A DNA stretch of 64,000 nucleotides from NCBI RefSeq assembly GCF_028641065.1, contig NC_073415.1, forward strand, positions 434,001 to 498,000, written 5' to 3'. Every line of letters starts with the position of its first letter. Position 1 is the first letter of the stretch. The position numbers and the translations under genes were made by a program. The notes below the pieces were generated by a model. It had not been told where the DNA came from. It was given only the letters and a program-made list of their open reading frames with translations, and searched no databases. This document shows positions 1-64,000 of the stretch, one piece after another. This stretch comes from Leucoraja erinacea. Its lineage: Eukaryota.

Positions 1-1049
1 TCCACTGGTCCAAAGCTTAACTGCAATAGATACTATTTACCAGCTGGAGTAAGCAGGTTCCTAATCTGCCCGAGACTGCTGTTCACTCAGTAGGGACTAT
101 TCCTTCAGCATTGCAACTGTGTGATACTGTTCGGGGGATTCCTGCAAGTATCCATTCACTCCGGATAAACAAGATCTCTACTCGTAGAAGCAAGGAACTG
201 TAGATGCTGGTTTATACCAAAGATAAACGCAAAGTGCTGGAGTAACTCAGCGGGTCAGGCAGCATCTCTGCAAGAAAAGGGTAGGTGACCCTTCTCCAGA
301 CTGAGGGTAGGGGTGGGTGGAGGAGTAGCTGAAGATCTCTACTTTCCCCCTTTATGAAGATCCATGCTTTTTATGCAGGCACAAGCAATTGCAGATAGAC
401 AAAAGTGCTGGAGAAACTCAGTGGGTGAGGCAGCATCTATGAAGCGAAGGAAATAGGCATCATTGCGTATTTCCTTCGCTCCATAGATGCTGCTGCACCC
501 GCTGAGTTTCTCCAGCACTTTTGTCTATCTTCGATTTTCCAGCATCTGCAGTTCTTTCTTAAACAAGGAATTGCAGATACTAGTTTACAAAAAAGACACA
601 ATGTGCTGGAATAATTTAGCAGGTCAGGCAGCATCTATGGAGGACATGGTTAGGTGACGTTTCGGGTTCTGTCCCCTCATCTAAAGGGGGTCCCAACCCG
701 AAAGGTCGCCTATCCACGTCGCCCAGAGATGCTGTCTGACCCACTGAATTACTCCAGCACTATAGAGAGTTTCTTGTTACACAAATGCTGGTAGAATTTA
801 CCGTCCAATTTAATGATGAGCCCTTGGCTCCTGGAATCTCCGAATCAAAACACAAAGTGCTGGAGGAACTCAGCGGGTCAGGCAGCATCTGTGGAGAGAA
901 TGGTCAAGCGTTGTTCTGGAATTTCCGCCTGAGTCCACACTTTTATCTACTTATTCTGCGAAACCCGAAAACATACAAAGATAGCCTGCACATGCGCAAT
1001 GCTGTTAAACCCAGAACTTTTAAGTGCTACACGATTTCTGGAAGGTTAA

Positions 1050-1275
1050 TGCCCCTGTCCCACTTAGGAAACCTGAACGGAAACCTCTGGAGACTTTGCG
1101 CCACACCCAAGGTTTCCGTGCGGTTCCCGGAGGTTTTTGTCAGTCTCCCTACCTGCTTCCACTACCTGCAACCTCCGGCACCCACCTGCAACCTCCAGGA
1201 ACCGCACGGAAACTTTGGGTGGGGCGCAAAGTCTCCAGAGGTTTCCGTTCAGGTTTCCTAAGTGGGACAGGGACA
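1050..1275. mobile_element. Palindromic Harbinger-type MITE
   Basis: TGCCCCTGTCCCACTTAGG...CCTAAGTGGGACAGGGACA with long inverted arms and TAA TSD. Near-identical copies at 26389-26602 (TTA TSD) and 61351-61576. Confidence 0.85.
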
Positions 1276-1669
1276 TAAGCATCCCCTTTTTTAAACATTA
1301 TTAAAAAGGGGCATTTATAGCTTTGCCTTTGTACAATGGGAAATTAATTTTCAAATTAAACAGTATAAATGAACACACACACACACACCTTATGAATCAT
1401 TAAAACACCCAGGACTTAAAAGATAATTGCTACATTAACTGCTGTTTCCGTTAAAAGAACAAAAAAAGGGGGGAAATAATAACAACAAAACCATTCTAAC
1501 TTAGAAAAATCTGTAAAGCACAACTCATTATTTTTTTTACAGTACTTTAAATCAATGTAAACACACATTGGTTAAGATAAGGCATGAAGACTTCGATCGC
1601 CAGCTCGTACATGGGATATTCCTGTTTTAGAGACACTATTTTCCCTGAGGCGCCCGTGATTGTGGCTGA

Positions 1670-1706
<37 letters not shown>

Positions 1707-2231
1707 ACAGCGGATTTCAGCTCACCCCCCACCTTCCACCCCCCCCTCATCTCTCCCCACCACTCATTGTCCAAGAGATTTCGTTGTTCAGTGCAGGTCT
1801 CCAGATGCAGTGACTGAGTGGCTCCCAGCGGCGTTCTGCCCAGGGACATCCCTGCGTCTCCATCTGTGGACAGTCCGACAAAAGGTGCTTGTTTCCCCCG
1901 AAGACCAAGTTTGTGGGAGCTGAGCTGCTTCCAGCTCTCCTGCAGGGAAGCTCGGCAAAGCCCAGGGCTCCCGAGGCAACGTGCAAAAAGCCTCGGTTCA
2001 AAAAGCGCAGCAGAGTTCAAAGTCAGTTTTAAATTTAAAATTTACTCCCTTTCAAATTTACACTAGCAAAAAAAAAAAAAAAAAATATGACATTATTTTT
2101 TTTTTTAAGCCATTTGGATATTATTTTTTGGGTCAGATGGCCATCAAATATTTTGAGTCGGAGCTTCTACTCTAGTTCGGCGATTTAAAAACAAAAATGT
2201 AGTCAACCACAAGCATGGTTTGGCAAGGTTA

Positions 2232-2463
2232 AGGGCCTGTCCCACTTTCACAACCTAATTCACGACCTCTGCCGAGTTTGCCCTTGACTTATACTCGCAG
2301 CATGGTCGTCACGAGGTCGTAGGTAGGTAGGTCGTACCAGGTCGTGATGCTAATCGTGGGTACTCGTGGCATCAAGTAGGTCGGGGCCCTTTTTCTAGCC
2401 TGATGAAAAATGTCCACGAGTAAAAAAGGTTGTGAATTAGGTGGTGAAGGTGGGACAGGCCCT
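2232..2463. mobile_element. Harbinger-type MITE in the CDKN2D 3' region
   Basis: TIR AGGGCCTGTCCCAC / GTGGGACAGGCCCT, TTA TSD. Confidence 0.85.
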
Positions 2464-2506
2464 TTAAAGTGAGGAGATGTTAGTCAGTGTTGCAGCCACC
2501 TGTGTA

Positions 2507-2881
2507 TCAGTGCAGGAACTGGGTTCCCGTTGCTTGCAAGTATTCCTCCAACCACTCCGCCACCTCAGTTCTACCGGAAGCCCTCGCCATGTCCAGCGCG
2601 GTGTGCCCACTGGAGTTCTTGCGCCAGAAGCACGACTTCGTAGCCAGGAACTGAACGAGGCCAAGATGGCCCTCTTGGGCGGCGAGGTGGATCGGCAGAC
2701 AGCCCGAGGCGTCCTTTATGTCCATGTTCGCGCCGTACTCAACCAGGACCATCATGGTGTCCAGGAAGCCCGTACGGGCCACATCGTGCGCTGGGGTGAA
2801 GCCATTCTTATCCTGGATGTTGGGGTCCGCCCCATTCTTCAGCAGCTCCTCAGCCACAAAGCTGCAGCCCATCATCATCAC
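2507..2881 (-). CDS. CDKN2D: CDKN2D coding exon 2 (124 codons plus stop)
   Basis: Acceptor ctcag|GTG, then [24 protein letters not shown]...[11 protein letters not shown]...[11 protein letters not shown]...[15 protein letters not shown] and PIHLAxQEGH plus a fifth ankyrin repeat match p19. Total 166 aa; intron 2882-11097. Confidence 0.93.
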
Positions 2882-5800
2882 CTGAGGGGGAGATAGACAC
2901 GAGATTAGGATGCCGTGCTTCGGTTTAGCAATTCAAGTTTAATTTTGTACCACATCAGATTGCGTAACAGTCCTTGCACCAGTTTACCTTCATCATTGTA
3001 AATGTTATATCAGTACCACTTGTACTGTTGCCATTCAGCCGGCAACATCCGTGCTGAGCTCGAGCTGGCTTCAAGGATGTGCGAAAAAACTGGAACATCA
3101 GGGAGAAACCCACACAGTTCATGCAAATTCCACGTAGGCAACACCCGAGGCCAGGTCTAAACCAGAGTCCCTGGTAGCAGGGCCAACAGCCAGCCACTCT
3201 GTTACCGAGTTTCCATTATTTCAGTCAATACAGAGACCAGTTCAGTTTAGTTTATTGTCACGTGTACCGAGGTACAGTGAAAAGCTTTTTGTTGCGTGCT
3301 AACCAGTCAGCAGAAAGACAATACAGGATTACAATCGAGCCATTTACAATGTATAGATACATGATAAGGGAATAACGTTTAGTATGGGGAGAGGGCAGGC
3401 ATGGGTTATTGATAGGGATAATCAGTGATGATCACAATGAATGGCGGTGCTGGTTTGAAGGGCCGAATGGCCTCTTCCCTGCACCTATTTTCTATGTTTC
3501 TATGTACAAGGTAAAGCCAGCGAAGTCCGATCAAGGATAGTCCGAGGGTCATCAGAGGTAGATAAGGATGATGTTTTGCATGCTATCCAAACACATTACT
3601 CCAAAGATATACAAGTTTGTAGGCCAATTGGCTTGGTATAAATATAGAATTGTCCCTAGTGTGTAGGATAGCGTTAATGTGAGTGGATCGCTGGTCGATG
3701 CAAACACAGTGGGCCAAAGAGCCTGTTTCTGTGCTGTATCTCTAAACTAAACTAGATCAGATAATACTATACGACTTAATTAATGCGCTGTCATATATAT
3801 GGGTTTGAAGATGGTTCACAACCCGAAACGTCACCCATCTTTTTACTCCAGAGGTGCTGCCTGACCCGCTGATTGACTCCAGCACCCTGTGTCTATCTTC
3901 AGATAATGCTACACATCAATACAATTAAGGCAAACATGTACAATAGGGGAAGATACAGAGTGCAGGATATAGTTCTCAGCATTGTAGTGCATCAGTTCCA
4001 CAAAGTCCAATGTCCGCAATGGGGTAGAGGTGAATAGGACAGTACCCTAGCTTGTGGAAGGACCGTTCAGAAGCCTGATAACAGAGGGGAAGAAGCTGTT
4101 CCCGAGTCTGGTGGTGCGCGCTTTCAATCTTCTGCCTGAAGGGCCTGTCCCACTGTACGAGGTAATTCAAGAGCTCTCCCGAGTTTAAAAAAAAAATCAA
4201 ACTCGTGGTAGGCACGTAGAATGTACGTAGCGGGTACGTCGGAGCTCGGGAGCGTCTCTTAGCGGCTCGTAACGCTAACGGCAGGTACTCGGGAAACGCG
4301 GTAAGCTCGTGAAGATTTTTCAACATGTTGAAAAATGTCCACGAGAGCCCCGAGTACCTACGAGCGGCTATTAGCGTATTTCTCCGAGTTCGAATCAGGG
4401 GAAAACGCAGGAGAGCTCTTGAATTAGCTCGTACAGTGGGACAGCCCCAAATCTTGCAACCACCAACACCACAGATCACCAAGGCTTTTGAAATAGACAG
4501 CCGATAGGGCATTGACCCCTGACGAGGCAATGTGTGTGGATGATAAATCCTGGCCTTGACAGCACCGCTCACAAATAACGACCCAAACGTCACCTATTCA
4601 TTCTCTCTAGAGCCCGCTAAGTTACTCCAGCACATTGTGTCTATCTTTGGTATAAAGCAGCATCAGCAGTACCTTTTTATTACAAGTAGTGAGTCGGTTT
4701 AGACGACCAATGCAGCAAAGACACAAACCCTGCGATCCACTGAGTCCATGCTGGCCATCGTCCATCTATTTACACTTGGATTTTGCATACAGCCTGTCAG
4801 CTAGTCAGCCATTGCCAGCAGCCTTACAACAAGGTCCAGCCACAAGAGCTCAGTAACAATTCCAAGGTCAGATGCACTAATTGGCCTTATCTACAGACTG
4901 GTTATGATTGATGAGAATGTAGGTAGAAGGGGCTTGTGGAATGAACGTGACACAAGGTGGCTGGCTCAGCTCAGAGGCGTTTGTTCTTTGCTTGCTGTCG
5001 TGGGATTCAACAGTTCCTACACACACTTTCTCATCCACTCCCCCTTCATACTAGGAGTAACCTCCCCAAGGCCAATTAACATACAAGCCTGCATATGTTT
5101 GGGATGTGGGAGGAAACCGGAGTATGTGGAAGAAACCCATGCAGTCACAGGAAGAATATGCAAACTTCACACAGACAGCAACTGAAGTCAGGTTCGAATT
5201 TGGCTCTACCCACTGCATCACTGTGTTGGTGGAATTCTCTGCCTCAGAGGGTCGGTTCTCTGGATGCTTTCAAGAGAGAGCTAAATAGGGCTCTTAAAAA
5301 ATAGCGGAGTCAGGGGATATGGGGAGAAGGCAGGAACGGGGTACAGATTGGGGATGATCAGCCATGATCACATTAAATGGCGGTGCTGGCTCAAAGGGCC
5401 GAATGGCCTACTCCTGCACCTATTGTCTATTATACTATCATGGCGTTTATGAAACATTTAGACAGGTACATGGATAGGATAGGTTTGGAGGGATATGGGC
5501 CAAACGGGGATATGGGCAGGTGGGACTAGTGTAGAAGGGACATGTTGGTTGGTGAGGGGAAGTTGGGCCGAAGGGCTTGTTTCTACTCTGCATGACTCTA
5601 GATGCTGCTGGCTGACCCGCTGGGTTACTCCAGCTCATTGTGTCTGTCAAGAACATGACTAGTCAGTTTCCCTCCCAAAGGCTCACAGTGATGGTCTGAC
5701 AGTACTCGAGGGCTGGATCTGGAGAATTGGGTTGGGGTTCTAAGGGCTTTGGTGCACAGGGTGTTATTTTAAAACTGAACATTAGAGAAGGAACCAGAGG

Positions 5801-6413
5801 ATAGAAGTTTAACTGCTGGGTGGATTCCGACTGCATAATTAGAGGGCACCACAATGCAAATAGTACCCTCTCTGCCAGTACATGTCTAATGTATTTCCCG
5901 TTACATTCAGTTTAAAAACAAAAGTCATATGGATTATCATGTGGGAAGGAACCGCAGATGCTGAAGATAGACACAACATGCTGGAGTAACTCAGAGGGAC
6001 AGGTAGCATCTCTGGAGAAACGGAATAGGTGATTTATTGGGTCGAGGGAAGGGTCTGACCCGCTGGGTTACTCCAGCTGTTTGTGTCTGTCAGATGGCAT
6101 ATACATTTGTGCAGGAAGGAAATGCAGATGCTGCTTTAAACCGCAGATGGACACAAAATGCTGAAGTAAGTCAGAGGAACTGGCAGCGTCTCCGGGCAGA
6201 AGGAATGGGTGACGTTTCGGGTCAAGACCCTTCTTCAGGGCGAGCTTTTTGTGTCTATCTTTGGAGTATACGTTTGTCCATTTGTCAAAATAGTGATGTG
6301 CCCCATGGTGGCAACATAGAGTCAGCTGGGGAGAGGAGGAGGAGGGGGAAGGGTTGGTGGCGGAGGGAGGATGGGGGAGGTCTGGCATCAGTTGGCAACT
6401 TTCCCTGTATAAC

Positions 6414-7092
6414 NNNNNNNNNNNNNNNNNNNNNNNNNNNNNNNNNNNNNNNNNNNNNNNNNNNNNNNNNNNNNNNNNNNNNNNNNNNNNNNNNNNNNNN
6501 NNNNNNNNNNNNNNNNNNNNNNNNNNNNNNNNNNNNNNNNNNNNNNNNNNNNNNNNNNNNNNNNNNNNNNNNNNNNNNNNNNNNNNNNNNNNNNNNNNNN
6601 NNNNNNNNNNNNNNNNNNNNNNNNNNNNNNNNNNNNNNNNNNNNNNNNNNNNNNNNNNNNNNNNNNNNNNNNNNNNNNNNNNNNNNNNNNNNNNNNNNNN
6701 NNNNNNNNNNNNNNNNNNNNNNNNNNNNNNNNNNNNNNNNNNNNNNNNNNNNNNNNNNNNNNNNNNNNNNNNNNNNNNNNNNNNNNNNNNNNNNNNNNNN
6801 NNNNNNNNNNNNNNNNNNNNNNNNNNNNNNNNNNNNNNNNNNNNNNNNNNNNNNNNNNNNNNNNNNNNNNNNNNNNNNNNNNNNNNNNNNNNNNNNNNNN
6901 NNNNNNNNNNNNNNNNNNNNNNNNNNNNNNNNNNNNNNNNNNNNNNNNNNNNNNNNNNNNNNNNNNNNNNNNNNNNNNNNNNNNNNNNNNNNNNNNNNNN
7001 NNNNNNNNNNNNNNNNNNNNNNNNNNNNNNNNNNNNNNNNNNNNNNNNNNNNNNNNNNNNNNNNNNNNNNNNNNNNNNNNNNNNNNNNNNNN
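6414..7092. other. Assembly gap (others at 34846-35191, 35556-35755 and 41419-41593)
   Basis: Runs of N. Confidence 1.
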
Positions 7093-8331
7093 TGTCCCCT
7101 CCCTGCAACACAGCTGGAGGATAATGTCAACATTCTCCGCGCCCGTCTTCCTGTCTGCCTGCCTCTCGCAGCTGCGGAGAAGTGCAGACATCTCAATTAC
7201 TACCTTCACCCTGCATTGTGATGATCTGGCTCCAATAACAACCCCAAGGCACACGACTTCTACCAAGTCAATCCTTCCGCACTGGGCAAGAGACGTTCTC
7301 AAGAGCTTTAACAAGAAAAAAAAAATGTAGACACAAAATGCTGGAGTAACTCAGCGTGAAAGGCAGCATCTTTGGTGAGAAGGAATGGGTGACGTTTCAG
7401 GTCGAGACCCTTCTTCAGACAGTAAAAAAAGTGACCTTTCTGACAGCGGAGGAGGCCCAGGACAGAATGAGGTCAAACGCAAATTGGAGGAACAGCACTT
7501 CGGCAGCTTACAGCCCAGTGGTATGAATATTGATTTCTCTAACCTCAAGTTATCCTTGCTTTCCCCCTCTCTCCATCACTCCCCCACCCTAGTTCTCCAT
7601 CTAGTTTCACTGTTGGCCTGATTAATTCGTCCCACATTCCCCTCAGCCAACAATGAACCAATCTACATTTCCTTGAACATTGTCCACTTTGATTTGTCCT
7701 TTTCACACCATAAATGTCTTTGTAACCTTCCATATATCGAGTTTCCATCTCCCCTCACTCGAAGTCTGAAGAAAGGTTTTGACCCAAAACGTCACCCATT
7801 CCTACTCTCCAAAGGTGCTGCCTGTCCCGCTGAGTTACTCCGGCATTTAATGTGTATCTTCGGCATAAACCACACAATTAAAAAAGTGTTTCCTGCAGCA
7901 AATGAGGTCTGGCGTTCAAAGTTTTGCAGCATTCAACACAGTAGCTTATCTTCCACACTCTGTAAGGATCCCATCCAGGAACAGCCAGATGTTGACTCAT
8001 GAGACATTCGTGAAGCCTTTTATCTTCCGAAGTGTCCACCAGGGACTTTACTGGAAGTTGGACAATTTATACTGGACAAGTTTTACATTTATCAAGCCAT
8101 TTAACCAACAAACCCGTACGTCTTTGGAGTGTGGGAAGAAACCGAAGATCTCGGAGAAAACCCACCCAGGTCACGGGGAGAAAGTACAAACTCCATACAG
8201 ACAGCGCCCGTAGTCGGGATCGAACCCGGGTCTCTGGCGCTGCATTTTCGCTGTAAGAGCAACTCTACCGCCGCGCCACAAGCCACATGTAGAGTTTGTA
8301 TTCAGTTTTGGTCACCTTGTTATAGGAAAGA

Positions 8332-8658
8332 CTAGATTAAGTGGGACCCGTTGGGTCCCAGCATCACACATGAGGGCTGGTCACCCAACGCAATATTCCA
8401 TGCTTCCTCCATCTCGCTGGGTTTTATAGTCCCTCCCCCCTGCCACCAGCGCGGGCAGCAGAGAGAATGGCGACATTTTGAAAAACATTAATAACTCTCT
8501 GATTTTTCATCAATGGGAAAAATCCTCCAGTCCAATCCGGCGGCGGGGGACTCTTGAGCGAGGTGGCAAAAAATGACAGCCGTAAGTGGCGGCGTTCTTT
8601 CAGAAATCACGAACAGAAAGTCAAAAAGTGGTCAAGACCTTAGTTTTAGTAATATAGA
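8332..8658 (-). mobile_element. Non-autonomous Helitron (327 bp)
   Basis: On the minus strand it starts TC and ends with the hairpin GGGACCC-AAC-GGGTCCC followed by CTAG. It is inserted between A and T with no TSD, in a CR1 fragment that rejoins cleanly (YRKD/VVKLERAQRRF). Confidence 0.85.
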
Positions 8659-9721
8659 TGTTGTTAAGCTGGAAAGGGCGCAGAGAAGATTTATAAGGAT
8701 GTTGCCATGACTTGAGTGGCGTTGAGAGGGAAAAGTAGATCGACCATGATCACACCATCGGAAACTGGACCACCGTCATAAGTTGTAGGAGCAGAATTAT
8801 GCCATTCGGCCCATCAAGTCTAGTCCGCCATTTAATCATAGCTGATCTATCTTTCCCATTCAACCCCATTCTCCTGCCTTTTCTCCATAACCCTTGACAC
8901 CCTTACTAATCAAGAACCTATCATTCTCCACCTTTAAAATATCCATTGACTTGGCTGCTACAGCCTGATGTGGCAATGAATTCCACAGATTCACCACCCG
9001 CTGACTAAAGAAATTCCTCCTCATCTCCTGCCTAAAGATACGTCCTTTAATTCTGAGGCTGTGTCCTCTGGTCCTAGACTCTCCCACTAGTGGAAGCATC
9101 GTCTCCACCATCCACTCTATCCAGGCCTTTCATTGGACTGGTCTACACCCAACACCTTCAGGAGACACAGCACTGGACTGAAGGCCAACAGCGTCAGGAA
9201 GACCAAGATCATTGACCATGCCTATGACATTAAGTTATAGACACAAAATACTGGGGTAACTCAGCGGGACAGCTGGCATCTCTGAAGAACGTGGATGGGT
9301 GACGTTTTGGGCCAGGACCCTTCCTCAGGGGGCTGAAGATGGGTCCCAACCTGAAACGCCAGTCTGACCAAGGGCCCCGATCAGAAACATTGCCCATCCA
9401 CATTCTCCAGAGATGCTAAAGTTACACACAGTAGTAACTCAACAGGTCAGGCAGTATCTCTGGAGAACTTGGATGGGCGATGTGTTGGGTCGGGACCGTT
9501 CTTCAGACTGAAACTAGAGTGGGGTGGAATACCCGGAGGTAGGAAAATGCCGCTGTGTTACTGGATTAATCCAGCACTGTGTCTTTTTTTGGTATAAACC
9601 AGCATCTGTAGTTCCTTCCTACACATTGTTTAATGTTCCAATCCCCTCTTACTACACCTCTGCCAATAGTCTATCCTTCTGAAACTCAACAACGTACCTC
9701 GGTGACTGCCAATCAATCACC

Positions 9722-9758
<37 letters not shown>

Positions 9759-11097
9759 ACACTTATTATTTTTTTATTCAAATCGTTTGCTATGTCGCTC
9801 TTCAAGGGAGATGCTAACTGCATTTCGTTGTCTCTGTACTGTACACTGACAATGACAATTAAAATTGAGTCTGAATCTAAATCTGTTGTCATTGTATTCT
9901 TCAGACACAAAACCCTGGAGTAACTCAGCGGGCCAGATGGCATCACTGGAGAGAGGAATAGGTGACGTTTCGGATCTATCTTCGGTTTAAACCAGCAATT
10001 GCAGTCTGAAGAAGGGTCTCGACCCTAAACGGCGCCCATTCCTTCCCTCCAGAGATGCCGCCTGTCCCGCTGAGTTACTCCAGTATTTTGCATCTATGGG
10101 CAGTTCCTTCCCCTACATTGTGTGCTGGTTCTCATGAAACGTGAATTACGATGCTTTCAAACCACCTCCACATATTCAATCTTAATTCCAGATTTAAAGA
10201 CTTGTTACGATTCTAAAAATCTAGAACTTGTCACTTCTGAATTAAAGAATCAATTATAATGGGCGCGGAGCAACACTGTGGCGTAACCCCAGACTAATGA
10301 CACAAGAGCACAGGGGTTGCGTTTCAAATTATTTTACAACTACTGAAGCGATAGTAGTGTATTTTTTTAAATTCCAGGAACTAGCCGATCGTTCACTGAT
10401 GAAGAATGCCAACACCCACTATCCGCCCGATTCTGGCTCCGCCCTTTCAATAGTAATGTGTCACTGATGTATTTCACAATGATGGTGCCTTTTAAATCTT
10501 TTAAAAAAAAAATCTAACAGCCGGATCTCTCGGCTACGTCTCTTGTTCCACGAATCTCATCCACCCTGGCAACTCTGAAAATAACACGTCTGTTTTAAAA
10601 GGCCGGCGAGTTTCCAAATTGGAATTGCGGTCCCAAAGCGAGCCGGGAGGCAGTTTCATTCACAAAATGTTACGATACATTGGGGGGGGGGGGGTTACAA
10701 ATTTTAAAAAATTGCGCTCAAACCTTCGTCTGTTTACCCGCCGCCTTTTCACACACATACATACACACACACAGCCAGAGATGAATGTTCCCGAGCAAGC
10801 TTACACGAACAGCGACTGATGTTCACAACATATCAGAGGCGTTGACAGCTCAAATACATACACACGCAGTAAATACATCTGCAGTTATTATTAATTATTA
10901 ATTAAGCAGGAACGTAATTTTCTTAAGAGCTTTAAATTCAACAAATCTCCGGAATACAATAAAATACGATTAGAAAGAGGAAAAATACGGATTCTTTTTT
11001 TTTTTTGCAAATGCGAAATTCATAATTACTTTCCCACAGCCCGGGATAATCTGCAAAGACTATACATTGATGTGACTTATTTTGAGGCGGCACCAAC

Positions 11098-11223
11098 CTG
11101 CAGTGCGGTATGTCCGTATTTATTAACCGCATTGACATTCACCTTCTCTTCGTTTAGAAGACGTTTTACCTCTCGCCAGTTGCCTAGCACCGCAGCACTG
11201 CTTAGCTCTTTGGCGCCGTACAT
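11098..11223 (-). CDS. CDKN2D: Cyclin-dependent kinase inhibitor 2D (p19INK4d), coding exon 1 (42 codons)
   Basis: ATG at 11223 gives MYGAKELSSAAVLGNWREVKRLLNEEKVNVNAVNKYGHTALQ, an INK4 first ankyrin repeat. It ends at a CAG|GTTGGT donor in phase 0, at the usual INK4 intron position (TALQ/VMM). Confidence 0.93.
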
Positions 11224-11229
11224 GCTGTT

Positions 11230-11291
11230 GTTTGCTTTGCCCCCGCTCTCTCCCTTGCACAGAGCCGGAGAGTGCCGGTGTGAGGAGAGGG

Positions 11292-11323
<32 letters not shown>

Positions 11324-11600
11324 GTGGGGATAGAGAAGAGCAGCCGCAGCCTCGGCTCTGCTCGGCCAACCTTCCCGGAAGCGCTGGGCGACTGAGTGAC
11401 AGCCCGCCGCCCAATCCCCGCGCCGCGCGGCCGCCGTCGCCCCTGGCAACGCGTGAAATGGATACACGGCGTTCGGAGGCTCGGCCGTGGACCAATCAGA
11501 GCGCGGCGCCGGCGCCAATGGCAACAATGCCGCCTGACGTCATGTGTTTTTGTTACTTCCCCCCCCACCCCCCGGACGCAGGCGCGGGGACTCCCCTGTC
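11230..11600. promoter_or_regulatory. CpG-rich, probably bidirectional promoter
   Basis: High CpG density. CCAAT at 11411, 11492 and 11515; perfect CRE TGACGTCA at 11535-11542; RFX X-box-like GTCGCCCCTGGCAAC at 11436-11450 and GGCGCCAATGGCAAC at 11511-11525; STAT-like TTCCCGGAA at 11372-11380. Lies between two divergent genes. Confidence 0.75.
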
Positions 11601-11604
11601 CAAA

Positions 11605-12365
11605 GATCCCTGTCCGCCCTGAACAGCTGAACATGGAGCTGGAGCAAGGAGTGTCTGTCCGCCCTGAACATAGAGCCTGGAGTTGGAGCAAGGAGCGTCT
11701 GTCCGCCCTGAACATAGAGCCTGGAGCCGGAGCGAGGAGCGTCTGTCCGCCCTGAACACGGAGCTGGAGCTGGAGCAAGGAGCGTCTGTCCGCCCTGAAC
11801 ATAGAGCCTGGAGCTGGAGCAAGGAGTGTCTGTCCGCCCTGAACACGGAGCTGGAGCAAGGAGTGTCTGTCCGCCCTGAACGTAGAGCCTGGAGCCGGAG
11901 CAAGGAGTGTCTGTCCGCCCTGAACACGGAGCCTGGAGCTGGAGCTGGAGCGAGGTCCGTCCTGTCAGCCACGGACACTGGAGCTGGAGCGTCTGTCACC
12001 CCTGAAGCGAGTCTGGAGCTGTCTGTCAGCCCTGAACCTGGAGCCGGAGCGAGCATCGTCTGGTCGTCCTCAGCCCGGAGCCTGGACAACGGAGCCCAAG
12101 TCCGCTCTCTAGCCCGTAGCTGGAAATACGGAGCCTGTTCCCGGAGCTGGAACTCCTGTCCGCCTTGAACACCGACCTGGAGCCGGAGCCCTCAGATGGA
12201 ACACGGAGACTGGAGCCTGGACGCTGGACCCAGAGCGAGAAGCCCCTGTCCGCCTGGAGCTGGAGCCCCTGTCCGCTCGGAGCCTGCAGCTGAACCCGGA
12301 GCAAGGAAGGAGCCTCTGGCCGCGCAAAGCCGGAGCCCGTGTCCACCCTGATCACTGAGCCTGGG
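11605..12365. repeat. GC-rich ~44-bp minisatellite, degenerating towards the 3' end
   Basis: Core TGTCCGCCCTGAAC recurs at 11611, 11656, 11700, 11744, 11787, 11831, 11868 and 11912; degenerate GGAGCYGGAGC units continue to ~12360. Confidence 0.9.
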
Positions 12366-14955
12366 CGTGCAGTATCAAAATAAACGCAATCCTTCTGCGG
12401 TGCAGGTGCCGCAAGCTTTCTGTAACTCGCATTTGTTTTTTTTGAGGACACAAACAGCTGCAGAATTGGTAATCTGAAGTAAAACCAATCTGAGTGTTTT
12501 ATAATTATGTCCCGAAACGGAACAATGAAAGTCTTACGCGCAGCAACACAACACATGTAAACATTGCACTCCATAGACATCATAATAAACGACACAAAGT
12601 TTAATATATGTAAACAAATAAACAATAAAGTCCAAAGACAAAAACAATGTCCCAAGTCATGATCGCCAGATGCTGCCTGACCCGTTAAATTACTCCGCGA
12701 CAGTTTGTGTTTTGATGAAGAACCTCAGCTGGGACCTTCGCGGGACCGTTTCGGCTCAACGCGACCACGTGGTCGCGTAATTTGCGTGCCAAGGACACGT
12801 AAGTGGGACAGGCCCTTAAGGGAGAGGAATCGTCTGTCCATTCCCCCAGAGACGCTGCCTTATCCAACGAATTCCTCCAGCACTTTAGAACCTCAAATTC
12901 ATATAGCACACGGAAACAGGCCTTTCGGCCCAACGCATCCCTGCTGACCAAGTTGCTCCATTTAAGATAGTCCCATTTACTCGGTATTTTCCCTGCCTGC
13001 CTCTGAAGTTCACTTGGAAACGACAAAAGGCTTCGGGACGCTCGATCGCGGGGCCTCTGTTGTTCGCTCCAGGCTCAGCCCCGAATCAAACTGTGTTCGC
13101 TTAAGATACACACAAAGTGCTGGAGTAACTCAGCGGGTCAGGCAGTATCTCTGGAGAAAAAAGGCTGGCTGATGATTCGGGTCGGGACCTTTCTTCAGGG
13201 GCTTCTTGTGAAGAAGGGTCCCGACCAGAAACGTTACCTATCCATGTTCTCCAGTTATTGTACTTGATCCGTTGAGTTACTCCAGCGCTTTGTGTTTACT
13301 TTAAGTATAAACCAGCATCGGAGGTTCCTTGTTTTTACATATAAAAACATAAACAATAGGTGCAGGAGTAGGTCAATCGGCCCTTCGAGCCAGCAGCGCC
13401 ATTCAATATGATCATGGCTGATCATCCACAATCAATACCCCGTTCCTGCTTTCTCCGATTCCATTAGCCCTAAGAGCTATATCTAACTCTCTCTGAAAAC
13501 ATCCAGTGAATTGGCCTCCACTGCCTCCTGTGGCAGAGAATTCCACAGATTCACAACTCTCTGGGTGGAAAAGTTTTTCCTCGTCTCAGTTCTAAATGGC
13601 CTACCCCTTATTCTTAAACTGTGACCCCTGGTTCTGGACTCCCCCAACACCGGGAACATTGTTAGTTTAAGACTAGAACTGCGTCGTGGACATCATAGAG
13701 AGGCTGAAGGAGGGTCCTGGCCCGAGATGTCATGTGTCCATTCCTTCCACAGATGCTGCCTGGCCTGCTGAGTTCCCCCAGCACTCATAATAATCGATAT
13801 GTTCCGTTTATATTGCCCCCATTCAACGCAGCGAAGGGTATGTATCCCCGACACGTTTCACAGAAGAGTTTTTTTTAAATATGTTCATAAGATCATGTGA
13901 TAGTAGCATTAGGCCATTCGGCCCATCAAGTCTACTCCGCCATTCGCTCGTGGCAGATTCATCTCTTCCTCTGAACCCAATTCTCCTGTCTTTCCCCATA
14001 ACCTCTGACACACATGCTAATCAAGAGTCTATCTTATCTCTGCCTTAAATATATCCATTGACTTTGCCTCCACAGCCGTCTGTGGCAAATAATTCTACTG
14101 AGGCTATGAACTGAGTGGCCGGTGAAAGCCAGAGATGCCAGAGCCTCTTCCTGCCCAGAGACAACGAGGGACTGTGCCCACACACACACAAAGGCAAGGA
14201 CTGAGCCACCACGATCAGTTCAGTTTAGCACAGGTACAGTGAAAAGCTAAACGTGTTGTCACGTTTGCAAGATGAAATCGCGACTATTTACAAACCATGA
14301 CCCATATTTTTTACACAAAAAAAAGGTCAGCGGGTCAGATGAGAAAAGCAATAGGTGACGCTTCGGGTCAAGGCCCTTCTTCAGACTGAAAGTCAGCCCC
14401 ACCCCCTCCCCCTGCAAAATCTGCAGTTCCTTCCCACCCTATATTTACGTAAGCATTCTTTTTTACAGTAAGCTTGCAGGTACAACAGGCAGTGAGGAAA
14501 ACTAATGGCATGTTGGCCTTCATTGCGAGAGTTGTGAATCTGTGGAATTCTCTGCCACAGAAGGCAATTGAGGCCAATTTACTGGATGTTTTCAAGGGAG
14601 AGTTAGATATAGCTCTTAGGGCTAAAAGAATCAAGAGATATAGGGGGAAAACAGGAACGGGGTACTGACTGTGGATGATCTGCCATGATCACATTGAATG
14701 GCGGTGCTGGGTTGAAGGGCCAAATGGACCTATTTTTCTATGTTTCTATCTACAGGCAGGTTTCAGAGCAGAACCTTGACCAATTATTATTGAGAACTAA
14801 CTCGACCTCCTCCCGAGGGAGGGACTGGTCGGAGTTTACATATGAAACCTTCTCCCATTCCTCACGGCGCAGATGCTGCTTAACCCAATGAGTATTTCTG
14901 GCATTTTCCGTTTTAATTTCACATCAGCTGCTGTGTTTTGCTTGTGGATGCGCAG

Positions 14956-15003
14956 GTTTGCGGCTGTTAGAAGTAGATTCGGTCGCCGTGCCAGATGTAT
15001 ACG
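14956..15003 (+). CDS. Unknown gene, candidate 5' exon ([15 protein letters not shown])
   Basis: gcgcag|...|gtgtgt, phase 1 to 1, compatible with the next exon. Short, so could be chance or UTR. Confidence 0.4.
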
Positions 15004-18000
15004 GTGTGTTGTCGGTGTCAAATACTGTATGCCCGCGATTCCCCAGTCCAATGTGTAGGAAGGAACTGCAGATGCTGGTTTAAACCGAAGATAGACACAA
15101 AAAGCTGAAGTAACTCAGCGGGACAGGCAGCATCTCCAGAGAGAAGGAATGGGTGACGTTGCGGGTCGAGACCCTTCTTCAGACTGACGTCATGGGAGAG
15201 GAAGATACACAGATAAGGAAGTGTAGGGTGTGAAAATAGGACAAAGGGAATGACAGCGTCAGACTGTTGATGCGTGCTGTTTTCTAAGGGAAAGGCAGAA
15301 GGGAAAAGTGTCACCAAGGAGGTTTACTGGGTTATTGAAAATATTAAATGTCTCCACTGGTCCAAAGTAGATACTATTTACCAACTGGAGGCTTAGAATA
15401 AACAACGGAGTAAGCAGGTTCCTAATCTTCCCGAGACTGCTGTTAGGGATAAGGGAAACGAGAGATATATGCATCTGAAGTCTGCCAGTCAAGGAGTCTA
15501 GAAGCCAGATGGAAGCCCTAGACTATGGTCCATACCAAATTAGCTCATCTCTAAACTTATGGACGTGGTCTTAAGGCCTCCACCTGCTGGACTCATTGAC
15601 TGGTCTATCTTCCCGAATACATTGTTCCACCCAGAGGCTTCTGGTGGTGCATCGGCATGTTGATAGGATCTAGGCCGTGATACAAGGCGTTTAGTATTGG
15701 AATCATTTCTACGGCGCTGAAAGTGCTGGATAATCGCATGTGAAATAGTGTGGCAGAAAGAATTGGAGCCTGGTCGCCATTCAGGAAGCAGGAGGAAATG
15801 CCGATTGCTAGTTTACAAAAGATAATACATAGGGTGGCCCAGAGGTAGTGTTGCTGCCACACAGCGCCAGAGACCCGGGTTCGATCCCGACTACGGGCGC
15901 TGTCTGTACGGAGTTTGTACGTTCTCCCGCGTGGGTTTTCTCCGAGATCTTCGGTTTCCTCCCACACTCCAAAGACGCACAGGTTTGTAGGTTAATTGGC
16001 TTGGTGTAAATATATATTGTCCCTGGTGTGTGCAGGGACCGGTGGTGGGTGCAGACTCGGCGGGCCGAATGGCCTGTTTCCGCGCTGGATCACTAAACTA
16101 AACTAAAGTGAATCTGTGCACGGAAGCTTGATGGGCAGCGTGGACTCGACGGACCCGGGTTCCATCCTGACCTCGGCTGCTGTTTGTGTGGAGTTTGCCC
16201 GCTGTGACCGCGTGGGTTTCCCCCGGGTGCTCCGGTTTACTCCCACATCCCAAAGACAGGCAGGTGTGTAGGTTAATCGGACCTTTGTAAAGTCGGTTAA
16301 CGTAGAACTAGTGTGAACGGGTGATCGATGGACTGTGCGTTGGTGTACAAAATAGATGGAGTAACTCAGCGGGTCAGACTGCATCTCTGCAGAACATGGA
16401 CAGGCAACGTATCGGGTCGGGACAGGCATCTTCTCAGGAGAGAAGGAGTGGGCGACTCCAGCATTTTGTGTCTATGCTCGGTTTAAACCAACATCTGCAG
16501 ATTGAAAAGACTAGGCTTTAGAAGGATGAGGGAGGAACTTATAGAAATCCCAGGCTGTGTCCCTCTCCCCCCCCCCCCCCCCCCCCCCCCTGACTTTCTG
16601 TCTGAAGAAGGGTCTCGACCCGAAACGTCGCCCATTCCTTCTTTCCACGGACGCTGCCGGTCCCGCTGAGTTACTCCAGCGTTTCTTGTCCACAGTCGCT
16701 GAGCGTTGCCAAGGGATTGCACAAACAAACGCCAGCAGCAGCAACCGTGCTCCCGGGTAAGTACAGCACTGGCGGCGGTGGATTTAATATGGGGCAACAA
16801 ATGACCTTCTTAATACATTTCTTAGGGGGTGAAAAAGGCACAGAGTGCTGGAGTAACTCAGCGGGTCAGGCAGCATCTCTGGAGAACATGGATAGGTGAC
16901 GTTTCACAGAGTGCTGGAGTAACTCAGCGGGTCAGGCAGCATCTGTAGAGAACATGGATAGGTGACATTTCGGGTCGGGACCCACGCCGACCATCGGTCA
17001 GAAGAAGGGTCTCGACCCGAAACGTTGCCTATCTCCTTCGCTCCATAGATGCTGCCTCACCCGCTGAGTTTCTCCAGCATTTTTGTCTGTCTACCTTCGA
17101 TTTTCCAGCATCTGTAGTTACTTCTTAAACATCGATCAGTCAATCCGACCAGTTCTGTGTTATCCCAGTGGAGACAGGCAACTGTATCTCTAAACTTAAA
17201 ACTAAATCTGCAGAGTGGAAACAGGCCCTTCGACCGACCAACTATTCTCCATACACGCGATCTATCATAGAAACGTAGAAAATAGGTGCAGGAGTAGGCC
17301 ATTCGGCCCTTCGAGCCTGCACCGCCATTCAATATGATCATGGCTGATCATCCATGCCCCTTGATCCCTTTAGCCACAAGGGCCACATCTAACTCCCTCT
17401 TAAATATAGCCAATGAACTGGCCTCAACTACCTTCTGTCCTAAAAGATTCCCCCCTTATCCTTAAACTGTGACCCCTTGTTCTGGACTTCCCCAACATCG
17501 GGAGCAATCTTCCTGCATCTAGCCTGTCCAACCCCTTAAGAATTTTGTAAGTTTTTATAAGATCCCCCCTCTATCCTACGCACTCGGAGTAGTTTCACAG
17601 AAGCCAATTAACCTACAAATCTCTACACCTTTGGAGTGTGGGAGGAAACCGGAGCACCCGGGGAAAACCCACGCTGGTCACGGAGAGAACGGACAAACTC
17701 CGTACAGACAGCACCCGCAGTCAGGATCGAACCCGGGTCTCTGGCGCTGTGAGGCAGCAATGAATGAAAGTTAGGCAAAAAAAATAACGTTGTTAAAGGA
17801 AACAGGTCACTCTGTAACACATTGTAAACTGTTTGTTGGGTGAAAATTAGAAGCGAGCAGATGAGGTTGGAGGAAGTGTTAGTGAACCTCTGCCTAACCC
17901 GAAAGCACTGTCGGGAGTCCCTGGAGACAGTCAGTGACAACCCAGAGGTATGGATTTTGATTTCTCTAATTTTAAATAACCCTTGCATCCCCTCACTGTC

Positions 18001-21000
18001 CGCCCCTCACCCACCCTAACCATCGTTCTGCTTAGTTTCACTGTTTCTATCCACTCGTTATCACCTTATCCACAGCCAACAACGGACCATTGTGGGCTCC
18101 ACCTTTCCTTGATCACCCTAGCTGGCTTTGATTTGTATTTATACCTATGTTCTGTATCTTTTCACACCTCTATCCCCCACCCGACTCTCCATTGTGTATC
18201 TATCTGCAGTGTCGACCAGCATCTGAACGTTCTCCAGAGATGCTGCCTGACCCACAGAGTCACTCCAGCATGTTGTGTCTATCTTCAGTGTAAGCCAGCA
18301 CCTGCAGTTCCTTCCTAAACATCTTGCTTGAAAATCTCCTTTGTCATTTTTGTGTCAAGGTGGCACAGCTGGTAGATCTGCTATCTCACAGCACCAGAGA
18401 CCCGGTTTCGATCCTGACCTTGGGTGGTGTCTCTGTACAGCGCATGGAGTCTTTTGGCTTGGTGATGTAACCCAGTGGCTGGGGGAGGTGAAACAGGTCT
18501 GAAGAAGGGTTTCGGCCCGAAACGTTGCCTATTTCCTTCGCTCCATAGATGCTGCTGCACCCGCTGAGTTTCTCCAGCTTTTCTGTGTAACCTTCGATTC
18601 TCCAGCATCTGCAGTTCCCTCTTAAACAATGTTGGGCGGTGTCGGACACTCCCACCCGGTGGCTGTGCCCGATACTGCAACTCATCCACACATGGTCCTG
18701 AATACACTCAGAAGATTATTCTAACGCAGAAGAAATGAGGAGTCACAAGGAACTACAGATGCTGTTACTTTTTTTTAAAAGACGCAAAGTGCTGGAGTGA
18801 GCCAGGCAGCATCTCTGAAGAACATGGATAGGTGATGTTTCGGGTTGCGACCCTACTTCTCAAATGAAGAAGTGTGAAGAAGGGTCTCATACCTAAACGT
18901 CATCCATTCCTTTTTAACCAGAGATGCTGCAGGCCCCGCTGAGTTACTCCAGCACTTTGTGTCTATCCTCGGCGTAAACCAGCATCTGCAGTTCCTTCCT
19001 ACACACGAAGACGTGTTTGATTGCAAGATACGCCGACCAGCGATCACCCGTTCACACTAGTTCTATGTTATCCCACTTTCTCACCCACTCATTGACAACT
19101 AGCGCCAATTAACCTACAAACCCGCACGTCTTTGGAATTTACGAGGAAACTGGAGCACTGACTTGTAGGGGTTGTACAGGTGTCAGGGGTTATGGGGAGA
19201 AGGCAGGAGAATGGGGTTAGGAGGGAGAGGTAGATCAGCCATAATTGAATGGCGGAGTAGACTTGATAGGCCGAATGGCCTAATTCTGATCCTATCTTTT
19301 AGGCATTTTCTTTCTTTTTTAGTTCTAGAGAAGTATATGTTTTTATAGATTATGTGTCTTCTGTGTGTCTTTTTAACTTGACTTGACTCTCTGAACAACC
19401 GCACAAGAGTTCCTATGTGTGTAAGCACAAATGGCAAATAAAGTTTTTGACCTTGACCTTTTATGAACACCCGGAGAAAACCCGCTGGGAGAACGTACAA
19501 ACTCCGTAGTCAGGATGGAACCCGGGTCTCTGGTGCTGTGAGGTACCAAATCTACCACTGGGCCATGCTGAGCATTCATGGTGCTTCCTGCGTGTAGTCT
19601 TTGACTTCATCACTTCTTTTGTCCGAAGGAAGTCACCTTTACTTTCTGCGGTGACAGTGGTCACTGGTCAATGCCTGCAACACCTTGGTGACCACAGAAC
19701 AGGAGACGGAAAATACCGCAGAGACCAGAATCAAATGGCAGAAAAGACTGCAAATGTTCCACAGGTCAGACAGCATCTGTAGAGGCCGATGCTTCCACAT
19801 CATCATCATCTTTTAGGGTGGCACATCCTTCTGCAGTTGTACAGATCCCTAGTGAGACCACACCTGGAGTATTGTGTGCAGTTTTGGTCCCCTAATTTGA
19901 GGAAGGACATTCTTGCTATTGAGGGAGTGCAGCGTAGGTTTACAAGGTTAATTCTCGGGATGGCGGGGCTGTCATATGCTGAGAGAATGGAGCAGCTGGG
20001 CTTGTACACTCTGGAGTTTAGAAGGATAAGAAGGGATCTCTTTGAAACATATAAGATTATTAAGGGCTTGGACACGCTAGAGGCAGGAAACATGTTCCCG
20101 AAGTTGGGGGAGTCCAGAACCAGGGGCCACAGTTTAAGAATAAGGATTAAGCTATTTGGAACGGAGACGAGGAAACACTTTTTCTCACAGAGAGTGGTGA
20201 GTCTGTGGAATTCTCTGCCTCAGAGGGCGGTGGAGGCAGGTTCTCTGGATGCTTTCAAGAGAGAGCTAGATAGGGCTCTTGAAGATAGCGGAGTCAGGGG
20301 ATATGGGGAGAAGGCAGGAACGGGGTACTGATTGGGGACGATCAGCCATGAACATATGGCTGGCTCGAAGGGCTGAATGGCCTACTCCTGCACCTATTGT
20401 CTATTGTCACAGTGGCGTAGCTGGTAGAGCTACTATCTCACAGCACCAGAGCCCCAGCTTCGAATCTGACCTTGGGCGTGTCTGTGTGCGGAGTTTGCAC
20501 GTCCTCCCTATGACCCTGGGGAGGTTCCTGTGGTTTCCTCCCGCATGCCAAAAGAAATGAAGGATCGTCAGTTAATAGGCCCTCTGTGGAACTGTCCCTA
20601 GTGTGCAGGGAGTGTAATGAGTATAGTTTGGACCCAATAGCAGCACAGAATCAGGCAGGTATAATTGGTAATGAACTTTATTACGATACCGTAACCCAGA
20701 GTAGAAACACAGGAATGGGTACACCGTACTCACACAGAGGCTCAGGATTGAGCGAGGGTTCCGAAGAGGGGAAGGCAGGAGACGTAGTCGGGGTATCAGA
20801 AGGTCTGGTAACCAGGAGATCCAACACACGATGCAAACAAACCAGCGAGGGACAGACGAAAGGAGAGTCGAAGCCAGGCAGGAAGTCGAGGAGCCGTTGC
20901 AGGGATACACCAAACAGCCCAGGAGAGAGGCAGACAGAAACCAGGAGGTACGGGACGAAGGCCGTGGTCGGGGACAGAAGGCTGAGGTGATATCCGGGAA

Positions 21001-24000
21001 GACGACAGGACGGAATGGTCAGGGGCAGGCAGGTTCAAATCCGTGTAGGCAGTCAGGAAATCGCTGGAGAGTCTTGCATGAATGCTGAGAACAATCTGGC
21101 ACTGTGTGAACGGTGAGGAGAGTTATATACCGGGTTAATAGGTGATCAGAGGCAACTGAGTGCCACAGGTGAGGAGAGTTGGGCTGATGAGAGGGGAGTG
21201 GCAGGCGAGGAGAAGGAGGGACCGGTGGAAAAGTACTGGGAGGTGAAGTGGATGAGAATGAGGAGAGGGCAGACTGTGACAGGGAGTGGATGAGAAAGTG
21301 CGATGACATAGAACAAGTGTTTTCAAGACAGCAAAGGATTGGAATACCCTGCCAGCCAGCATCAGAGATCTCCAAAACATCAACACATACAAAGATGTAA
21401 CTCCAAAGGCACCTCCATCTCGACTAGTACATCCACCACGGTCATAGTGCTGAGTGATGCCCTACTTACAGTTTTCCAGCGTACTATATCCAGATCCAGA
21501 TCCAGATAGTGTGAATGAGCAATCGCTGGCCGGTATGGACTCGGTGGGCCGAAGGGCCTGTTTCCATGCTGTATCTCTAAACTAAACTCGTGTGAACGGG
21601 CGATCGCTGGTCGGCATGGACTTGGTGGGCCGAAGGGCCTGGGTCCTATGCTGGACCCTTCAATCCTCAGACCCCATCACTGTTTGGAAACACTAACTGT
21701 GTCTCTCTCCACAGCCACCGAGGGTTTTCAACACCTTTGGAGACCAGCTGCAATGTTGCAGCCAGGCCGGCTCCTGTGAGCAGCAGTGGATTGTGGTCTG
21801 CTGGGGTAAAGGAGATGTCGGGCCAGATTTCGGAGCGACCCAGAGCACCACAGTCCGCTCATCCGCGCGTAGCTCGAAGATTAAACCAGCTACAGAAATA
21901 CTTAGATGCGACTGGGCTTCAGAAGTGCATGGAGGATATCAGTGCCCAGCTACTGAGGAGGACGGAGTTACCACCAAACCCGTATCCGGGACTTCTCTGT
22001 CAGATACAGCAGCAGGCAGAGAGGTAGGAATAAGGGGGCTTGTTCCTGTATCCTGGACACACACATTCCTTCTGCAGTTGTACAGAGCCCCAGTGAAACC
22101 ACACCTGGAGTATTGTGGGCAGTTTTGGTCCCCTAATTTGAGGAAGGACATTCTTGCTATTGAGGGAGTGCAGCGTAGGTTTACAAGGTTAATTCCCGGG
22201 ATGGCGGGACTGATTATCCAAGTCCAGAACCAGGGGCCACAGTCTAAGAATAAGGGGTAAGTCATTTAGAACAGAGACGAGGAAACACTTTTTCTCACAG
22301 CGAGTGGTGAGTCTGTGGAATTCTCTGCCTCAGACGGAGGTGGAGGCCGATTCTCTGGATACTTTCAAGAGGGAGCTAGATAGGACTTAAAAGTAGCGAA
22401 GTCGGGATATGGGGAGAAGGCAGGAACGGGGTACCGATTGGGGATGATCAGCCATGATCACATTGAATGGCAGTGCTGGCTCGAAGGGCCGAATGGCCTA
22501 CTCCTGCACCGCGGGGTACATGAAGCCTATATGGTCGTGAGAAGTCGCCCAAAGAGTCGTACCTTGTTCTGGTCACCGCTGGATTTTCAACATGTTGAAC
22601 ATTTTCGGTGATATGTAACGATCTATGACGGGTGCTGGCAGTTGATGTAAAAGTGGCGTAAGTGGGACAGGCCCTTAACTCTAACTTTCTCTTGAAATCT
22701 TGCATCTTTGTTGGCATGGACGAGTTGGGCTGAAGGGCCTGTTTCTGTGCTGTGTGACTCAAATAATGAATTGAGTGCATATGGTTTGCTGTTCTGCAGT
22801 GAGAACCATTACAATAACCAACCTGATCTCAGCACTTCAACTCCCCCTCCCACTCCGAATCCGACCATTCTGTCCTGGGCCTCCTCCATGGCCTGAGCGA
22901 GGCCCACCATAAGTTGGAGGAGCAGCACCTCATATTCCGCTTGGGCAGTCTGCACCCCAGCGGCACGAACATTGACTTCTCCAATTTCAGGTAGTCCCTG
23001 CTTTCTCCTCCCCTTCCCAGCTCTCCCTCAGCCCACTTTCTCCGCCTCTTCCTTTCTTCTTCTCGCCCTCCCCCTCCCCCCTCACATCAGTCTGAAGAAG
23101 GGTCTCGACCCAAAACGTTGCCTATTTCCTTCGCTCCATAGATGCTGCCTCACCCACTGAGTTTCTCCAGCATTTTTGTCTACCTTCGATTTTTCGAGCA
23201 TCTGCAGTTCCTTCCTAACCATTACAATACTGTGCTTTCTTCGCTGTGTTTCTTACCCCTAGGTTTCGCTTAACTAACTCCACGCCACCTGAAAGGATCC
23301 TTTCCGATCTGAGTTGGCCCACATTTTCCACGGCGGTTGGATACATCTCAGGTGCAGTAACGCGCGGCGCAGACATTGGGGTCACCCAGCGATGTTCACG
23401 GTCACTGGCACTCCGCAGGGTCACCACGACCGAGGTCCCCCACCAGATATCAACCTCTCGCTGTTGCTGTTACAGTCCGAAAATCATCTAGGTTTACTGT
23501 GTGGAAACAGGCCCTCCCGACTACCTGAACCATGCCAACCATGCTGGCACATTGGACTAGTCCCAGCGGTAGAGTTGCTGCTTCACAGCGCCAGAGACCC
23601 GGGTTCCATCCTGACTACCGATGCTTGTCTGTATAGAGTTAGTACATTCTCCCTGTGACCCGTGTGGGTTTTCTCCAGGTGCTCTGGTTTCCCACACTAC
23701 ACAGGTAGACAGGTTTGTAGGTTAATTGGCTTCGGTAAAATTGTAAATTGTCCCTAGTGTGTGTAGGATAGTGATAGTGTGCGGGGATCATTGACCGGTG
23801 AGGACTCGGTGGGCCGAAGGGCCTGTTTCCATGCCTTATCTTTAACCTAAACTAAACTAAGCTAAAGATGTGGGGATGTGTAGTTATTAATTGGCCCTAG
23901 TGTGTGGGATAACGTAGAACTAGTGTGAATGGGTCAGTGTGGACTCGGTGGGCCGAATGGTCTGTTTCGATGCTGGATCTCCAAACTAAACTAAACATGT

Positions 24001-27000
24001 GGGGTTGTGTACGTTAATCGCCGTGTCTATGTGCTGTCTGTGCGGAGTTTGCACATTCTCATCGTGACTCCGTGGGTTTCCTCCATGTGTCCCAGTTTCC
24101 TCCCGAACTCCAAAGACGAGCGTGTTTGCAGGTTAATTGGCCCTCTGTCCATTGCCCGCTAGTGTGTAGGGAGCGGATGAGAATGTGGGATAACAGAGCT
24201 AGTGTGAATGGGTTATCGATAGTCGGCGTGCATTCGGTGGGCCGAAGGGCCTGTTTCCATGCCTTATCTTTAAACTAAACTAAACTACACGTGGGGATAT
24301 GTAGGTTAATTGTCCCCAGTGCTATCTGTGTGGAGTTTGCATGCTCTCACAGTGATTGCGTTTGGTTTCCTTTGGGTGCTCCGGTTTCCTCCCACATCCC
24401 AAAGACGTGCCAGTCTGTAGGTCCATTGGCCTGGGTAAATTACCCCTAGTGTGTGTAGGGAGTGGATGAGGAAGTGGGATAACATAGAACTAGTTTGAAT
24501 GGGTCAGTGTTTCCCATGCTGTTTCACTAAACTAAACTTAGACTTAGACTTAGACTTAGACTTAGGCTTAGACTTAGACTTAGACTTGGACTTAGACTTA
24601 GGGTAGACTTAGACTTAGACTTAGACTTGACTAATGACAACAGCTCTCTGTGTAAATGAAAAACACTGAACCCGGTGAAAATCTGCCCCTTTGAAAATCT
24701 TCAAGAGAAGAGAAGATCTTGAAAGCTTTCAAGAGAGAGTTAAGGGCCTGTCCCACTTGGAGATTTTTTCGGCGAATGCCGGCGTCATATCAGGGTCGGC
24801 AAAAGATTTTGAACAATTAAAAATCCAGCAGTGACAAAAAAAATGTTGCGACACTTGAAAAAACGCCGCGCATCAAACGGCATCACACCGCTAGTTTTAC
24901 GGCGACCTGATACGTCATCAATGATGCCGGCAGTTGCCGAAAACATCGGCAAGTGGGACAGGCCCTTTAGATTTAGCTCTTAGCTAACGCAATCAAGGGA
25001 TATGGGGAGAAAGCATCTTTACATTGCCCAGTGCCAGGCAGCTGGCACCAAGGCCCCTGTGGGCAGTTTCCGGAACGCTGACCCCCTCTCCATAATGTTC
25101 CCTCTTGTTGCATCCCGCAGGTGCCGGCCACACGTCCCGTGTGTGGGGACTACCCGCTGTCCTACGCTGCGTCTCCCCTGCTCACCTCCAGCAGTACCGC
25201 TGGCTGCTGGCAAACGCCACCCCTCCCATTGCCAGCCTGCACCAGACCAGCGCACTCTCCGTGAGTACCGCCCACTCCCCTGACTCAATCTGAAGAAGGG
25301 TCTCGGCCAGAAACCTCACCCATTCCTTCTCTCCACAGATGCTGCCTGTCCAGCTTTTTGTGTCTATCTTCGATTTAAACCTGCATCTGCAGTTCCTTCC
25401 CACCCAGCGTGGAAACAGTTCACCTTGACCCACAAGTGATACAGCGTGGAACTGTCCATCTGTGATAATTAATCCCACCCATTCACCAACCCTCTGACAC
25501 CCAGAGGAGGTTTACAAGAATGATCCCAGGAATGAGTGGCTAGCATATGATGAGCGTTTGACAGCACTGGGCCTGTACTCGCTGGAGTTTAGCAGGATGA
25601 GGGGGCACCTCATTGAAACTTACCAAATAATGAAAGGCCTGGATAGAGTGGATGTGGAGAGGATGTTTCCACTGGTGGGAGAGTCTAGGACCAAAGGTCA
25701 CAGCCTCAGAATTAATGGGTTTTTCTTTAGGGAGGAGATGAGGAGGAATTTCTTTATCAGAGGGGGATGAATTTGTGGAATTCATTGCCACAGAAGGCAG
25801 TGGAGGTCAAGTCAATGGAAATATTTTAAGGCAGAAATAGATAGATTCTTGATTAGTATAGGTGTCAGGGGTTATGGGGAGAAGGCAGGAGAATGGGGTT
25901 GAGAGGGAGAGATAGATCAACTATGATTGAATGGCGGAGTAGACTTGATGGGCCGAATGGCCTAATTCTACTCCTAGAATGTATGAATCAAGAAAAGGCT
26001 TATAGGGAGCTACAACAGGACAGAGGAATGTACAGCCACACGCGTAGTACAGTCAGAAGCTCATTGCATCAGAATTAAAGGGCGCTCTTTTAGAAAGGGG
26101 ATGAGGAGGAACTTCTTTAGTCAGAGGGTGGTGAATCTGTGGAACTCATTGCCACAGAAGGCTGTGGAGGCCAAGTCAGTGGATATTTTAAATGCAGAGA
26201 TAGATAGATTCTTGATTAGAACGGGTGTCGGGGGTTATGGGGAGAAGGCAGGAGAATGGGATTATGAGGGAGAGATAGATCAGCCATGATTGCATGGCGG
26301 AGTGGACACAAAAAGCCGGAGTAACTCAGCAGGACAGGCAGTATCTCTGGAGAGAAGGAATGGGTGACGTTTCGGATCGAGACCCTTATGTCCCTGTCCC
26401 ACTTAGGAAACCTCTGGAGACTTTGCGCCCCACCCAAGGTTTCCGTGCGGTTCCCGGAGGTTTTTGTCAGTCTCCCTACCTGCTTCCACTACCTGCAACC
26501 TCCAGCAATCACCTGCAACCTCCGGGAACCGCACGGAAACCTTGGGTGGGGCGCAAAGTCTCCAGAGGTTTCTGTTCAGGTTTCCTAAGTGGGACAGGGG
26601 CATTAATCTGTGGAACTCATTGCCACAGAGGGCTGTGGAGGCCAAGTTAGTCGATATTTCTAAGACAGAGGAAGAGGATTTTTTATTAGAACGGGTGTCA
26701 AGGGTTATGGGGAGAAGGCAGGAAAATGGGATTAGGAGGCGGAGATCAGCCATGGTTGAATGGCGGAGTAGACTCGATGGGCCGAATGGTCTACTCCAAT
26801 CCCTTAAGGCAGCAACATTACCGCTGCGCCACCGTGTTAATTGGCCCTAATGTATATGATAGTGTTAGTGTACAGGGAGGGGGGGGATCGCTGGTCGGCG
26901 CGGACTCAGTGGGCCGACGTGCCTGTTTCCACGCTGTATCTGTAAACTAAACTAAAGGCTCAGTTTGTCATCGAAGACATTTGGATCATTTCATCCGTAA

Positions 27001-30000
27001 ACAAATCCATTTTGAACATTCCTGCGTCAATTCCAGGTCCAGGTATTCTCTGGTCTCACAGGGCCGGGCATCTTCACCGGAACCTTCTATGACCTGCCTC
27101 CCGCTGTCGATATTCTCCTACATTTTGTCATCATCGGGACAGACGTACAGAGAGCCGTGTCCCGCTTTGTGGAATGTCTCCGCAATGATGTGATTAGGAC
27201 AATCAAACAGCAACATCACCTCGTCTTCAGGTAACTCCCAGAAACGGGAATGGGATTGGGAATGTTGTGCAGTACGCACCTTGGACCAATGGTCTATTAT
27301 TATCACAGGTACAGAAGTGCAAGGACATTATTTTTTTCAGTAATACAGTTTAGTAAAGTATTGCCGTACATAAGCACAAAACCCGATTAGTACAACGAAA
27401 TAGTCCACAGAAACAGCATGCAAGACTCGCCATAGTTTAGAGATACAGCGCGGAAACAGGCCCTTCGGCCCACCGGGTCCGTGCCCACCAGCGATCCCCG
27501 CACACGAACACTATCCTACACCCACTAGGGAAAATGTTTACACTAATGCCGAGCCAATTAACCTACAAACCTGTCCATCTTTGGAGTGTGGGAGGAAACC
27601 GAAGATCTCAGAGAAAACCCCTGGGTAGAACGTATTAACTATTTACCGACAGCACCCGTAGTCAGGATCGAACCCTGGTCTCTGGCGCTGCATGGCAGCA
27701 ACTCTCCCGCTGCGCCACCGTGACTGCCTCATCAGTGACTGACTGGCACGGGGGCGCAGCGGTAGAGTTGCCGCCTCACAGCGCCAGAGACCCAGGTTCC
27801 ATCCTGACTACGGGTGCTGTCTGTACAGAGTTTGTACCTTCTCCCCGTGATCTCCAGATTCCTCCCAAACTCCGAAGACGTACAGGTTTGCAGGTTAATT
27901 GGCTTGGTATGAATGTAAAATGGTTCTTAGTGTGTGTGTGTAGGGTAGTGTTAGCGTGTGGGGATCGCTGGCCGGTGTCGACTGGATGGGCTGAATGGCC
28001 TGTTTCTGCGTTGTATCTCTAAACTAAACTAAACATGGATATGCAGAGAAATGATTATGTGCAGTCAAATAAGAGTTTGTCCTGGCGTTGTGTTCCACAT
28101 TGAACCAATTGCCCCAAGTGTGTAGAATCTGTGGGGTTAGGATGGGATTCTGTGGAGAATACAAATGGGTTTGAAGTGGCGTCGGTGAGAGTGGGTGGTT
28201 GATGAGAGTGCGGGTTGTTTTGCTTCAGGACCTGTTTCTGTGCTTTGTGACTCCCGGTCTCTATCAGTTGTATCCAGAATATTTCCCCCCCCACACCCAC
28301 CCTCCCATTCCCACACTGTCCTGGGCCTCCTCCACTCTCTGTGTGAGGCTCAAAGCAAATTGGAGGAACAGCACCTCATATGTTGCTTGGGCATATGTTA
28401 CACCCCAGCGGTATGAACATTGAAGTCTCTAACTTCAAGTGACCCTTGCTTTCCCTCTCTCCATCCCTCCCCCATCCCAGGTAGACAAAAGTGCTGGAGA
28501 AACTCAGTGGGTGCAGCAGCATCGATGGAGCGAAGGAAATAGGCAACGTTTGTATCTCTAAACTAAACTAAACATGGATATGCAGAGAAGTGAGGGACAC
28601 GGATTATGTGCAGACAAATAAGAGTTTGTCCTGGCATTGTGTTCCACATTGAACCAATTGCCCCAACTTTGCCTATTTCCTTTGCTCCATCGATGCTGCT
28701 GCACCCGCTGAGTTCCTCCAGCACTTTTGTCTACCTTCGATTTTCCAGCATCTGCAGTTCCTTCTTAAACCCTCTCCCATCCCAGTTCTCCAACACGTTT
28801 GACTGTCCTCCTAATTAAATTTTACCTCTTTATGCTTCATTGTTAACTTCCCCTAGCGAACAATGATTTATTCGACATTTTCCTTTATATTTGTTCCCTT
28901 AGATCTCTCGTTTTCACACCTTACCCTTCATTATCTCTGTGCCTCCCTCTCCCCTGACTGTCAGTCTGAAGAAGGGTCTCGACCCGAAACGTCACCCATT
29001 CCTTCTCCCCGGAGATGCTGCCTGTCCCGCTGAGTTACTCCAGCATTTTGTGTCTATCTTTGGTGTAAACCAGCCTCTGCAGTTCCTTCCTACACATTTT
29101 CCAACCCTGACCCTGGAACCTGATCTGTCTAAAACTAATGCCGAGAAGAATGAGGAGAATTGTTATCGCTGTGAGAGAGAACTAAATAGCGTCTATGGTT
29201 CACGTCTACGCCTGAATCACTAACGTGCCCTCTGGTCCGATCCTCTACTGTTTCAGGTTGGTTATCCCCCTGGACCAAAATGGACAAAAGAAAGTGTTCT
29301 CCAAGGTGAGTATCTCGCTGTCAGTTCTGTTTGTGAATGAAGAGTTGATGATGAAGAACACAATTCCTTTCTTGTTTAGTTTAGTTTAGAGATACAGCGT
29401 GGAAACAGGCCCTTCGGCCCACTGAGTCCGTGCCGACCAGGCATCCCCGCACATTCACGGTGGCGCAGCGGTAGAGTTGCTGCCTTACAGCGGAATGCAG
29501 CGCCGGAGACCCGGGTTCGATCCCGACTACGGGCGCTGTCTGTACGGAGTTTGTACGATCTCCCCGTGACCTGCGTGGGTTTTCTCCGGGATCTCATAAC
29601 AAGAGGATTTCAGTGTAGGAGTAGACAGGTTCTTCTGCAGTTGTATAGGGCTCTGGTGAGACCACATCTGGAGTATTGTGTCCAGTTTTGGTCTCCTAAT
29701 TTGAGGAAGGACATCCTTGTGATTGAGGCAGTGCAGCGTAGGTTCACAAGATTGATCCCTGGGATGGCGGGACTGTCATGTAAGGAAAGATTGAAAAGAC
29801 TAGGCTTGTATTCACTGGGGTTTAGAAGGATGAGGGGGGTTCTTATAGAAACATATACCATATAACCATATAACAATTACAGCGCGGAAAGGCCATCTCG
29901 GCCCTTCTAGTCCGTGCCGAACACGTATTCTCCCCTAGTCCCATTTACCTGCGCTCAGACCATAACCCTCCATACCTTTCCCGTCCATATACCTATCCAA

Positions 30001-33000
30001 TTTATTTTTAAATGATAAAAACGAACCTGCCTCCACCACCTTCACTGGAAGCTCATTCCACACAGCCACCACTCTCTGAGTAAAGAAGTTCCCCCTCATG
30101 TTACCCCTAAACTTCTGTCCCTTAATTCTCAAGTCATGTCCCCTTGTTTGAATCTTCCCTACTCTCAATTATAAATTACAATTATAAAAGGACTGGACAA
30201 GCTAGATGCAGGAAAAATGTTCCCAATGTTGGGCGAGTCCAGAACCAGGGGCCACGGTCTTAGAATAAAGGGGAGATCATTTAAGACTGAGGTGAGGAAA
30301 AAAACGTTTTTACCCAGAGAGTTGTGAATTTGTGGAATTCCCTGCCACAGAGGGCAGTGGAGGCCAAGTCACTGGATGGATTTAAGAGAGAGTTAGATAG
30401 AGCTCTAGGGGACTAGTGGAGTCAAGGGATATGGGGAGAAGGCAGGCATGGGTTATTGATTGGGGACGATCAGCCATGATCACAATGAATGGCGATGCTG
30501 GCTTGAAGGGCCGAATGGCCTCCTCCTGCGCCTATTTTCTATGCTTCTCGATGTTCCCATCTCCGGTTTCCTCCCACATTCCAAACACGTACAGCTTTGT
30601 AGGTTAAATGGCCTGGCAAATGTAACAATAGTCCAGCTTCCAGTATAGTCCCTGGTGGACACTTCAAAAGTGATACCCACAAGGTACAAGGTGGAGTGTG
30701 GGAGGAAACCAGAGCACCCGGAGAAAACCCATACGGTCACGGGGTGAATGTGCAAACTCCGTACAGACAGCACCCGTAGTCAGGATGGAACCCGGGTTTC
30801 TGGCGCTGTGAGGCAGCAACTCTACCGCTGCGCCACCGTGCCGCCCCTATTACTTTGAGTGATGTGGACGTTACTGCAGGTCCAGCATTTCCTGCCCACC
30901 AGTGACTGGCCTTTGAGTAGGTGGTCTGAGTGGACCTCTTGGGCCACCACAACGTGGTGAAGATTCTCCCAAGTGATGTGAGATCGACGGTCGCTGGTCT
31001 TGAATGTGCGATGAAGGAAACTCCTCAGGAGGTAGACTTGACTACAAAAATCTCAAGTCTGAACCCAAAAGATGATATGATTGTAGAGCATGGAAACAGG
31101 CCATTTGGCCCAACTTGTCCATGCCCCACCAAAGCTAGTCTATTCCCATTTGCCCACATTTGGCCCATGTCCCTCAACACCTTTCCCATCCATGCGCCTG
31201 TCCAAATGTCATTCAAATTTTAAGCAACACACACAAAGTGCTGGAGTAACTCAGCGGGTCAGGCAGCATCTCTGGAGAAAATCGATGGGTGATATTTCGG
31301 GTTGGGACCATTCTCTAGTAGCAGTCTGAAGAAGGGTCCAGACCTGAAACGTCACCCATCCTTTTTCTCCAGAGATGCTGCCTGACCCGCTGAGTTGCCT
31401 GGTGCTGGCTCAAAGGGCCGAATGGCCTACTCCTGTACCGATTTTCTATGTTGCATGTTGCATGTTCTATAATGGTATGCATGATCAATAGACAATAGAC
31501 AATAGGTGCAGGAGTAGGCCATTCGGCCCTTCAAGCCAGCACCGCCATTCACTGTGATCATGGCTGATCACCCCCAATCCGTACCCCGTTCCTGCTTATC
31601 CCGTATTCTAAAACTGTGGCCCCTGGTTCTGGACTCCCCCAACATCGGGAACATTTCCTACCTCTAGTGTGTCCAATCCCTTAATGTTCTTATATGTTTC
31701 GATAAGATATCCTCTCATTCTTCTAAACTCCAGTGTATACAAACCCAGCCGCTGCATTCTGTCAACATATGACAATATGACACATATGATCCTGTTGCAT
31801 GTTGCATGTTCAGTGTTCTATGACGGTGTGCGTGATCCTGTGCTGTGCTGCACTGTTCCATGTTCCATTTTGCATGTTGCATGTTCTATGATGGTATGCA
31901 TGATCCTGTTCTATTGCATGTTCTATGTTGCATGTTCATTGTTCTATGTCGGTATGCATGTTCCTGTGCTGTGTTGTACTGTTGCATGTTCAATGTTCTA
32001 TGATGGTATGAATGATCCTGTGCTGTGCAGTGTTGCATGTTGCATGTTCTTTGACAGTATGCATGATCCTGTGGTGCATTGTTGCATGTTACATGTTTTA
32101 TGACCGTATGAATGATCCTGTGCTGTGCAGTGTTGCATGTTGCATGTTCTTTGACAGTATGCATGATCCTGTGGTGCATTGTTGCATGTTACATGTTCTT
32201 TGACAGTATGCATGATCCTGTGGTGCATTGTTGCATGTTGCATGTTTTATGACAGTATGCATGATCCTGTGGTGCATTGTTGCATGTTGCATGTTGCATG
32301 TTGCATGTTCTATGGCAGTATGCATGATCCTGTGGTGCATTGTTGCATGTTGTATCAGGGTGCTGTGTTGTCACTGATTGCTCTGTTGGCCCTGTGTCTC
32401 TAGGAGGAGGTGATGGGCAAGGCGGATGCTCTCCACTCCTGTGTCCCAGCCGCCCTGTTGGTGAGGCAGCCCGTCCGTCTGGAGTGCCTGTGGCGACTGA
32501 ACGCCAAGGGGGAGGATTTTGCCCGGGGAGCGAAGTTGTACGGCCTGACCATCGTCCAGCCCTCTGAGGGTGGTGCGGATGAGAGGTACGAGTGCTGGCA
32601 TCCCATGCCCACACTGGCGTAACCCAGGCCAACCTGTGAGGTTTAGTCCAGCCCAACACATGATCGTGGCCATGTTGCTACATAGACACTGGATAGACAC
32701 AAAGAGATGGAGTAGCTCAGCATCCCTGAGAAAAGGAATAGGTGACGTTTCGGGTCGAGATCCTTCTCCAGACTGGGGTGAAGAGTCTGAACAAGGGTCT
32801 CGGCCTGAAACGTCACCCATTCCTTCTCTCCAGAGATGCTGCCTGTCCCGCTGAGTTACTCCAGCACTTTGTGTCTATCTTCGGTGTAAACCAGCATCTG
32901 CAGTTCTTCCCTACACATGAGAGTGGCTTCACAGTGGTGCAGCAGGTAGAGTTGCTGCCTCAAATCGCTTGAGACCCGGGTTCGATCCCGACTACGGGCG

Positions 33001-36000
33001 CTGTCTGTACGGAGTTTGTACGTTCTCCCCGTGACCGCGTGGATTTTCTCAGAGATCTTCGGTTTCCTCCCACACTCCAAAGACGTGCAGGTTTGCAGGT
33101 TAATTGGCTTTGGTGTATGTGTAAATTGTCATGTGTCCCAGATGGGAAAATGAAATTCTTCCTTTGCTTCAGCACAACAGAATATTGTAGGCATAAATAC
33201 AGAACAGATCAGTGTGTCCATATACCATAGACTATATATTATATATACACACATAATTAAACAGATAAAGTGCAATAGGCTGTTATAGTTGAGAGTTTGT
33301 TGAAGTTGTGTTTAATAGCCTGATGGCTGTGGGGAAGTAGCTATTCCTGAACCTAGATGTTGCAGATTTCAGGCTCCTGTACCTTCTACCTGATGGTAGC
33401 AGGGAGATGAGTGTGTGGCCAGGATGGTGTGGGTCCTTGATGATGCTGGCAGCCTTTTTGAGGCAGTGACTGCGATAAATCCCCTCGATGGAAGGGAGGT
33501 CAGAGCCCATGATGGACTGGGCAGTGGTCACAACTTTCTGCAGCTTTTTCCGCTCCTGGGCGCTCAAGTTGCCGAACCAAGCCACGATGCAACCGGTCAG
33601 CATGCTCTCTACTGTGCACCTGTAGAAGTTAGAGAGAGTCCTCCTTGACAAACCGACTCTCCGTAATCTTCTAGGGAAGTAGAGGCGCTGATGAGCTTTC
33701 TTTATAATTGCATTAGTGTTCTCAGATCAGGAAAGATCTTCAGAGATGTGCACGCCCAGGAATTTGAAGTTCTTGACCCTTTCCACCATCGACCCGTTGA
33801 TATAAACGGGACTGTGGGTCCCCCTCCTACCCCTTCCAAAGTCCACAATCAGTTCCTGGTTTTGCTGGTGTTGAGGGCCAGGTTATTGTGCTGGCACCAT
33901 TTGGTCAGTCGGTCGATCTCCTTCTATACTCTGACTCGTCCCCATCAGTGATACGTCCCACAACAGTGGTGTCGTCAGCGAACTTGATGATAGAGTTCGC
34001 TCTGTGACCGGCTATGCAGTCATGAGTATAGAGTGAGTACAGCAGGGGGCTGAGCACGCAGCCTTGAGGTGCTCCCGTGCTGATTGTTATTGAGGATGAC
34101 ACATTTCCAGCAATACGAACAGACTGTGGTCTGTGAATGAGGAAGTCGAGGATCCAATTGCAGAGGGATGCGCAGAGACCCAGTTCTGAGAGCTTGGTAA
34201 CCAGTTTGGAGGGGATGATGGAGTTAAATGCCGAGCTGTAATCAATGAATAACAGCCTGACATATGAGTTTTTGTTGTCCAAGTGGTCCAGTGCGGAGTG
34301 GAGGGCCAGCGAGATCGCATCCACCGTTGATCTGTTGTGGCGGTACGCGAACTGCAGTGGGTCCAGGTTTTTGTCGCGGTTGGAGTTGATTTGCGCCATG
34401 ATCAACCTCTCAAAGCACTTCATCACCACCGGCGTTAGTGCCACTGGTCGATAGTCATTGAGGCACGTCACCTTACTCTTCTTGGGCACTGGTATAATTG
34501 ATGCCCTTTTAAAGCAGGTGGGGACCTCAGACCTCAGAAGTGAGAGGTTGAAAATGTCCGTAAAAACTCCCGCCAGTTGGTCCGCACAGGTTGTGTAGTG
34601 TGTGTAGGATGGTGTTGTTGTGTGGAGATCGCTAGTCGGTGCAGACCTGTGGTGGGATGAAGTGTCTGTTTCCGCGCTGTATCTCAATCCCAGACCCTCA
34701 ATGCGGCAAATACAAGTCAGTAGAATGATTCCACCCATAAACGTCACCTATCCATGTTCTCCAGAGATGCTGCCTGACCTGCTGAAATACTCCAGCACTC
34801 TGTGTCCTTTAGATGGGTTACAAGCACATCCTAACTCAGCATCTCNNNNNNNNNNNNNNNNNNNNNNNNNNNNNNNNNNNNNNNNNNNNNNNNNNNNNNN
34901 NNNNNNNNNNNNNNNNNNNNNNNNNNNNNNNNNNNNNNNNNNNNNNNNNNNNNNNNNNNNNNNNNNNNNNNNNNNNNNNNNNNNNNNNNNNNNNNNNNNN
35001 NNNNNNNNNNNNNNNNNNNNNNNNNNNNNNNNNNNNNNNNNNNNNNNNNNNNNNNNNNNNNNNNNNNNNNNNNNNNNNNNNNNNNNNNNNNNNNNNNNNN
35101 NNNNNNNNNNNNNNNNNNNNNNNNNNNNNNNNNNNNNNNNNNNNNNNNNNNNNNNNNNNNNNNNNNNNNNNNNNNNNNNNNNNNNNNNNNNNTCATTCTC
35201 CCCTCTCCCTCCCCCTCCCCCTCCCCCTCCCCCTCCCCCCCCCTCCCCCCCCCCCTCCCTCTCCCCTCCCCCCTCCTCCCCCCCCCCTCTCCCCTCCCCC
35301 CCCCCTCCCTCCCCCTCTCCCCCCTCCCTCCTCCTCCTCTCCTCTCCCCCTCTCTTTTCCTTCTCCCCCTCTCTCCCCCTCTCTTCCCCCTCCCCCTCCC
35401 CCCCCCCCTCTCTCCCCCCCCTCTCCCCCCCCTCTCCCTCCCCTCTCCCCCCCCCCCCCCCCTCCCCCCCTCCCCCCCCCTCTCCCCCCCCCTCTCCCCC
35501 CCCCCCCCCCTCCCCCTCTCTCCCTCCCCCCTCTCCTCCCCCTCTCTCCCCCCCCNNNNNNNNNNNNNNNNNNNNNNNNNNNNNNNNNNNNNNNNNNNNN
35601 NNNNNNNNNNNNNNNNNNNNNNNNNNNNNNNNNNNNNNNNNNNNNNNNNNNNNNNNNNNNNNNNNNNNNNNNNNNNNNNNNNNNNNNNNNNNNNNNNNNN
35701 NNNNNNNNNNNNNNNNNNNNNNNNNNNNNNNNNNNNNNNNNNNNNNNNNNNNNNNCTCTGAGCTTCCACTGATCCACGTGTATTCCAGTGTTTTCCTGCA
35801 GCAGAGCCACGCGGAAGCCTACTGTGGGATTTTCATTCCCAGGGAGGAAGCGATGGACAAGGATGTGCAGCATCGTCGGAGCAAGGCCACTCACAGCGGT
35901 GGGTCTCAAACCCTTCACTGCATCCTCCATTCATACATGTGTGAGACTGAGTGAGGCTGACTTCCCCCCAATCTTTACACATCCACTATCCTTTCCGCTC

Positions 36001-39000
36001 TTCACTTTAATTTCACATTTCATGTATTTTGTGGTTTTGTGTTTTATGATCGATTTCCCTCCTGGGATAAATAAAATCGTATCAATATCGTGTGTCCCTC
36101 CAGGCCGTTCAGCCCGTCAGGTCTATGCCACCATTCAAACCTATCCCAGGTGGTGCAGTGGTAGAGTTGCTGCCTCACAGCGCCAGAGAGCTGGGTTCTT
36201 CAGTCTGAAGAAGGGTTTCGGCCTGAAACGTTGCCTATTTCCTTCGCTCAATAGATGCTGCTGCACCCGCTGAGTTTCTCCAGCATTTTTGTCTACCTTT
36301 CCAGCATCTGCAGTTCCTTCTTAAACACCCGGGTTCCATCCTGACTACGGAGTACTGTCTATGTGGAGTTTGCACGTTCTCCCCGTGACCTGCGTGGGTT
36401 TTCTCCGGGTGCTCCGGTTTCCCCCCCACATTCGAAAGACGTGCAGGTGCGCAGATTAATCAACGTCCGCCAAACAATAGTCGCTGGCGCGGTGGTTCTT
36501 AACCTGGGGGTCGAGACCCCCTGTAGGGGTCGTTTGGGGCTTTGCTGGGGGTCATGAAGGGGACACAAATAACATATCAATTTGTTGAGCCCATGTTTAG
36601 AAACCTAACAAAGGTACATTTTGCCACATACAGTGTTTTGTTCACGTATGGGCGTACTAGTGCCAAAAAGGTTAAGAACCACTGCCCTAGTGTGTAGGAT
36701 GGAGCTAGTGGACAAGGTGATTGCTGGTCGGCACGGACACCGTGTAAACAAATGTGCTCTGCACCTCCCTTTAATCTTTCCCCCTCACACCTTAAGGCTT
36801 GGGGGAAAAGGTTCTGACTGTCAACCCTACCCACACCTCTCATCATTTTATTAACTGCTATCAGGTCCACCTTCAACCTCCGATGATCCAGGGGAAACCA
36901 AGTCTGTCTTTCTCCTCTCCTTGTAGCCAAAGTAACTTTAATCCAGGGATCTTTCCTCTAACTTCAAGTAATTCTTGCATTCCCTCTCTCTCCATCTCTC
37001 CCCCACCCAAGTTGTTGTTCGTGTTGAGTCTCGTTGTCAGTAACTCATTTTCACCCAGCCCACAATGACCCGGTTCCATTATCATCCCTACTTTTGTGCA
37101 TATCTTTCATTCATTTGTTCCATATCTCTCTACATCAACTATGTCTATGTCTTTCGTTTCCCATTCCCCTGACTCTCAGTCTGAAGAAGGGTCTCAACGT
37201 GAAACGTCACCCATTCCTCCTCTCCAGAGATGCTGCCTGTCCCGCTGAGTTTTTACAGCTTTTTGTGTCTATCTTTCTGGTAAAACTCCTCTGAACCTTT
37301 TCTAAAGACAGAAAGTGATTTTTAGTTTAGTTTAGTTTGGGGGTGCAGCGTGGAAACAGGCCCTTCGGCCCATTGAGTCCGTGTTGACCAAGCGCACACC
37401 AGCGCTGTCCGACACACTAGAGATAGTTTACAATCCTTACCAAAGACAATTAACCTACAAACTTGTACGTCTTTACCATGTGGGAGGAGACCAGAGCACC
37501 CGGAGAAAACCCACGCAGGTCATGGGGAGAACGTACAAACTGTGTACAGACAGCACCCGTGGTCAGGATTGAACCCGGGACTCTGGCGCTGTGAGGCAGC
37601 AACTCTACCGCTGAGCCACCGTGCCACTCTAACTCTCTGCTCACTGTGTGTTGTATAGCTGGAGCTGGAGAGTGGCCCAGGAACTCTCGGGAACGAGTTT
37701 CGACTCCGTCCAAAGTGCCTCTCCACGGCTTTCAATACACGGCAGGGGGCAGGCACTGCCCGGACTCCAGCAGCATCTTGGAGCCCATCAAAGCCAGCAT
37801 GTTGCAAAGAATCGCCTCCATCCCATTGAACACCGGAGCGTTCGACATGACCTTCTACTCCATCCTCATCACCCTCATGGAGCTGGGAAACTCTGGGAAT
37901 CAGGAACACGGATCTCCGATGACGGACAAAGAGCTGCAACTGTTGGAGGTGAGAGAGGGTGGCCGTGGGCTAGGTGAAAATGAGTTACAGACAATGAGAC
38001 AGGATCATGCACACTTTAAGTCCCAGTTTGCCTGGAATTTGTATCTCACCTTTCTCAGTCTCAACCTTAACGGTGGCACAGCGGTAGAGTTGCTGCCTCA
38101 CAGCGCCAGACACCCGGGTTCCATCCTGGCCACAGTTTGTACGTTCTCCCCGTGACCTCGTGGGTTTTATCCGGGTGCTCCGGTTTCCTCCCACGCTCTG
38201 TACCTCTTGCCTAATGGGAGAATGGAGAAGAGGGAGTGACCGGGGTGAGACTGGTCCTAGATGGCTGTTGGGACCGCAGCTATTTACAATATACATCAAT
38301 GATTTGGATGAAGGGATTCAAAGTAACATTAGCAAATTTGCAGATGACACATAGCTGGGTGGCAGTGGGAACTGTGAGGAGGATGCTATGAGAATGCAGG
38401 GTGACTTGGACAGTTGGGGGAGTGGGCAGATGCATGGCAGATGAAGTTTAATGCGGGTAAATGTGAGGTTATCCACTTTGGTAGCAAAAACAGGAAGGCA
38501 GATTACTATCTAAATGGCATCAAGTTGGGAAAAGGGGAAGTACAACGGGATCTGGGGGTCCTTGTACATCAGTCCATGAAAGTAAGCATGCAGGTACAGC
38601 CGCCAGTGAAGAAAGTGAATGGCATGTTGGCCTTTATAACAAGAGGAATCAAATATAGGAGCAAAGAGGTCCTTCTGCAGTTGTACAGAGTATTGTGTGC
38701 AGTTTTCGTCCCCTAATTTGAGGAAGGACATTCTTGCTATTGAGGGAGTGCAGCGTAGGTTTACAAGGTTAATTCCTGGGATGGCGGGATTGTTATATGC
38801 TGAGAGAATGGAGCAGCTGGGCTTGTACACTCTGGAGTTTAGAAGGATGAGAGGCAATCTCATTGAAACATATAAGATTGTTAAGGGCTTGGACATGCTA
38901 GAGGCAGGAAACATGTTCCCGATGTTGGGGGAGTCCAGAACCAGGGGCCACAGTTTAAGAATAAGGAGTAAGTCATTTAGAACGGAGCCGAGGAACTTTT

Positions 39001-42000
39001 TCTCACAGAGAGTGGTGAGTGTGGAATTCTCTGCCTCAGAGGGTGGTGGAGGCCGGTTCTCTGGATGCTTTCAAGAGAGAGCTAGATAGGGCTCTTAAAA
39101 ATAGCGGAGTCAGGGGATATGAGGAGAAGGCAGGAACGGGGTACTGATTGGGGATGATCAGCCATGATCACATTGAATGGCGGTGCTGGCTTGAAGGGCC
39201 GAATGGCCTACTCCTGCACCTATTGTCTATTGTCTATTGTCAGCACGGACCCATTGGGCTGAAGGGCCTGTTTTGGCCCATATCCCTCCAAACCTGTCCT
39301 ATCCATGTTTCAATGTTTCTTAAATGTCATTCTGGTACCTGCCTCCTCTGGCAGCTCGTTCCGTACTCCCACCACCTTTTATGTAAATAAGTTACCCCTC
39401 AGATTCCTCTTAAATATTTTCCCCCGCATTTTCGACCTGGTTCTTGATCTACTCTGGGCAAGAGACTCTGTGCGTCTACCTGATCTATTCCTCTCATGAT
39501 TTTGTACACCTCTATAAGATTACCCCCCATCCTCCTGCGCTCCAAGGAATAGAGACCCAGCCTACTCAACCTCCTCCCATTTCTCAGGCCATCGAGTCTG
39601 GGCAACATCCTCCTAAATCTTCACTGAACCCTTTCAAGTAGAAGGGTTTGAACCAGGCCTGAACTACACATGTTTGCAGACTTCCCCACAGTCCCCCAAT
39701 GGGAACATCATCAATAATCTCATAAATTCCCATCTCCCTTTGCCCAAAACAAAGCAACAACAAAATATCCGGTATCTCACTGAATGGGTCAGTCAGCAGT
39801 GAATTGTAGACACAAGGAACTGCAGATGCTGGAATTTTGCATAGAGCACAAAGTGCTGGAGTAACTCAGCGAGTCAGTCAGCATCTATGGAGGGCACGGA
39901 TCAGGTGACCTTTCGGGTCAGGACCTTCTTCAGACTGGCAGTTTTTAGACTCCGTTCTGAAGAAGTGTCCCGACCCGAAATCAGGCCTGTCCATGTTCTC
40001 CAGAGGTGCTGCCTGACTGCTGAGTTACTCCAGCACTGTGTCTTGTTTTGTAAACCAGCATCTCCCTAACAGAAAAAGCAGGCGGCACGGTGGCACAGCG
40101 GTAGAGTTGGTGCCTCACAGTGCCAGAGACCCGGGTTCAATCCTGACTGCGGGTGCTGTTTGTACGGAGTTTGTACGCTTTACCCACGTGGGTTTTCTCC
40201 GCGATCTTCGCTTTCCTCCCACACTCCAAAGACGTGCAGGTTTGTAGGTTAAACGTTCTCCCCGTGACCTGCGTGGATTTTCTCCGGGTGCGTCTGTCCC
40301 CACCTACATTTCAAAGACATGTGGGTTTGTAGGTTAATTGGCTTCTATAAAGTTACTCCTAATGCGTGGGATAGAACTAGTGTATGGGTAAGGGTTGGTC
40401 GGTCGGTGATGGACTGAAGGGCCTGTTTCCACTGTATCTCTAAACAAAAACGAAATCTGCAGTTCCTTCCTAAATCTGTTCTACTGGAATAACATAGAAC
40501 TGGTCTGAATGACTGATCAATGGTCGGCGTGGACTCAGTGGGCTAAAGGGGTTGTTCCTATGTTGTACAACTAAACTTATACGTCACCTATCCATGTCCT
40601 CCAGAGATGCTGCCTGACCCGCTGAGTTACTCCAGCACTTTGTGTTCGGGGCTAGACAGCAGATTGCCTGGGCTGTTTCACATGGACCTTTCCTTATCCT
40701 CCAGGCCTTGATGCAACTTCACAGATTTCTCCACGGTTCCGCCTCTCAAATATGGAAGCTGCTCAGCCTAACCCAGACCATCTGCTCCTTGTTGGACTCT
40801 GAGGACACACAGGTACTGGCAAATCAAAGCTTAACTTTGGGGCGCAACGGTAGAGTTGCTGCCTTACAGAGCTTGCAGCCCTCCGGGTTCTGGAGCGCTA
40901 GTATGGGTGTTGAAGGGACTGGTTTCCAGAGCGCTAGTATGGATATTGTGGGCCGAATGGATTCTTGGGCTGGCGGCTCAGTCACTCAAGCCTGTTGTGC
41001 TGGCAGCTCACTCACGGCTGGTGGGCTGGCAGCTCACTCACTCACGGCTGGTGGGCTGGCAGTTGACTCACGGCTATTCCTTGAAATTCCATTTCAAGCA
41101 GGGTGCAGGGCCACTAAAGACAGTGAGTCGTGACCTCTCCCTCCTCCATCTTGAAGAGACTGAGCCACTCCCACACTTCTAGGTTTTATAGTCCCTACCC
41201 CCTCCCACCAGAAGGGGCGTAGCCTTCATGGCGTGATTGACAGGAGTGAGAATTTCAACATTTTTTAAACACTAATAACTTTTATTTTTCATCGATGGGA
41301 AAAATCCTCTTGTCCTGCACAGCGGAGGGGGACTCTGAGTAAGATGGCCAAAAATCACAGCCGCAACTGGCAGCGTTTTTCTAAAATCAATATACAGGTC
41401 AACAGGAAGTGGTCAAGANNNNNNNNNNNNNNNNNNNNNNNNNNNNNNNNNNNNNNNNNNNNNNNNNNNNNNNNNNNNNNNNNNNNNNNNNNNNNNNNNN
41501 NNNNNNNNNNNNNNNNNNNNNNNNNNNNNNNNNNNNNNNNNNNNNNNNNNNNNNNNNNNNNNNNNNNNNNNNNNNNNNNNNNNNNNNNNNNNNCTTTAAT
41601 GTTCTCCTTTACTATAATGTATACATATTGTGTTGTGCTGCTGCAAGTAAGAATTCCATTGTTCTGTTCGGGACATATGACACTCTTGATTCTTGACACT
41701 GTCCAAAAACATTGCTATTGGGAAAGGTAAAGACAGAGCAAGTTTGACCTCAGATTTAATGACCTTATGGGGCCTTCTGGATGACTGTCATTTTCCATTG
41801 CCACAGGTCAGCTGCAGAGAGGTCTACACCATCTTGGCCGAAAAATGCAGGAAGCTGATTTCTGACTTTCTGGATTCTGATTACCGCAAAGTCTCGTCTG
41901 ATTTTGTGACCCTCAGTAGACGTTGGAAGAGGGAGCTGGAGACTTCATTGTGTGTTTTGTTGGAAGGGCCGCACAGAAAACTTATCAACAACTTCAAAGT

Positions 42001-45000
42001 GGTGGGTGGAGTCGCTGTAATGATCTTATCTCCAACCCGTGACTCTGATCAGCTGGGAGGGCCGGGGGGCACCACCGCCTACAGGTTCCCCACCGTGACA
42101 CGCTGACTGGGGGAAACCCTATAGGGTGATTTCACGAAAGGTCACTGGAGCGTAGATCCGCACCCACGTGACCGAAAATCTCAACTGGAGTACATGCTAT
42201 ACATCCGGTACATGTTAGTGAACGGGAAAACACGCACTTTCCCACCCGTTAAAAACATCGAAAACGGCCAGTTTTTGAGCTGCAATTTACTGTGCCAGTC
42301 GGGGTGACCGTGAGGTCAATAATGCCTTACTTTTGATGAAATTCAACGAGCAAACGCGATATTTCCCGATATTTAAATCTCCACGGCAATGTCCGCTGTT
42401 CACTTCCGCTGGATTGGCACCTTCAGCTCCCTCTTTAATTTACCTTAGTTTCTATCTTTTTTTTGGACTGTAAATCTAGGTAGCTGTGCCTCACGGTCAC
42501 CCCGACTGGCACAGTAAATTGCAGCTCAAAAACTGGCCGTTTTCGATGTTTTTAACGGGTGGGAAAGTGCGTGTTTTCCCATCCACTAACATGTACCGAT
42601 GTATAGCATGTACTCCAGTTGAGATTTTCGGTCACGTGGGTGCGGATCTACGCTCCAGTGACCTTTCGTGAAATCACCCTATAGTTCCCTTTTCGTCTTT
42701 AGATTTAGAGATACACAGCGCGGAAACTTGCCCTTCAGCCCACCGAGTCTGCACCAACCAGCCATCTACCATTATCCTATACACACTAGAGACAATTTAC
42801 AATTTTTACCAATACCTTTCTGAACTGCCTGTAACACAATAAGAACGCTTTATGTGCTTTCACGGTGGCGCACCGCAGGTCGGGACGTTTTTTCCAGCCC
42901 GATAAAAAATGTCCATGACTAAAAAATAGTCGGGAGGCTGCCCCGAGTACCCACGGCTGTCAGAACGAGCCACTACGATATATCTATCTACGGACTCCTA
43001 TAGCCCGTTACGAACATCCTGCCAGTTTGAATCAAGGGGAAAACTCGGGAAAATTTGTGAATAACTCGGGAATGTGGGACGGGTCCTTTATGGGTTAAAT
43101 ATAAAGCATGCAAGGACACAATATATAAGGATATAAAGTTAACTATCATCTACAGTGAAGTGGTGGAGGATGCAATATGAGTAATGACAGTTGTAGTTAG
43201 ATATGGTCCAGGATTTGCCTCTCGCTAAAGTCTTTGTATTTTAACCCAAGCTTGCAGACCCGTTCTGCAGGTGTCCGTCCAGTACAGCCCCTCAGCGGCA
43301 CTCTTTACAGGTGATGCTGCCATAGGTACAGCCTTCACAATACAATATACAATTATACAACACAATATTTTATTCCATGTCGTTTGAACCTCAGTGAGGC
43401 TCAAACGAAACTCCGTTTCCACAGCCGTACAAACAAAGACAATTCCTACAAGACATACAAACAATTCAATTTGCACAAACATCCATCACAGTGAATCTCC
43501 TCCTCACTGTGATGGAAGGCAAAGTCTTGTCTCTCCCCTGCACCATTTCTCTCCCAATGACGAAGCCCCAGGCGGGCGATGGTAAGTCCCACGGCCATTT
43601 AAGGCCGCGCCGGGCGATGTAAGGCCCCGCTCCAGGCCCAAAGGTCACAAAGTTCCAGGCCCAAAGGTCACAAAGTTCAAGGCCCAAAAGTCAAACGGAG
43701 GTTCCCAGCAGGCGATGACTCAACCAGCACGGGTTTCACGAGGGGCTTCTCCATAGGCCTGACGGGGAGATTAATCTACAGCCCCTCCCTCAACCGCTCT
43801 GAGGCACCCCCTCCCCCCCAGGCCTGACACATTCTGCATCATCCCAACGACTCCAGTCATTCCTCACCAACAGCCATGTTAAACCCCAGGAACCTTTGGG
43901 ACAGTCAGAACGCACTCATTTCAAACAGTCAGCACTTCAAGGAGCATCAGTCCGGAGTTTGATTTGTGACAATCTTCAGGGCTGACTATTGCAACACTGT
44001 GTACAATGGCGCCGCTGCCTCACAGCGCCAGAGGCCCCCGGTTCGATCCCGACCTCGGGTGCTGTCTTTGCGGAGTTTGTACGTTCTCCATGTGAACAGG
44101 TGGGTTTTCTCTGGGTGCTCCGGTTTCCCCCCTCATCCCAAAGACGGGCGGGTTTGTAGGTTAATTAGCCCTCTGTAGATTGCCCCCAGTGTGTAGGGAG
44201 CGGATGTGAAAGTATCTTTCCACCAACACACAACTAGTGTGAACGGGTGATCGATGGTCAGCACGAGTGATCGACGGGTGATCGAGGAAACACTTTTTCT
44301 CACAGAGAGTGGTGAGTCTGTGGAATTCTCTGCCTCAGAGGGCGGTGGAGGCAGGTTCTCTGGATGCTTTCAAGAGAGAGCTAGATAGGGCTCTGAAAGA
44401 TAGCGGAGTCAGGGGATATGAGGAGAAGGCAGGAACGGGGTACTGATTGGGGATGATCAGCCATGATCACATTGAATGGCGGTGCTGGCTCGAAGGGCCA
44501 AATGGCCTACTCCTGCACCTATTGTCTATTGTCTATTGTCAGCATGGACGCATTGGGCTGAAGGGCCTGTTTCCATGCTGTATCTCTAAAGTCTAAACGG
44601 TCCTGACCCGAAATGTCATCTATCCATGTTCTCCGGAGATGCTGCCTGACCCGCTGAGCTACTCCAGCACTCTGTGTCACTTGCTGAGTGAAACTGTTTT
44701 GTTGTGCAGATCAAGAAGTGAGTTATCTCCAGGGAAGCTCAGGAATATTGTTCCCTTGGTGGGCGGAGGAGAGCAATCATGGATCCAGGGAGGATTTATT
44801 AATATGGCAAAGTGGTGAATCTCCACTGGGGCTGCTGCAGCAGCAGAGGCCATTGATACAATCATTGACAGAATAGATGGGGAAGTGAGAACAGTCAAGG
44901 GCCGATCATGGAGGAAGCACTTCACCACAACTGGCCATTGAGAAAACCACATCCACTTGAACCCTCAATGTGTCTTTATTCTTTGGAGCGCAGAAGGTTA

Positions 45001-48000
45001 AAGGGGGACTTGATAGAGGTCTTTAAAATGATGAGAGGGATAGACAGAGTTGACGTGGATAAGCTTTTTCCATTGAGAGTAGGGAAGATTCATACAAGAG
45101 GACATGATTTGAGAATTAAGGGACAGAAGTTTAGGGGTAACATGAGGGGGAACTTCTTTACTCAGAGAGTGGTAGCTGTGTGGAATGAGCTTCCAGTGGA
45201 AGTGGTGGAAGCAGGTTCGATTTTATCATTTAAAAATAAATGGATCGGTATATGGATGGGAAAGGAATGGAGGGTTATGGTCTGAGCGCAGGTAGATGGG
45301 ACTAGGGGAGAGTAATTGTTCGGCACGGACTAGAAGGGCCGAGATGGCCTGTTTCTGTGCTGTAATTGTTATATGGTTATATATGGTATTTGAAAAAATA
45401 AGAGAATATTAAATGAAACGGTGAAATGGGATGGAAAGAACCTTAGGGGCTAGCACCAGTACAGTTGCAATGGGCCAAATGGCCCCCTTCAGTGCCTGGT
45501 CCCTGTGATTTCCAATCGCCCAGGTTCTCATTACGGGAATCACGGAATGGGGGTGTGGGCAATGTTGGGAATTTAGTTCATTGTCACGTGTACCGAGGTA
45601 CAGTGAAAAGCTTTTGTTGCGTGCTAACCAGTCAGCGGAAAGACAACACATGATTACAATCGAGCCGTCCACAGTGTACAGATGGGGGTTTAAAAGAGTG
45701 CAGGGATTGTAATGCATGATTACATGACAATATGGATTGTAATTGAGATGTTCACAGTGTACTGGAGGCACGGTGGCCACCAGTGATGTCACAGCGCCAG
45801 TGATCCGGGTTCCATACTGACCAGAGGTCAAGGAAAGAGCGTTCACGTCGCGGCCCTGTCTCCACCAATCTTTCCACCGCCACGCTCAAGAAGCACAAGA
45901 TGCGACAAGACAGCCACCATTGTATGCAGATGCCGAGAATGTGTTCAACTCTGGCTGAACAACTCCTAATCTTGTGTGTGGACTCGACAAGAAGAGATCC
46001 TGATCACGTGTAGTACGTTCTCCCTGTGACCTCGTGGGTTTCCTCCGGGTGCTCCGGTTTCCTCCCACACCCCAAAGACGTGCGGATTTGCAGGTTAACT
46101 GGCCCCCTGTAAATTGCCCCCTGGTGTGTAGGGAGCGGATGAGAAAGTGGGATAACATAGACTTAGGTGATTGATGGTCGGCGTGGACTCGGTGGGCCGA
46201 AGGGCCTGTTTCCATTCTGTGTCTCTTCCTCTTCTTGTGTATGGCGTGCACAGCCTAAATTTGTAGGACAACTTGTTCTATTTAATTGTGCACGCCAGGT
46301 TGATTGCATTCGTCGAAACAGGGCGGACCATGTGAAGGTTGCAATCTTCCGCCCGGCTGTGTCTCTAAAGGGCCTGTCCCATTTACGCGACTTTTCCATC
46401 GACTGCCGGCACCTGTCATAGGTCGTCGGAGGTAGTCGAACATTTTCAACATGTTGAAAATCCAGCAGCGACCAGAAAGACACTACGACTCTTTGGGCGA
46501 CTGAGGAGACGACTCACGACCGTACAGGTGACACCCTGGCGACATGTCACGGGGTGAAGCCTGTATGGTCGTGAGAAGTCGCCCAAAGAGACGTATCGGG
46601 TTCTGGTCGCCGCTGGATTTTCAACATGTTGAAGTTGCGTAAGTGGGACAGGCCCTTTAAAGTGATAGATTCACTCCTGCGATGCAAACCTGACGTGTGT
46701 GTCTGCCCACAGGTGTTGTGCATTGGCACAGTCATGTTGATTCAAGCTGTGGAACACTCCTTACCCTGGACACCTGTACTAACCCACATGAAGGCGCAAG
46801 CAGAAGAGGGGTCGCGAGGGACAATCCCGGGCAACAATCAGGTAACGGCAAACCGGAAGTGATTGTATACACTGGAGTTTAGAAGGATGAGAGGGGATCT
46901 CATTGAAACATATAAGATTATTAAGGGTTTGGACACGGTAGAGGCAGGAAACATGTTCCCGATGTTGGGGGAGTCCAGAACCAGGGGCCACAGTTTAAGA
47001 ATCAGGGGTAGGCCATTTAGAACGGAGATGAGGAAAATCCATTTCACCCTGAGATTTGTGAGTGTGGAGGCCAATTCTCTGGATGCTTCAAAAAGAGAGT
47101 TAGATGGAGCTCTTAAAGATAGCGGAGTTGGGGGATATGGGGAGAAGGCAGGAACGGGGTACTGATTGTGGATGATCAGCCATGGTCACATTGAATGGCG
47201 GTGCTGGCTCGAAGGGCTGAATGGCCTCCTCCTGCACCTATTGGCTATTGTCTATTGTCTATTTCTCTGTGTTATGCGTTAATTAAAAGACACTGTAATA
47301 AAATGAGTGATTATTTTGTGGGTGGCACAATGATGCATCAGATAAAACTGCTGTCTCACAACAGAGTCAATCCTGACCTTGGGTACTGACTATGTGGAGT
47401 TTGCACATTCTCCCTGTGACCGTGTAGGTTTCATACGGTCATATGTGAAAGGAGCAGAATTAGGCCATTCGGCCCATCAAGTCTGCTCTGCCAGTCAAAC
47501 ATGCCTGATCTACAGTATCTAACCCCATTCTCCTGCCTTTAATCCTGAGGCTGTGACCTTTAGTCAGATTCCAGAAGTGTCGGCGCTGGTGAACGGGTGC
47601 GGCTCGCCTGCAGTCCATTTGTTTTTACTTTTTTGTGTTGTTTTTTTTCTCGTTTTGTTTAGCTAAGTGTTTGGTTTTAGGCTGTGTTTATGTGGGGGGG
47701 GGGGGGGGGGGGGGTTGACACATGGCTTGCTGTCTCTCCCTTCGGGGGAATGCGACTTTTTGGTCGTATCCCTCTTCTCTGCCTCCGTCTGCGCTGAGGC
47801 CTAATGGCGGAGCTGGCGACCTCGAGGCTCCGGAGGCAGAGCCTGTCAGGACTCGCCCTGGGCTCGCTCCCGTGAGGGCGGCCTGGCTCGGGGCTGGAAC
47901 GGCGCTCCCGTGAGGGGCTGAGACGCTCCCGTGCGGGGTGGCCCAGCTCGAGGGTAACGGCGCTCCTGTGGAGGAGGCCTGGCGCGGGGCTGAGACGCTC

Positions 48001-51000
48001 ACGTGAGGGTGACCCGGCTCGGGGCTGGAACGGTGCTCCGGTGGCTCAGACGCCATTTTGGCAGCGGCGGCCTGAGTCCGGGGACATCGTCAACAGCTGC
48101 GTCCGCTGGACTGGAGGGCGGCAGCTTCGACCACCCCGGGCCGTGGTGTTTGAACCGGCCCGTTCGCGGAGCTCGGTGAGCCGCGGGACTGATTTACCAT
48201 CACCCGGTGGGGTATCGCCTCATCGCAGAGGGAGAAGAGGAGGGAAAAGACTGCAGCCCTAAGATTTTGCCTCCATCACAGTGAGGAGGTGCTTGGTGAA
48301 CTCACTGTGGTGGATGTTAATTTGTGTTTACTGTCTGTTCTGTTGTGTATTATTGTATTATTGTATGTATGGCTGCAGGTAATGACATTTCGTTCAGACT
48401 GAAAGGTCTGAATGACAAATAAAGGATCTAATTCTAATCTAATTCTAATTCTACTCCTAGACGCTCCCACTAGTATAAACATCCTCTCCACATCCACTCT
48501 ATCCAGGCCTTTCATTATTCTGTAGGTTTCAATGAGGTGACCCCTCATCCTTCTAAACTCCAGCGAGTACAGGCCCAGTGCCGTCAAATGCTCATCATAG
48601 GTTAACCTACTCATTCCTGGGATCATTCCTGTAAACCTCCTCTGGACTCTCTCCAGAGCCGGCACATCCTTCCTCAGATATGGGGCCCAAAATGGCTCAC
48701 AATATTCCAAATGCGGCCTGATAGTCTCAGGTGTGCTCCGGGTGCTCCAGTTTCCTCCCACATGCTACACGTGCAGGTTTGTAGGTTAATTGCCCCCCTG
48801 TAAATTGCCCCTAGTGTGTAGGGTGTGGATGAGAAAGTGGAATACCATAGAACTAGTGTGAACGGGTGATCGATGGTCGGTATGGACTCGGTGGGCCGAA
48901 GGGCCTGTTTCCATGCTGTACCTTTCAATGAATCAATGACCTGGGTACCCCTGACCACATCTGCCTCCCCCAGTGTATTCCAGTGGGTTTGGAGCGAAAG
49001 CATCTCCCATTCCTTCTCTCCAGAGATGCTGCCTGACCCGCTGAGTTACTCCAGCTTTTTGTGTCTACCTTCGGTTTAAACCACCATCTATCTGCAGTTC
49101 CTTCCTACACAGTCTATTCCAGGGGTGGTGGTGGAAGCAGCCTCTGTGTAAAAAAACTCTCCCACCAGTGGGAACATCCTCTCCACATCCACTCTACACA
49201 AGCCTGTCACTATTCAGTATATATGTAAAAAACCTTGCCCCACACACAAGCTACTTCAAACACTGCCTCTCCCATCTTAAAGCGAGGCCCTCTTGTATTT
49301 GATACAGGCATCCTGGAAAAAAATGGTTCTGATTGTCTATCCTATCTGTGTCTCTCATACTTGTATTTAGTTCCATTAGATCTCCCCACAACCTCTGGTC
49401 ATAGTCACAGAGTGATACAGCGTGGGAACAGGCCCTTCGGCCCAACTTGCCCACACCGGCCAACATGTCCCAGCGACACTAGTCCCACTTGCCTGCGCTT
49501 GGTCCATATCCCTCCAAACCTGTCCTATCCATGTACCTGTCTAACCGTTTCTTAAACGTTGGGATGGTCCCAGCCTCAACTACCTCCTCTGGCAGCTTGG
49601 CCTTCCTGAGAAAACAATCCTAGTGTGTCCAACCCCTCTCTGTAGCTAAGACCCCCCCCAAATCCAAGCATCATTCTGGTAACCCTTTCAGCTCAGGATG
49701 GGGGGGAGTTCCCTCCGCCACGGGTACCATGTTGGATATTATATTTATATAATGGTATATGGACACACTGATCTGTTCTGTAGTCAATGCCTACTATGTT
49801 CTGTTGTGCTGAAGCAAAGCAAGAATTTCATTGTCCTATCAGGGACACATGACAATAAACTCTCTTGAATCTTGCTTCTTCTTGACCACGTAATCCCGCG
49901 CTACCTGATCCGTGGTCGGATAGTCGGCGACTGAACCGTCTCCCCCACCTGGTTTGCCAGGTGAGGAGGGGGCTGTGGACCCCCAGCAGGACCAAAAACA
50001 AAGAGCTGCCAAAGGGCGGATGAGCTCCTAGCGAGCCAACGGCCATCCACACTTCAGTAGAAGTTGCGATCAGTGTCGTACACGGCATTGTAAGGCACCC
50101 GTGCCCACTGATGTTTTCAACCATGATGATGATGATCAGTGGCGGACTGGGCCTAAAAATATTGGTTGCCAGGAGACAAAGGGGGCCCACTTCATCAGGG
50201 GCCCACTTGCCATTGGGCAAGCTGGCACCCTGGCCAGTCCACCACTGATGATGGTGATCCTTTGTGCCCTTTCTAAAGTCTCCATAGCCTCCCTGTAATG
50301 GGGTGACCAGAACTGCATGCAATACTCCAAATCCAGCCTCACCAAACTTCCTGACTCAATGCGGTACGATTCAATAGAACGTTATTTATCCCAGGAGGGA
50401 AATTGATCTGCAAACTGTCACGAAACACAACAAGTGAGTACAGATTCTACCCTTCACTTCCCCTGTGTTGCTCTTTACTTAAGGGCCAGTCCCACAAGCA
50501 TGTGACTGCAAGCGGCGAGCGTGACCAAACCGGAAGCGGGGGCCGCGCGGAGGTTGAGTGATCCCACACGAGTTGAGCGAAGTCCGCGGGAAGTTCGCGC
50601 GTGACGTACGGTGTCAAGACGCTGCGTACGAGGCGGTGCGTACGGCCTCAATGTGGCTGCGGGCCGGCAGGCCGTTGCCGCGCGGAATTTTTGAACACTG
50701 TCAGTTTTTCGGAGCCCCGCGCAATGTCGGGACCAGCCCCGCACAACTCCATATGGCTCCGGCGATCGAAGTGGGACCGGCCCCGCGAGGCCGTACGGCT
50801 CAAGCGATCACGTTAGGTCGCGCTTGCCGCATGGAGTCACATGCTCGTGGGACAGGCTCTTTAGTGTCTGTACAAGGGGACTGATCCTCTCTCCATCTTA
50901 CCGCAGGTTTACAGTGAATATCCACCCCACGGTGTCACCAAGCTCCCGGTCAACGGGGCACAGAGCATCGATGTGGCTGGCAATGTATCTAATGGGCAAC

Positions 51001-54000
51001 ACGATGAACACAATACTGCCCTCCTGAAGGTAGGTGGCATCAAAGCCCAGTAACAGCAGAACATCAGGAGAAAAGGACCAGGAACAGGTCAAGACCAAAG
51101 ATTATACAGGAGCTCCTCTAGGATCTTTGGTCAAGACCCTTCTGCAGACTGAGAGTCAGGGGAGAGGGAAACGGTGATGTCGAGAGATGAAGAACAATGA
51201 ATGAAAGATCTACAAAAAAATAACGCTGATAAAGGAAACAGGCCGTTAGCTGTTTGTTGGGTGAAAACCAGCACAATGAGATTGAACAAGATGACTTTGA
51301 TGCTGGTACGACTTGAATGGGGGAGGGGATGGAGGGAGAGAGGGGATACTAGGGTTACATGAAGTTAGACAAGTCAATGTTCATACCACTGGGGTATAAG
51401 CTGCCCAAGTGAAATATATTACTGCTGCTCCTCCATTTTGCGTTGGGCCTCACTCTAACAATGGAGGAGGCCCAGGACAGAAAAGTCAGTGTGGGAACGG
51501 GAAGGGGAGTTAAAGTGTTTGGCAACCGGGAGATCAGGTAGGTCCAGGCGGACTGAGCGGAGGAGTTCAGCGAAACGATCGGCCAGTCTATGTTTGGTCT
51601 CGCCGATGTATAAGAGTCCACATCTTGGATTGGGTGGGAAGGGATGAGTTAACCAGGGAGTTGCGGAGGGAAAGGTCTTTACTGAAGGCGGAAAGGATGG
51701 AGATGGAATGATGTGAGCGGTGGGGAAGGGGGTGGAGAGGAGTGGAAAGGGCTGCCTGACCCGCTGAGGTACTCCAGCTTTTTGTATCTACCTCCAGTTT
51801 AAACCAGCATCTGCATTCCTTCCTGCACAGTAGGATATCCTCACTGAGTCCAAAGGCACATACAATGGTGAGGGAATCTAAATTATAGGAGCAAGTCTAC
51901 TCCACCATTCAATCATGGCTGATCTATCTCTCCCTCCCAACCCCATCCTCCTGCCTTCTCCCCATAACCCCTGACACCCGCACTAATCAAGAATCTATCT
52001 ATCTCTGCCTTAAAAATATCCACTGACGTGGCCTCCACAGCCATCTGTGGCAATGAGTTCCACAGATTCACCACCCTGTGACTAAAGACATTTTTCCTCA
52101 TCTCCTTCCTGAAGGAACGTCCTTCAATTCTGAGGCTGTGACCTCTAGTTCTAGACTCTCCCACTAGTGGAAACATCCTCTCCACATCCGCTCTATCCAG
52201 GCCTTTCACTGTTCTGTAAGAATCAATGAGGTCCCCCCCTCATTCATCTAAACTCCAGTGAGTACAGGCCCAGTGCCGTCAGATGCTCATCATAGATTAA
52301 CCTACTCATTCCTGGGATCATTCTTGTAAACCTCCTCTGGACCCTCTCTAAAGCCAGCACATCCTTCCTCAGATATGGGGCCCAACTTGTTCACAATATT
52401 TCAAATGCGGCCTGACCAGCACCTTGTAGAGCCTCAGCGTTACATCCCTGTTTATGTATACAAGCTCTCGAGCTCTTATAACAGAGGAAACCATTCACAA
52501 ACAATATAGGGAGTTACGTTGGCACGGCGGGTAGAGCTGCTGCCTCACAGCGTCAGAGACCCGGGTTCGATCCTGACCTCAGCTGCTGTCTGTGTCTCAT
52601 TTCCACGCTCTCCCAGTGACCTCGTGGGTTTTCTCCTGGTGTTCGGGTTTCCTCCCACACCCCCAAAGACGTGCGGGTTTGTCGGTTAATCGGCCCTCTC
52701 TCTGTGTGTCGGGAGTGGATGAGAAAGTGGGATAACATATAACTAGTGTGAACGGGTGATCGATGGTCAGTGTGGACTCGGTGGGCCGAAGGGCCTGTTT
52801 CCATGCTGTATCTCTAAACTAAACTAAACAGTTGAAGGACTATACCGCATGGCAAACATCCCACACTCACTTATCCATATACCAGTGCCCACTTGTGCAA
52901 AGTCAAGACAAAAGGCATATATACCCCTGGCTGGCAGGGACTAGTGTAGACAGGGCATGTTGGCCGGTGTGGGTGAAAGGGCCTGTTTCCATGCTGTGTG
53001 TTTCCATGCTGTATGACTATGAATCCAGTAGTTCCCTACACTATTTAAATGGAGTCGTGGAGTGATACAGCACAGAAACAGGCCCTTCGGCCCAATATGT
53101 CCATGCCGTCCAAAATGCCAACCAAGATCTCAGCATAGAGTCATGGTTTGTGAGCCCTCGATCGGGATTCATGCCTGGACTGCTACACAGATTAAAACAT
53201 TACGCCCTACGCAATACGAGGTGCAAGCTGTGTACTGTCCTTGTATCTACAGCCGATCAAATGTCTGAAGAAGGGTCTGGACCTGAAACGTCACCCATTC
53301 CTTCTCTCCAGAGATGCTGCCTGTCCCGCTGAGTTACTCCAGCATTTGTGTCTGTCTTCGATCAAATGACATGTTGTATACTGTGCCATCTCTCCTTCCT
53401 TCACAGTTCTGTGTGGACTGCCGGCTGGACTGGCACTGGGAACAATGCTTACAGGCAATCTTCTCGGAATCACCTCTCCCACCTAATCCTTACCCAATAG
53501 TAGCTTCGGAATTCATAAAGGCATCCCTAAGGTAAGATATGAAACATAAATAAGGATACGTTTCAGATTCTACCAATATGTGTGTTTGACGGCACTGGGC
53601 CTGTACTCGCAGGAGTTTAGAAGAATGAGGGGGGGGACTTCATTGAAACGTACAGAATAGTGAAAGGCTTAGATAGAGTGGATGTGGAGAGGATGTTTCC
53701 ACTAGTGGGAGAGTCTACACTAGAGGTCACAGCCTCAGAATTAAAGAACGTTCTTTTATGAAGGAGACGAGGAGGAATATCTTTAGTCAGAGGGTGGTGA
53801 ATCTGTGGAATTCTTAGCCGCAGATGGCTGTGGAGGCCAAGTCAGTGGATATGTTTAAGGCAGAGATAGATAGATTCTTGATTAGTGCGGGTGTCAGGGG
53901 TTATGGGGAGAAGGCAGGAGAATGGGGTTAGGAGGGAGAGATAAATCAGCCATGATTGAATGGCGGAGTAGACTTGATGGGCCGAATGGCCTAATTCTGC

Positions 54001-56561
54001 TCCTATCAGTTATACTATGATCTTATTAACTTTGTCCTGGTCCGCCAAGATCTGCTGGATCTCCCAGTTGCCAAACACTTCCCATTCCCACACTGACCTT
54101 TCTGTCCTGGGCCTCCTCCACCAACAGAGTGAGACCACACACAAACTGGAGGTCTCGTGTTCGGCTTGGGTAGCTCACAACCTCGACGGTCTGAACATTG
54201 ACTTCTCCAATTTCAGGTAACAGCCCCTTTATCCCCCTCCCTCTCCCTTGCCCCCTCACCCTAGTGCACACACATTTCTCCCAACCTGCTCACCCTGCCC
54301 CAACAACGTGTGTCCCAGGCCTCTGTGGACATTTTATCACACAACAAATGACAGATGATGAGGATATTTACAGGCAACGCCGTATGATGTATGCACAAGC
54401 AGACATTCTCTTAGGCAAGAGAAGCTGGAGAAACTCAGCGGGTGCAGCAGCATCTATGGAGCGAAGGAAATAGGCAACGTTTCGGGACGAAACGTTGCCT
54501 ATTTCCTTCGCTCCATAGATGCTGCTGCACCCTCTGAGTTTCTCCAGCACTGTTGTCTACCTTTCCAGCATCTGCAGTTCCTTCTTAAACACCCGGGTTC
54601 CATCCTGACTACGGAGTACTGTCTATGTGGAGTTTGCACGTTCTCCCCGTGACGTTTCGGGCCGAAACCCTTCTTCAGACTTTTGTCTACCTTCGATTTT
54701 CCAGCATCTGCAGTTCCTTCTTAAACAAATTCTCTTACGCAAGTTTAGTGCGTGTACAGATGGATTTTTTTGGCGACTGTCGGCATCATTGACTGACGTA
54801 ACACATCACCGAAAGGTCGCGGCGTGATGCGGCGGTGATGACGTATTGACGCGCGGCGTTTCCTCAAGTGTCGCACATTTTTTTTGTCGCTGCTGGATTG
54901 TGAAATGTTCAAAATCTTTGGCAAACCCTGGTACGTCAGTCAACGACTCCGGCAGTCGCCGAAAAAACTGGCAAGTAGTTTGACCACAGGTGTGCAGTAT
55001 AGAGTGGTGTACAATATGCTCTGAACATAGACATCTTCACTCCATCTGTACACGCACTAAACTTGCGTAAGCGAATGTTTACTTGGGCATACATCACATG
55101 GCATTGCCTATAAGTATCCTCATCATCTGTCATTTGTTTTGTGATAAAATGTTCTTGACAGAGACTTAAGGCCCTGTCCCACTTTCCCGAGTTACTCACG
55201 AATTCTCCTGAGTTTTCCCCTTGATTCAAACTCGGAGAATGTCCGTAGCGAGTCCGTAGGGGTCCGTAGATATTTTGTAGCGGCTTGTAATGCCAGCCGT
55301 AGGTACACGGGGCATTAGGTAAGTCGGGACGTTTTTTCAGCATGATGAAAAATGTCCACGAGTAAAACAACATAGCTCCGAGTACCCACGGCGGGCATCT
55401 CCGAGTTTGAATCAAGGGGAAACGGGAGAATTTGTGAGTAACTCGGGAAAGTGGGACAGGGCCTTAAGTCTCCTGTCAAGAACATTTTATCACAAAACAA
55501 ATGACAGATGATGAGGATATTTATAGGCAATGCCATGTGATGCCATGTGACAGGGGTTTAAAGTAGCCATGAGAATATTACTGAAGAGACCTAGATGGTA
55601 TATATCAGCCATGATCATATTGAATGGCGGTGCAGGCTCGAAGGGCCGAATGACCTACTCCTGCACCTATTTTCTATGTTTCTGTTTCTATGTATAGTGC
55701 AAGTGAAATGGTTGTGGCTACAGGAATCAATACTTTACAAACTGTCTAAAGAAATTTTATGTATAAATTTATTTGCCAGATTAATGATTCTAAAAATGAA
55801 ATCATCTTGACCTTATCAAACATAAGGTTTAGCATGACACGCTACCAATCCCAGCAGTGGAGACATTGGTATAGTTGGCTCGTTGTCGGACACTGATTCT
55901 TTTTATTCTAGATCTTAAACCATGCTTTTGTATATAGTTTACTGTGTTATTTTATGCAATTTATTCTATGTAAAGCCTTGTCTTTTATCTGACCTTGAGT
56001 CTGTAATAAAGTAAGAAAACTTGCCCCAGTCATCTCCGTTAACCTTTGGCCCTCTTGCCTTAAACATAGAAACATAGAAACTAGGTGCAGGAGTAGGCCA
56101 TTCGGCCCTTCGAGCCTGCACCGCCATTCAATATGATCATGGCTGATCATCCAACTCAGTATCCCGTACCTGCCTTCTCTCCATACCCTCTGATCCCCTT
56201 AGCCACAAGAGCCACATCTAACTCCCTCTTAAATATAGTCAATGAACTGGTCTCGACTACCCTCTAGATATGCCCTCAATCCCACAACATTTCCTTTCTT
56301 TCTTTTTAAATCTTTTTATTTGTTTTTTTTCCAAAAAAGCAAAAATAAAACATAAAAAACAGAGCAAAAAGAATAATGATAAACATAACAATGATACTGA
56401 TACATGGGGATCAGGATTACATTAATAACAGGTATAACCTAAATATGAGACCAGTGTCAAAATACACATTGAATATAGACCTCCCGGTCTCTATGTAAAT
56501 ATAATTAAATCTTTAAAAGGAAACTTATAAATGTAAAAAAAACCCACAAAGATAAAAAGGA

Positions 56562-56596
<35 letters not shown>

Positions 56597-59500
56597 AAAG
56601 AAAGAAAAAAAAAAGAGAAAAATTGATAATAATAAATTACGCATAAAAATAAAATAGATTAAAAAAACAAAGCAAAGCAAAACTGGACTGAACTGAGAAT
56701 TTCAACGATGTTAGTCTGTTTGTCGACATGTCCGTTCCACCCTATAGAGGTAAAATAATTTTTATAATGGTTAAAGAGGGTGCAATTTATGTTGTATCAA
56801 AATGTTCAATAAATTTTCCCCAAGTCTTATCAAATTTAACCAAGGGTTCAACAGTATCACTCCTGATTTTTTTCTGAAGTTATACATGATATCGTTTCAG
56901 AGTACCACTGGAGTATGCCACAACATTTCCATCTGGGAAACTGGGTCTGCCTCTCCACCCTATCTATGTCTCCCATCATTCTATGTACCTCTATCAGGAT
57001 GCCCCCTAAACCTCTGGTGTTCCAGAGAAAATAATCCAAGTTTCGACTCAACTGAAGATTTGGACTTGGAGGAATTGTCAGCCAAGTGGTTCGTTCAGCC
57101 CGTAGTGTCCAAGCTTTTCTCAAGACCGCCCTAATCATCATTAGTTTAGTTTAAAGGTAGACAAAAATGCTGGAGAAACTCAGCGGGTGAGGCAGCATCT
57201 ATGGAGCGAAGGAATAGGTGATGTTTTGTGTCGAGACCCTTCTTCAGACCTGAAAGGTCTCGACCCGAAACGTTACCTATTCCTTCGCTCCATAGATGCT
57301 GCCTCACTCGCTGAGTTTCTCCAGCATTTTTGTCTACCTTCAAATTTTCCAGCATCTGCAGTTCAATCTTAAACATATCAGTTTAGTTTAGTTTAGAGAT
57401 ACAGTGCGGAAGCAGGCACTTTGGCCCACCGAGTCCACGCCGACCAGCGATCCCCGCACATTAACACCATCCTACACACCAATTTCATTGTCCTATCTGG
57501 GACACATGACAATAAAACTCACTCTTGACATGGGGACAATTTACACATACACCAAGCCAACTAACCTACAAACCTGCACGTCTTTGGAGTGTGGGAGGAA
57601 ACCAAAGATCTCGGAGAAAACCCACGTGATCACGGGGGAACGTTTAAGGATAAGGGGGAAATCTTATCGGACCGAGATGAGAAAAACATTTTTCACACAG
57701 AGTGGTGAATCTGTGGAATTCTCTGCCACAGAAGGTAGTTGAGGCCACAGTTAATTGGCTATATTTAAGAGGGAGTTAGATGTGGCCCTTGTGGCTAAAG
57801 GGATCAGGGGGTATGGAGAGAAGGCAGGTACAGGATACTGAGTTGGATGATCAGCCGTGATCATATTGAATGGCGGTGCAGGCTCGAAGGGCCGAATGGC
57901 CTACTCCTGCACCTATTGTCTATGTTTCTATGTTTCTATGTACAAACTCAGTACAGACAGCACCCGTAGTTGGGATCGGACTCGGGTCTCCGCCGCTGCG
58001 AGCGGGGTAAGGCAGCAACTCTACCGCTGCGCCACCGTGGCTGCCCTCTAAGTTTTTATTCATTCTAGTGAAGACTTTGTTGTTGACTTTCCTTCCAACA
58101 GGATGGACCTGTGGCAGATGGGAGATGAGGACATACTCCGTCAGATCCTTCAGTGCGCCCCAGAGCTGGTTGATCATGAGAATCACATCTTCCAAGTTCC
58201 GGGCATCCCGGCGTTTGGGTTCAAGACTGCTCTGAGCACGTTGAATCCTGACACATTCCAGAGTATCCTTGGGGTGACCTCCCTCCTGGGAAACAGCAGC
58301 TTCCCACATCGGTACCAAGACTTCAAGGTAGGACCAGTGTCAATGAGAATAACATATCATACATACAATACACAATACACAATACAATTTATTTGTCACA
58401 TTGAACCTCATAGAGGCTCAAGTGAAATGTTGTTTCTGCTGTCATACATACAAGAAAAAAAGACCCAAGACACAACACAATTTACACAGACATCCATCAC
58501 AGCGCATCTCCACCTCGCTGTGATGGAAGGCAAAAAAACGTATCTCTCCCCTGCACTTCCCTCTCCCCCCGATGTCAGAGTCAAAGTCAGAGCCCAAGTC
58601 AGAGCCCCCGGCGGGCGACAACAATTGTCCCGCGGCCATTAACGCCGCGCCGGGTGGTGCAAGGCCATGCTCCGGGTCTTGTTGTTGGAGCCCCAGGCGG
58701 GCGCTAGCAAGTCCCGCAGCCGTTGAAGCCACGCCGGGCGATGATGTCAGGCCCCACTCCAGGTCATCCTCAACCCCGCTACTCGGGCGGGAGAAGTCGC
58801 CGTTGCGGAAGCCCCGAAAAGCGGTATCCCAGCAGGGACCCGCGGGCTCCCGGTGTTACTGTCTGCCAGACCTGCGGTTGGACCCTCCGAATCCCCGGGG
58901 TCGGGTCGCAGCAGCGCGCCTCCACCGCTCCACCCGTTCCGGACTCGGCCAGCTCCACGATGGTGAGTAGCTCCGCAGCTCCGTGACTGGAGCCCCAGGT
59001 CGTTCCTGCTGGAGGCCGCTCCACGTTGCAGCCCCAACGACAACGGAGACCCGACAGGGAAAAGGTCGGGTTCTCCGTGCAAATTTTAAAAGTTTCCCCC
59101 CCCACCCCCCGCCCCCCACACTCACACACACAATACACATAAACATACCCCATCAAAAAAAAAAATAAAAACTACATTAAAACGGGACAAAAAAATAACA
59201 AAAAACAGACGGACTGCAGAGGCCGCTGCGACGTGAGTTGAATACCATGCGACATACCAGGGACAATTGATAATGTTCCAAATCCCAATCACCCCGTACA
59301 CGAGCACTATCCTTCAAGTCAAGTCAAGCTTATTCCTCACATACACATACGAGATGTGCAGTGAAATGAAAAGTGGCAATGCTCGCGGATTGTGCAAAAA
59401 GACTACAAAATAGAATGGAACAGAATCACATATTCACATATTACATATTTGTGGGAGAAAAATAAAAACAGCAATTTTAACAGGACACCACACAACAGTA

Positions 59501-61760
59501 GAATGGTTCAGTATAGTTAGTCCCTGGTGAGATCGGAGTTTACAGTCCTAATGGCCTCTGGGGAGAAACTCCTTCTCATCCTCTCCGTTCTCACAGCATG
59601 GCAACGGAGGCGTTTGCCTGACCGTAGCAGCTGGAACAGTCCATTGCTGGGGTGGAAGGAGTCTCACCCACTAGGGACAATTTACAGAAGCCAATTAGCC
59701 TACAAAAGGATCAAATGCTTCCTAGAAAGATGTAGAAAATAATCAATCTAAACATACCCGTACCTCTCTGATGTTTATTTTATCCAATCTCACTCTTAGG
59801 TGGCCTTGTGTTTGGGTGTGAACACTTCAACTACCTGGCTTGGCTCTTTAAGTCCATTCCTTACAGTTTTGGAACTGACTGAATTCTACTACCTTAAAGG
59901 TCCTCCAGGCTGCTACAGAGAAGCACTTCAGGCCTATGCACAACTAGGTAAGGAGGAGGCACCAGTGGGTGGGTTTAGAGTCTAGACCAAGGGCGGGGCA
60001 GCGGTAGAGTTGCTGCCTCACAGCGCCAGAGACCAGGATTCGATCCCGACTACGGGTGCTGTCTGTACGGAGTTTGTACGTTCACCCCGTGACCTGCGTG
60101 CGTTTTCTCCGTGACCTCCGGTTTCCTCCCACACTCCAAAGACGTACAGGTTTGTCGGCTAATTGGCTTGGCGTAAGTGTGAATTGTCCCTAGTGTGTGT
60201 AGATAGAGTAAGTGTGTGGGGATTGCTGGTTGGCACTGACAGGGTGGGCCGAAGGGCCTGTTTCCGCGCTGCATTTCTAAACCAAACGGTTGCCCTTGGA
60301 ATTGGGGCATTAGGCCGTCTCGGCTGAGAGGGTCTTGGGCTCAAGTTGCTGTCTATGCGCTGATACAGACATGTCCGTGACAGATGCAATCCCCTTTGGT
60401 TTAGAGATGCAGCGTGGACACAGGCCCTTCAGCCCACCGAGTCCGCGCCGACCAGCGATCCCCGCACACTAATACTATCCTACACACACTGGGGACAATT
60501 TTACAAACTAACCTACAAACCTGAGGTAGACAAAAATGCTGGAGAAACTCAGCGGGTGCAGCAGCATCTATGGAGCGAAGGAAATAGGCAACGTTTCGGC
60601 CCGAAACCCAAAGGAAATAGGCAACGTTTCGGGTCGAAACCCGGAAGGGTTTCGGGCCGAAACGTTGCCTATTTCCTTCGCTCCATAGATGCTGCTGCAC
60701 CCGCTGAGTTTCTCCAGCATTTTTGTCCACCTTCGATTTTCCAGCATCTCCAGTTCCTTCTTAAAAACCTACAAACCTGCAGGTCTTTGGAGTGTGGGAG
60801 GAAACCGGAGCACCCGGAGAAAACCCATTGGGAAAATTTAATTCAGGTGTATAAATTCAGGTGTGTAAATGCAGGTGCATATATTTGAGTGTGTAAAATT
60901 CAGGTGGGTAAACAAACGCTGGTGTGTAAATTTGGATGCGTAAATTCAGGCATGTAAATTCCTATGTGTGCAGGTAAAATTCCCCCAGTGTGTAGGAAGA
61001 GGTGAAATCTGGGATAGAGTCAATAGGAATGTGGGGAGAATACATGGCAGGGAAATTTAGTGAGGGAATGGGCCAGCACAAACTCTATAGGCTGAATGGC
61101 CTCCCGTCGGAACAAAAGTTACAAAAGGCCTGGGTAGAGTGGATGTGGAGAGAATGTTTCCACTAGTGGGAGAGTCTAGGACCAGAGGCTATAGTCTCAG
61201 AATAAAAGGAGTTACCTTTAGAAAGGAGATGAGGAGGAATCACTTCAGCCAGGGGGTGGTGAATCTGTGGAATTCATTGCCACAGACGGCTGTGGAGGCC
61301 AAGTCAACGGATATTTTTAATGTGGAAATACATAGATTCTCGATTAGTAAGGACCCTGTCCCACTTAGGAAACCTGAACGGAAACCTCTGGAGACTTTGC
61401 GCCCCACCCAAGGTTTCCGTGCGGTTCCCGGAGGTTGCAGGTGGTTGCCGGAGGTTGCAGGTAGTGGAAGCAGGTAGGGAGACTGACAAAAACCTCCCAG
61501 AACCACACGGAAACCTTGGGCGGGGCGCAAAGTCTCCAGAGGTTTCCGTTAAGGTTTCCTAAGTGGGACAGGGGCATTTGGGTGTCGGGTTATGGGGAGA
61601 AGGCAGGAGAATACGGTGAGGAGGGGGAGATAGATCAGATATGATTGAATGATATAGATGGGCCGCATGGCCTAATTCTGCTCCACTGAAATGAAGTTAT
61701 GAAAAGTGGAGATTCAGGCTGGTGGGCACTGTGGATCTTGGAATCACCTGAAGATCAGAG

Positions 61761-61794
<34 letters not shown>

Positions 61795-64000
61795 TTCCAG
61801 TACAGGGCCATCTGAAGGAGGTGCTTGGCAAAGTGAAGGGGATGTTGACATTCAGAGTGCAGCTTTCCGAGGGTCAGCACTGGAGTGAGTCCGACATCCT
61901 GACCTATCAGTCAGCATTCATCGAGGCCTTCGCTGACAGCGCTGCCAGAGGACAACAAATATACCTGAAGGTGAGCATAGGAGATGGCCTCCGTCGAAAA
62001 ATGCCCGCCAGCCCACCATGGCTACTCACTGACCTGAAGTAACCGCTCCCTAAGTGATAATTCGCTGGTGAGGCTGCACTTGCAGCACTGTGTTCAGTTT
62101 AGAGATACAGCGCAGAAACAAGTTCTTCTGCCCACCGATTCCACGTCGACTAATGATACCTGTATGCTAGCACTATGCTACACACACTAGGGACAATTTA
62201 CAATTTGACCAGTGTGGTGCAGCGGTAGAGTTGCTGCCTCACAGCGCCGGAGACCCGAGTTTGATCCCGACCATGGGTGCTGTCTGTATGGAGTTTGCAC
62301 GTTCTCCCCGTGACCCGCGTGCGTTTTCTCCGAGATCTTCGGTTTCCCCCCACACTCCAAAGACGTACAGGTTGGTAGGTTAATTGGCTTGGTGTAAATT
62401 CAAAAATGTTCCCTGGTGTGTATAGGATAGTGTTAGTGTGCGGGGATCGCTGGTCAGTGCGGGCTTGGTGGGCCGAAGGGCCTGTTTCTGCGCTGTATCT
62501 CTAAACTAAACTAAACCCATAGTATGACCATAAAATGCTCCAATTTTAGTATCTAATCCACAACCTCCTGCCTAACCTATTGTCCCCCTCTCTTTATTCC
62601 CCCTCATTCACCTGGACGCACACCCCTTTCTCCTTCCCCCTTCTCCCCATACCTATATTCCTTCCTCTAGCTTCACATTTCACTCTTCTCCCATCCTTAT
62701 CTCAGGCTTTTTTTGTCTTTTCACTTTGGCCTTTGTCCAACCATCCGCCCATCGAAACACCCCATCTGTACCCACCTATCACTCGCCAAGCCTTGTCCCA
62801 CCCCCACCTTCCATGTCTTCCAGCTTTCTCTCTCTCCCCCCCCCCCCCAATCAGTCTGGACCAAAGATCCTATAGCGAGCAAGATAGTAGTAGACGTCAA
62901 AGACATAGTACGGTCATGGGCAGATTCGTGGGTAATTTTCGGCCCCATTTCCGTAACCGGCTTCCGTCTCGGCACCAAAGATCCCGTAGCGGAGCTAAGA
63001 TACTAGTGCGGAGACGGAAGCCGGTTACGGAAACATCCTCGTAAAAATAAAAGTTCTTTGGTAAAAATCTTCTCATTTTCAGCAACTAAGTTACAGAGAA
63101 AGGTTGAACAAGTTAGGGCTTTATTCTTTGGAGCGCAGAAGGTTAAGGGGGCACTTGATAGAGGTCTTTAAAATGATGAGAGGGATAGACAGAGTTGACG
63201 TGGAAAAGCTTTTCCCACTGAGAGTAGGGAAGATGCAAACATGGGGACATGACTTGAGAATTAAAGGACAGAAGTTTAGGGGTAACATGAGGGGGAACTT
63301 CTTTACTCAGAGAGTGGTAGCTGTGTGGAATGAGCTTCCAGTGAAGGTGGTGGAGGCAGGTTCGTTTTTATCATTTAAAAATAAATTGGATAGTTAAATG
63401 GACGGGAAAGGTATGGAGGGTTATGGTCTGAGCGCAGGTATATGGGACTAGGGGAGATTATGTGTTCGGCACGGACTAGAAGGGTCGAGATGGCCTGTTT
63501 CCGTGCTGTAATTGTTATATGGTTATTTTCAGAATTTTTATTTATTGACACAAACTGTTCCCCCGCAACGTTGATTACACTGCGGGTCGGGTCAGGTCGG
63601 GTCGGGTTACAGAAATGGATGAAAAATAGGCCCACATTCCGCTCCGTTGCGTACTACACGTCAGCCCATTGCATTTAGCAGGAGTGGTCTATCTTGCTCC
63701 GCTATAGGATCTTTGGTCTGAAGAAGGGTCCCGACCCGAAACGTCACCTATCCACGTTCTCCAGAGATGATTGATGCCTGGCCCGCTGGGTTACTCCGGC
63801 ACTTTGTGTCTTATTTTCCTATTACAGGTGCTCCTGTCATCACCACTCACTCCGTGGAAAATTCTTCCTGTTGTCAAGTACTTTGTGCTGTATTACTTCG
63901 AGGGTCCAGAGGAGTGCTGGCAATCTTTCCCCCAGCACAACACCTTCGGACTTTACCAAACCGTTTTCCTTTCACAGCAAGCAGCAGCGTTTCACTGCCA
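14956..64000 (+). CDS. Uncharacterised multi-exon gene (span; >900 aa, incomplete at both ends) with two tandem homologous modules
   Basis: A chain of about 19 open, non-repetitive exons with GT-AG sites and consecutive compatible phases. Internal protein self-similarity supports the reading frames independently. Confidence 0.85.
16696..16756 (+). CDS. Unknown gene, candidate exon ([20 protein letters not shown])
   Basis: ttcttgtccacag|...|gtaagt (strong donor). Phase-2 exit fits the exon at 21715. May be UTR. Confidence 0.55.
18495..18530 (+). ncRNA. Minimal hammerhead ribozyme motif (representative copy) in a Penelope-like terminal repeat
   Basis: AGGT-CTGAAGA-A-GGGT(TTCG)GCCC-GAAA-C-GTT-GCCT: core CUGANGA/GAAA, stem II with UUCG loop, stem I AGGU/GCCU, palindromic ACGU stem III. 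Confidence 0.7.
19820..20407 (+). mobile_element. CR1 LINE 3' fragment (representative of >15 copies)
   Basis: [19 protein letters not shown]...[14 protein letters not shown]. Others at ~8775(-), 13345(-), 17270(-), 22065, 25500, 26070, 29597, 44285, 44975, 46865, 48455(-), 51895(-), 53585, 57645, 61125 and 63088. Confidence 0.9.
20613..21281 (-). mobile_element. Solo LTR (Gypsy-like, 669 bp)
   Basis: TG...CA termini with a 5-bp TSD GGGAG on both sides. TATATAA and AATAAA are in the right order on the minus strand. Inserted into a V-SINE. Confidence 0.85.
21715..22023 (+). CDS. Unknown gene exon with first RIIa/Dpy-30-like motif
   Basis: ctaac branch point plus ctctctccacag acceptor; ...[44 protein letters not shown]; AG|gtagga, phase 2. 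The in-exon ATG (MSGQISER) is a possible start. Confidence 0.85.
23263..23351 (+). CDS. Unknown gene exon ([30 protein letters not shown])
   Basis: ttacccctag|...CAG|gtgcag, phase 2 to 1. Confidence 0.75.
24535..24630. repeat. (GACTTA)n microsatellite
   Basis: About 15 hexamer units following a SINE (CTAAA)n tail. Confidence 0.9.
24743..24966. mobile_element. Harbinger-type MITE
   Basis: Same TIR, TTA TSD, interrupts a CR1 fragment. Others at 4140-4448, 46369-46656, 50482-50860 and 55169-55464; partial copies near 12815, 22675, 43085 and 54765-54975. Confidence 0.85.
25121..25260 (+). CDS. Unknown gene exon ([20 protein letters not shown]...TSALS)
   Basis: catcccgcag|...|gtgagt, phase 1 to 0. 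Confidence 0.85.
27037..27230 (+). CDS. Unknown gene exon ([15 protein letters not shown]...QQHHLVF)
   Basis: aattccag|...AG|gtaact, phase 0 to 2, open frame of 64 codons. Confidence 0.85.
28310..29095 (+). mobile_element. Penelope-like element 3' end: GIY-YIG C-terminal remnant, pyrimidine-rich UTR and hammerhead motif at 28966-28993
   Basis: Reads [21 protein letters not shown]. Related copies at 7455-7870, 22865-23215, 54085-54220 and 51125-51610 (-) (e.g. KLEEQH...GSLQPSGMNIDFSN), mostly followed by CTGAAGAAGGGTCTCGACCCGAAACGTC. Confidence 0.7.
29257..29305 (+). CDS. Unknown gene exon ([17 protein letters not shown])
   Basis: ctgtttcag|...AAG|gtgagt, phase 2 to 0. Confidence 0.8.
31790..32350. 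repeat. TGCATG-rich minisatellite (~50-60-bp units)
   Basis: Repeats of gttgcatgtt...gacagtatgcatgatcctgtg; an outlying unit at ~31445-31487 is separated by a CR1 insertion. Confidence 0.9.
32404..32585 (+). CDS. Unknown gene exon ([11 protein letters not shown]...[19 protein letters not shown])
   Basis: gtgtctctag|...AG|gtacga, phase 0 to 2. Confidence 0.8.
33120..34590 (-). mobile_element. Rex1/Babar LINE, 5'-truncated RT
   Basis: ORF 33905-34747 has [39 protein letters not shown] and KFADDT. It continues, frameshifted, into 33283-33651 ([27 protein letters not shown]). Confidence 0.9.
35192..35555. repeat. C/T low-complexity tract between two gaps
   Basis: Almost pure pyrimidine, flanked by N runs. 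Confidence 0.8.
35756..35898 (+). CDS. Unknown gene exon, 5' end in assembly gap ([26 protein letters not shown]...)
   Basis: Open frame emerging from the N-gap, donor G|gtgggt in phase 1. Homologous to the exon at 63828. Confidence 0.75.
36490..36684. mobile_element. hAT/Charlie-like MITE
   Basis: TIR C(G)GTGGTTCTTAACC / GGTTAAGAACCACTG. No clear TSD. Confidence 0.7.
37659..37948 (+). CDS. Unknown gene exon (AGAGEWPRN...TDKELQLLE)
   Basis: ttgtatag|...GAG|gtgaga, phase 1 to 0. Confidence 0.8.
38215..39240 (+). mobile_element. CR1 (HER1-like) LINE 3' fragment
   Basis: [12 protein letters not shown]...[22 protein letters not shown] and RTRGHSLRI motifs; (CTATTGT)n tail. Confidence 0.9.
40705..40812 (+). 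CDS. Unknown gene exon ([11 protein letters not shown]...DSEDTQ)
   Basis: ccttatcctccag|...CAG|gtactg, 36 codons, phase 0 to 0. Confidence 0.8.
40960..41418 (-). mobile_element. Second, related Helitron-family fragment (ends in gap)
   Basis: Shares blocks with 8400-8640 (ggttttatagtccct, aataact, atgggaaaaatcctc, aagtggtcaaga). Confidence 0.6.
41807..42001 (+). CDS. Unknown gene exon ([13 protein letters not shown]...LINNFKV)
   Basis: ttgccacag|...|gtgggt, 65 codons, phase 0 to 0. The donor could be 3 nt earlier. Confidence 0.8.
42124..42679. mobile_element. Long-TIR foldback DNA element (~190-bp arms)
   Basis: GGGTGATTTCACGAAAGGTCAC... at the left end with a near-perfect inverted copy at 42489-42679, flanked by TATA on both sides. 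Confidence 0.85.
46713..46841 (+). CDS. Unknown gene exon ([15 protein letters not shown]...GNNQ)
   Basis: ctgcccacag|...CAG|gtaacg, 43 codons, phase 0 to 0. Confidence 0.75.
50137..50247. mobile_element. 111-bp hAT-like MITE
   Basis: TIR CAGTGGCGGACTGG / CCAGTCCACCACTG; TSD atgatgat/atgatggt. Confidence 0.7.
50907..51029 (+). CDS. Unknown gene exon (VYSEYPPHG...NTALLK)
   Basis: cttaccgcag|...AAG|gtaggt, 41 codons, phase 0 to 0. Confidence 0.75.
51096..51129. mobile_element. 34-bp minimal hAT-type element
   Basis: CAAAGAT...ATCTTTG flanked by a perfect 8-bp TSD GTCAAGAC. Confidence 0.7.
53407..53531 (+). CDS. Unknown gene exon with second RIIa/Dpy-30-like motif
   Basis: ccttcacag|[43 protein letters not shown]|gtaaga, phase 0 to 2. 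Confidence 0.85.
54325..55545. mobile_element. Rearranged non-LTR (RTE-like) RT C-terminal fragments with nested insertions
   Basis: DDEDxYRQxxxMYAQ.[31 protein letters not shown] occurs in both orientations. Confidence 0.55.
56300..56925 (-). mobile_element. L1/Tx1-like LINE 3' end
   Basis: The minus strand gives a degenerate ORF2-like end ([11 protein letters not shown]...[13 protein letters not shown]), a T-rich UTR, AATAAA and an A-rich tail. Confidence 0.55.
58102..58327 (+). CDS. Unknown gene exon ([17 protein letters not shown]...HRYQDFK)
   Basis: ccttccaacag|...AAG|gtagga, phase 2 to 0. Confidence 0.85.
59800..59947 (+). CDS. Unknown gene exon ([15 protein letters not shown]...ALQAYAQL)
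   Basis: cactcttag|...G|gtaagg, phase 0 to 1. Confidence 0.85.
61801..61970 (+). CDS. Unknown gene exon ([14 protein letters not shown]...GQQIYLK)
   Basis: (GT)n-gcgtttccag|...AAG|gtgagc, phase 1 to 0. Confidence 0.85.
62214..62515 (+). mobile_element. tRNA-derived V-SINE (HE1-like), representative full-length copy of dozens
   Basis: Pol III A box (tggtgcagcgg) and B-box-like gtttgatcc (GGTTCGATCC in other copies), V-domain GGAGTTTGCACGTTCTCCCCGTG...GGTTTCC, CR1-like tail with (CTAAA)n. Other copies at ~15835, 23565, 27435(-), 27745, 32933, 52520 and 59993. Confidence 0.85.
62862..63715. mobile_element. hAT-type MITE with nested CR1 fragment (63088-63525)
   Basis: TIR CAAAGATCCTATAGCG(G)AGCAAGATAG; imperfect 8-bp TSD gtctggac/gtctgaag. 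Confidence 0.7.
63828..64000 (+). CDS. Unknown gene exon, runs off the window ([11 protein letters not shown]...[17 protein letters not shown])
   Basis: ttcctattacag acceptor, phase 0, open to the window end. Confidence 0.8.
   Translation, partial: MLLSSPLTPWKILPVVKYFVLYYFEGPEECWQSFPQHNTFGLYQTVFLSQQAAAFHC

What the first reader, a model, noticed from the sequence alone, without database searches (positions are those of the whole stretch)
180..63810. Dense population of minimal hammerhead-ribozyme motifs on short Penelope-like termini
Seen in sequence: by eye, at least 25 copies on both strands of CTGAAGA-A-GGGT(NNNN)RCCC-GAAA-C-GTH, e.g. 7766, 10006, 16602, 18499, 28966, 36205, 53265, 63718 and minus-strand copies near 7400, 15170 and 57230. 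Two subfamilies covary: stem II GGGU-CUCG-ACCC versus GGGU-UUCG-GCCC, and GUC-ACC versus GUU-GCC after the core. Stem III is reduced to the palindrome ACGU. Several copies follow a GIY-YIG C-terminal remnant. Established: Penelope-like elements carry minimal type I hammerheads thought to cleave as dimers. Inference: a very high-copy, retrozyme-like family placing many potential self-cleaving sites in the pre-mRNAs of both genes.
Basis: partly seen in the sequence, partly recalled or inferred. Interest (0 to 1): 0.7.

Follow-up and report, generated by a model that had tools for sequence, protein, structure and literature searches.

The report
Penelope retrotransposon ends with minimal hammerheads
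These motifs are the short end pieces of a known kind of jumping gene (a Penelope-like retrotransposon) that carry a known miniature self-cutting RNA motif; about 60,000 copies in this skate-type fish genome keep the motif intact, but scattered single copies likely do not cut the host's RNAs.

Summary
The motif is real: 30 copies within 3 edits of the core, but only 6 exact, among 66-67 fragments of a ~95-130-nt repeat end. It is the pseudo-LTR hammerhead of a Neptune-type Penelope-like element (PLE). The genome holds RT + GIY-YIG frames followed by this motif, and pLTR-ORF partial tandems with the motif 164 nt before the ATG. It has 60,645 intact cores, several times the published counts I saw for coelacanth and Xenopus. 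It is not a retrozyme family: copies are 5'-truncated or fold-back PLE insertions, and tandems of the core are no commoner than tandems of a neighbouring control 28-mer. The subfamily differences are one-sided wobble changes, not compensatory pairs. Helix I has only 2 bp. Cutting of host pre-mRNA is unsupported: within 800 kb of eight genes, copies lie 160 sense / 167 antisense and intact cores 23 / 15. Copy 5' ends do not pile at the cleavage site, and laid RNA reads show no pile of ends. Cleavage itself is untested. The scan found this family before on other DNA of this genome. Verdict: a new, very abundant member of a known kind.

The parts
16602..16693 (+). PLE end, intact minimal hammerhead core (CUCG type) plus tail; helix I 2 bp
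18499..18591 (+). PLE end, intact core (UUCG/GUU type, the type found on young RT-bearing copies); helix I 4 bp, partly from flanking DNA
28966..29060 (+). PLE end, intact core (CUCG type), sense in an intron of gene 2; helix I 2 bp
63718..63813 (+). PLE end, intact core (CCCG type), sense in gene 2, ending just before the exon at about 63822; helix I 3 bp
6145..6238 (-). PLE end, intact core, sense in the intron of the ankyrin-repeat gene, but helix I 0 bp
54649..54682 (-). Intact core without tail, antisense in gene 2
22827..23221 (+). Longest sense PLE 3' piece: GIY-YIG C-terminus (22827-22988), pyrimidine-rich spacer, core at 23092 (G12>A), tail
   Evidence: (tblastn E 4e-20; blastn 79-85%)
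7460..7860 (+). GIY-YIG remnant (7460-7540), spacer, damaged core at 7766, tail
51128..51695 (-). Linker/GIY-YIG remnant (51358-51695) followed by a partial core (51128-51153)
28270..28736 (.). GIY-YIG remnant (28270-28436 +) beside an inverted pair of tails (28479-28551 -, 28665-28736 +)
54080..54562 (.). GIY-YIG remnant (54080-54214 +) beside a fold-back pair joined inside the core (54412-54493 -, 54479-54562 +)
9237..9417 (.). Head-to-head inverted tails (fold-back unit), cores damaged
13103..13299 (.). Head-to-head inverted tails
32692..32881 (.). Head-to-head inverted tails
39847..40041 (.). Head-to-head inverted tails
57155..57339 (.). Head-to-head inverted tails
60525..60732 (.). Fold-back unit with an internal partial duplication; source of the sub-threshold Rfam miRNA matches
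221..63813 (.). Whole population: 66-67 tail fragments on both strands, 34 of 66 in head-to-head pairs within 150 nt
2507..11223 (-). Host gene 1: two coding exons (11098-11223, 2507-2881), ankyrin repeats (INK4/CDKN2-like; name recalled). Intron holds 6 sense and 7 antisense fragments
21809..64000 (+). Host gene 2: uncharacterised protein with homologues found only in sharks and rays, about 16 exons in the window, continuing beyond it. Holds 19 sense and 10 antisense fragments

Best explanation
The motifs are the minimal type I hammerhead in the end repeat (pseudo-LTR) of an RT + GIY-YIG Penelope-like retrotransposon of Neptune type, and the window's copies are its truncated or folded-back ends, likely pasted by the element's enzyme from uncut RNA and likely inert as lone copies in host transcripts. 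Shown: element anatomy (ORF end, ~117-nt pyrimidine-rich spacer, core, tail ending at about +93 or +130, ATG of the next ORF at +164 in tandems); two 3' end classes; target-site duplications; 5' inversions; copy number. Inferred: reverse transcription starts at two internal sites (about +93 and +130 from C3), as shown for the anole PLE, and mostly stops or switches template near the front of the ribozyme. Inferred: the ribozyme works, if at all, as a dimer joined through ACGU/ACGU in the element's own tandem RNA and needs protein help, because helix I is 2 bp and helix III has no loop. Inferred: after insertion the copies decay neutrally, CpG positions first.
For: RT (YIDD) + CX4CXXC linker + GIY-YIG frames of 734-776 aa in G000; the core lies 117 nt after the stop in L083. 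In 7 of 25 loci found with the 5'-most ORF region, the core-bearing repeat sits 163-164 nt before the ATG of the next ORF. Inverted 5' pLTRs in L084, L085, L087, L090, as described for PLEs (PMC8557442). 3' ends are bimodal: peaks near +100 and +135 by all-against-all BLAST on 342 copies; by TSD, 12 of 31 at +91 to +95 and 9 of 31 at +122 to +135. This matches the 30-40-nt PLE 'tail' (PMC11167929). 60,645 intact cores, reversed control 0. No 5' pile-up at the cleavage site: 6 of 194 solitary copies start within 2 nt of it, against 6.6 per 5-nt bin; 0 of 342 start at +28. No sense depletion in 799,700 bases inside eight spectrin-repeat genes: 160/167 for all copies, 23/15 for intact cores, 96/103 for solitary copies, 14/9 for solitary exact cores. 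Helix I is 2 bp or less in 34 of 39 exact cores. The computed double-hammerhead lies 17-28 kcal/mol above the best co-fold for 5 natural copies with helix I, and 26 kcal/mol above the MFE for a natural tandem. RNA reads of 4 runs show no place where many molecules begin or end. The most-mutated core positions are CpG guanines, 21% and 26%.
Against: No cleavage assay was run. ViennaRNA ignores the tertiary core, Mg2+ and proteins, so the energies only show competition. The orientation test is small for intact cores (95% interval for the sense share 0.43-0.76). It uses genes whose span and strand I took from clustered Pfam exon hits, not from annotation, and it does not test 3' UTRs. Cleavage of an intron after splicing commitment might cost nothing and leave no bias. 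Fragmented oligo-dT libraries are poor at showing RNA ends, and only 3-6% of each run was read. The catalytic core is kept in all three subfamily lineages while the upstream spacers diverge, so the ribozyme is probably under selection in the master elements. Only 31 of 182 solitary copies gave an exact TSD of 9 nt or more, against 4-16 in shuffled pairings. I did not check any single copy for an unbroken frame from the ATG to the stop.
Confidence: 0.85

Rival explanations
1. An independent non-autonomous retrozyme family that amplifies through self-cleaved circular RNAs in tandem units.
For: Short copies far outnumber ORF-bearing ones. 112 close tandems of intact cores at gaps of 2-32 nt and 53 at 60-90 nt. 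44-nt arrays of up to 8 intact cores recur at many places of G000:C35. A preprint derives animal retrozymes from pLTRs (bioRxiv 10.64898/2026.07.22.740005).
Against: Under 0.3% of intact cores are in such tandems. A downstream control 28-mer forms tandems equally often per copy: 0.0019 against 0.0018, normalised with local counts of 68 and 33. Copy ends match PLE tail positions, not the cleavage site. No window pair of intact cores is in tandem.
Confidence: 0.05
2. The copies act as self-cleaving sites in host pre-mRNAs or mRNAs, in cis between distant copies or in trans, and affect expression.
For: The tail is abundant in poly(A) RNA: depth about 5,900-7,200 on the tail bin against at most about 490 on ORF bins in three bulk runs. 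An intact copy lies in the 3' UTR of a histone H1.0-like gene.
Against: That H1.0 copy is antisense. No sense depletion. 34 of 66 window fragments and 127 of 326 in other genes are in fold-back pairs that would mask the core as a long hairpin. Published minimal PLE hammerheads are inactive as monomers and weak as dimers (PMC4209133), or need the element's protein (PMC11167929).
Confidence: 0.07
3. The ribozyme is dead even in the master elements; the sequence is kept for another job, such as promoter, leader structure or protein-binding site.
For: Helix I is 2 bp, shorter than the 4-5 bp given for most minimal hammerheads. No compensatory change is seen. Anole PLE insertion in vitro does not need cleavage.
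Against: Every catalytic nucleotide, the extra A before helix II, G10.1-C11.1 and the palindromic 15.2-16.2 pair are kept across subfamilies, and all fixed differences preserve pairing. D. virilis Penelope also has a 2-bp helix I.
Confidence: 0.2
4. The conserved CAG just before the core is a 3' splice site, as in D. virilis Penelope, and splicing supplies a longer helix I.
For: CAG|T preceded by a pyrimidine-rich tract is shared by subfamilies with different spacers. The D. virilis intron ends at helix I.
Against: No donor that would extend helix I was found in L083 or L085, and one inside the ORF in L091. No GT-AG joint to this site among the 15 best-supported joints shown; 115 joints were not shown. 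The strongest loose end at this place proved to be a genomic insertion, not a splice. No sense depletion of copies that keep the tract and AG (23/17).
Confidence: 0.08

Closest known systems
Minimal type I hammerheads in pLTRs of metazoan PLEs (Cervera and de la Pena 2014, PMC4209133; read: parts 1-2 of 4 of the text; 2 supplementary files term-searched, 1 not searchable)
   Same: Core CUGANGA / GAAA / UH, extra nucleotide before helix II, G10.1-C11.1, palindromic 15.2-16.2 with no loop 3, position in the pLTR, most copies dispersed singles from truncated PLEs, some as close inverted pairs.
   Different: Helix II is 4 bp and helix I 2 bp (paper: 7-8 and 4-5 bp for Schistosoma; 2-bp helix I only in D. 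virilis). N7 is A. 60,645 exact cores against about 4,000 in coelacanth and 9,000 in Xenopus (different descriptors, so not strictly comparable). No cartilaginous fish is named in the parts I read or in the supplements searched.
Neptune-clade EN+ Penelope-like elements (Craig et al. 2021, PMC8557442; read: 12 passages)
   Same: [quoted passage not shown]
   Different: Clade assignment here rests on motifs, not on a tree; Nematis is not excluded.
Anolis Poseidon PAc (Frangieh et al. 2024, PMC11167929; read: parts 1-2 of 4)
   Same: Two 3' end classes about 35 nt apart downstream of the hammerhead; no RNA-seq ends at the cleavage site.
   Different: In PAc the ORF starts inside the hammerhead and the RT starts lie in the ORF. 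Here the ATG is 164 nt after C3 and both end classes lie in the leader. PAc cleavage needs the protein; untested here.
Non-LTR retrozymes of animals (passages of PMC7761336; bioRxiv 10.64898/2026.07.22.740005 parts 1-2 of 5 and 8 passages)
   Same: Type I hammerhead, link to PLE pLTRs; the C35 44-nt arrays fit the preprint's formal definition (two or more consecutive units with a complete motif).
   Different: Window copies are not tandem units, are tied to a coding element, and show no evidence of circular RNA.

Membership tests
EN+ Penelope-like element | Single ORF with RT and C-terminal GIY-YIG endonuclease | tested here: met
   L083 775-aa frame: RVT_1 E 5e-6 and GIY-YIG E 0.007, both under Pfam's cut-offs; motifs DKG, YIDD, LIYC..C..IYIGET seen; 921 homologues. 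An unbroken ATG-to-stop frame in one copy was not checked.
EN+ Penelope-like element | Partial tandems forming pseudo-LTRs | tested here: met
   7 of 25 loci have ORF end + spacer + core + tail running into the next ORF
EN+ Penelope-like element | 5' truncation, inverted 5' copies, optional 30-40-nt tail | tested here: met
Neptune clade | CX2-5CXXC zinc-finger-like linker between RT and EN | tested here: met
   CNRKRCNTC in L083; criterion from PMC8557442
Neptune clade | RT groups with reference Neptune elements in a tree | not tested
   No named reference sequences were fetched
Minimal type I hammerhead | Conserved core, extra nucleotide after A9, G10.1-C11.1, palindromic helix III | tested here: met
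Minimal type I hammerhead | Helix I of 4-5 bp | tested here: not met
   2 bp in 25 of 39 exact cores and in the pLTRs of tandem elements; a 2-bp case is published for D. virilis
Minimal type I hammerhead | Compensatory covariation in the helices | tested here: inconclusive
   89% of cells paired against 9-43% for slid controls, but only wobble changes and no excess over shuffles; the copies are too closely related to show it
Minimal type I hammerhead | Self-cleavage as a dimer | not testable with these tools
   Bench test; the computed dimer is disfavoured; no RNA end pile
Non-LTR retrozyme | Tandem units, each with a hammerhead | tested here: not met
   No tandem of intact cores in the window; 112 + 53 pairs among 60,645 cores genome-wide, no more than the control
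Non-LTR retrozyme | Circular RNA intermediates | tested here: inconclusive
   A few 'goes back 31-66' joints in reads match sizes of genomic micro-tandems; no RNase R data

The most novel reading that the evidence does not exclude
The element's RNA starts at the conserved TCAGT three letters before the catalytic core (an Initiator-like word, recalled consensus). Its hammerhead is therefore a half-ribozyme that cuts only when paired, with the element's protein as chaperone. The roughly 60,000 intact genomic copies, thousands of them in transcripts, would then form a pool of trans partners: when the element is active it could cut host RNAs carrying sense copies, or be titrated by them. The 44-nt arrays on C35 would be natural multimers in which this can be assayed.
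Probability: 0.06. Interest if true: 0.75.

Novelty: new member of a known kind. Interest (0 to 1): 0.25.

Why it matters
As it stands, this extends PLE minimal hammerheads to a skate-type genome at unusual scale: 60,645 exact cores, and roughly 0.9 million tail fragments by extrapolation from 8 genes. The role of these ribozymes in vivo is called a mystery in PMC7761336. This family makes the question testable by counting. Its copy ends say the template is mostly uncut, and its intronic orientation says lone copies do no detectable harm. It also supplies young RT-bearing elements and natural multimers for assays. If trans cleavage of host RNA occurred, a transposon ribozyme would be a genome-wide RNA regulator, but I found no support for that.

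Tried and rejected
(1) Rfam scan: no hammerhead family among 49 matches at E<=5; the miRNA matches are fold-back pairs and simple repeats, all below gathering. (2) A seeming second hammerhead family with an AGCU helix III (20 exact copies) would have given true covariation. Rejected: its reverse strand reads, by eye, as the LINE reverse-transcriptase segment seen, and only 1 of 20 loci examined has a PLE remnant nearby. (3) The loose end shared by 845 reads at the CAG was followed as a possible splice; it is a genomic antisense insertion in an H1.0-like 3' UTR. (4) Tandem enrichment around the ribozyme: rejected by the control. (5) A 5' truncation peak at the cleavage site: absent. The -60 to -150 bins are inflated by fold-back partners and were not used. 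(6) The run search listed no RNA holder on record; raw-read runs with the same species label were laid instead. (7) The strand excess in the single-cell run (6,690 against 1,608 on the tail) was not used: library direction is unknown and internal priming can give it. (8) The Atlas look-up of a gene 2 exon gave nothing. (9) Lunse et al. 2017 (PMC5785218) is not held; I saw only its title in reference lists. (10) Paper searches: 'hammerhead ribozyme + skate + Penelope' found 0 papers; 'hammerhead + Leucoraja' found 60, and the 10 listed concern sharks and fisheries; 'Penelope + skate + genome + transposable elements + chondrichthyan' found 2, listings only. Most subscription journals, Repbase, Dfam and bioRxiv supplements were not searchable, so prior description of this family is not excluded. 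(11) No RNA evidence specific to this window's two genes was obtained.

Full report
Observation. The core is the front of a longer repeat. A profile from 15 window copies finds 67 fragments at E<1e-3, about 105 per 100 kb against 41 per 100 kb in eight other genes. Six exact cores are more than the 1.7 expected from the genome mean (P 0.009), so the window is dense but of the same kind as the rest. In G000 (2.19 Gb) one 31-mer occurs 10,833 times and the degenerate intact core 60,645 times; reversed controls give 0. A gene 2 exon matches a database protein labelled Leucoraja erinacea at 100% over 42% of the query, so the host is likely a skate.

What it is. Five GIY-YIG remnants lie in the window, and three of them (7460, 22827, 51358) run through a pyrimidine-rich spacer into a core. 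Searching the genome with the 51455-51787 frame and then with an upstream piece led to frames of 734-776 aa. These carry RT motifs, a CX4CXXC linker and GIY-YIG, with homologues at 62-68% in sharks and rays and about 50% in unnamed and invertebrate records. In L083 the core follows the stop by 117 nt and the insertion has a 14-nt target-site duplication, read by eye. In 7 of 25 loci retrieved with the 5'-most ORF region, the sequence runs ORF end, spacer, core, tail, leader, and an ATG at +163/164 from C3. This is the partial tandem that defines PLE pseudo-LTRs. The young RT-bearing copies mostly carry the UUCG/GUU type. The linker points to the Neptune clade (PMC8557442, passages); no tree was built.

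How the short copies arise. 3' ends fall in two classes about 35 nt apart: near +100 and +135 by BLAST, which overshoots (342 copies), and +91 to +95 (12 of 31) or +122 to +135 (9 of 31) by target-site duplication. In the anole PLE these two ends are internal reverse-transcription starts (PMC11167929), and I infer the same here. Many copies begin at the front of the ribozyme: 17 of the 31 TSD-bounded copies start between -13 and +4. About 10 of the 31 matches may be chance (shuffled pairings 4-16), and this test required a core, so it cannot see later starts. I took this lead from earlier scan notes. Starts at the cleavage site are not enriched: 6 of 194 solitary copies, against 6.6 per equal bin. 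The template was therefore mostly uncut. 34 of 66 window fragments and 127 of 326 elsewhere are head-to-head pairs within 150 nt, with varied junctions. These match the inverted 5' copies known for PLEs and would fold into long hairpins that hide the core.

The ribozyme. It has all features listed for minimal PLE hammerheads (PMC4209133): core, extra A, G10.1-C11.1 and loopless palindromic ACGU. Helix II is 4 bp. Helix I is 2 bp in the tandem elements and in 25 of 39 exact cores; it is shorter in 9 and longer in 5. The subfamilies differ by U-A to U.G in both helices and by C17/U17. Pairing is kept (89% of cells, against 9-43% for slid partners) but there is no compensatory covariation. Computed double-hammerhead dimers are far less stable than alternative folds; this ignores tertiary contacts and protein. 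Published relatives are inactive as monomers and weak as dimers, or cleave only with the element's protein. In a preprint 1 of 9 Xenopus dimers cleaved.

Effect on host RNA. Gene 1 (ankyrin repeats, minus strand) has 6 sense and 7 antisense fragments in its intron; its one intact sense core has no helix I. Gene 2 (plus strand, about 16 exons here) has 19 sense and 10 antisense fragments, with two intact sense cores 35 kb apart. Two more intact cores (16602, 18499) lie between the mapped coding regions. In 799,700 bases within eight spectrin-repeat genes, taken from clustered Pfam hits, orientation is 160/167 for all copies and 23/15 for intact cores; solitary copies give 96/103 and 14/9. The 95% interval for the intact sense share is 0.43-0.76, so strong depletion is excluded and weak depletion is not. 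Control repeats gave 97/68, 103/111 and 137/130. Reads of four RNA runs laid on L083 show the tail far more abundant than the ORF and no place where many molecules begin or end. The commonest junction at the core's front traced to an intact antisense copy in the 3' UTR of a histone H1.0-like gene. RNA evidence specific to this window's genes is missing.

Retrozyme question. Close tandems of intact cores number 112 (gap 2-32) and 53 (gap 60-90), with overlap between array members. A downstream control 28-mer gives 239; per copy the rates are equal, 0.0018 and 0.0019, using local counts of 33 and 68 to normalise. Tandems are thus a general by-product of this element's end. The 44-nt arrays on C35 are the only retrozyme-like form found, and the control word has a similar regional cluster on C1.

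Known and new. This is a member of the EN+ PLEs and works like the published minimal hammerheads; it fails the tandem test for retrozymes. My searches found no paper on this family, but Repbase, Dfam, most subscription journals, Lunse et al. 2017 and some supplements could not be seen. Eight earlier scan notes on other DNA of this genome reach the same family assignment; they are leads, not support. Papers seen: PMC4209133 parts 1-2 of 4 and a term search of 2 supplements; PMC11167929 parts 1-2 of 4; bioRxiv 10.64898/2026.07.22.740005 parts 1-2 of 5 and passages; passages only of PMC8557442, PMC6765202, PMC2377424 and PMC7761336. The names INK4/CDKN2, H1.0 and Initiator consensus, and the SINE/LINE labels of the control repeats, are recalled.

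Verdict. Observation partly confirmed, interpretation partly supported. New member of a known kind; interest 0.25, resting on scale and on the two negative tests (uncut template, no orientation bias).

Noticed in passing
L143:1521-1620 (G000:C37, near 7,620,600): Intact UUCG-type core plus tail inserted antisense in the 3' UTR of a histone H1.0-like gene, upstream of an AATAAA; gives the strongest junction signal in three poly(A) runs.
   Followed up: yes
L150-L155 (G000:C35, 10.6-14.6 Mb): 44-nt tandem arrays of the core (4-8 units, up to 8 intact) inside a fold-back unit, with one shared seam, at many loci with different flanks on one contig. Similar 39-nt arrays on C38 and C347.
   Followed up: partly
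G000:C1:134.6-138.8 Mb: Dozens of 54-nt tandem duplications of the tail (without the core) sharing one seam, clustered in 4 Mb; suggests local spread of a variant.
   Followed up: no
window 63718-63822: A sense copy ends about 9 nt before the acceptor of a gene 2 exon and may supply part of its splice signal.
   Followed up: no
five letters before C3 in all subfamilies (e.g. window 28961-28965): TCAGT is kept while the spacer upstream diverges. It reads as Initiator-like, as a CAG acceptor, and as an inverted repeat of the core's CTGA; several fold-back junctions turn there.
   Followed up: partly
window 21809-64000 and beyond (L165, L166): Uncharacterised multi-exon gene of about 1,050-1,140 aa in relatives, homologues found only in sharks and rays, no Pfam family.
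   Followed up: partly
L168-L182: The antisense strand of a LINE reverse-transcriptase segment mimics a minimal hammerhead (20 exact copies); a likely false positive for descriptor searches.
   Followed up: yes
window 221-903: Six tail fragments, including two inverted pairs, lie downstream of gene 1's stop codon; the only AATAAA/ATTAAA on that strand below 2500 is at about 809, so some may be in the 3' UTR.
   Followed up: no
eight sampled genes (L043-L082, L103-L142): The SINE-like control repeat was mildly sense-biased (97/68, p 0.03, uncorrected for several tests).
   Followed up: no
window 33283-34747 (-) and many shorter pieces: LINE reverse-transcriptase fragments and SINE-like repeats are interleaved with the PLE ends throughout; a 44-nt minisatellite unrelated to the motif lies at 11583-11989.
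   Followed up: no

What the first reader, a model, noticed from the sequence alone, without database searches (positions are those of the whole stretch)
21715..64000. Unrecognised large protein built from two tandem modules, each starting with an RIIa/Dpy-30-like docking motif
Seen in sequence: the spliced exons align with each other along about 300 aa. [30 protein letters not shown] matches [42 protein letters not shown] matches [27 protein letters not shown] matches [25 protein letters not shown] matches [14 protein letters not shown]...QPVRLE matches FRVQL...[23 protein letters not shown] matches [17 protein letters not shown]. The two module starts are ~600 aa apart. Established: helix-helix-PxxP-helix D/D domains (PKA RIIa, DPY30, ropporin, radial-spoke proteins) dimerise and bind AKAP-like helices. 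Inference: a scaffold with a duplicated alpha/beta domain that I cannot assign to any named gene; possibly an ancient gene missing from mammals.
Basis: partly seen in the sequence, partly recalled or inferred. Interest (0 to 1): 0.8.

Follow-up and report, generated by a model that had tools for sequence, protein, structure and literature searches.

The report
Ancient doubled virus-like nucleotidyltransferase gene
This skate gene encodes an unnamed protein of about 1,100 residues, shared from single-celled eukaryotes to salamanders but not detected in mammals, built from two copies of a module predicted to fold like a giant-virus and virophage nucleotidyltransferase, and it likely works as a catalytically dead scaffold, possibly in cilia.

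Summary
The duplication is real and larger than reported. The window holds 17 exons of a single-copy little-skate gene (ATG 21815; it ends about 17.5 kb past the window), 69% identical to a 1,136-aa sawfish protein. The two halves align over 462 profile columns (P 5e-43) and share two intron positions. All 27 relatives with an organism label are 'uncharacterized'; they run from Thecamonas, Pigoraptor and choanoflagellates to sharks, eels and salamanders, with no amniote, frog or zebrafish-type fish detected. Both modules were already present in Thecamonas. The 'unassigned alpha/beta domain' is predicted (pLDDT 85-92) to be a pol-beta nucleotidyltransferase fold plus four-helix bundle; its best match is Megavirus Mg662 (Z 19.6, next 10.0) and the virophage V21/L544-like proteins (14 hits, E<=1e-3). 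The catalytic carboxylate motif is missing in module 1 (0 of 40) and unconserved in module 2 (15 of 47), so a pseudoenzyme scaffold is likely. The RIIa/Dpy-30 reading of the N-terminal caps is plausible but unproven (no Pfam match; profile probability about 6%). A ciliary role is inferred only. Verdict: an unnamed, ancient NTase-fold family with a viral-type module; new variant of a known kind.

The parts
21715..22023 (+). Exon 1 (internal-type exon with acceptor; ATG at 21815). Encodes the module-1 helical cap YL..L..LPPNPYP
23263..23351 (+). Exon 2; end of cap helix and beta-hairpin
25121..25260 (+). Exon 3; WGLP motif and first helix of NTase fold 1
27037..27230 (+). Exon 4; beta1 with G-P (for hG[GS]), beta2 D-I-L-L-H (no DxD), alpha3
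29257..29305 (+). Exon 5
32404..32585 (+). Exon 6; beta4-beta5 hairpin with conserved G.K.Y (K271)
35756..35898 (+). Exon 7, readable part (5' end not readable); HVYSSVFL end of NTase domain 1
37659..37948 (+). Exon 8; disordered linker and start of helical domain 1. The public 481-aa model LOC129714410 starts at an internal ATG here (37799)
40705..40812 (+). Exon 9; helical bundle 1, R..HG motif
41807..42001 (+). Exon 10; helical bundle 1
46713..46841 (+). Exon 11; end of module 1
50907..51029 (+). Exon 12; inter-module linker
53407..53531 (+). Exon 13; module-2 helical cap (CVDCRLD..LPPNPYP); its donor matches the exon-1 intron position and phase
58102..58327 (+). Exon 14; hairpin, FGFK motif, first helix of NTase fold 2; its donor matches the exon-3 intron position and phase
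59800..59947 (+). Exon 15; beta1, beta2 (E-L-T-E, E775 acidic in 45 of 47), alpha3 of module 2
61801..61970 (+). Exon 16; the public model reads through its donor and stops, giving a truncated protein
63828..64000 (+). Exon 17 (runs to 64008); beta5 with invariant K870 (46 of 46); gene continues about 17.5 kb beyond the window
11100..11600 (.). CpG-rich promoter-like region with three RFX X-box-like sites, CCAAT and TGACGTCA; candidate shared promoter with the upstream CDKN2D-like gene; link to this gene not shown

Best explanation
This is a single-copy, spliced gene for a two-module protein in which each module is predicted to be a helical cap, a pol-beta-type nucleotidyltransferase fold and a four-helix bundle of the Mg662/V21 kind, and it likely acts as a catalytically dead, possibly nucleotide-binding scaffold that would dock through its caps, most likely in the motile cilium or flagellum. 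Shown: gene structure, duplication, family range, loss of the [DE]x[DE] motif. Predicted: the fold and its kinship to Mg662/V21 (about 0.9). Inferred: no NTase catalysis (about 0.7); a residual ligand site in module 2 built from E772, E775, R864, K870, R970, H973, S974 (untested, coordinates not seen); D/D-like docking by the caps (about 0.45); ciliary location (about 0.4).
For: Fold: full-length model pLDDT 85.2, pTM 0.86; single-module model pLDDT 92.5, pTM 0.90. Mg662 4xul Z 19.6, rmsd 3.6, 284 of 365 residues, next row Z 10.0 among 48,161 chains; Z 18.3 on the full-length model. BFVD: 14 hits at E<=1e-3, led by 'V21 virophage-like protein', Pithovirus 'nucleotidyl transferase', Zamilon, Mavirus, Yellowstone and Qinghai Lake virophage proteins, an 'L544-like' protein. 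Palm domains of pol lambda, mu, TdT, Pla1, FAM46C align to residues ~121-304 at Z 7.1-7.7 and to the module model at Z 6.5-6.9. Dead site: defining motifs are hG[GS], [DE]h[DE]h, h[DE]h (PMC2794190, passages); module 1 has G-P in 27 of 40 and G-S in 2 of 40, [DE]x[DE] on beta2 in 0 of 40; module 2 in 15 of 47, none of them vertebrate. Precedent for a duplicated inactive NTase scaffold: NRAP (same paper). Cap: lies outside the Mg662 match (model 103-486), helix-helix-LPxNPYP-helix in both models, best-scoring window against skate D/D domains. Cilia: named unicellular carriers (Thecamonas, Pigoraptor, Chromosphaera, Salpingoeca) are flagellated (recalled); three X-box-like sites in the nearest CpG island, 0.3 expected, 3 of 500 shuffles; the Macrostomum orthologue is classed 'Non-Specific', not testis or ovary region (PMC7336406 supplement row), which fits a ciliated epidermis in an animal with aflagellate sperm (recalled).
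Against: Foldseek against PDB gave no match at E<=1e-3 for either model (best 8.4e-3) and identity to the viral proteins is 7-12%; no sequence-level link. Catalytic positions were placed by secondary-structure order, not by superposed coordinates. Module 2 keeps strongly conserved polar residues (E775 45 of 47, K870 46 of 46, S974 42 of 45), which an unusual active site could use. The D/D resemblance is below any threshold. The gene is not detected in many ciliated lineages (amniotes, frogs, most teleosts, non-obazoan flagellates) and no chain in the PDB copy, which includes axonemal structures (recalled), matches it. The X-box region was chosen after seeing the matches, is 10 kb upstream and may serve CDKN2D; window-wide the motif is not enriched (7 against 6.3 expected). 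'Non-Specific' expression fits a housekeeping role equally well.
Confidence: 0.42

Rival explanations
1. A non-ciliary pseudo-NTase that binds RNA or DNA as a scaffold, working like NRAP/Utp22 or the ILF2-ILF3 DZF pair, with the duplication making an internal pseudo-dimer.
For: Same degenerate site; OAS1/2, Utp22-size 90S chain (6zqc_UV), ILF2/3 and TENT5 appear among weak Foldseek rows, E 0.03-0.36; conserved basic residues K271/K870, R443/R970 in both modules; position-independent expression in Macrostomum.
Against: Those Foldseek rows are not significant; the C-terminal domain matches four-helix bundles rather than the PAP/OAS domain; repeated loss in animals is unlike a core RNP factor (inference).
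Confidence: 0.25
2. Module 2 is a working but non-canonical nucleotidyltransferase (protein AMPylation/GMPylation, RNA tailing or nucleotide second-messenger synthesis), with module 1 as a regulatory dead copy, as in OAS3-type tandem enzymes; patchy loss would suit a defence gene.
For: E772 acidic in 30 of 47, E775 in 45 of 47, K870 invariant, R864 39 of 47; the closest structure, Mg662, is deposited as a nucleotidyl transferase with GTP bound; DrrA aligns over 228 residues at Z 8.2.
Against: No hG[GS] and no conserved [DE]x[DE]; the skate strand reads E-L-T-E; the expected third acid position holds Lys (K853/K870). Single copy with a species-like tree, not the expansion typical of defence enzymes.
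Confidence: 0.2
3. One reading: a PKA-RIIa/Dpy-30-type AKAP-docking scaffold whose alpha/beta domain is an unrelated new fold.
For: YL..L..LL...LPxNPYP pattern conserved from Thecamonas to skate in both caps; best window against the D/D profile.
Against: The alpha/beta domain has a clear structural match; D/D profile scores are not significant.
Confidence: 0.08

Closest known systems
Megavirus chilensis Mg662 (PDB 4XUL/4AMS/4AMQ), mimivirus L544-like and virophage V21-like proteins
   Same: Predicted NTase domain plus four-helix bundle over ~284 residues, Z 19.6; 14 BFVD relatives at E<=1e-3. V21 is described as uncharacterized, with HHpred homology to a mimivirus putative transferase (PMC5786535, PMC3671162, passages).
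   Different: Cellular, intron-rich, single-copy, tandemly duplicated, with an extra ~100-residue N-terminal cap and hairpin not matched in Mg662; 7-12% identity.
Pol-beta nucleotidyltransferase superfamily (pol lambda/mu/TdT, TENT5, OAS, CCA-adding, CD-NTases)
   Same: Palm-domain topology, Z 6.5-7.7; glycine at the end of beta1.
   Different: Signature motifs degenerate; no Pfam NTase match in 35 members.
NRAP/Utp22 (NOL6)
   Same: Duplicated inactive NTase domains in one ~1,100-aa chain (PMC2794190, passage).
   Different: Different C-terminal domain, no Nrap Pfam match, N-terminal caps, patchy distribution.
RIIa/Dpy-30 dimerisation-docking domains (PRKAR, SPA17, ROPN1, AK7, DPY30; names recalled)
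   Same: Helix-helix-PxxP-helix pattern with YL start.
   Different: Two extra residues before the proline motif, LPxNPYP rather than xPxDPh; below Pfam thresholds.

Membership tests
Pol-beta NTase fold superfamily | [quoted passage not shown] | tested here: met
   In predicted models; structural matches
Pol-beta NTase fold superfamily (active enzyme) | hG[GS] after beta1 | tested here: not met
   Module 1 G-P 27 of 40, G-S 2 of 40; module 2 G-S 3 of 47
Pol-beta NTase fold superfamily (active enzyme) | [DE]h[DE]h on beta2 | tested here: not met
   0 of 40 in module 1; 15 of 47 in module 2, absent in skate
Pol-beta NTase fold superfamily (active enzyme) | third carboxylate h[DE]h | tested here: inconclusive
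   E254 acidic in 24 of 44, equivalent K853; K271/K870 on beta5; position not fixed without coordinates
Pol-beta NTase fold superfamily (active enzyme) | NMP transfer activity | not testable with these tools
   needs biochemistry
Mg662/L544/V21 viral NTase-like family | NTase domain plus helical bundle superposable over most of the chain | tested here: met
   Z 19.6, 284 of 365 residues; 14 BFVD hits E<=1e-3
Mg662/L544/V21 viral NTase-like family | sequence-level homology | tested here: inconclusive
   No PDB sequence hit to Mg662 at E<=10 with two family profiles; no viral alignment was available for profile-profile comparison
Mg662/L544/V21 viral NTase-like family | encoded by a virus or endogenous viral element | tested here: not met
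   Intron-rich single-copy gene between CDKN2D-like and GCDH-like genes
RIIa/Dpy-30 D/D domain | match to PF02197 or PF05186 | tested here: not met
   Locus not among 9 and 21 genome matches at E<=1; 0 of 35 members
RIIa/Dpy-30 D/D domain | helix-turn-helix with central proline motif, profile similarity | tested here: inconclusive
   Helices 17-33, 35-47, 57-76; best of 144 windows, score 15.2, probability 6-7%; module-2 cap 12.9 against best decoy 12.3
RIIa/Dpy-30 D/D domain | dimerises as X-type four-helix bundle and binds an AKAP-like helix | tested here: inconclusive
   see Tried and rejected; needs experiment
NRAP/Utp22 | duplicated inactive NTase each followed by PAP/OAS1 substrate-binding domain; Nrap Pfam domains | tested here: not met
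   Duplicated inactive NTase shared, but no Nrap Pfam match in 35 members

The most novel reading that the evidence does not exclude
A virophage/giant-virus V21-L544-type nucleotidyltransferase was domesticated by an ancestor of apusomonads, fungi and animals, gained introns and a D/D-like docking cap, duplicated in tandem, lost its catalytic residues and became a component of the flagellar apparatus that has been kept for the whole history of Obazoa yet lost in amniotes, frogs and most teleosts, which is why no one has named it. It would be among the oldest viral genes co-opted by eukaryotes. The reverse direction (the viral family descends from a single-module eukaryotic ancestor of this gene) is not excluded and would also be new.
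Probability: 0.25. Interest if true: 0.88.

Novelty: new variant of a known kind. Interest (0 to 1): 0.66.

Why it matters
It adds an unclassified eukaryotic branch to the nucleotidyltransferase superfamily and gives the orphan virophage V21 / mimivirus L544 proteins their first cellular structural relative found in these searches, which makes the function and origin of both testable. The family is missed by Pfam and by model-organism genetics but is present in tractable species (choanoflagellates, Macrostomum, Exaiptasia, amphioxus, axolotl, skate). Shared intron positions date the duplication to a spliced nuclear gene older than the apusomonad-opisthokont split. It also corrects a truncated public gene model.

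Tried and rejected
Pfam on 10 exons, the 481-aa model, 35 family members and 5 more proteins: no family over cut-off except a DEP domain at the N-terminus of the Thecamonas protein and a weak THAP hit in one member. PHROGs: nothing meaningful in 35 members. PDB by sequence: no relative. ESM Atlas: full-length query gave unrelated helical proteins; the module gave viral hypothetical and DUF7275/7277 clusters at 0.82-0.86, leads only. Word-indexed search with the family alignment returned only 2 proteins, so it says nothing on range. Viral contigs: no close relative of the Pigoraptor module. Cap-to-cap complex prediction: no answer, score 0.00, partner fold uncertain, alignment not used; no evidence either way. 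No D/D chain was listed in any fold search, which does not exclude the fold. RNA: no RNA holder listed; laying 4 runs of unrecorded tissue on 57900-64000 gave depth on repeats only, zero in the three bins over exons 14-16, and no exon-exon joint among those shown, so the skate junctions rest on splice signals and orthologue alignment. Literature: 9 searches found no paper on this family; six gene identifiers gave 0 papers; term look-ups in PMC11161782, bioRxiv 2023.08.22.554363 and 2026.06.19.733378 gave no V21/L544/Mg662 passage; PMC10120064 has only a figure label for a nucleotidyl transferase in endogenous viruses; PMC5816591 supplement had no hit. The primary L544/Mg662 papers were not held; bioRxiv supplements and subscription papers were not seen and could mention the family. 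Earlier scan findings: none. Rejected: pseudogene or artefact (open frame, conserved orthologues); two separate genes (all full-length relatives carry both modules); identity with a named D/D protein; an endogenous viral element.

Full report
Source and gene. One exon searched against the protein collection returned a single 100% match, a 481-aa 'uncharacterized protein LOC129714410' of Leucoraja erinacea, so the window is from the little skate (G000:C39:434001-498000). That public model starts at an internal ATG (37799) and reads through the donor of exon 16. Longer orthologues exist: Pristis 1,136 aa, Hypanus 1,051, Mustelus 995, Chiloscyllium 1,142, all uncharacterized. Mapping them on the window and 119 kb downstream gives collinear exons from 21815 to about 81505. 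Twenty exons with AG..GT ends (one acceptor unreadable) join without a stop into 986 codons, 69% identical to Pristis over 997 columns; a last exon follows, with one short exon not located. Two exons used as genome queries each hit only this locus.

The repeat. Single-sequence comparison is weak, but profiles from 56 long family sequences split at residue 610 align over 462 columns with P 5.3e-43, spanning the cap, the alpha/beta domain and the helical domain. Every full-length relative has the order module 1, module 2. Two of the skate's introns fall at equivalent codons and phases in the two modules (2 among 9 and 8; 0.05 expected), so a spliced gene was duplicated. In a tree of 70 modules the 34 first modules form one clade (support 0.998) apart from the 36 second modules, and both groups include Thecamonas (modules were assigned by HMM score, so the split is partly built in). 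The duplication therefore predates the apusomonad-opisthokont split.

Range. phmmer with the 481-aa model against 1.84 billion representatives found 66 proteins at E<=1e-3. I looked up 30 of them; 23 gave an organism, and 4 more were named. All are uncharacterized or hypothetical: rays, sharks, lungfish, two salamanders, bichir, bowfin, two elopomorphs, a tunicate, amphioxus, acorn worm, sea star, molluscs, annelid, Macrostomum, coral, anemone, sponge, Salpingoeca helianthica, Pigoraptor, Chromosphaera, Thecamonas. The six unnamed vertebrate-like hits group with sharks or ray-finned fish and the 11 short fragments are closest to invertebrates. Nothing sits where an amniote or frog would. This is absence from one protein search with a truncated query, not a genome-level proof of loss.

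Fold. AlphaFold2 on the Pristis protein with 48 sequences gave pLDDT 85.2, pTM 0.86; on the 491-aa second module of Pigoraptor with 52 sequences, 92.5 and 0.90. Each module reads: three helices around LPxNPYP, a short hairpin, an alpha/beta domain, and a helical domain. Foldseek on PDB gave nothing at E<=1e-3, but its top rows were nucleotidyltransferases (Mg662, TENT5, OAS, CCA-adding, TdT). The exhaustive aligner placed Megavirus Mg662 first, Z 19.6 (rmsd 3.6, 284 of 365 residues, model 103-484), with the next row at 10.0; X-family polymerase palms follow at Z 6.5-7.7. Among predicted viral structures 14 matches reach E<=1e-3, named ones being V21-like, L544-like, virophage or giant-virus proteins. 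Published passages describe V21 as uncharacterized and linked by HHpred to a mimivirus putative transferase (PMC3671162, PMC5786535). The first ~100 residues of the module are outside the Mg662 match.

Active site. By the motifs of PMC2794190 (passages), module 1 has G-P for G-[GS] (27 of 40) and no [DE]x[DE] on beta2 (0 of 40; Arg at 173 in 22 of 40). Module 2 has it in 15 of 47, none vertebrate, but keeps E775, R864, K870, R970, H973, S974. K271/K870 and R443-H446/R970-H973 are equivalent between modules. I infer a pseudoenzyme, with a possible nucleotide site in module 2; an unusual active site is not excluded, because I could not view coordinates.

The caps. Pfam RIIa and Dpy-30 find 21 and 9 places in the genome but not this locus, and no family member. 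Against a profile of 12 skate D/D domains the module-1 cap scores best of 72 real and 72 reversed windows, at probability 6-7%; the module-2 cap is level with the best decoys. The resemblance is in the right place but unproven.

Where it works. No direct data. Pointers to cilia: D/D-like caps are common in axonemal proteins and the named unicellular carriers are flagellated (both recalled); the nearest CpG island, at 11.1-11.6 kb between this gene and a divergent CDKN2D-like gene, has three X-box-like sites against 0.3 expected (region chosen after seeing them; not enriched window-wide); the Macrostomum transcript is 'Non-Specific' rather than gonadal (PMC7336406 supplement row and passages). 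Against: loss in many ciliated lineages and no match among solved chains. Family-level transcription is supported by that transcript and by a 1,185-aa coral ORF on 3.7-kb contigs. Skate junctions lack RNA support here (see Tried and rejected).

Context. KRI1 and a CDKN2D-like ankyrin gene lie upstream on the other strand, a GCDH-like gene downstream; these are human 19p13 genes (recalled), where KRI1-CDKN2D is followed by AP1M2 with no such gene between (recalled, not checked).

Verdict. A real, unnamed, ancient family: tandem, probably dead nucleotidyltransferase modules of the giant-virus/virophage Mg662-V21 type with helical caps. It works most likely as a scaffold; it is a member of the NTase fold superfamily by predicted structure, not an active member by motif, not a demonstrated D/D protein, and not a viral element. 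New variant of a known kind; interest 0.66.

Noticed in passing
L002:3006-4895 (+), window-equivalent 66006-67895, inside the intron after exon 17: An intronless, intact 629-codon anoctamin ORF (Pfam E 5e-90; closest solved structure ANO10, E 5e-130) nested on the same strand in this gene's intron; probably a retrogene; other ANO10-like loci elsewhere are 37-40% identical over the segment tested.
   Followed up: partly
window 2510-2932 (-): Ankyrin-repeat exon of a CDKN2D (p19INK4d)-like gene, head-to-head with the gene studied.
   Followed up: partly
window 11100-11600: CpG island with three RFX X-box-like sites, CCAAT box and TGACGTCA; possible bidirectional promoter.
   Followed up: partly
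window about 11620-12330: Imperfect tandem repeat of ~40-60 bp units (ctgtccgccctgaac...ggagctggagc) next to the CpG island (seen).
   Followed up: no
P0060 (Thecamonas) residues 30-104: The Thecamonas orthologue carries an N-terminal DEP domain (E 3.9e-9), suggesting membrane or G-protein-linked targeting in that lineage.
   Followed up: no
L005:8887-9123 to L006:7408 (+): Downstream neighbour is a glutaryl-CoA dehydrogenase-like gene; KRI1 lies at C39:366-371 kb.
   Followed up: partly
window 37799-62039: The public model LOC129714410 covers only the middle of the gene and retains intron 16; it needs correction.
   Followed up: yes
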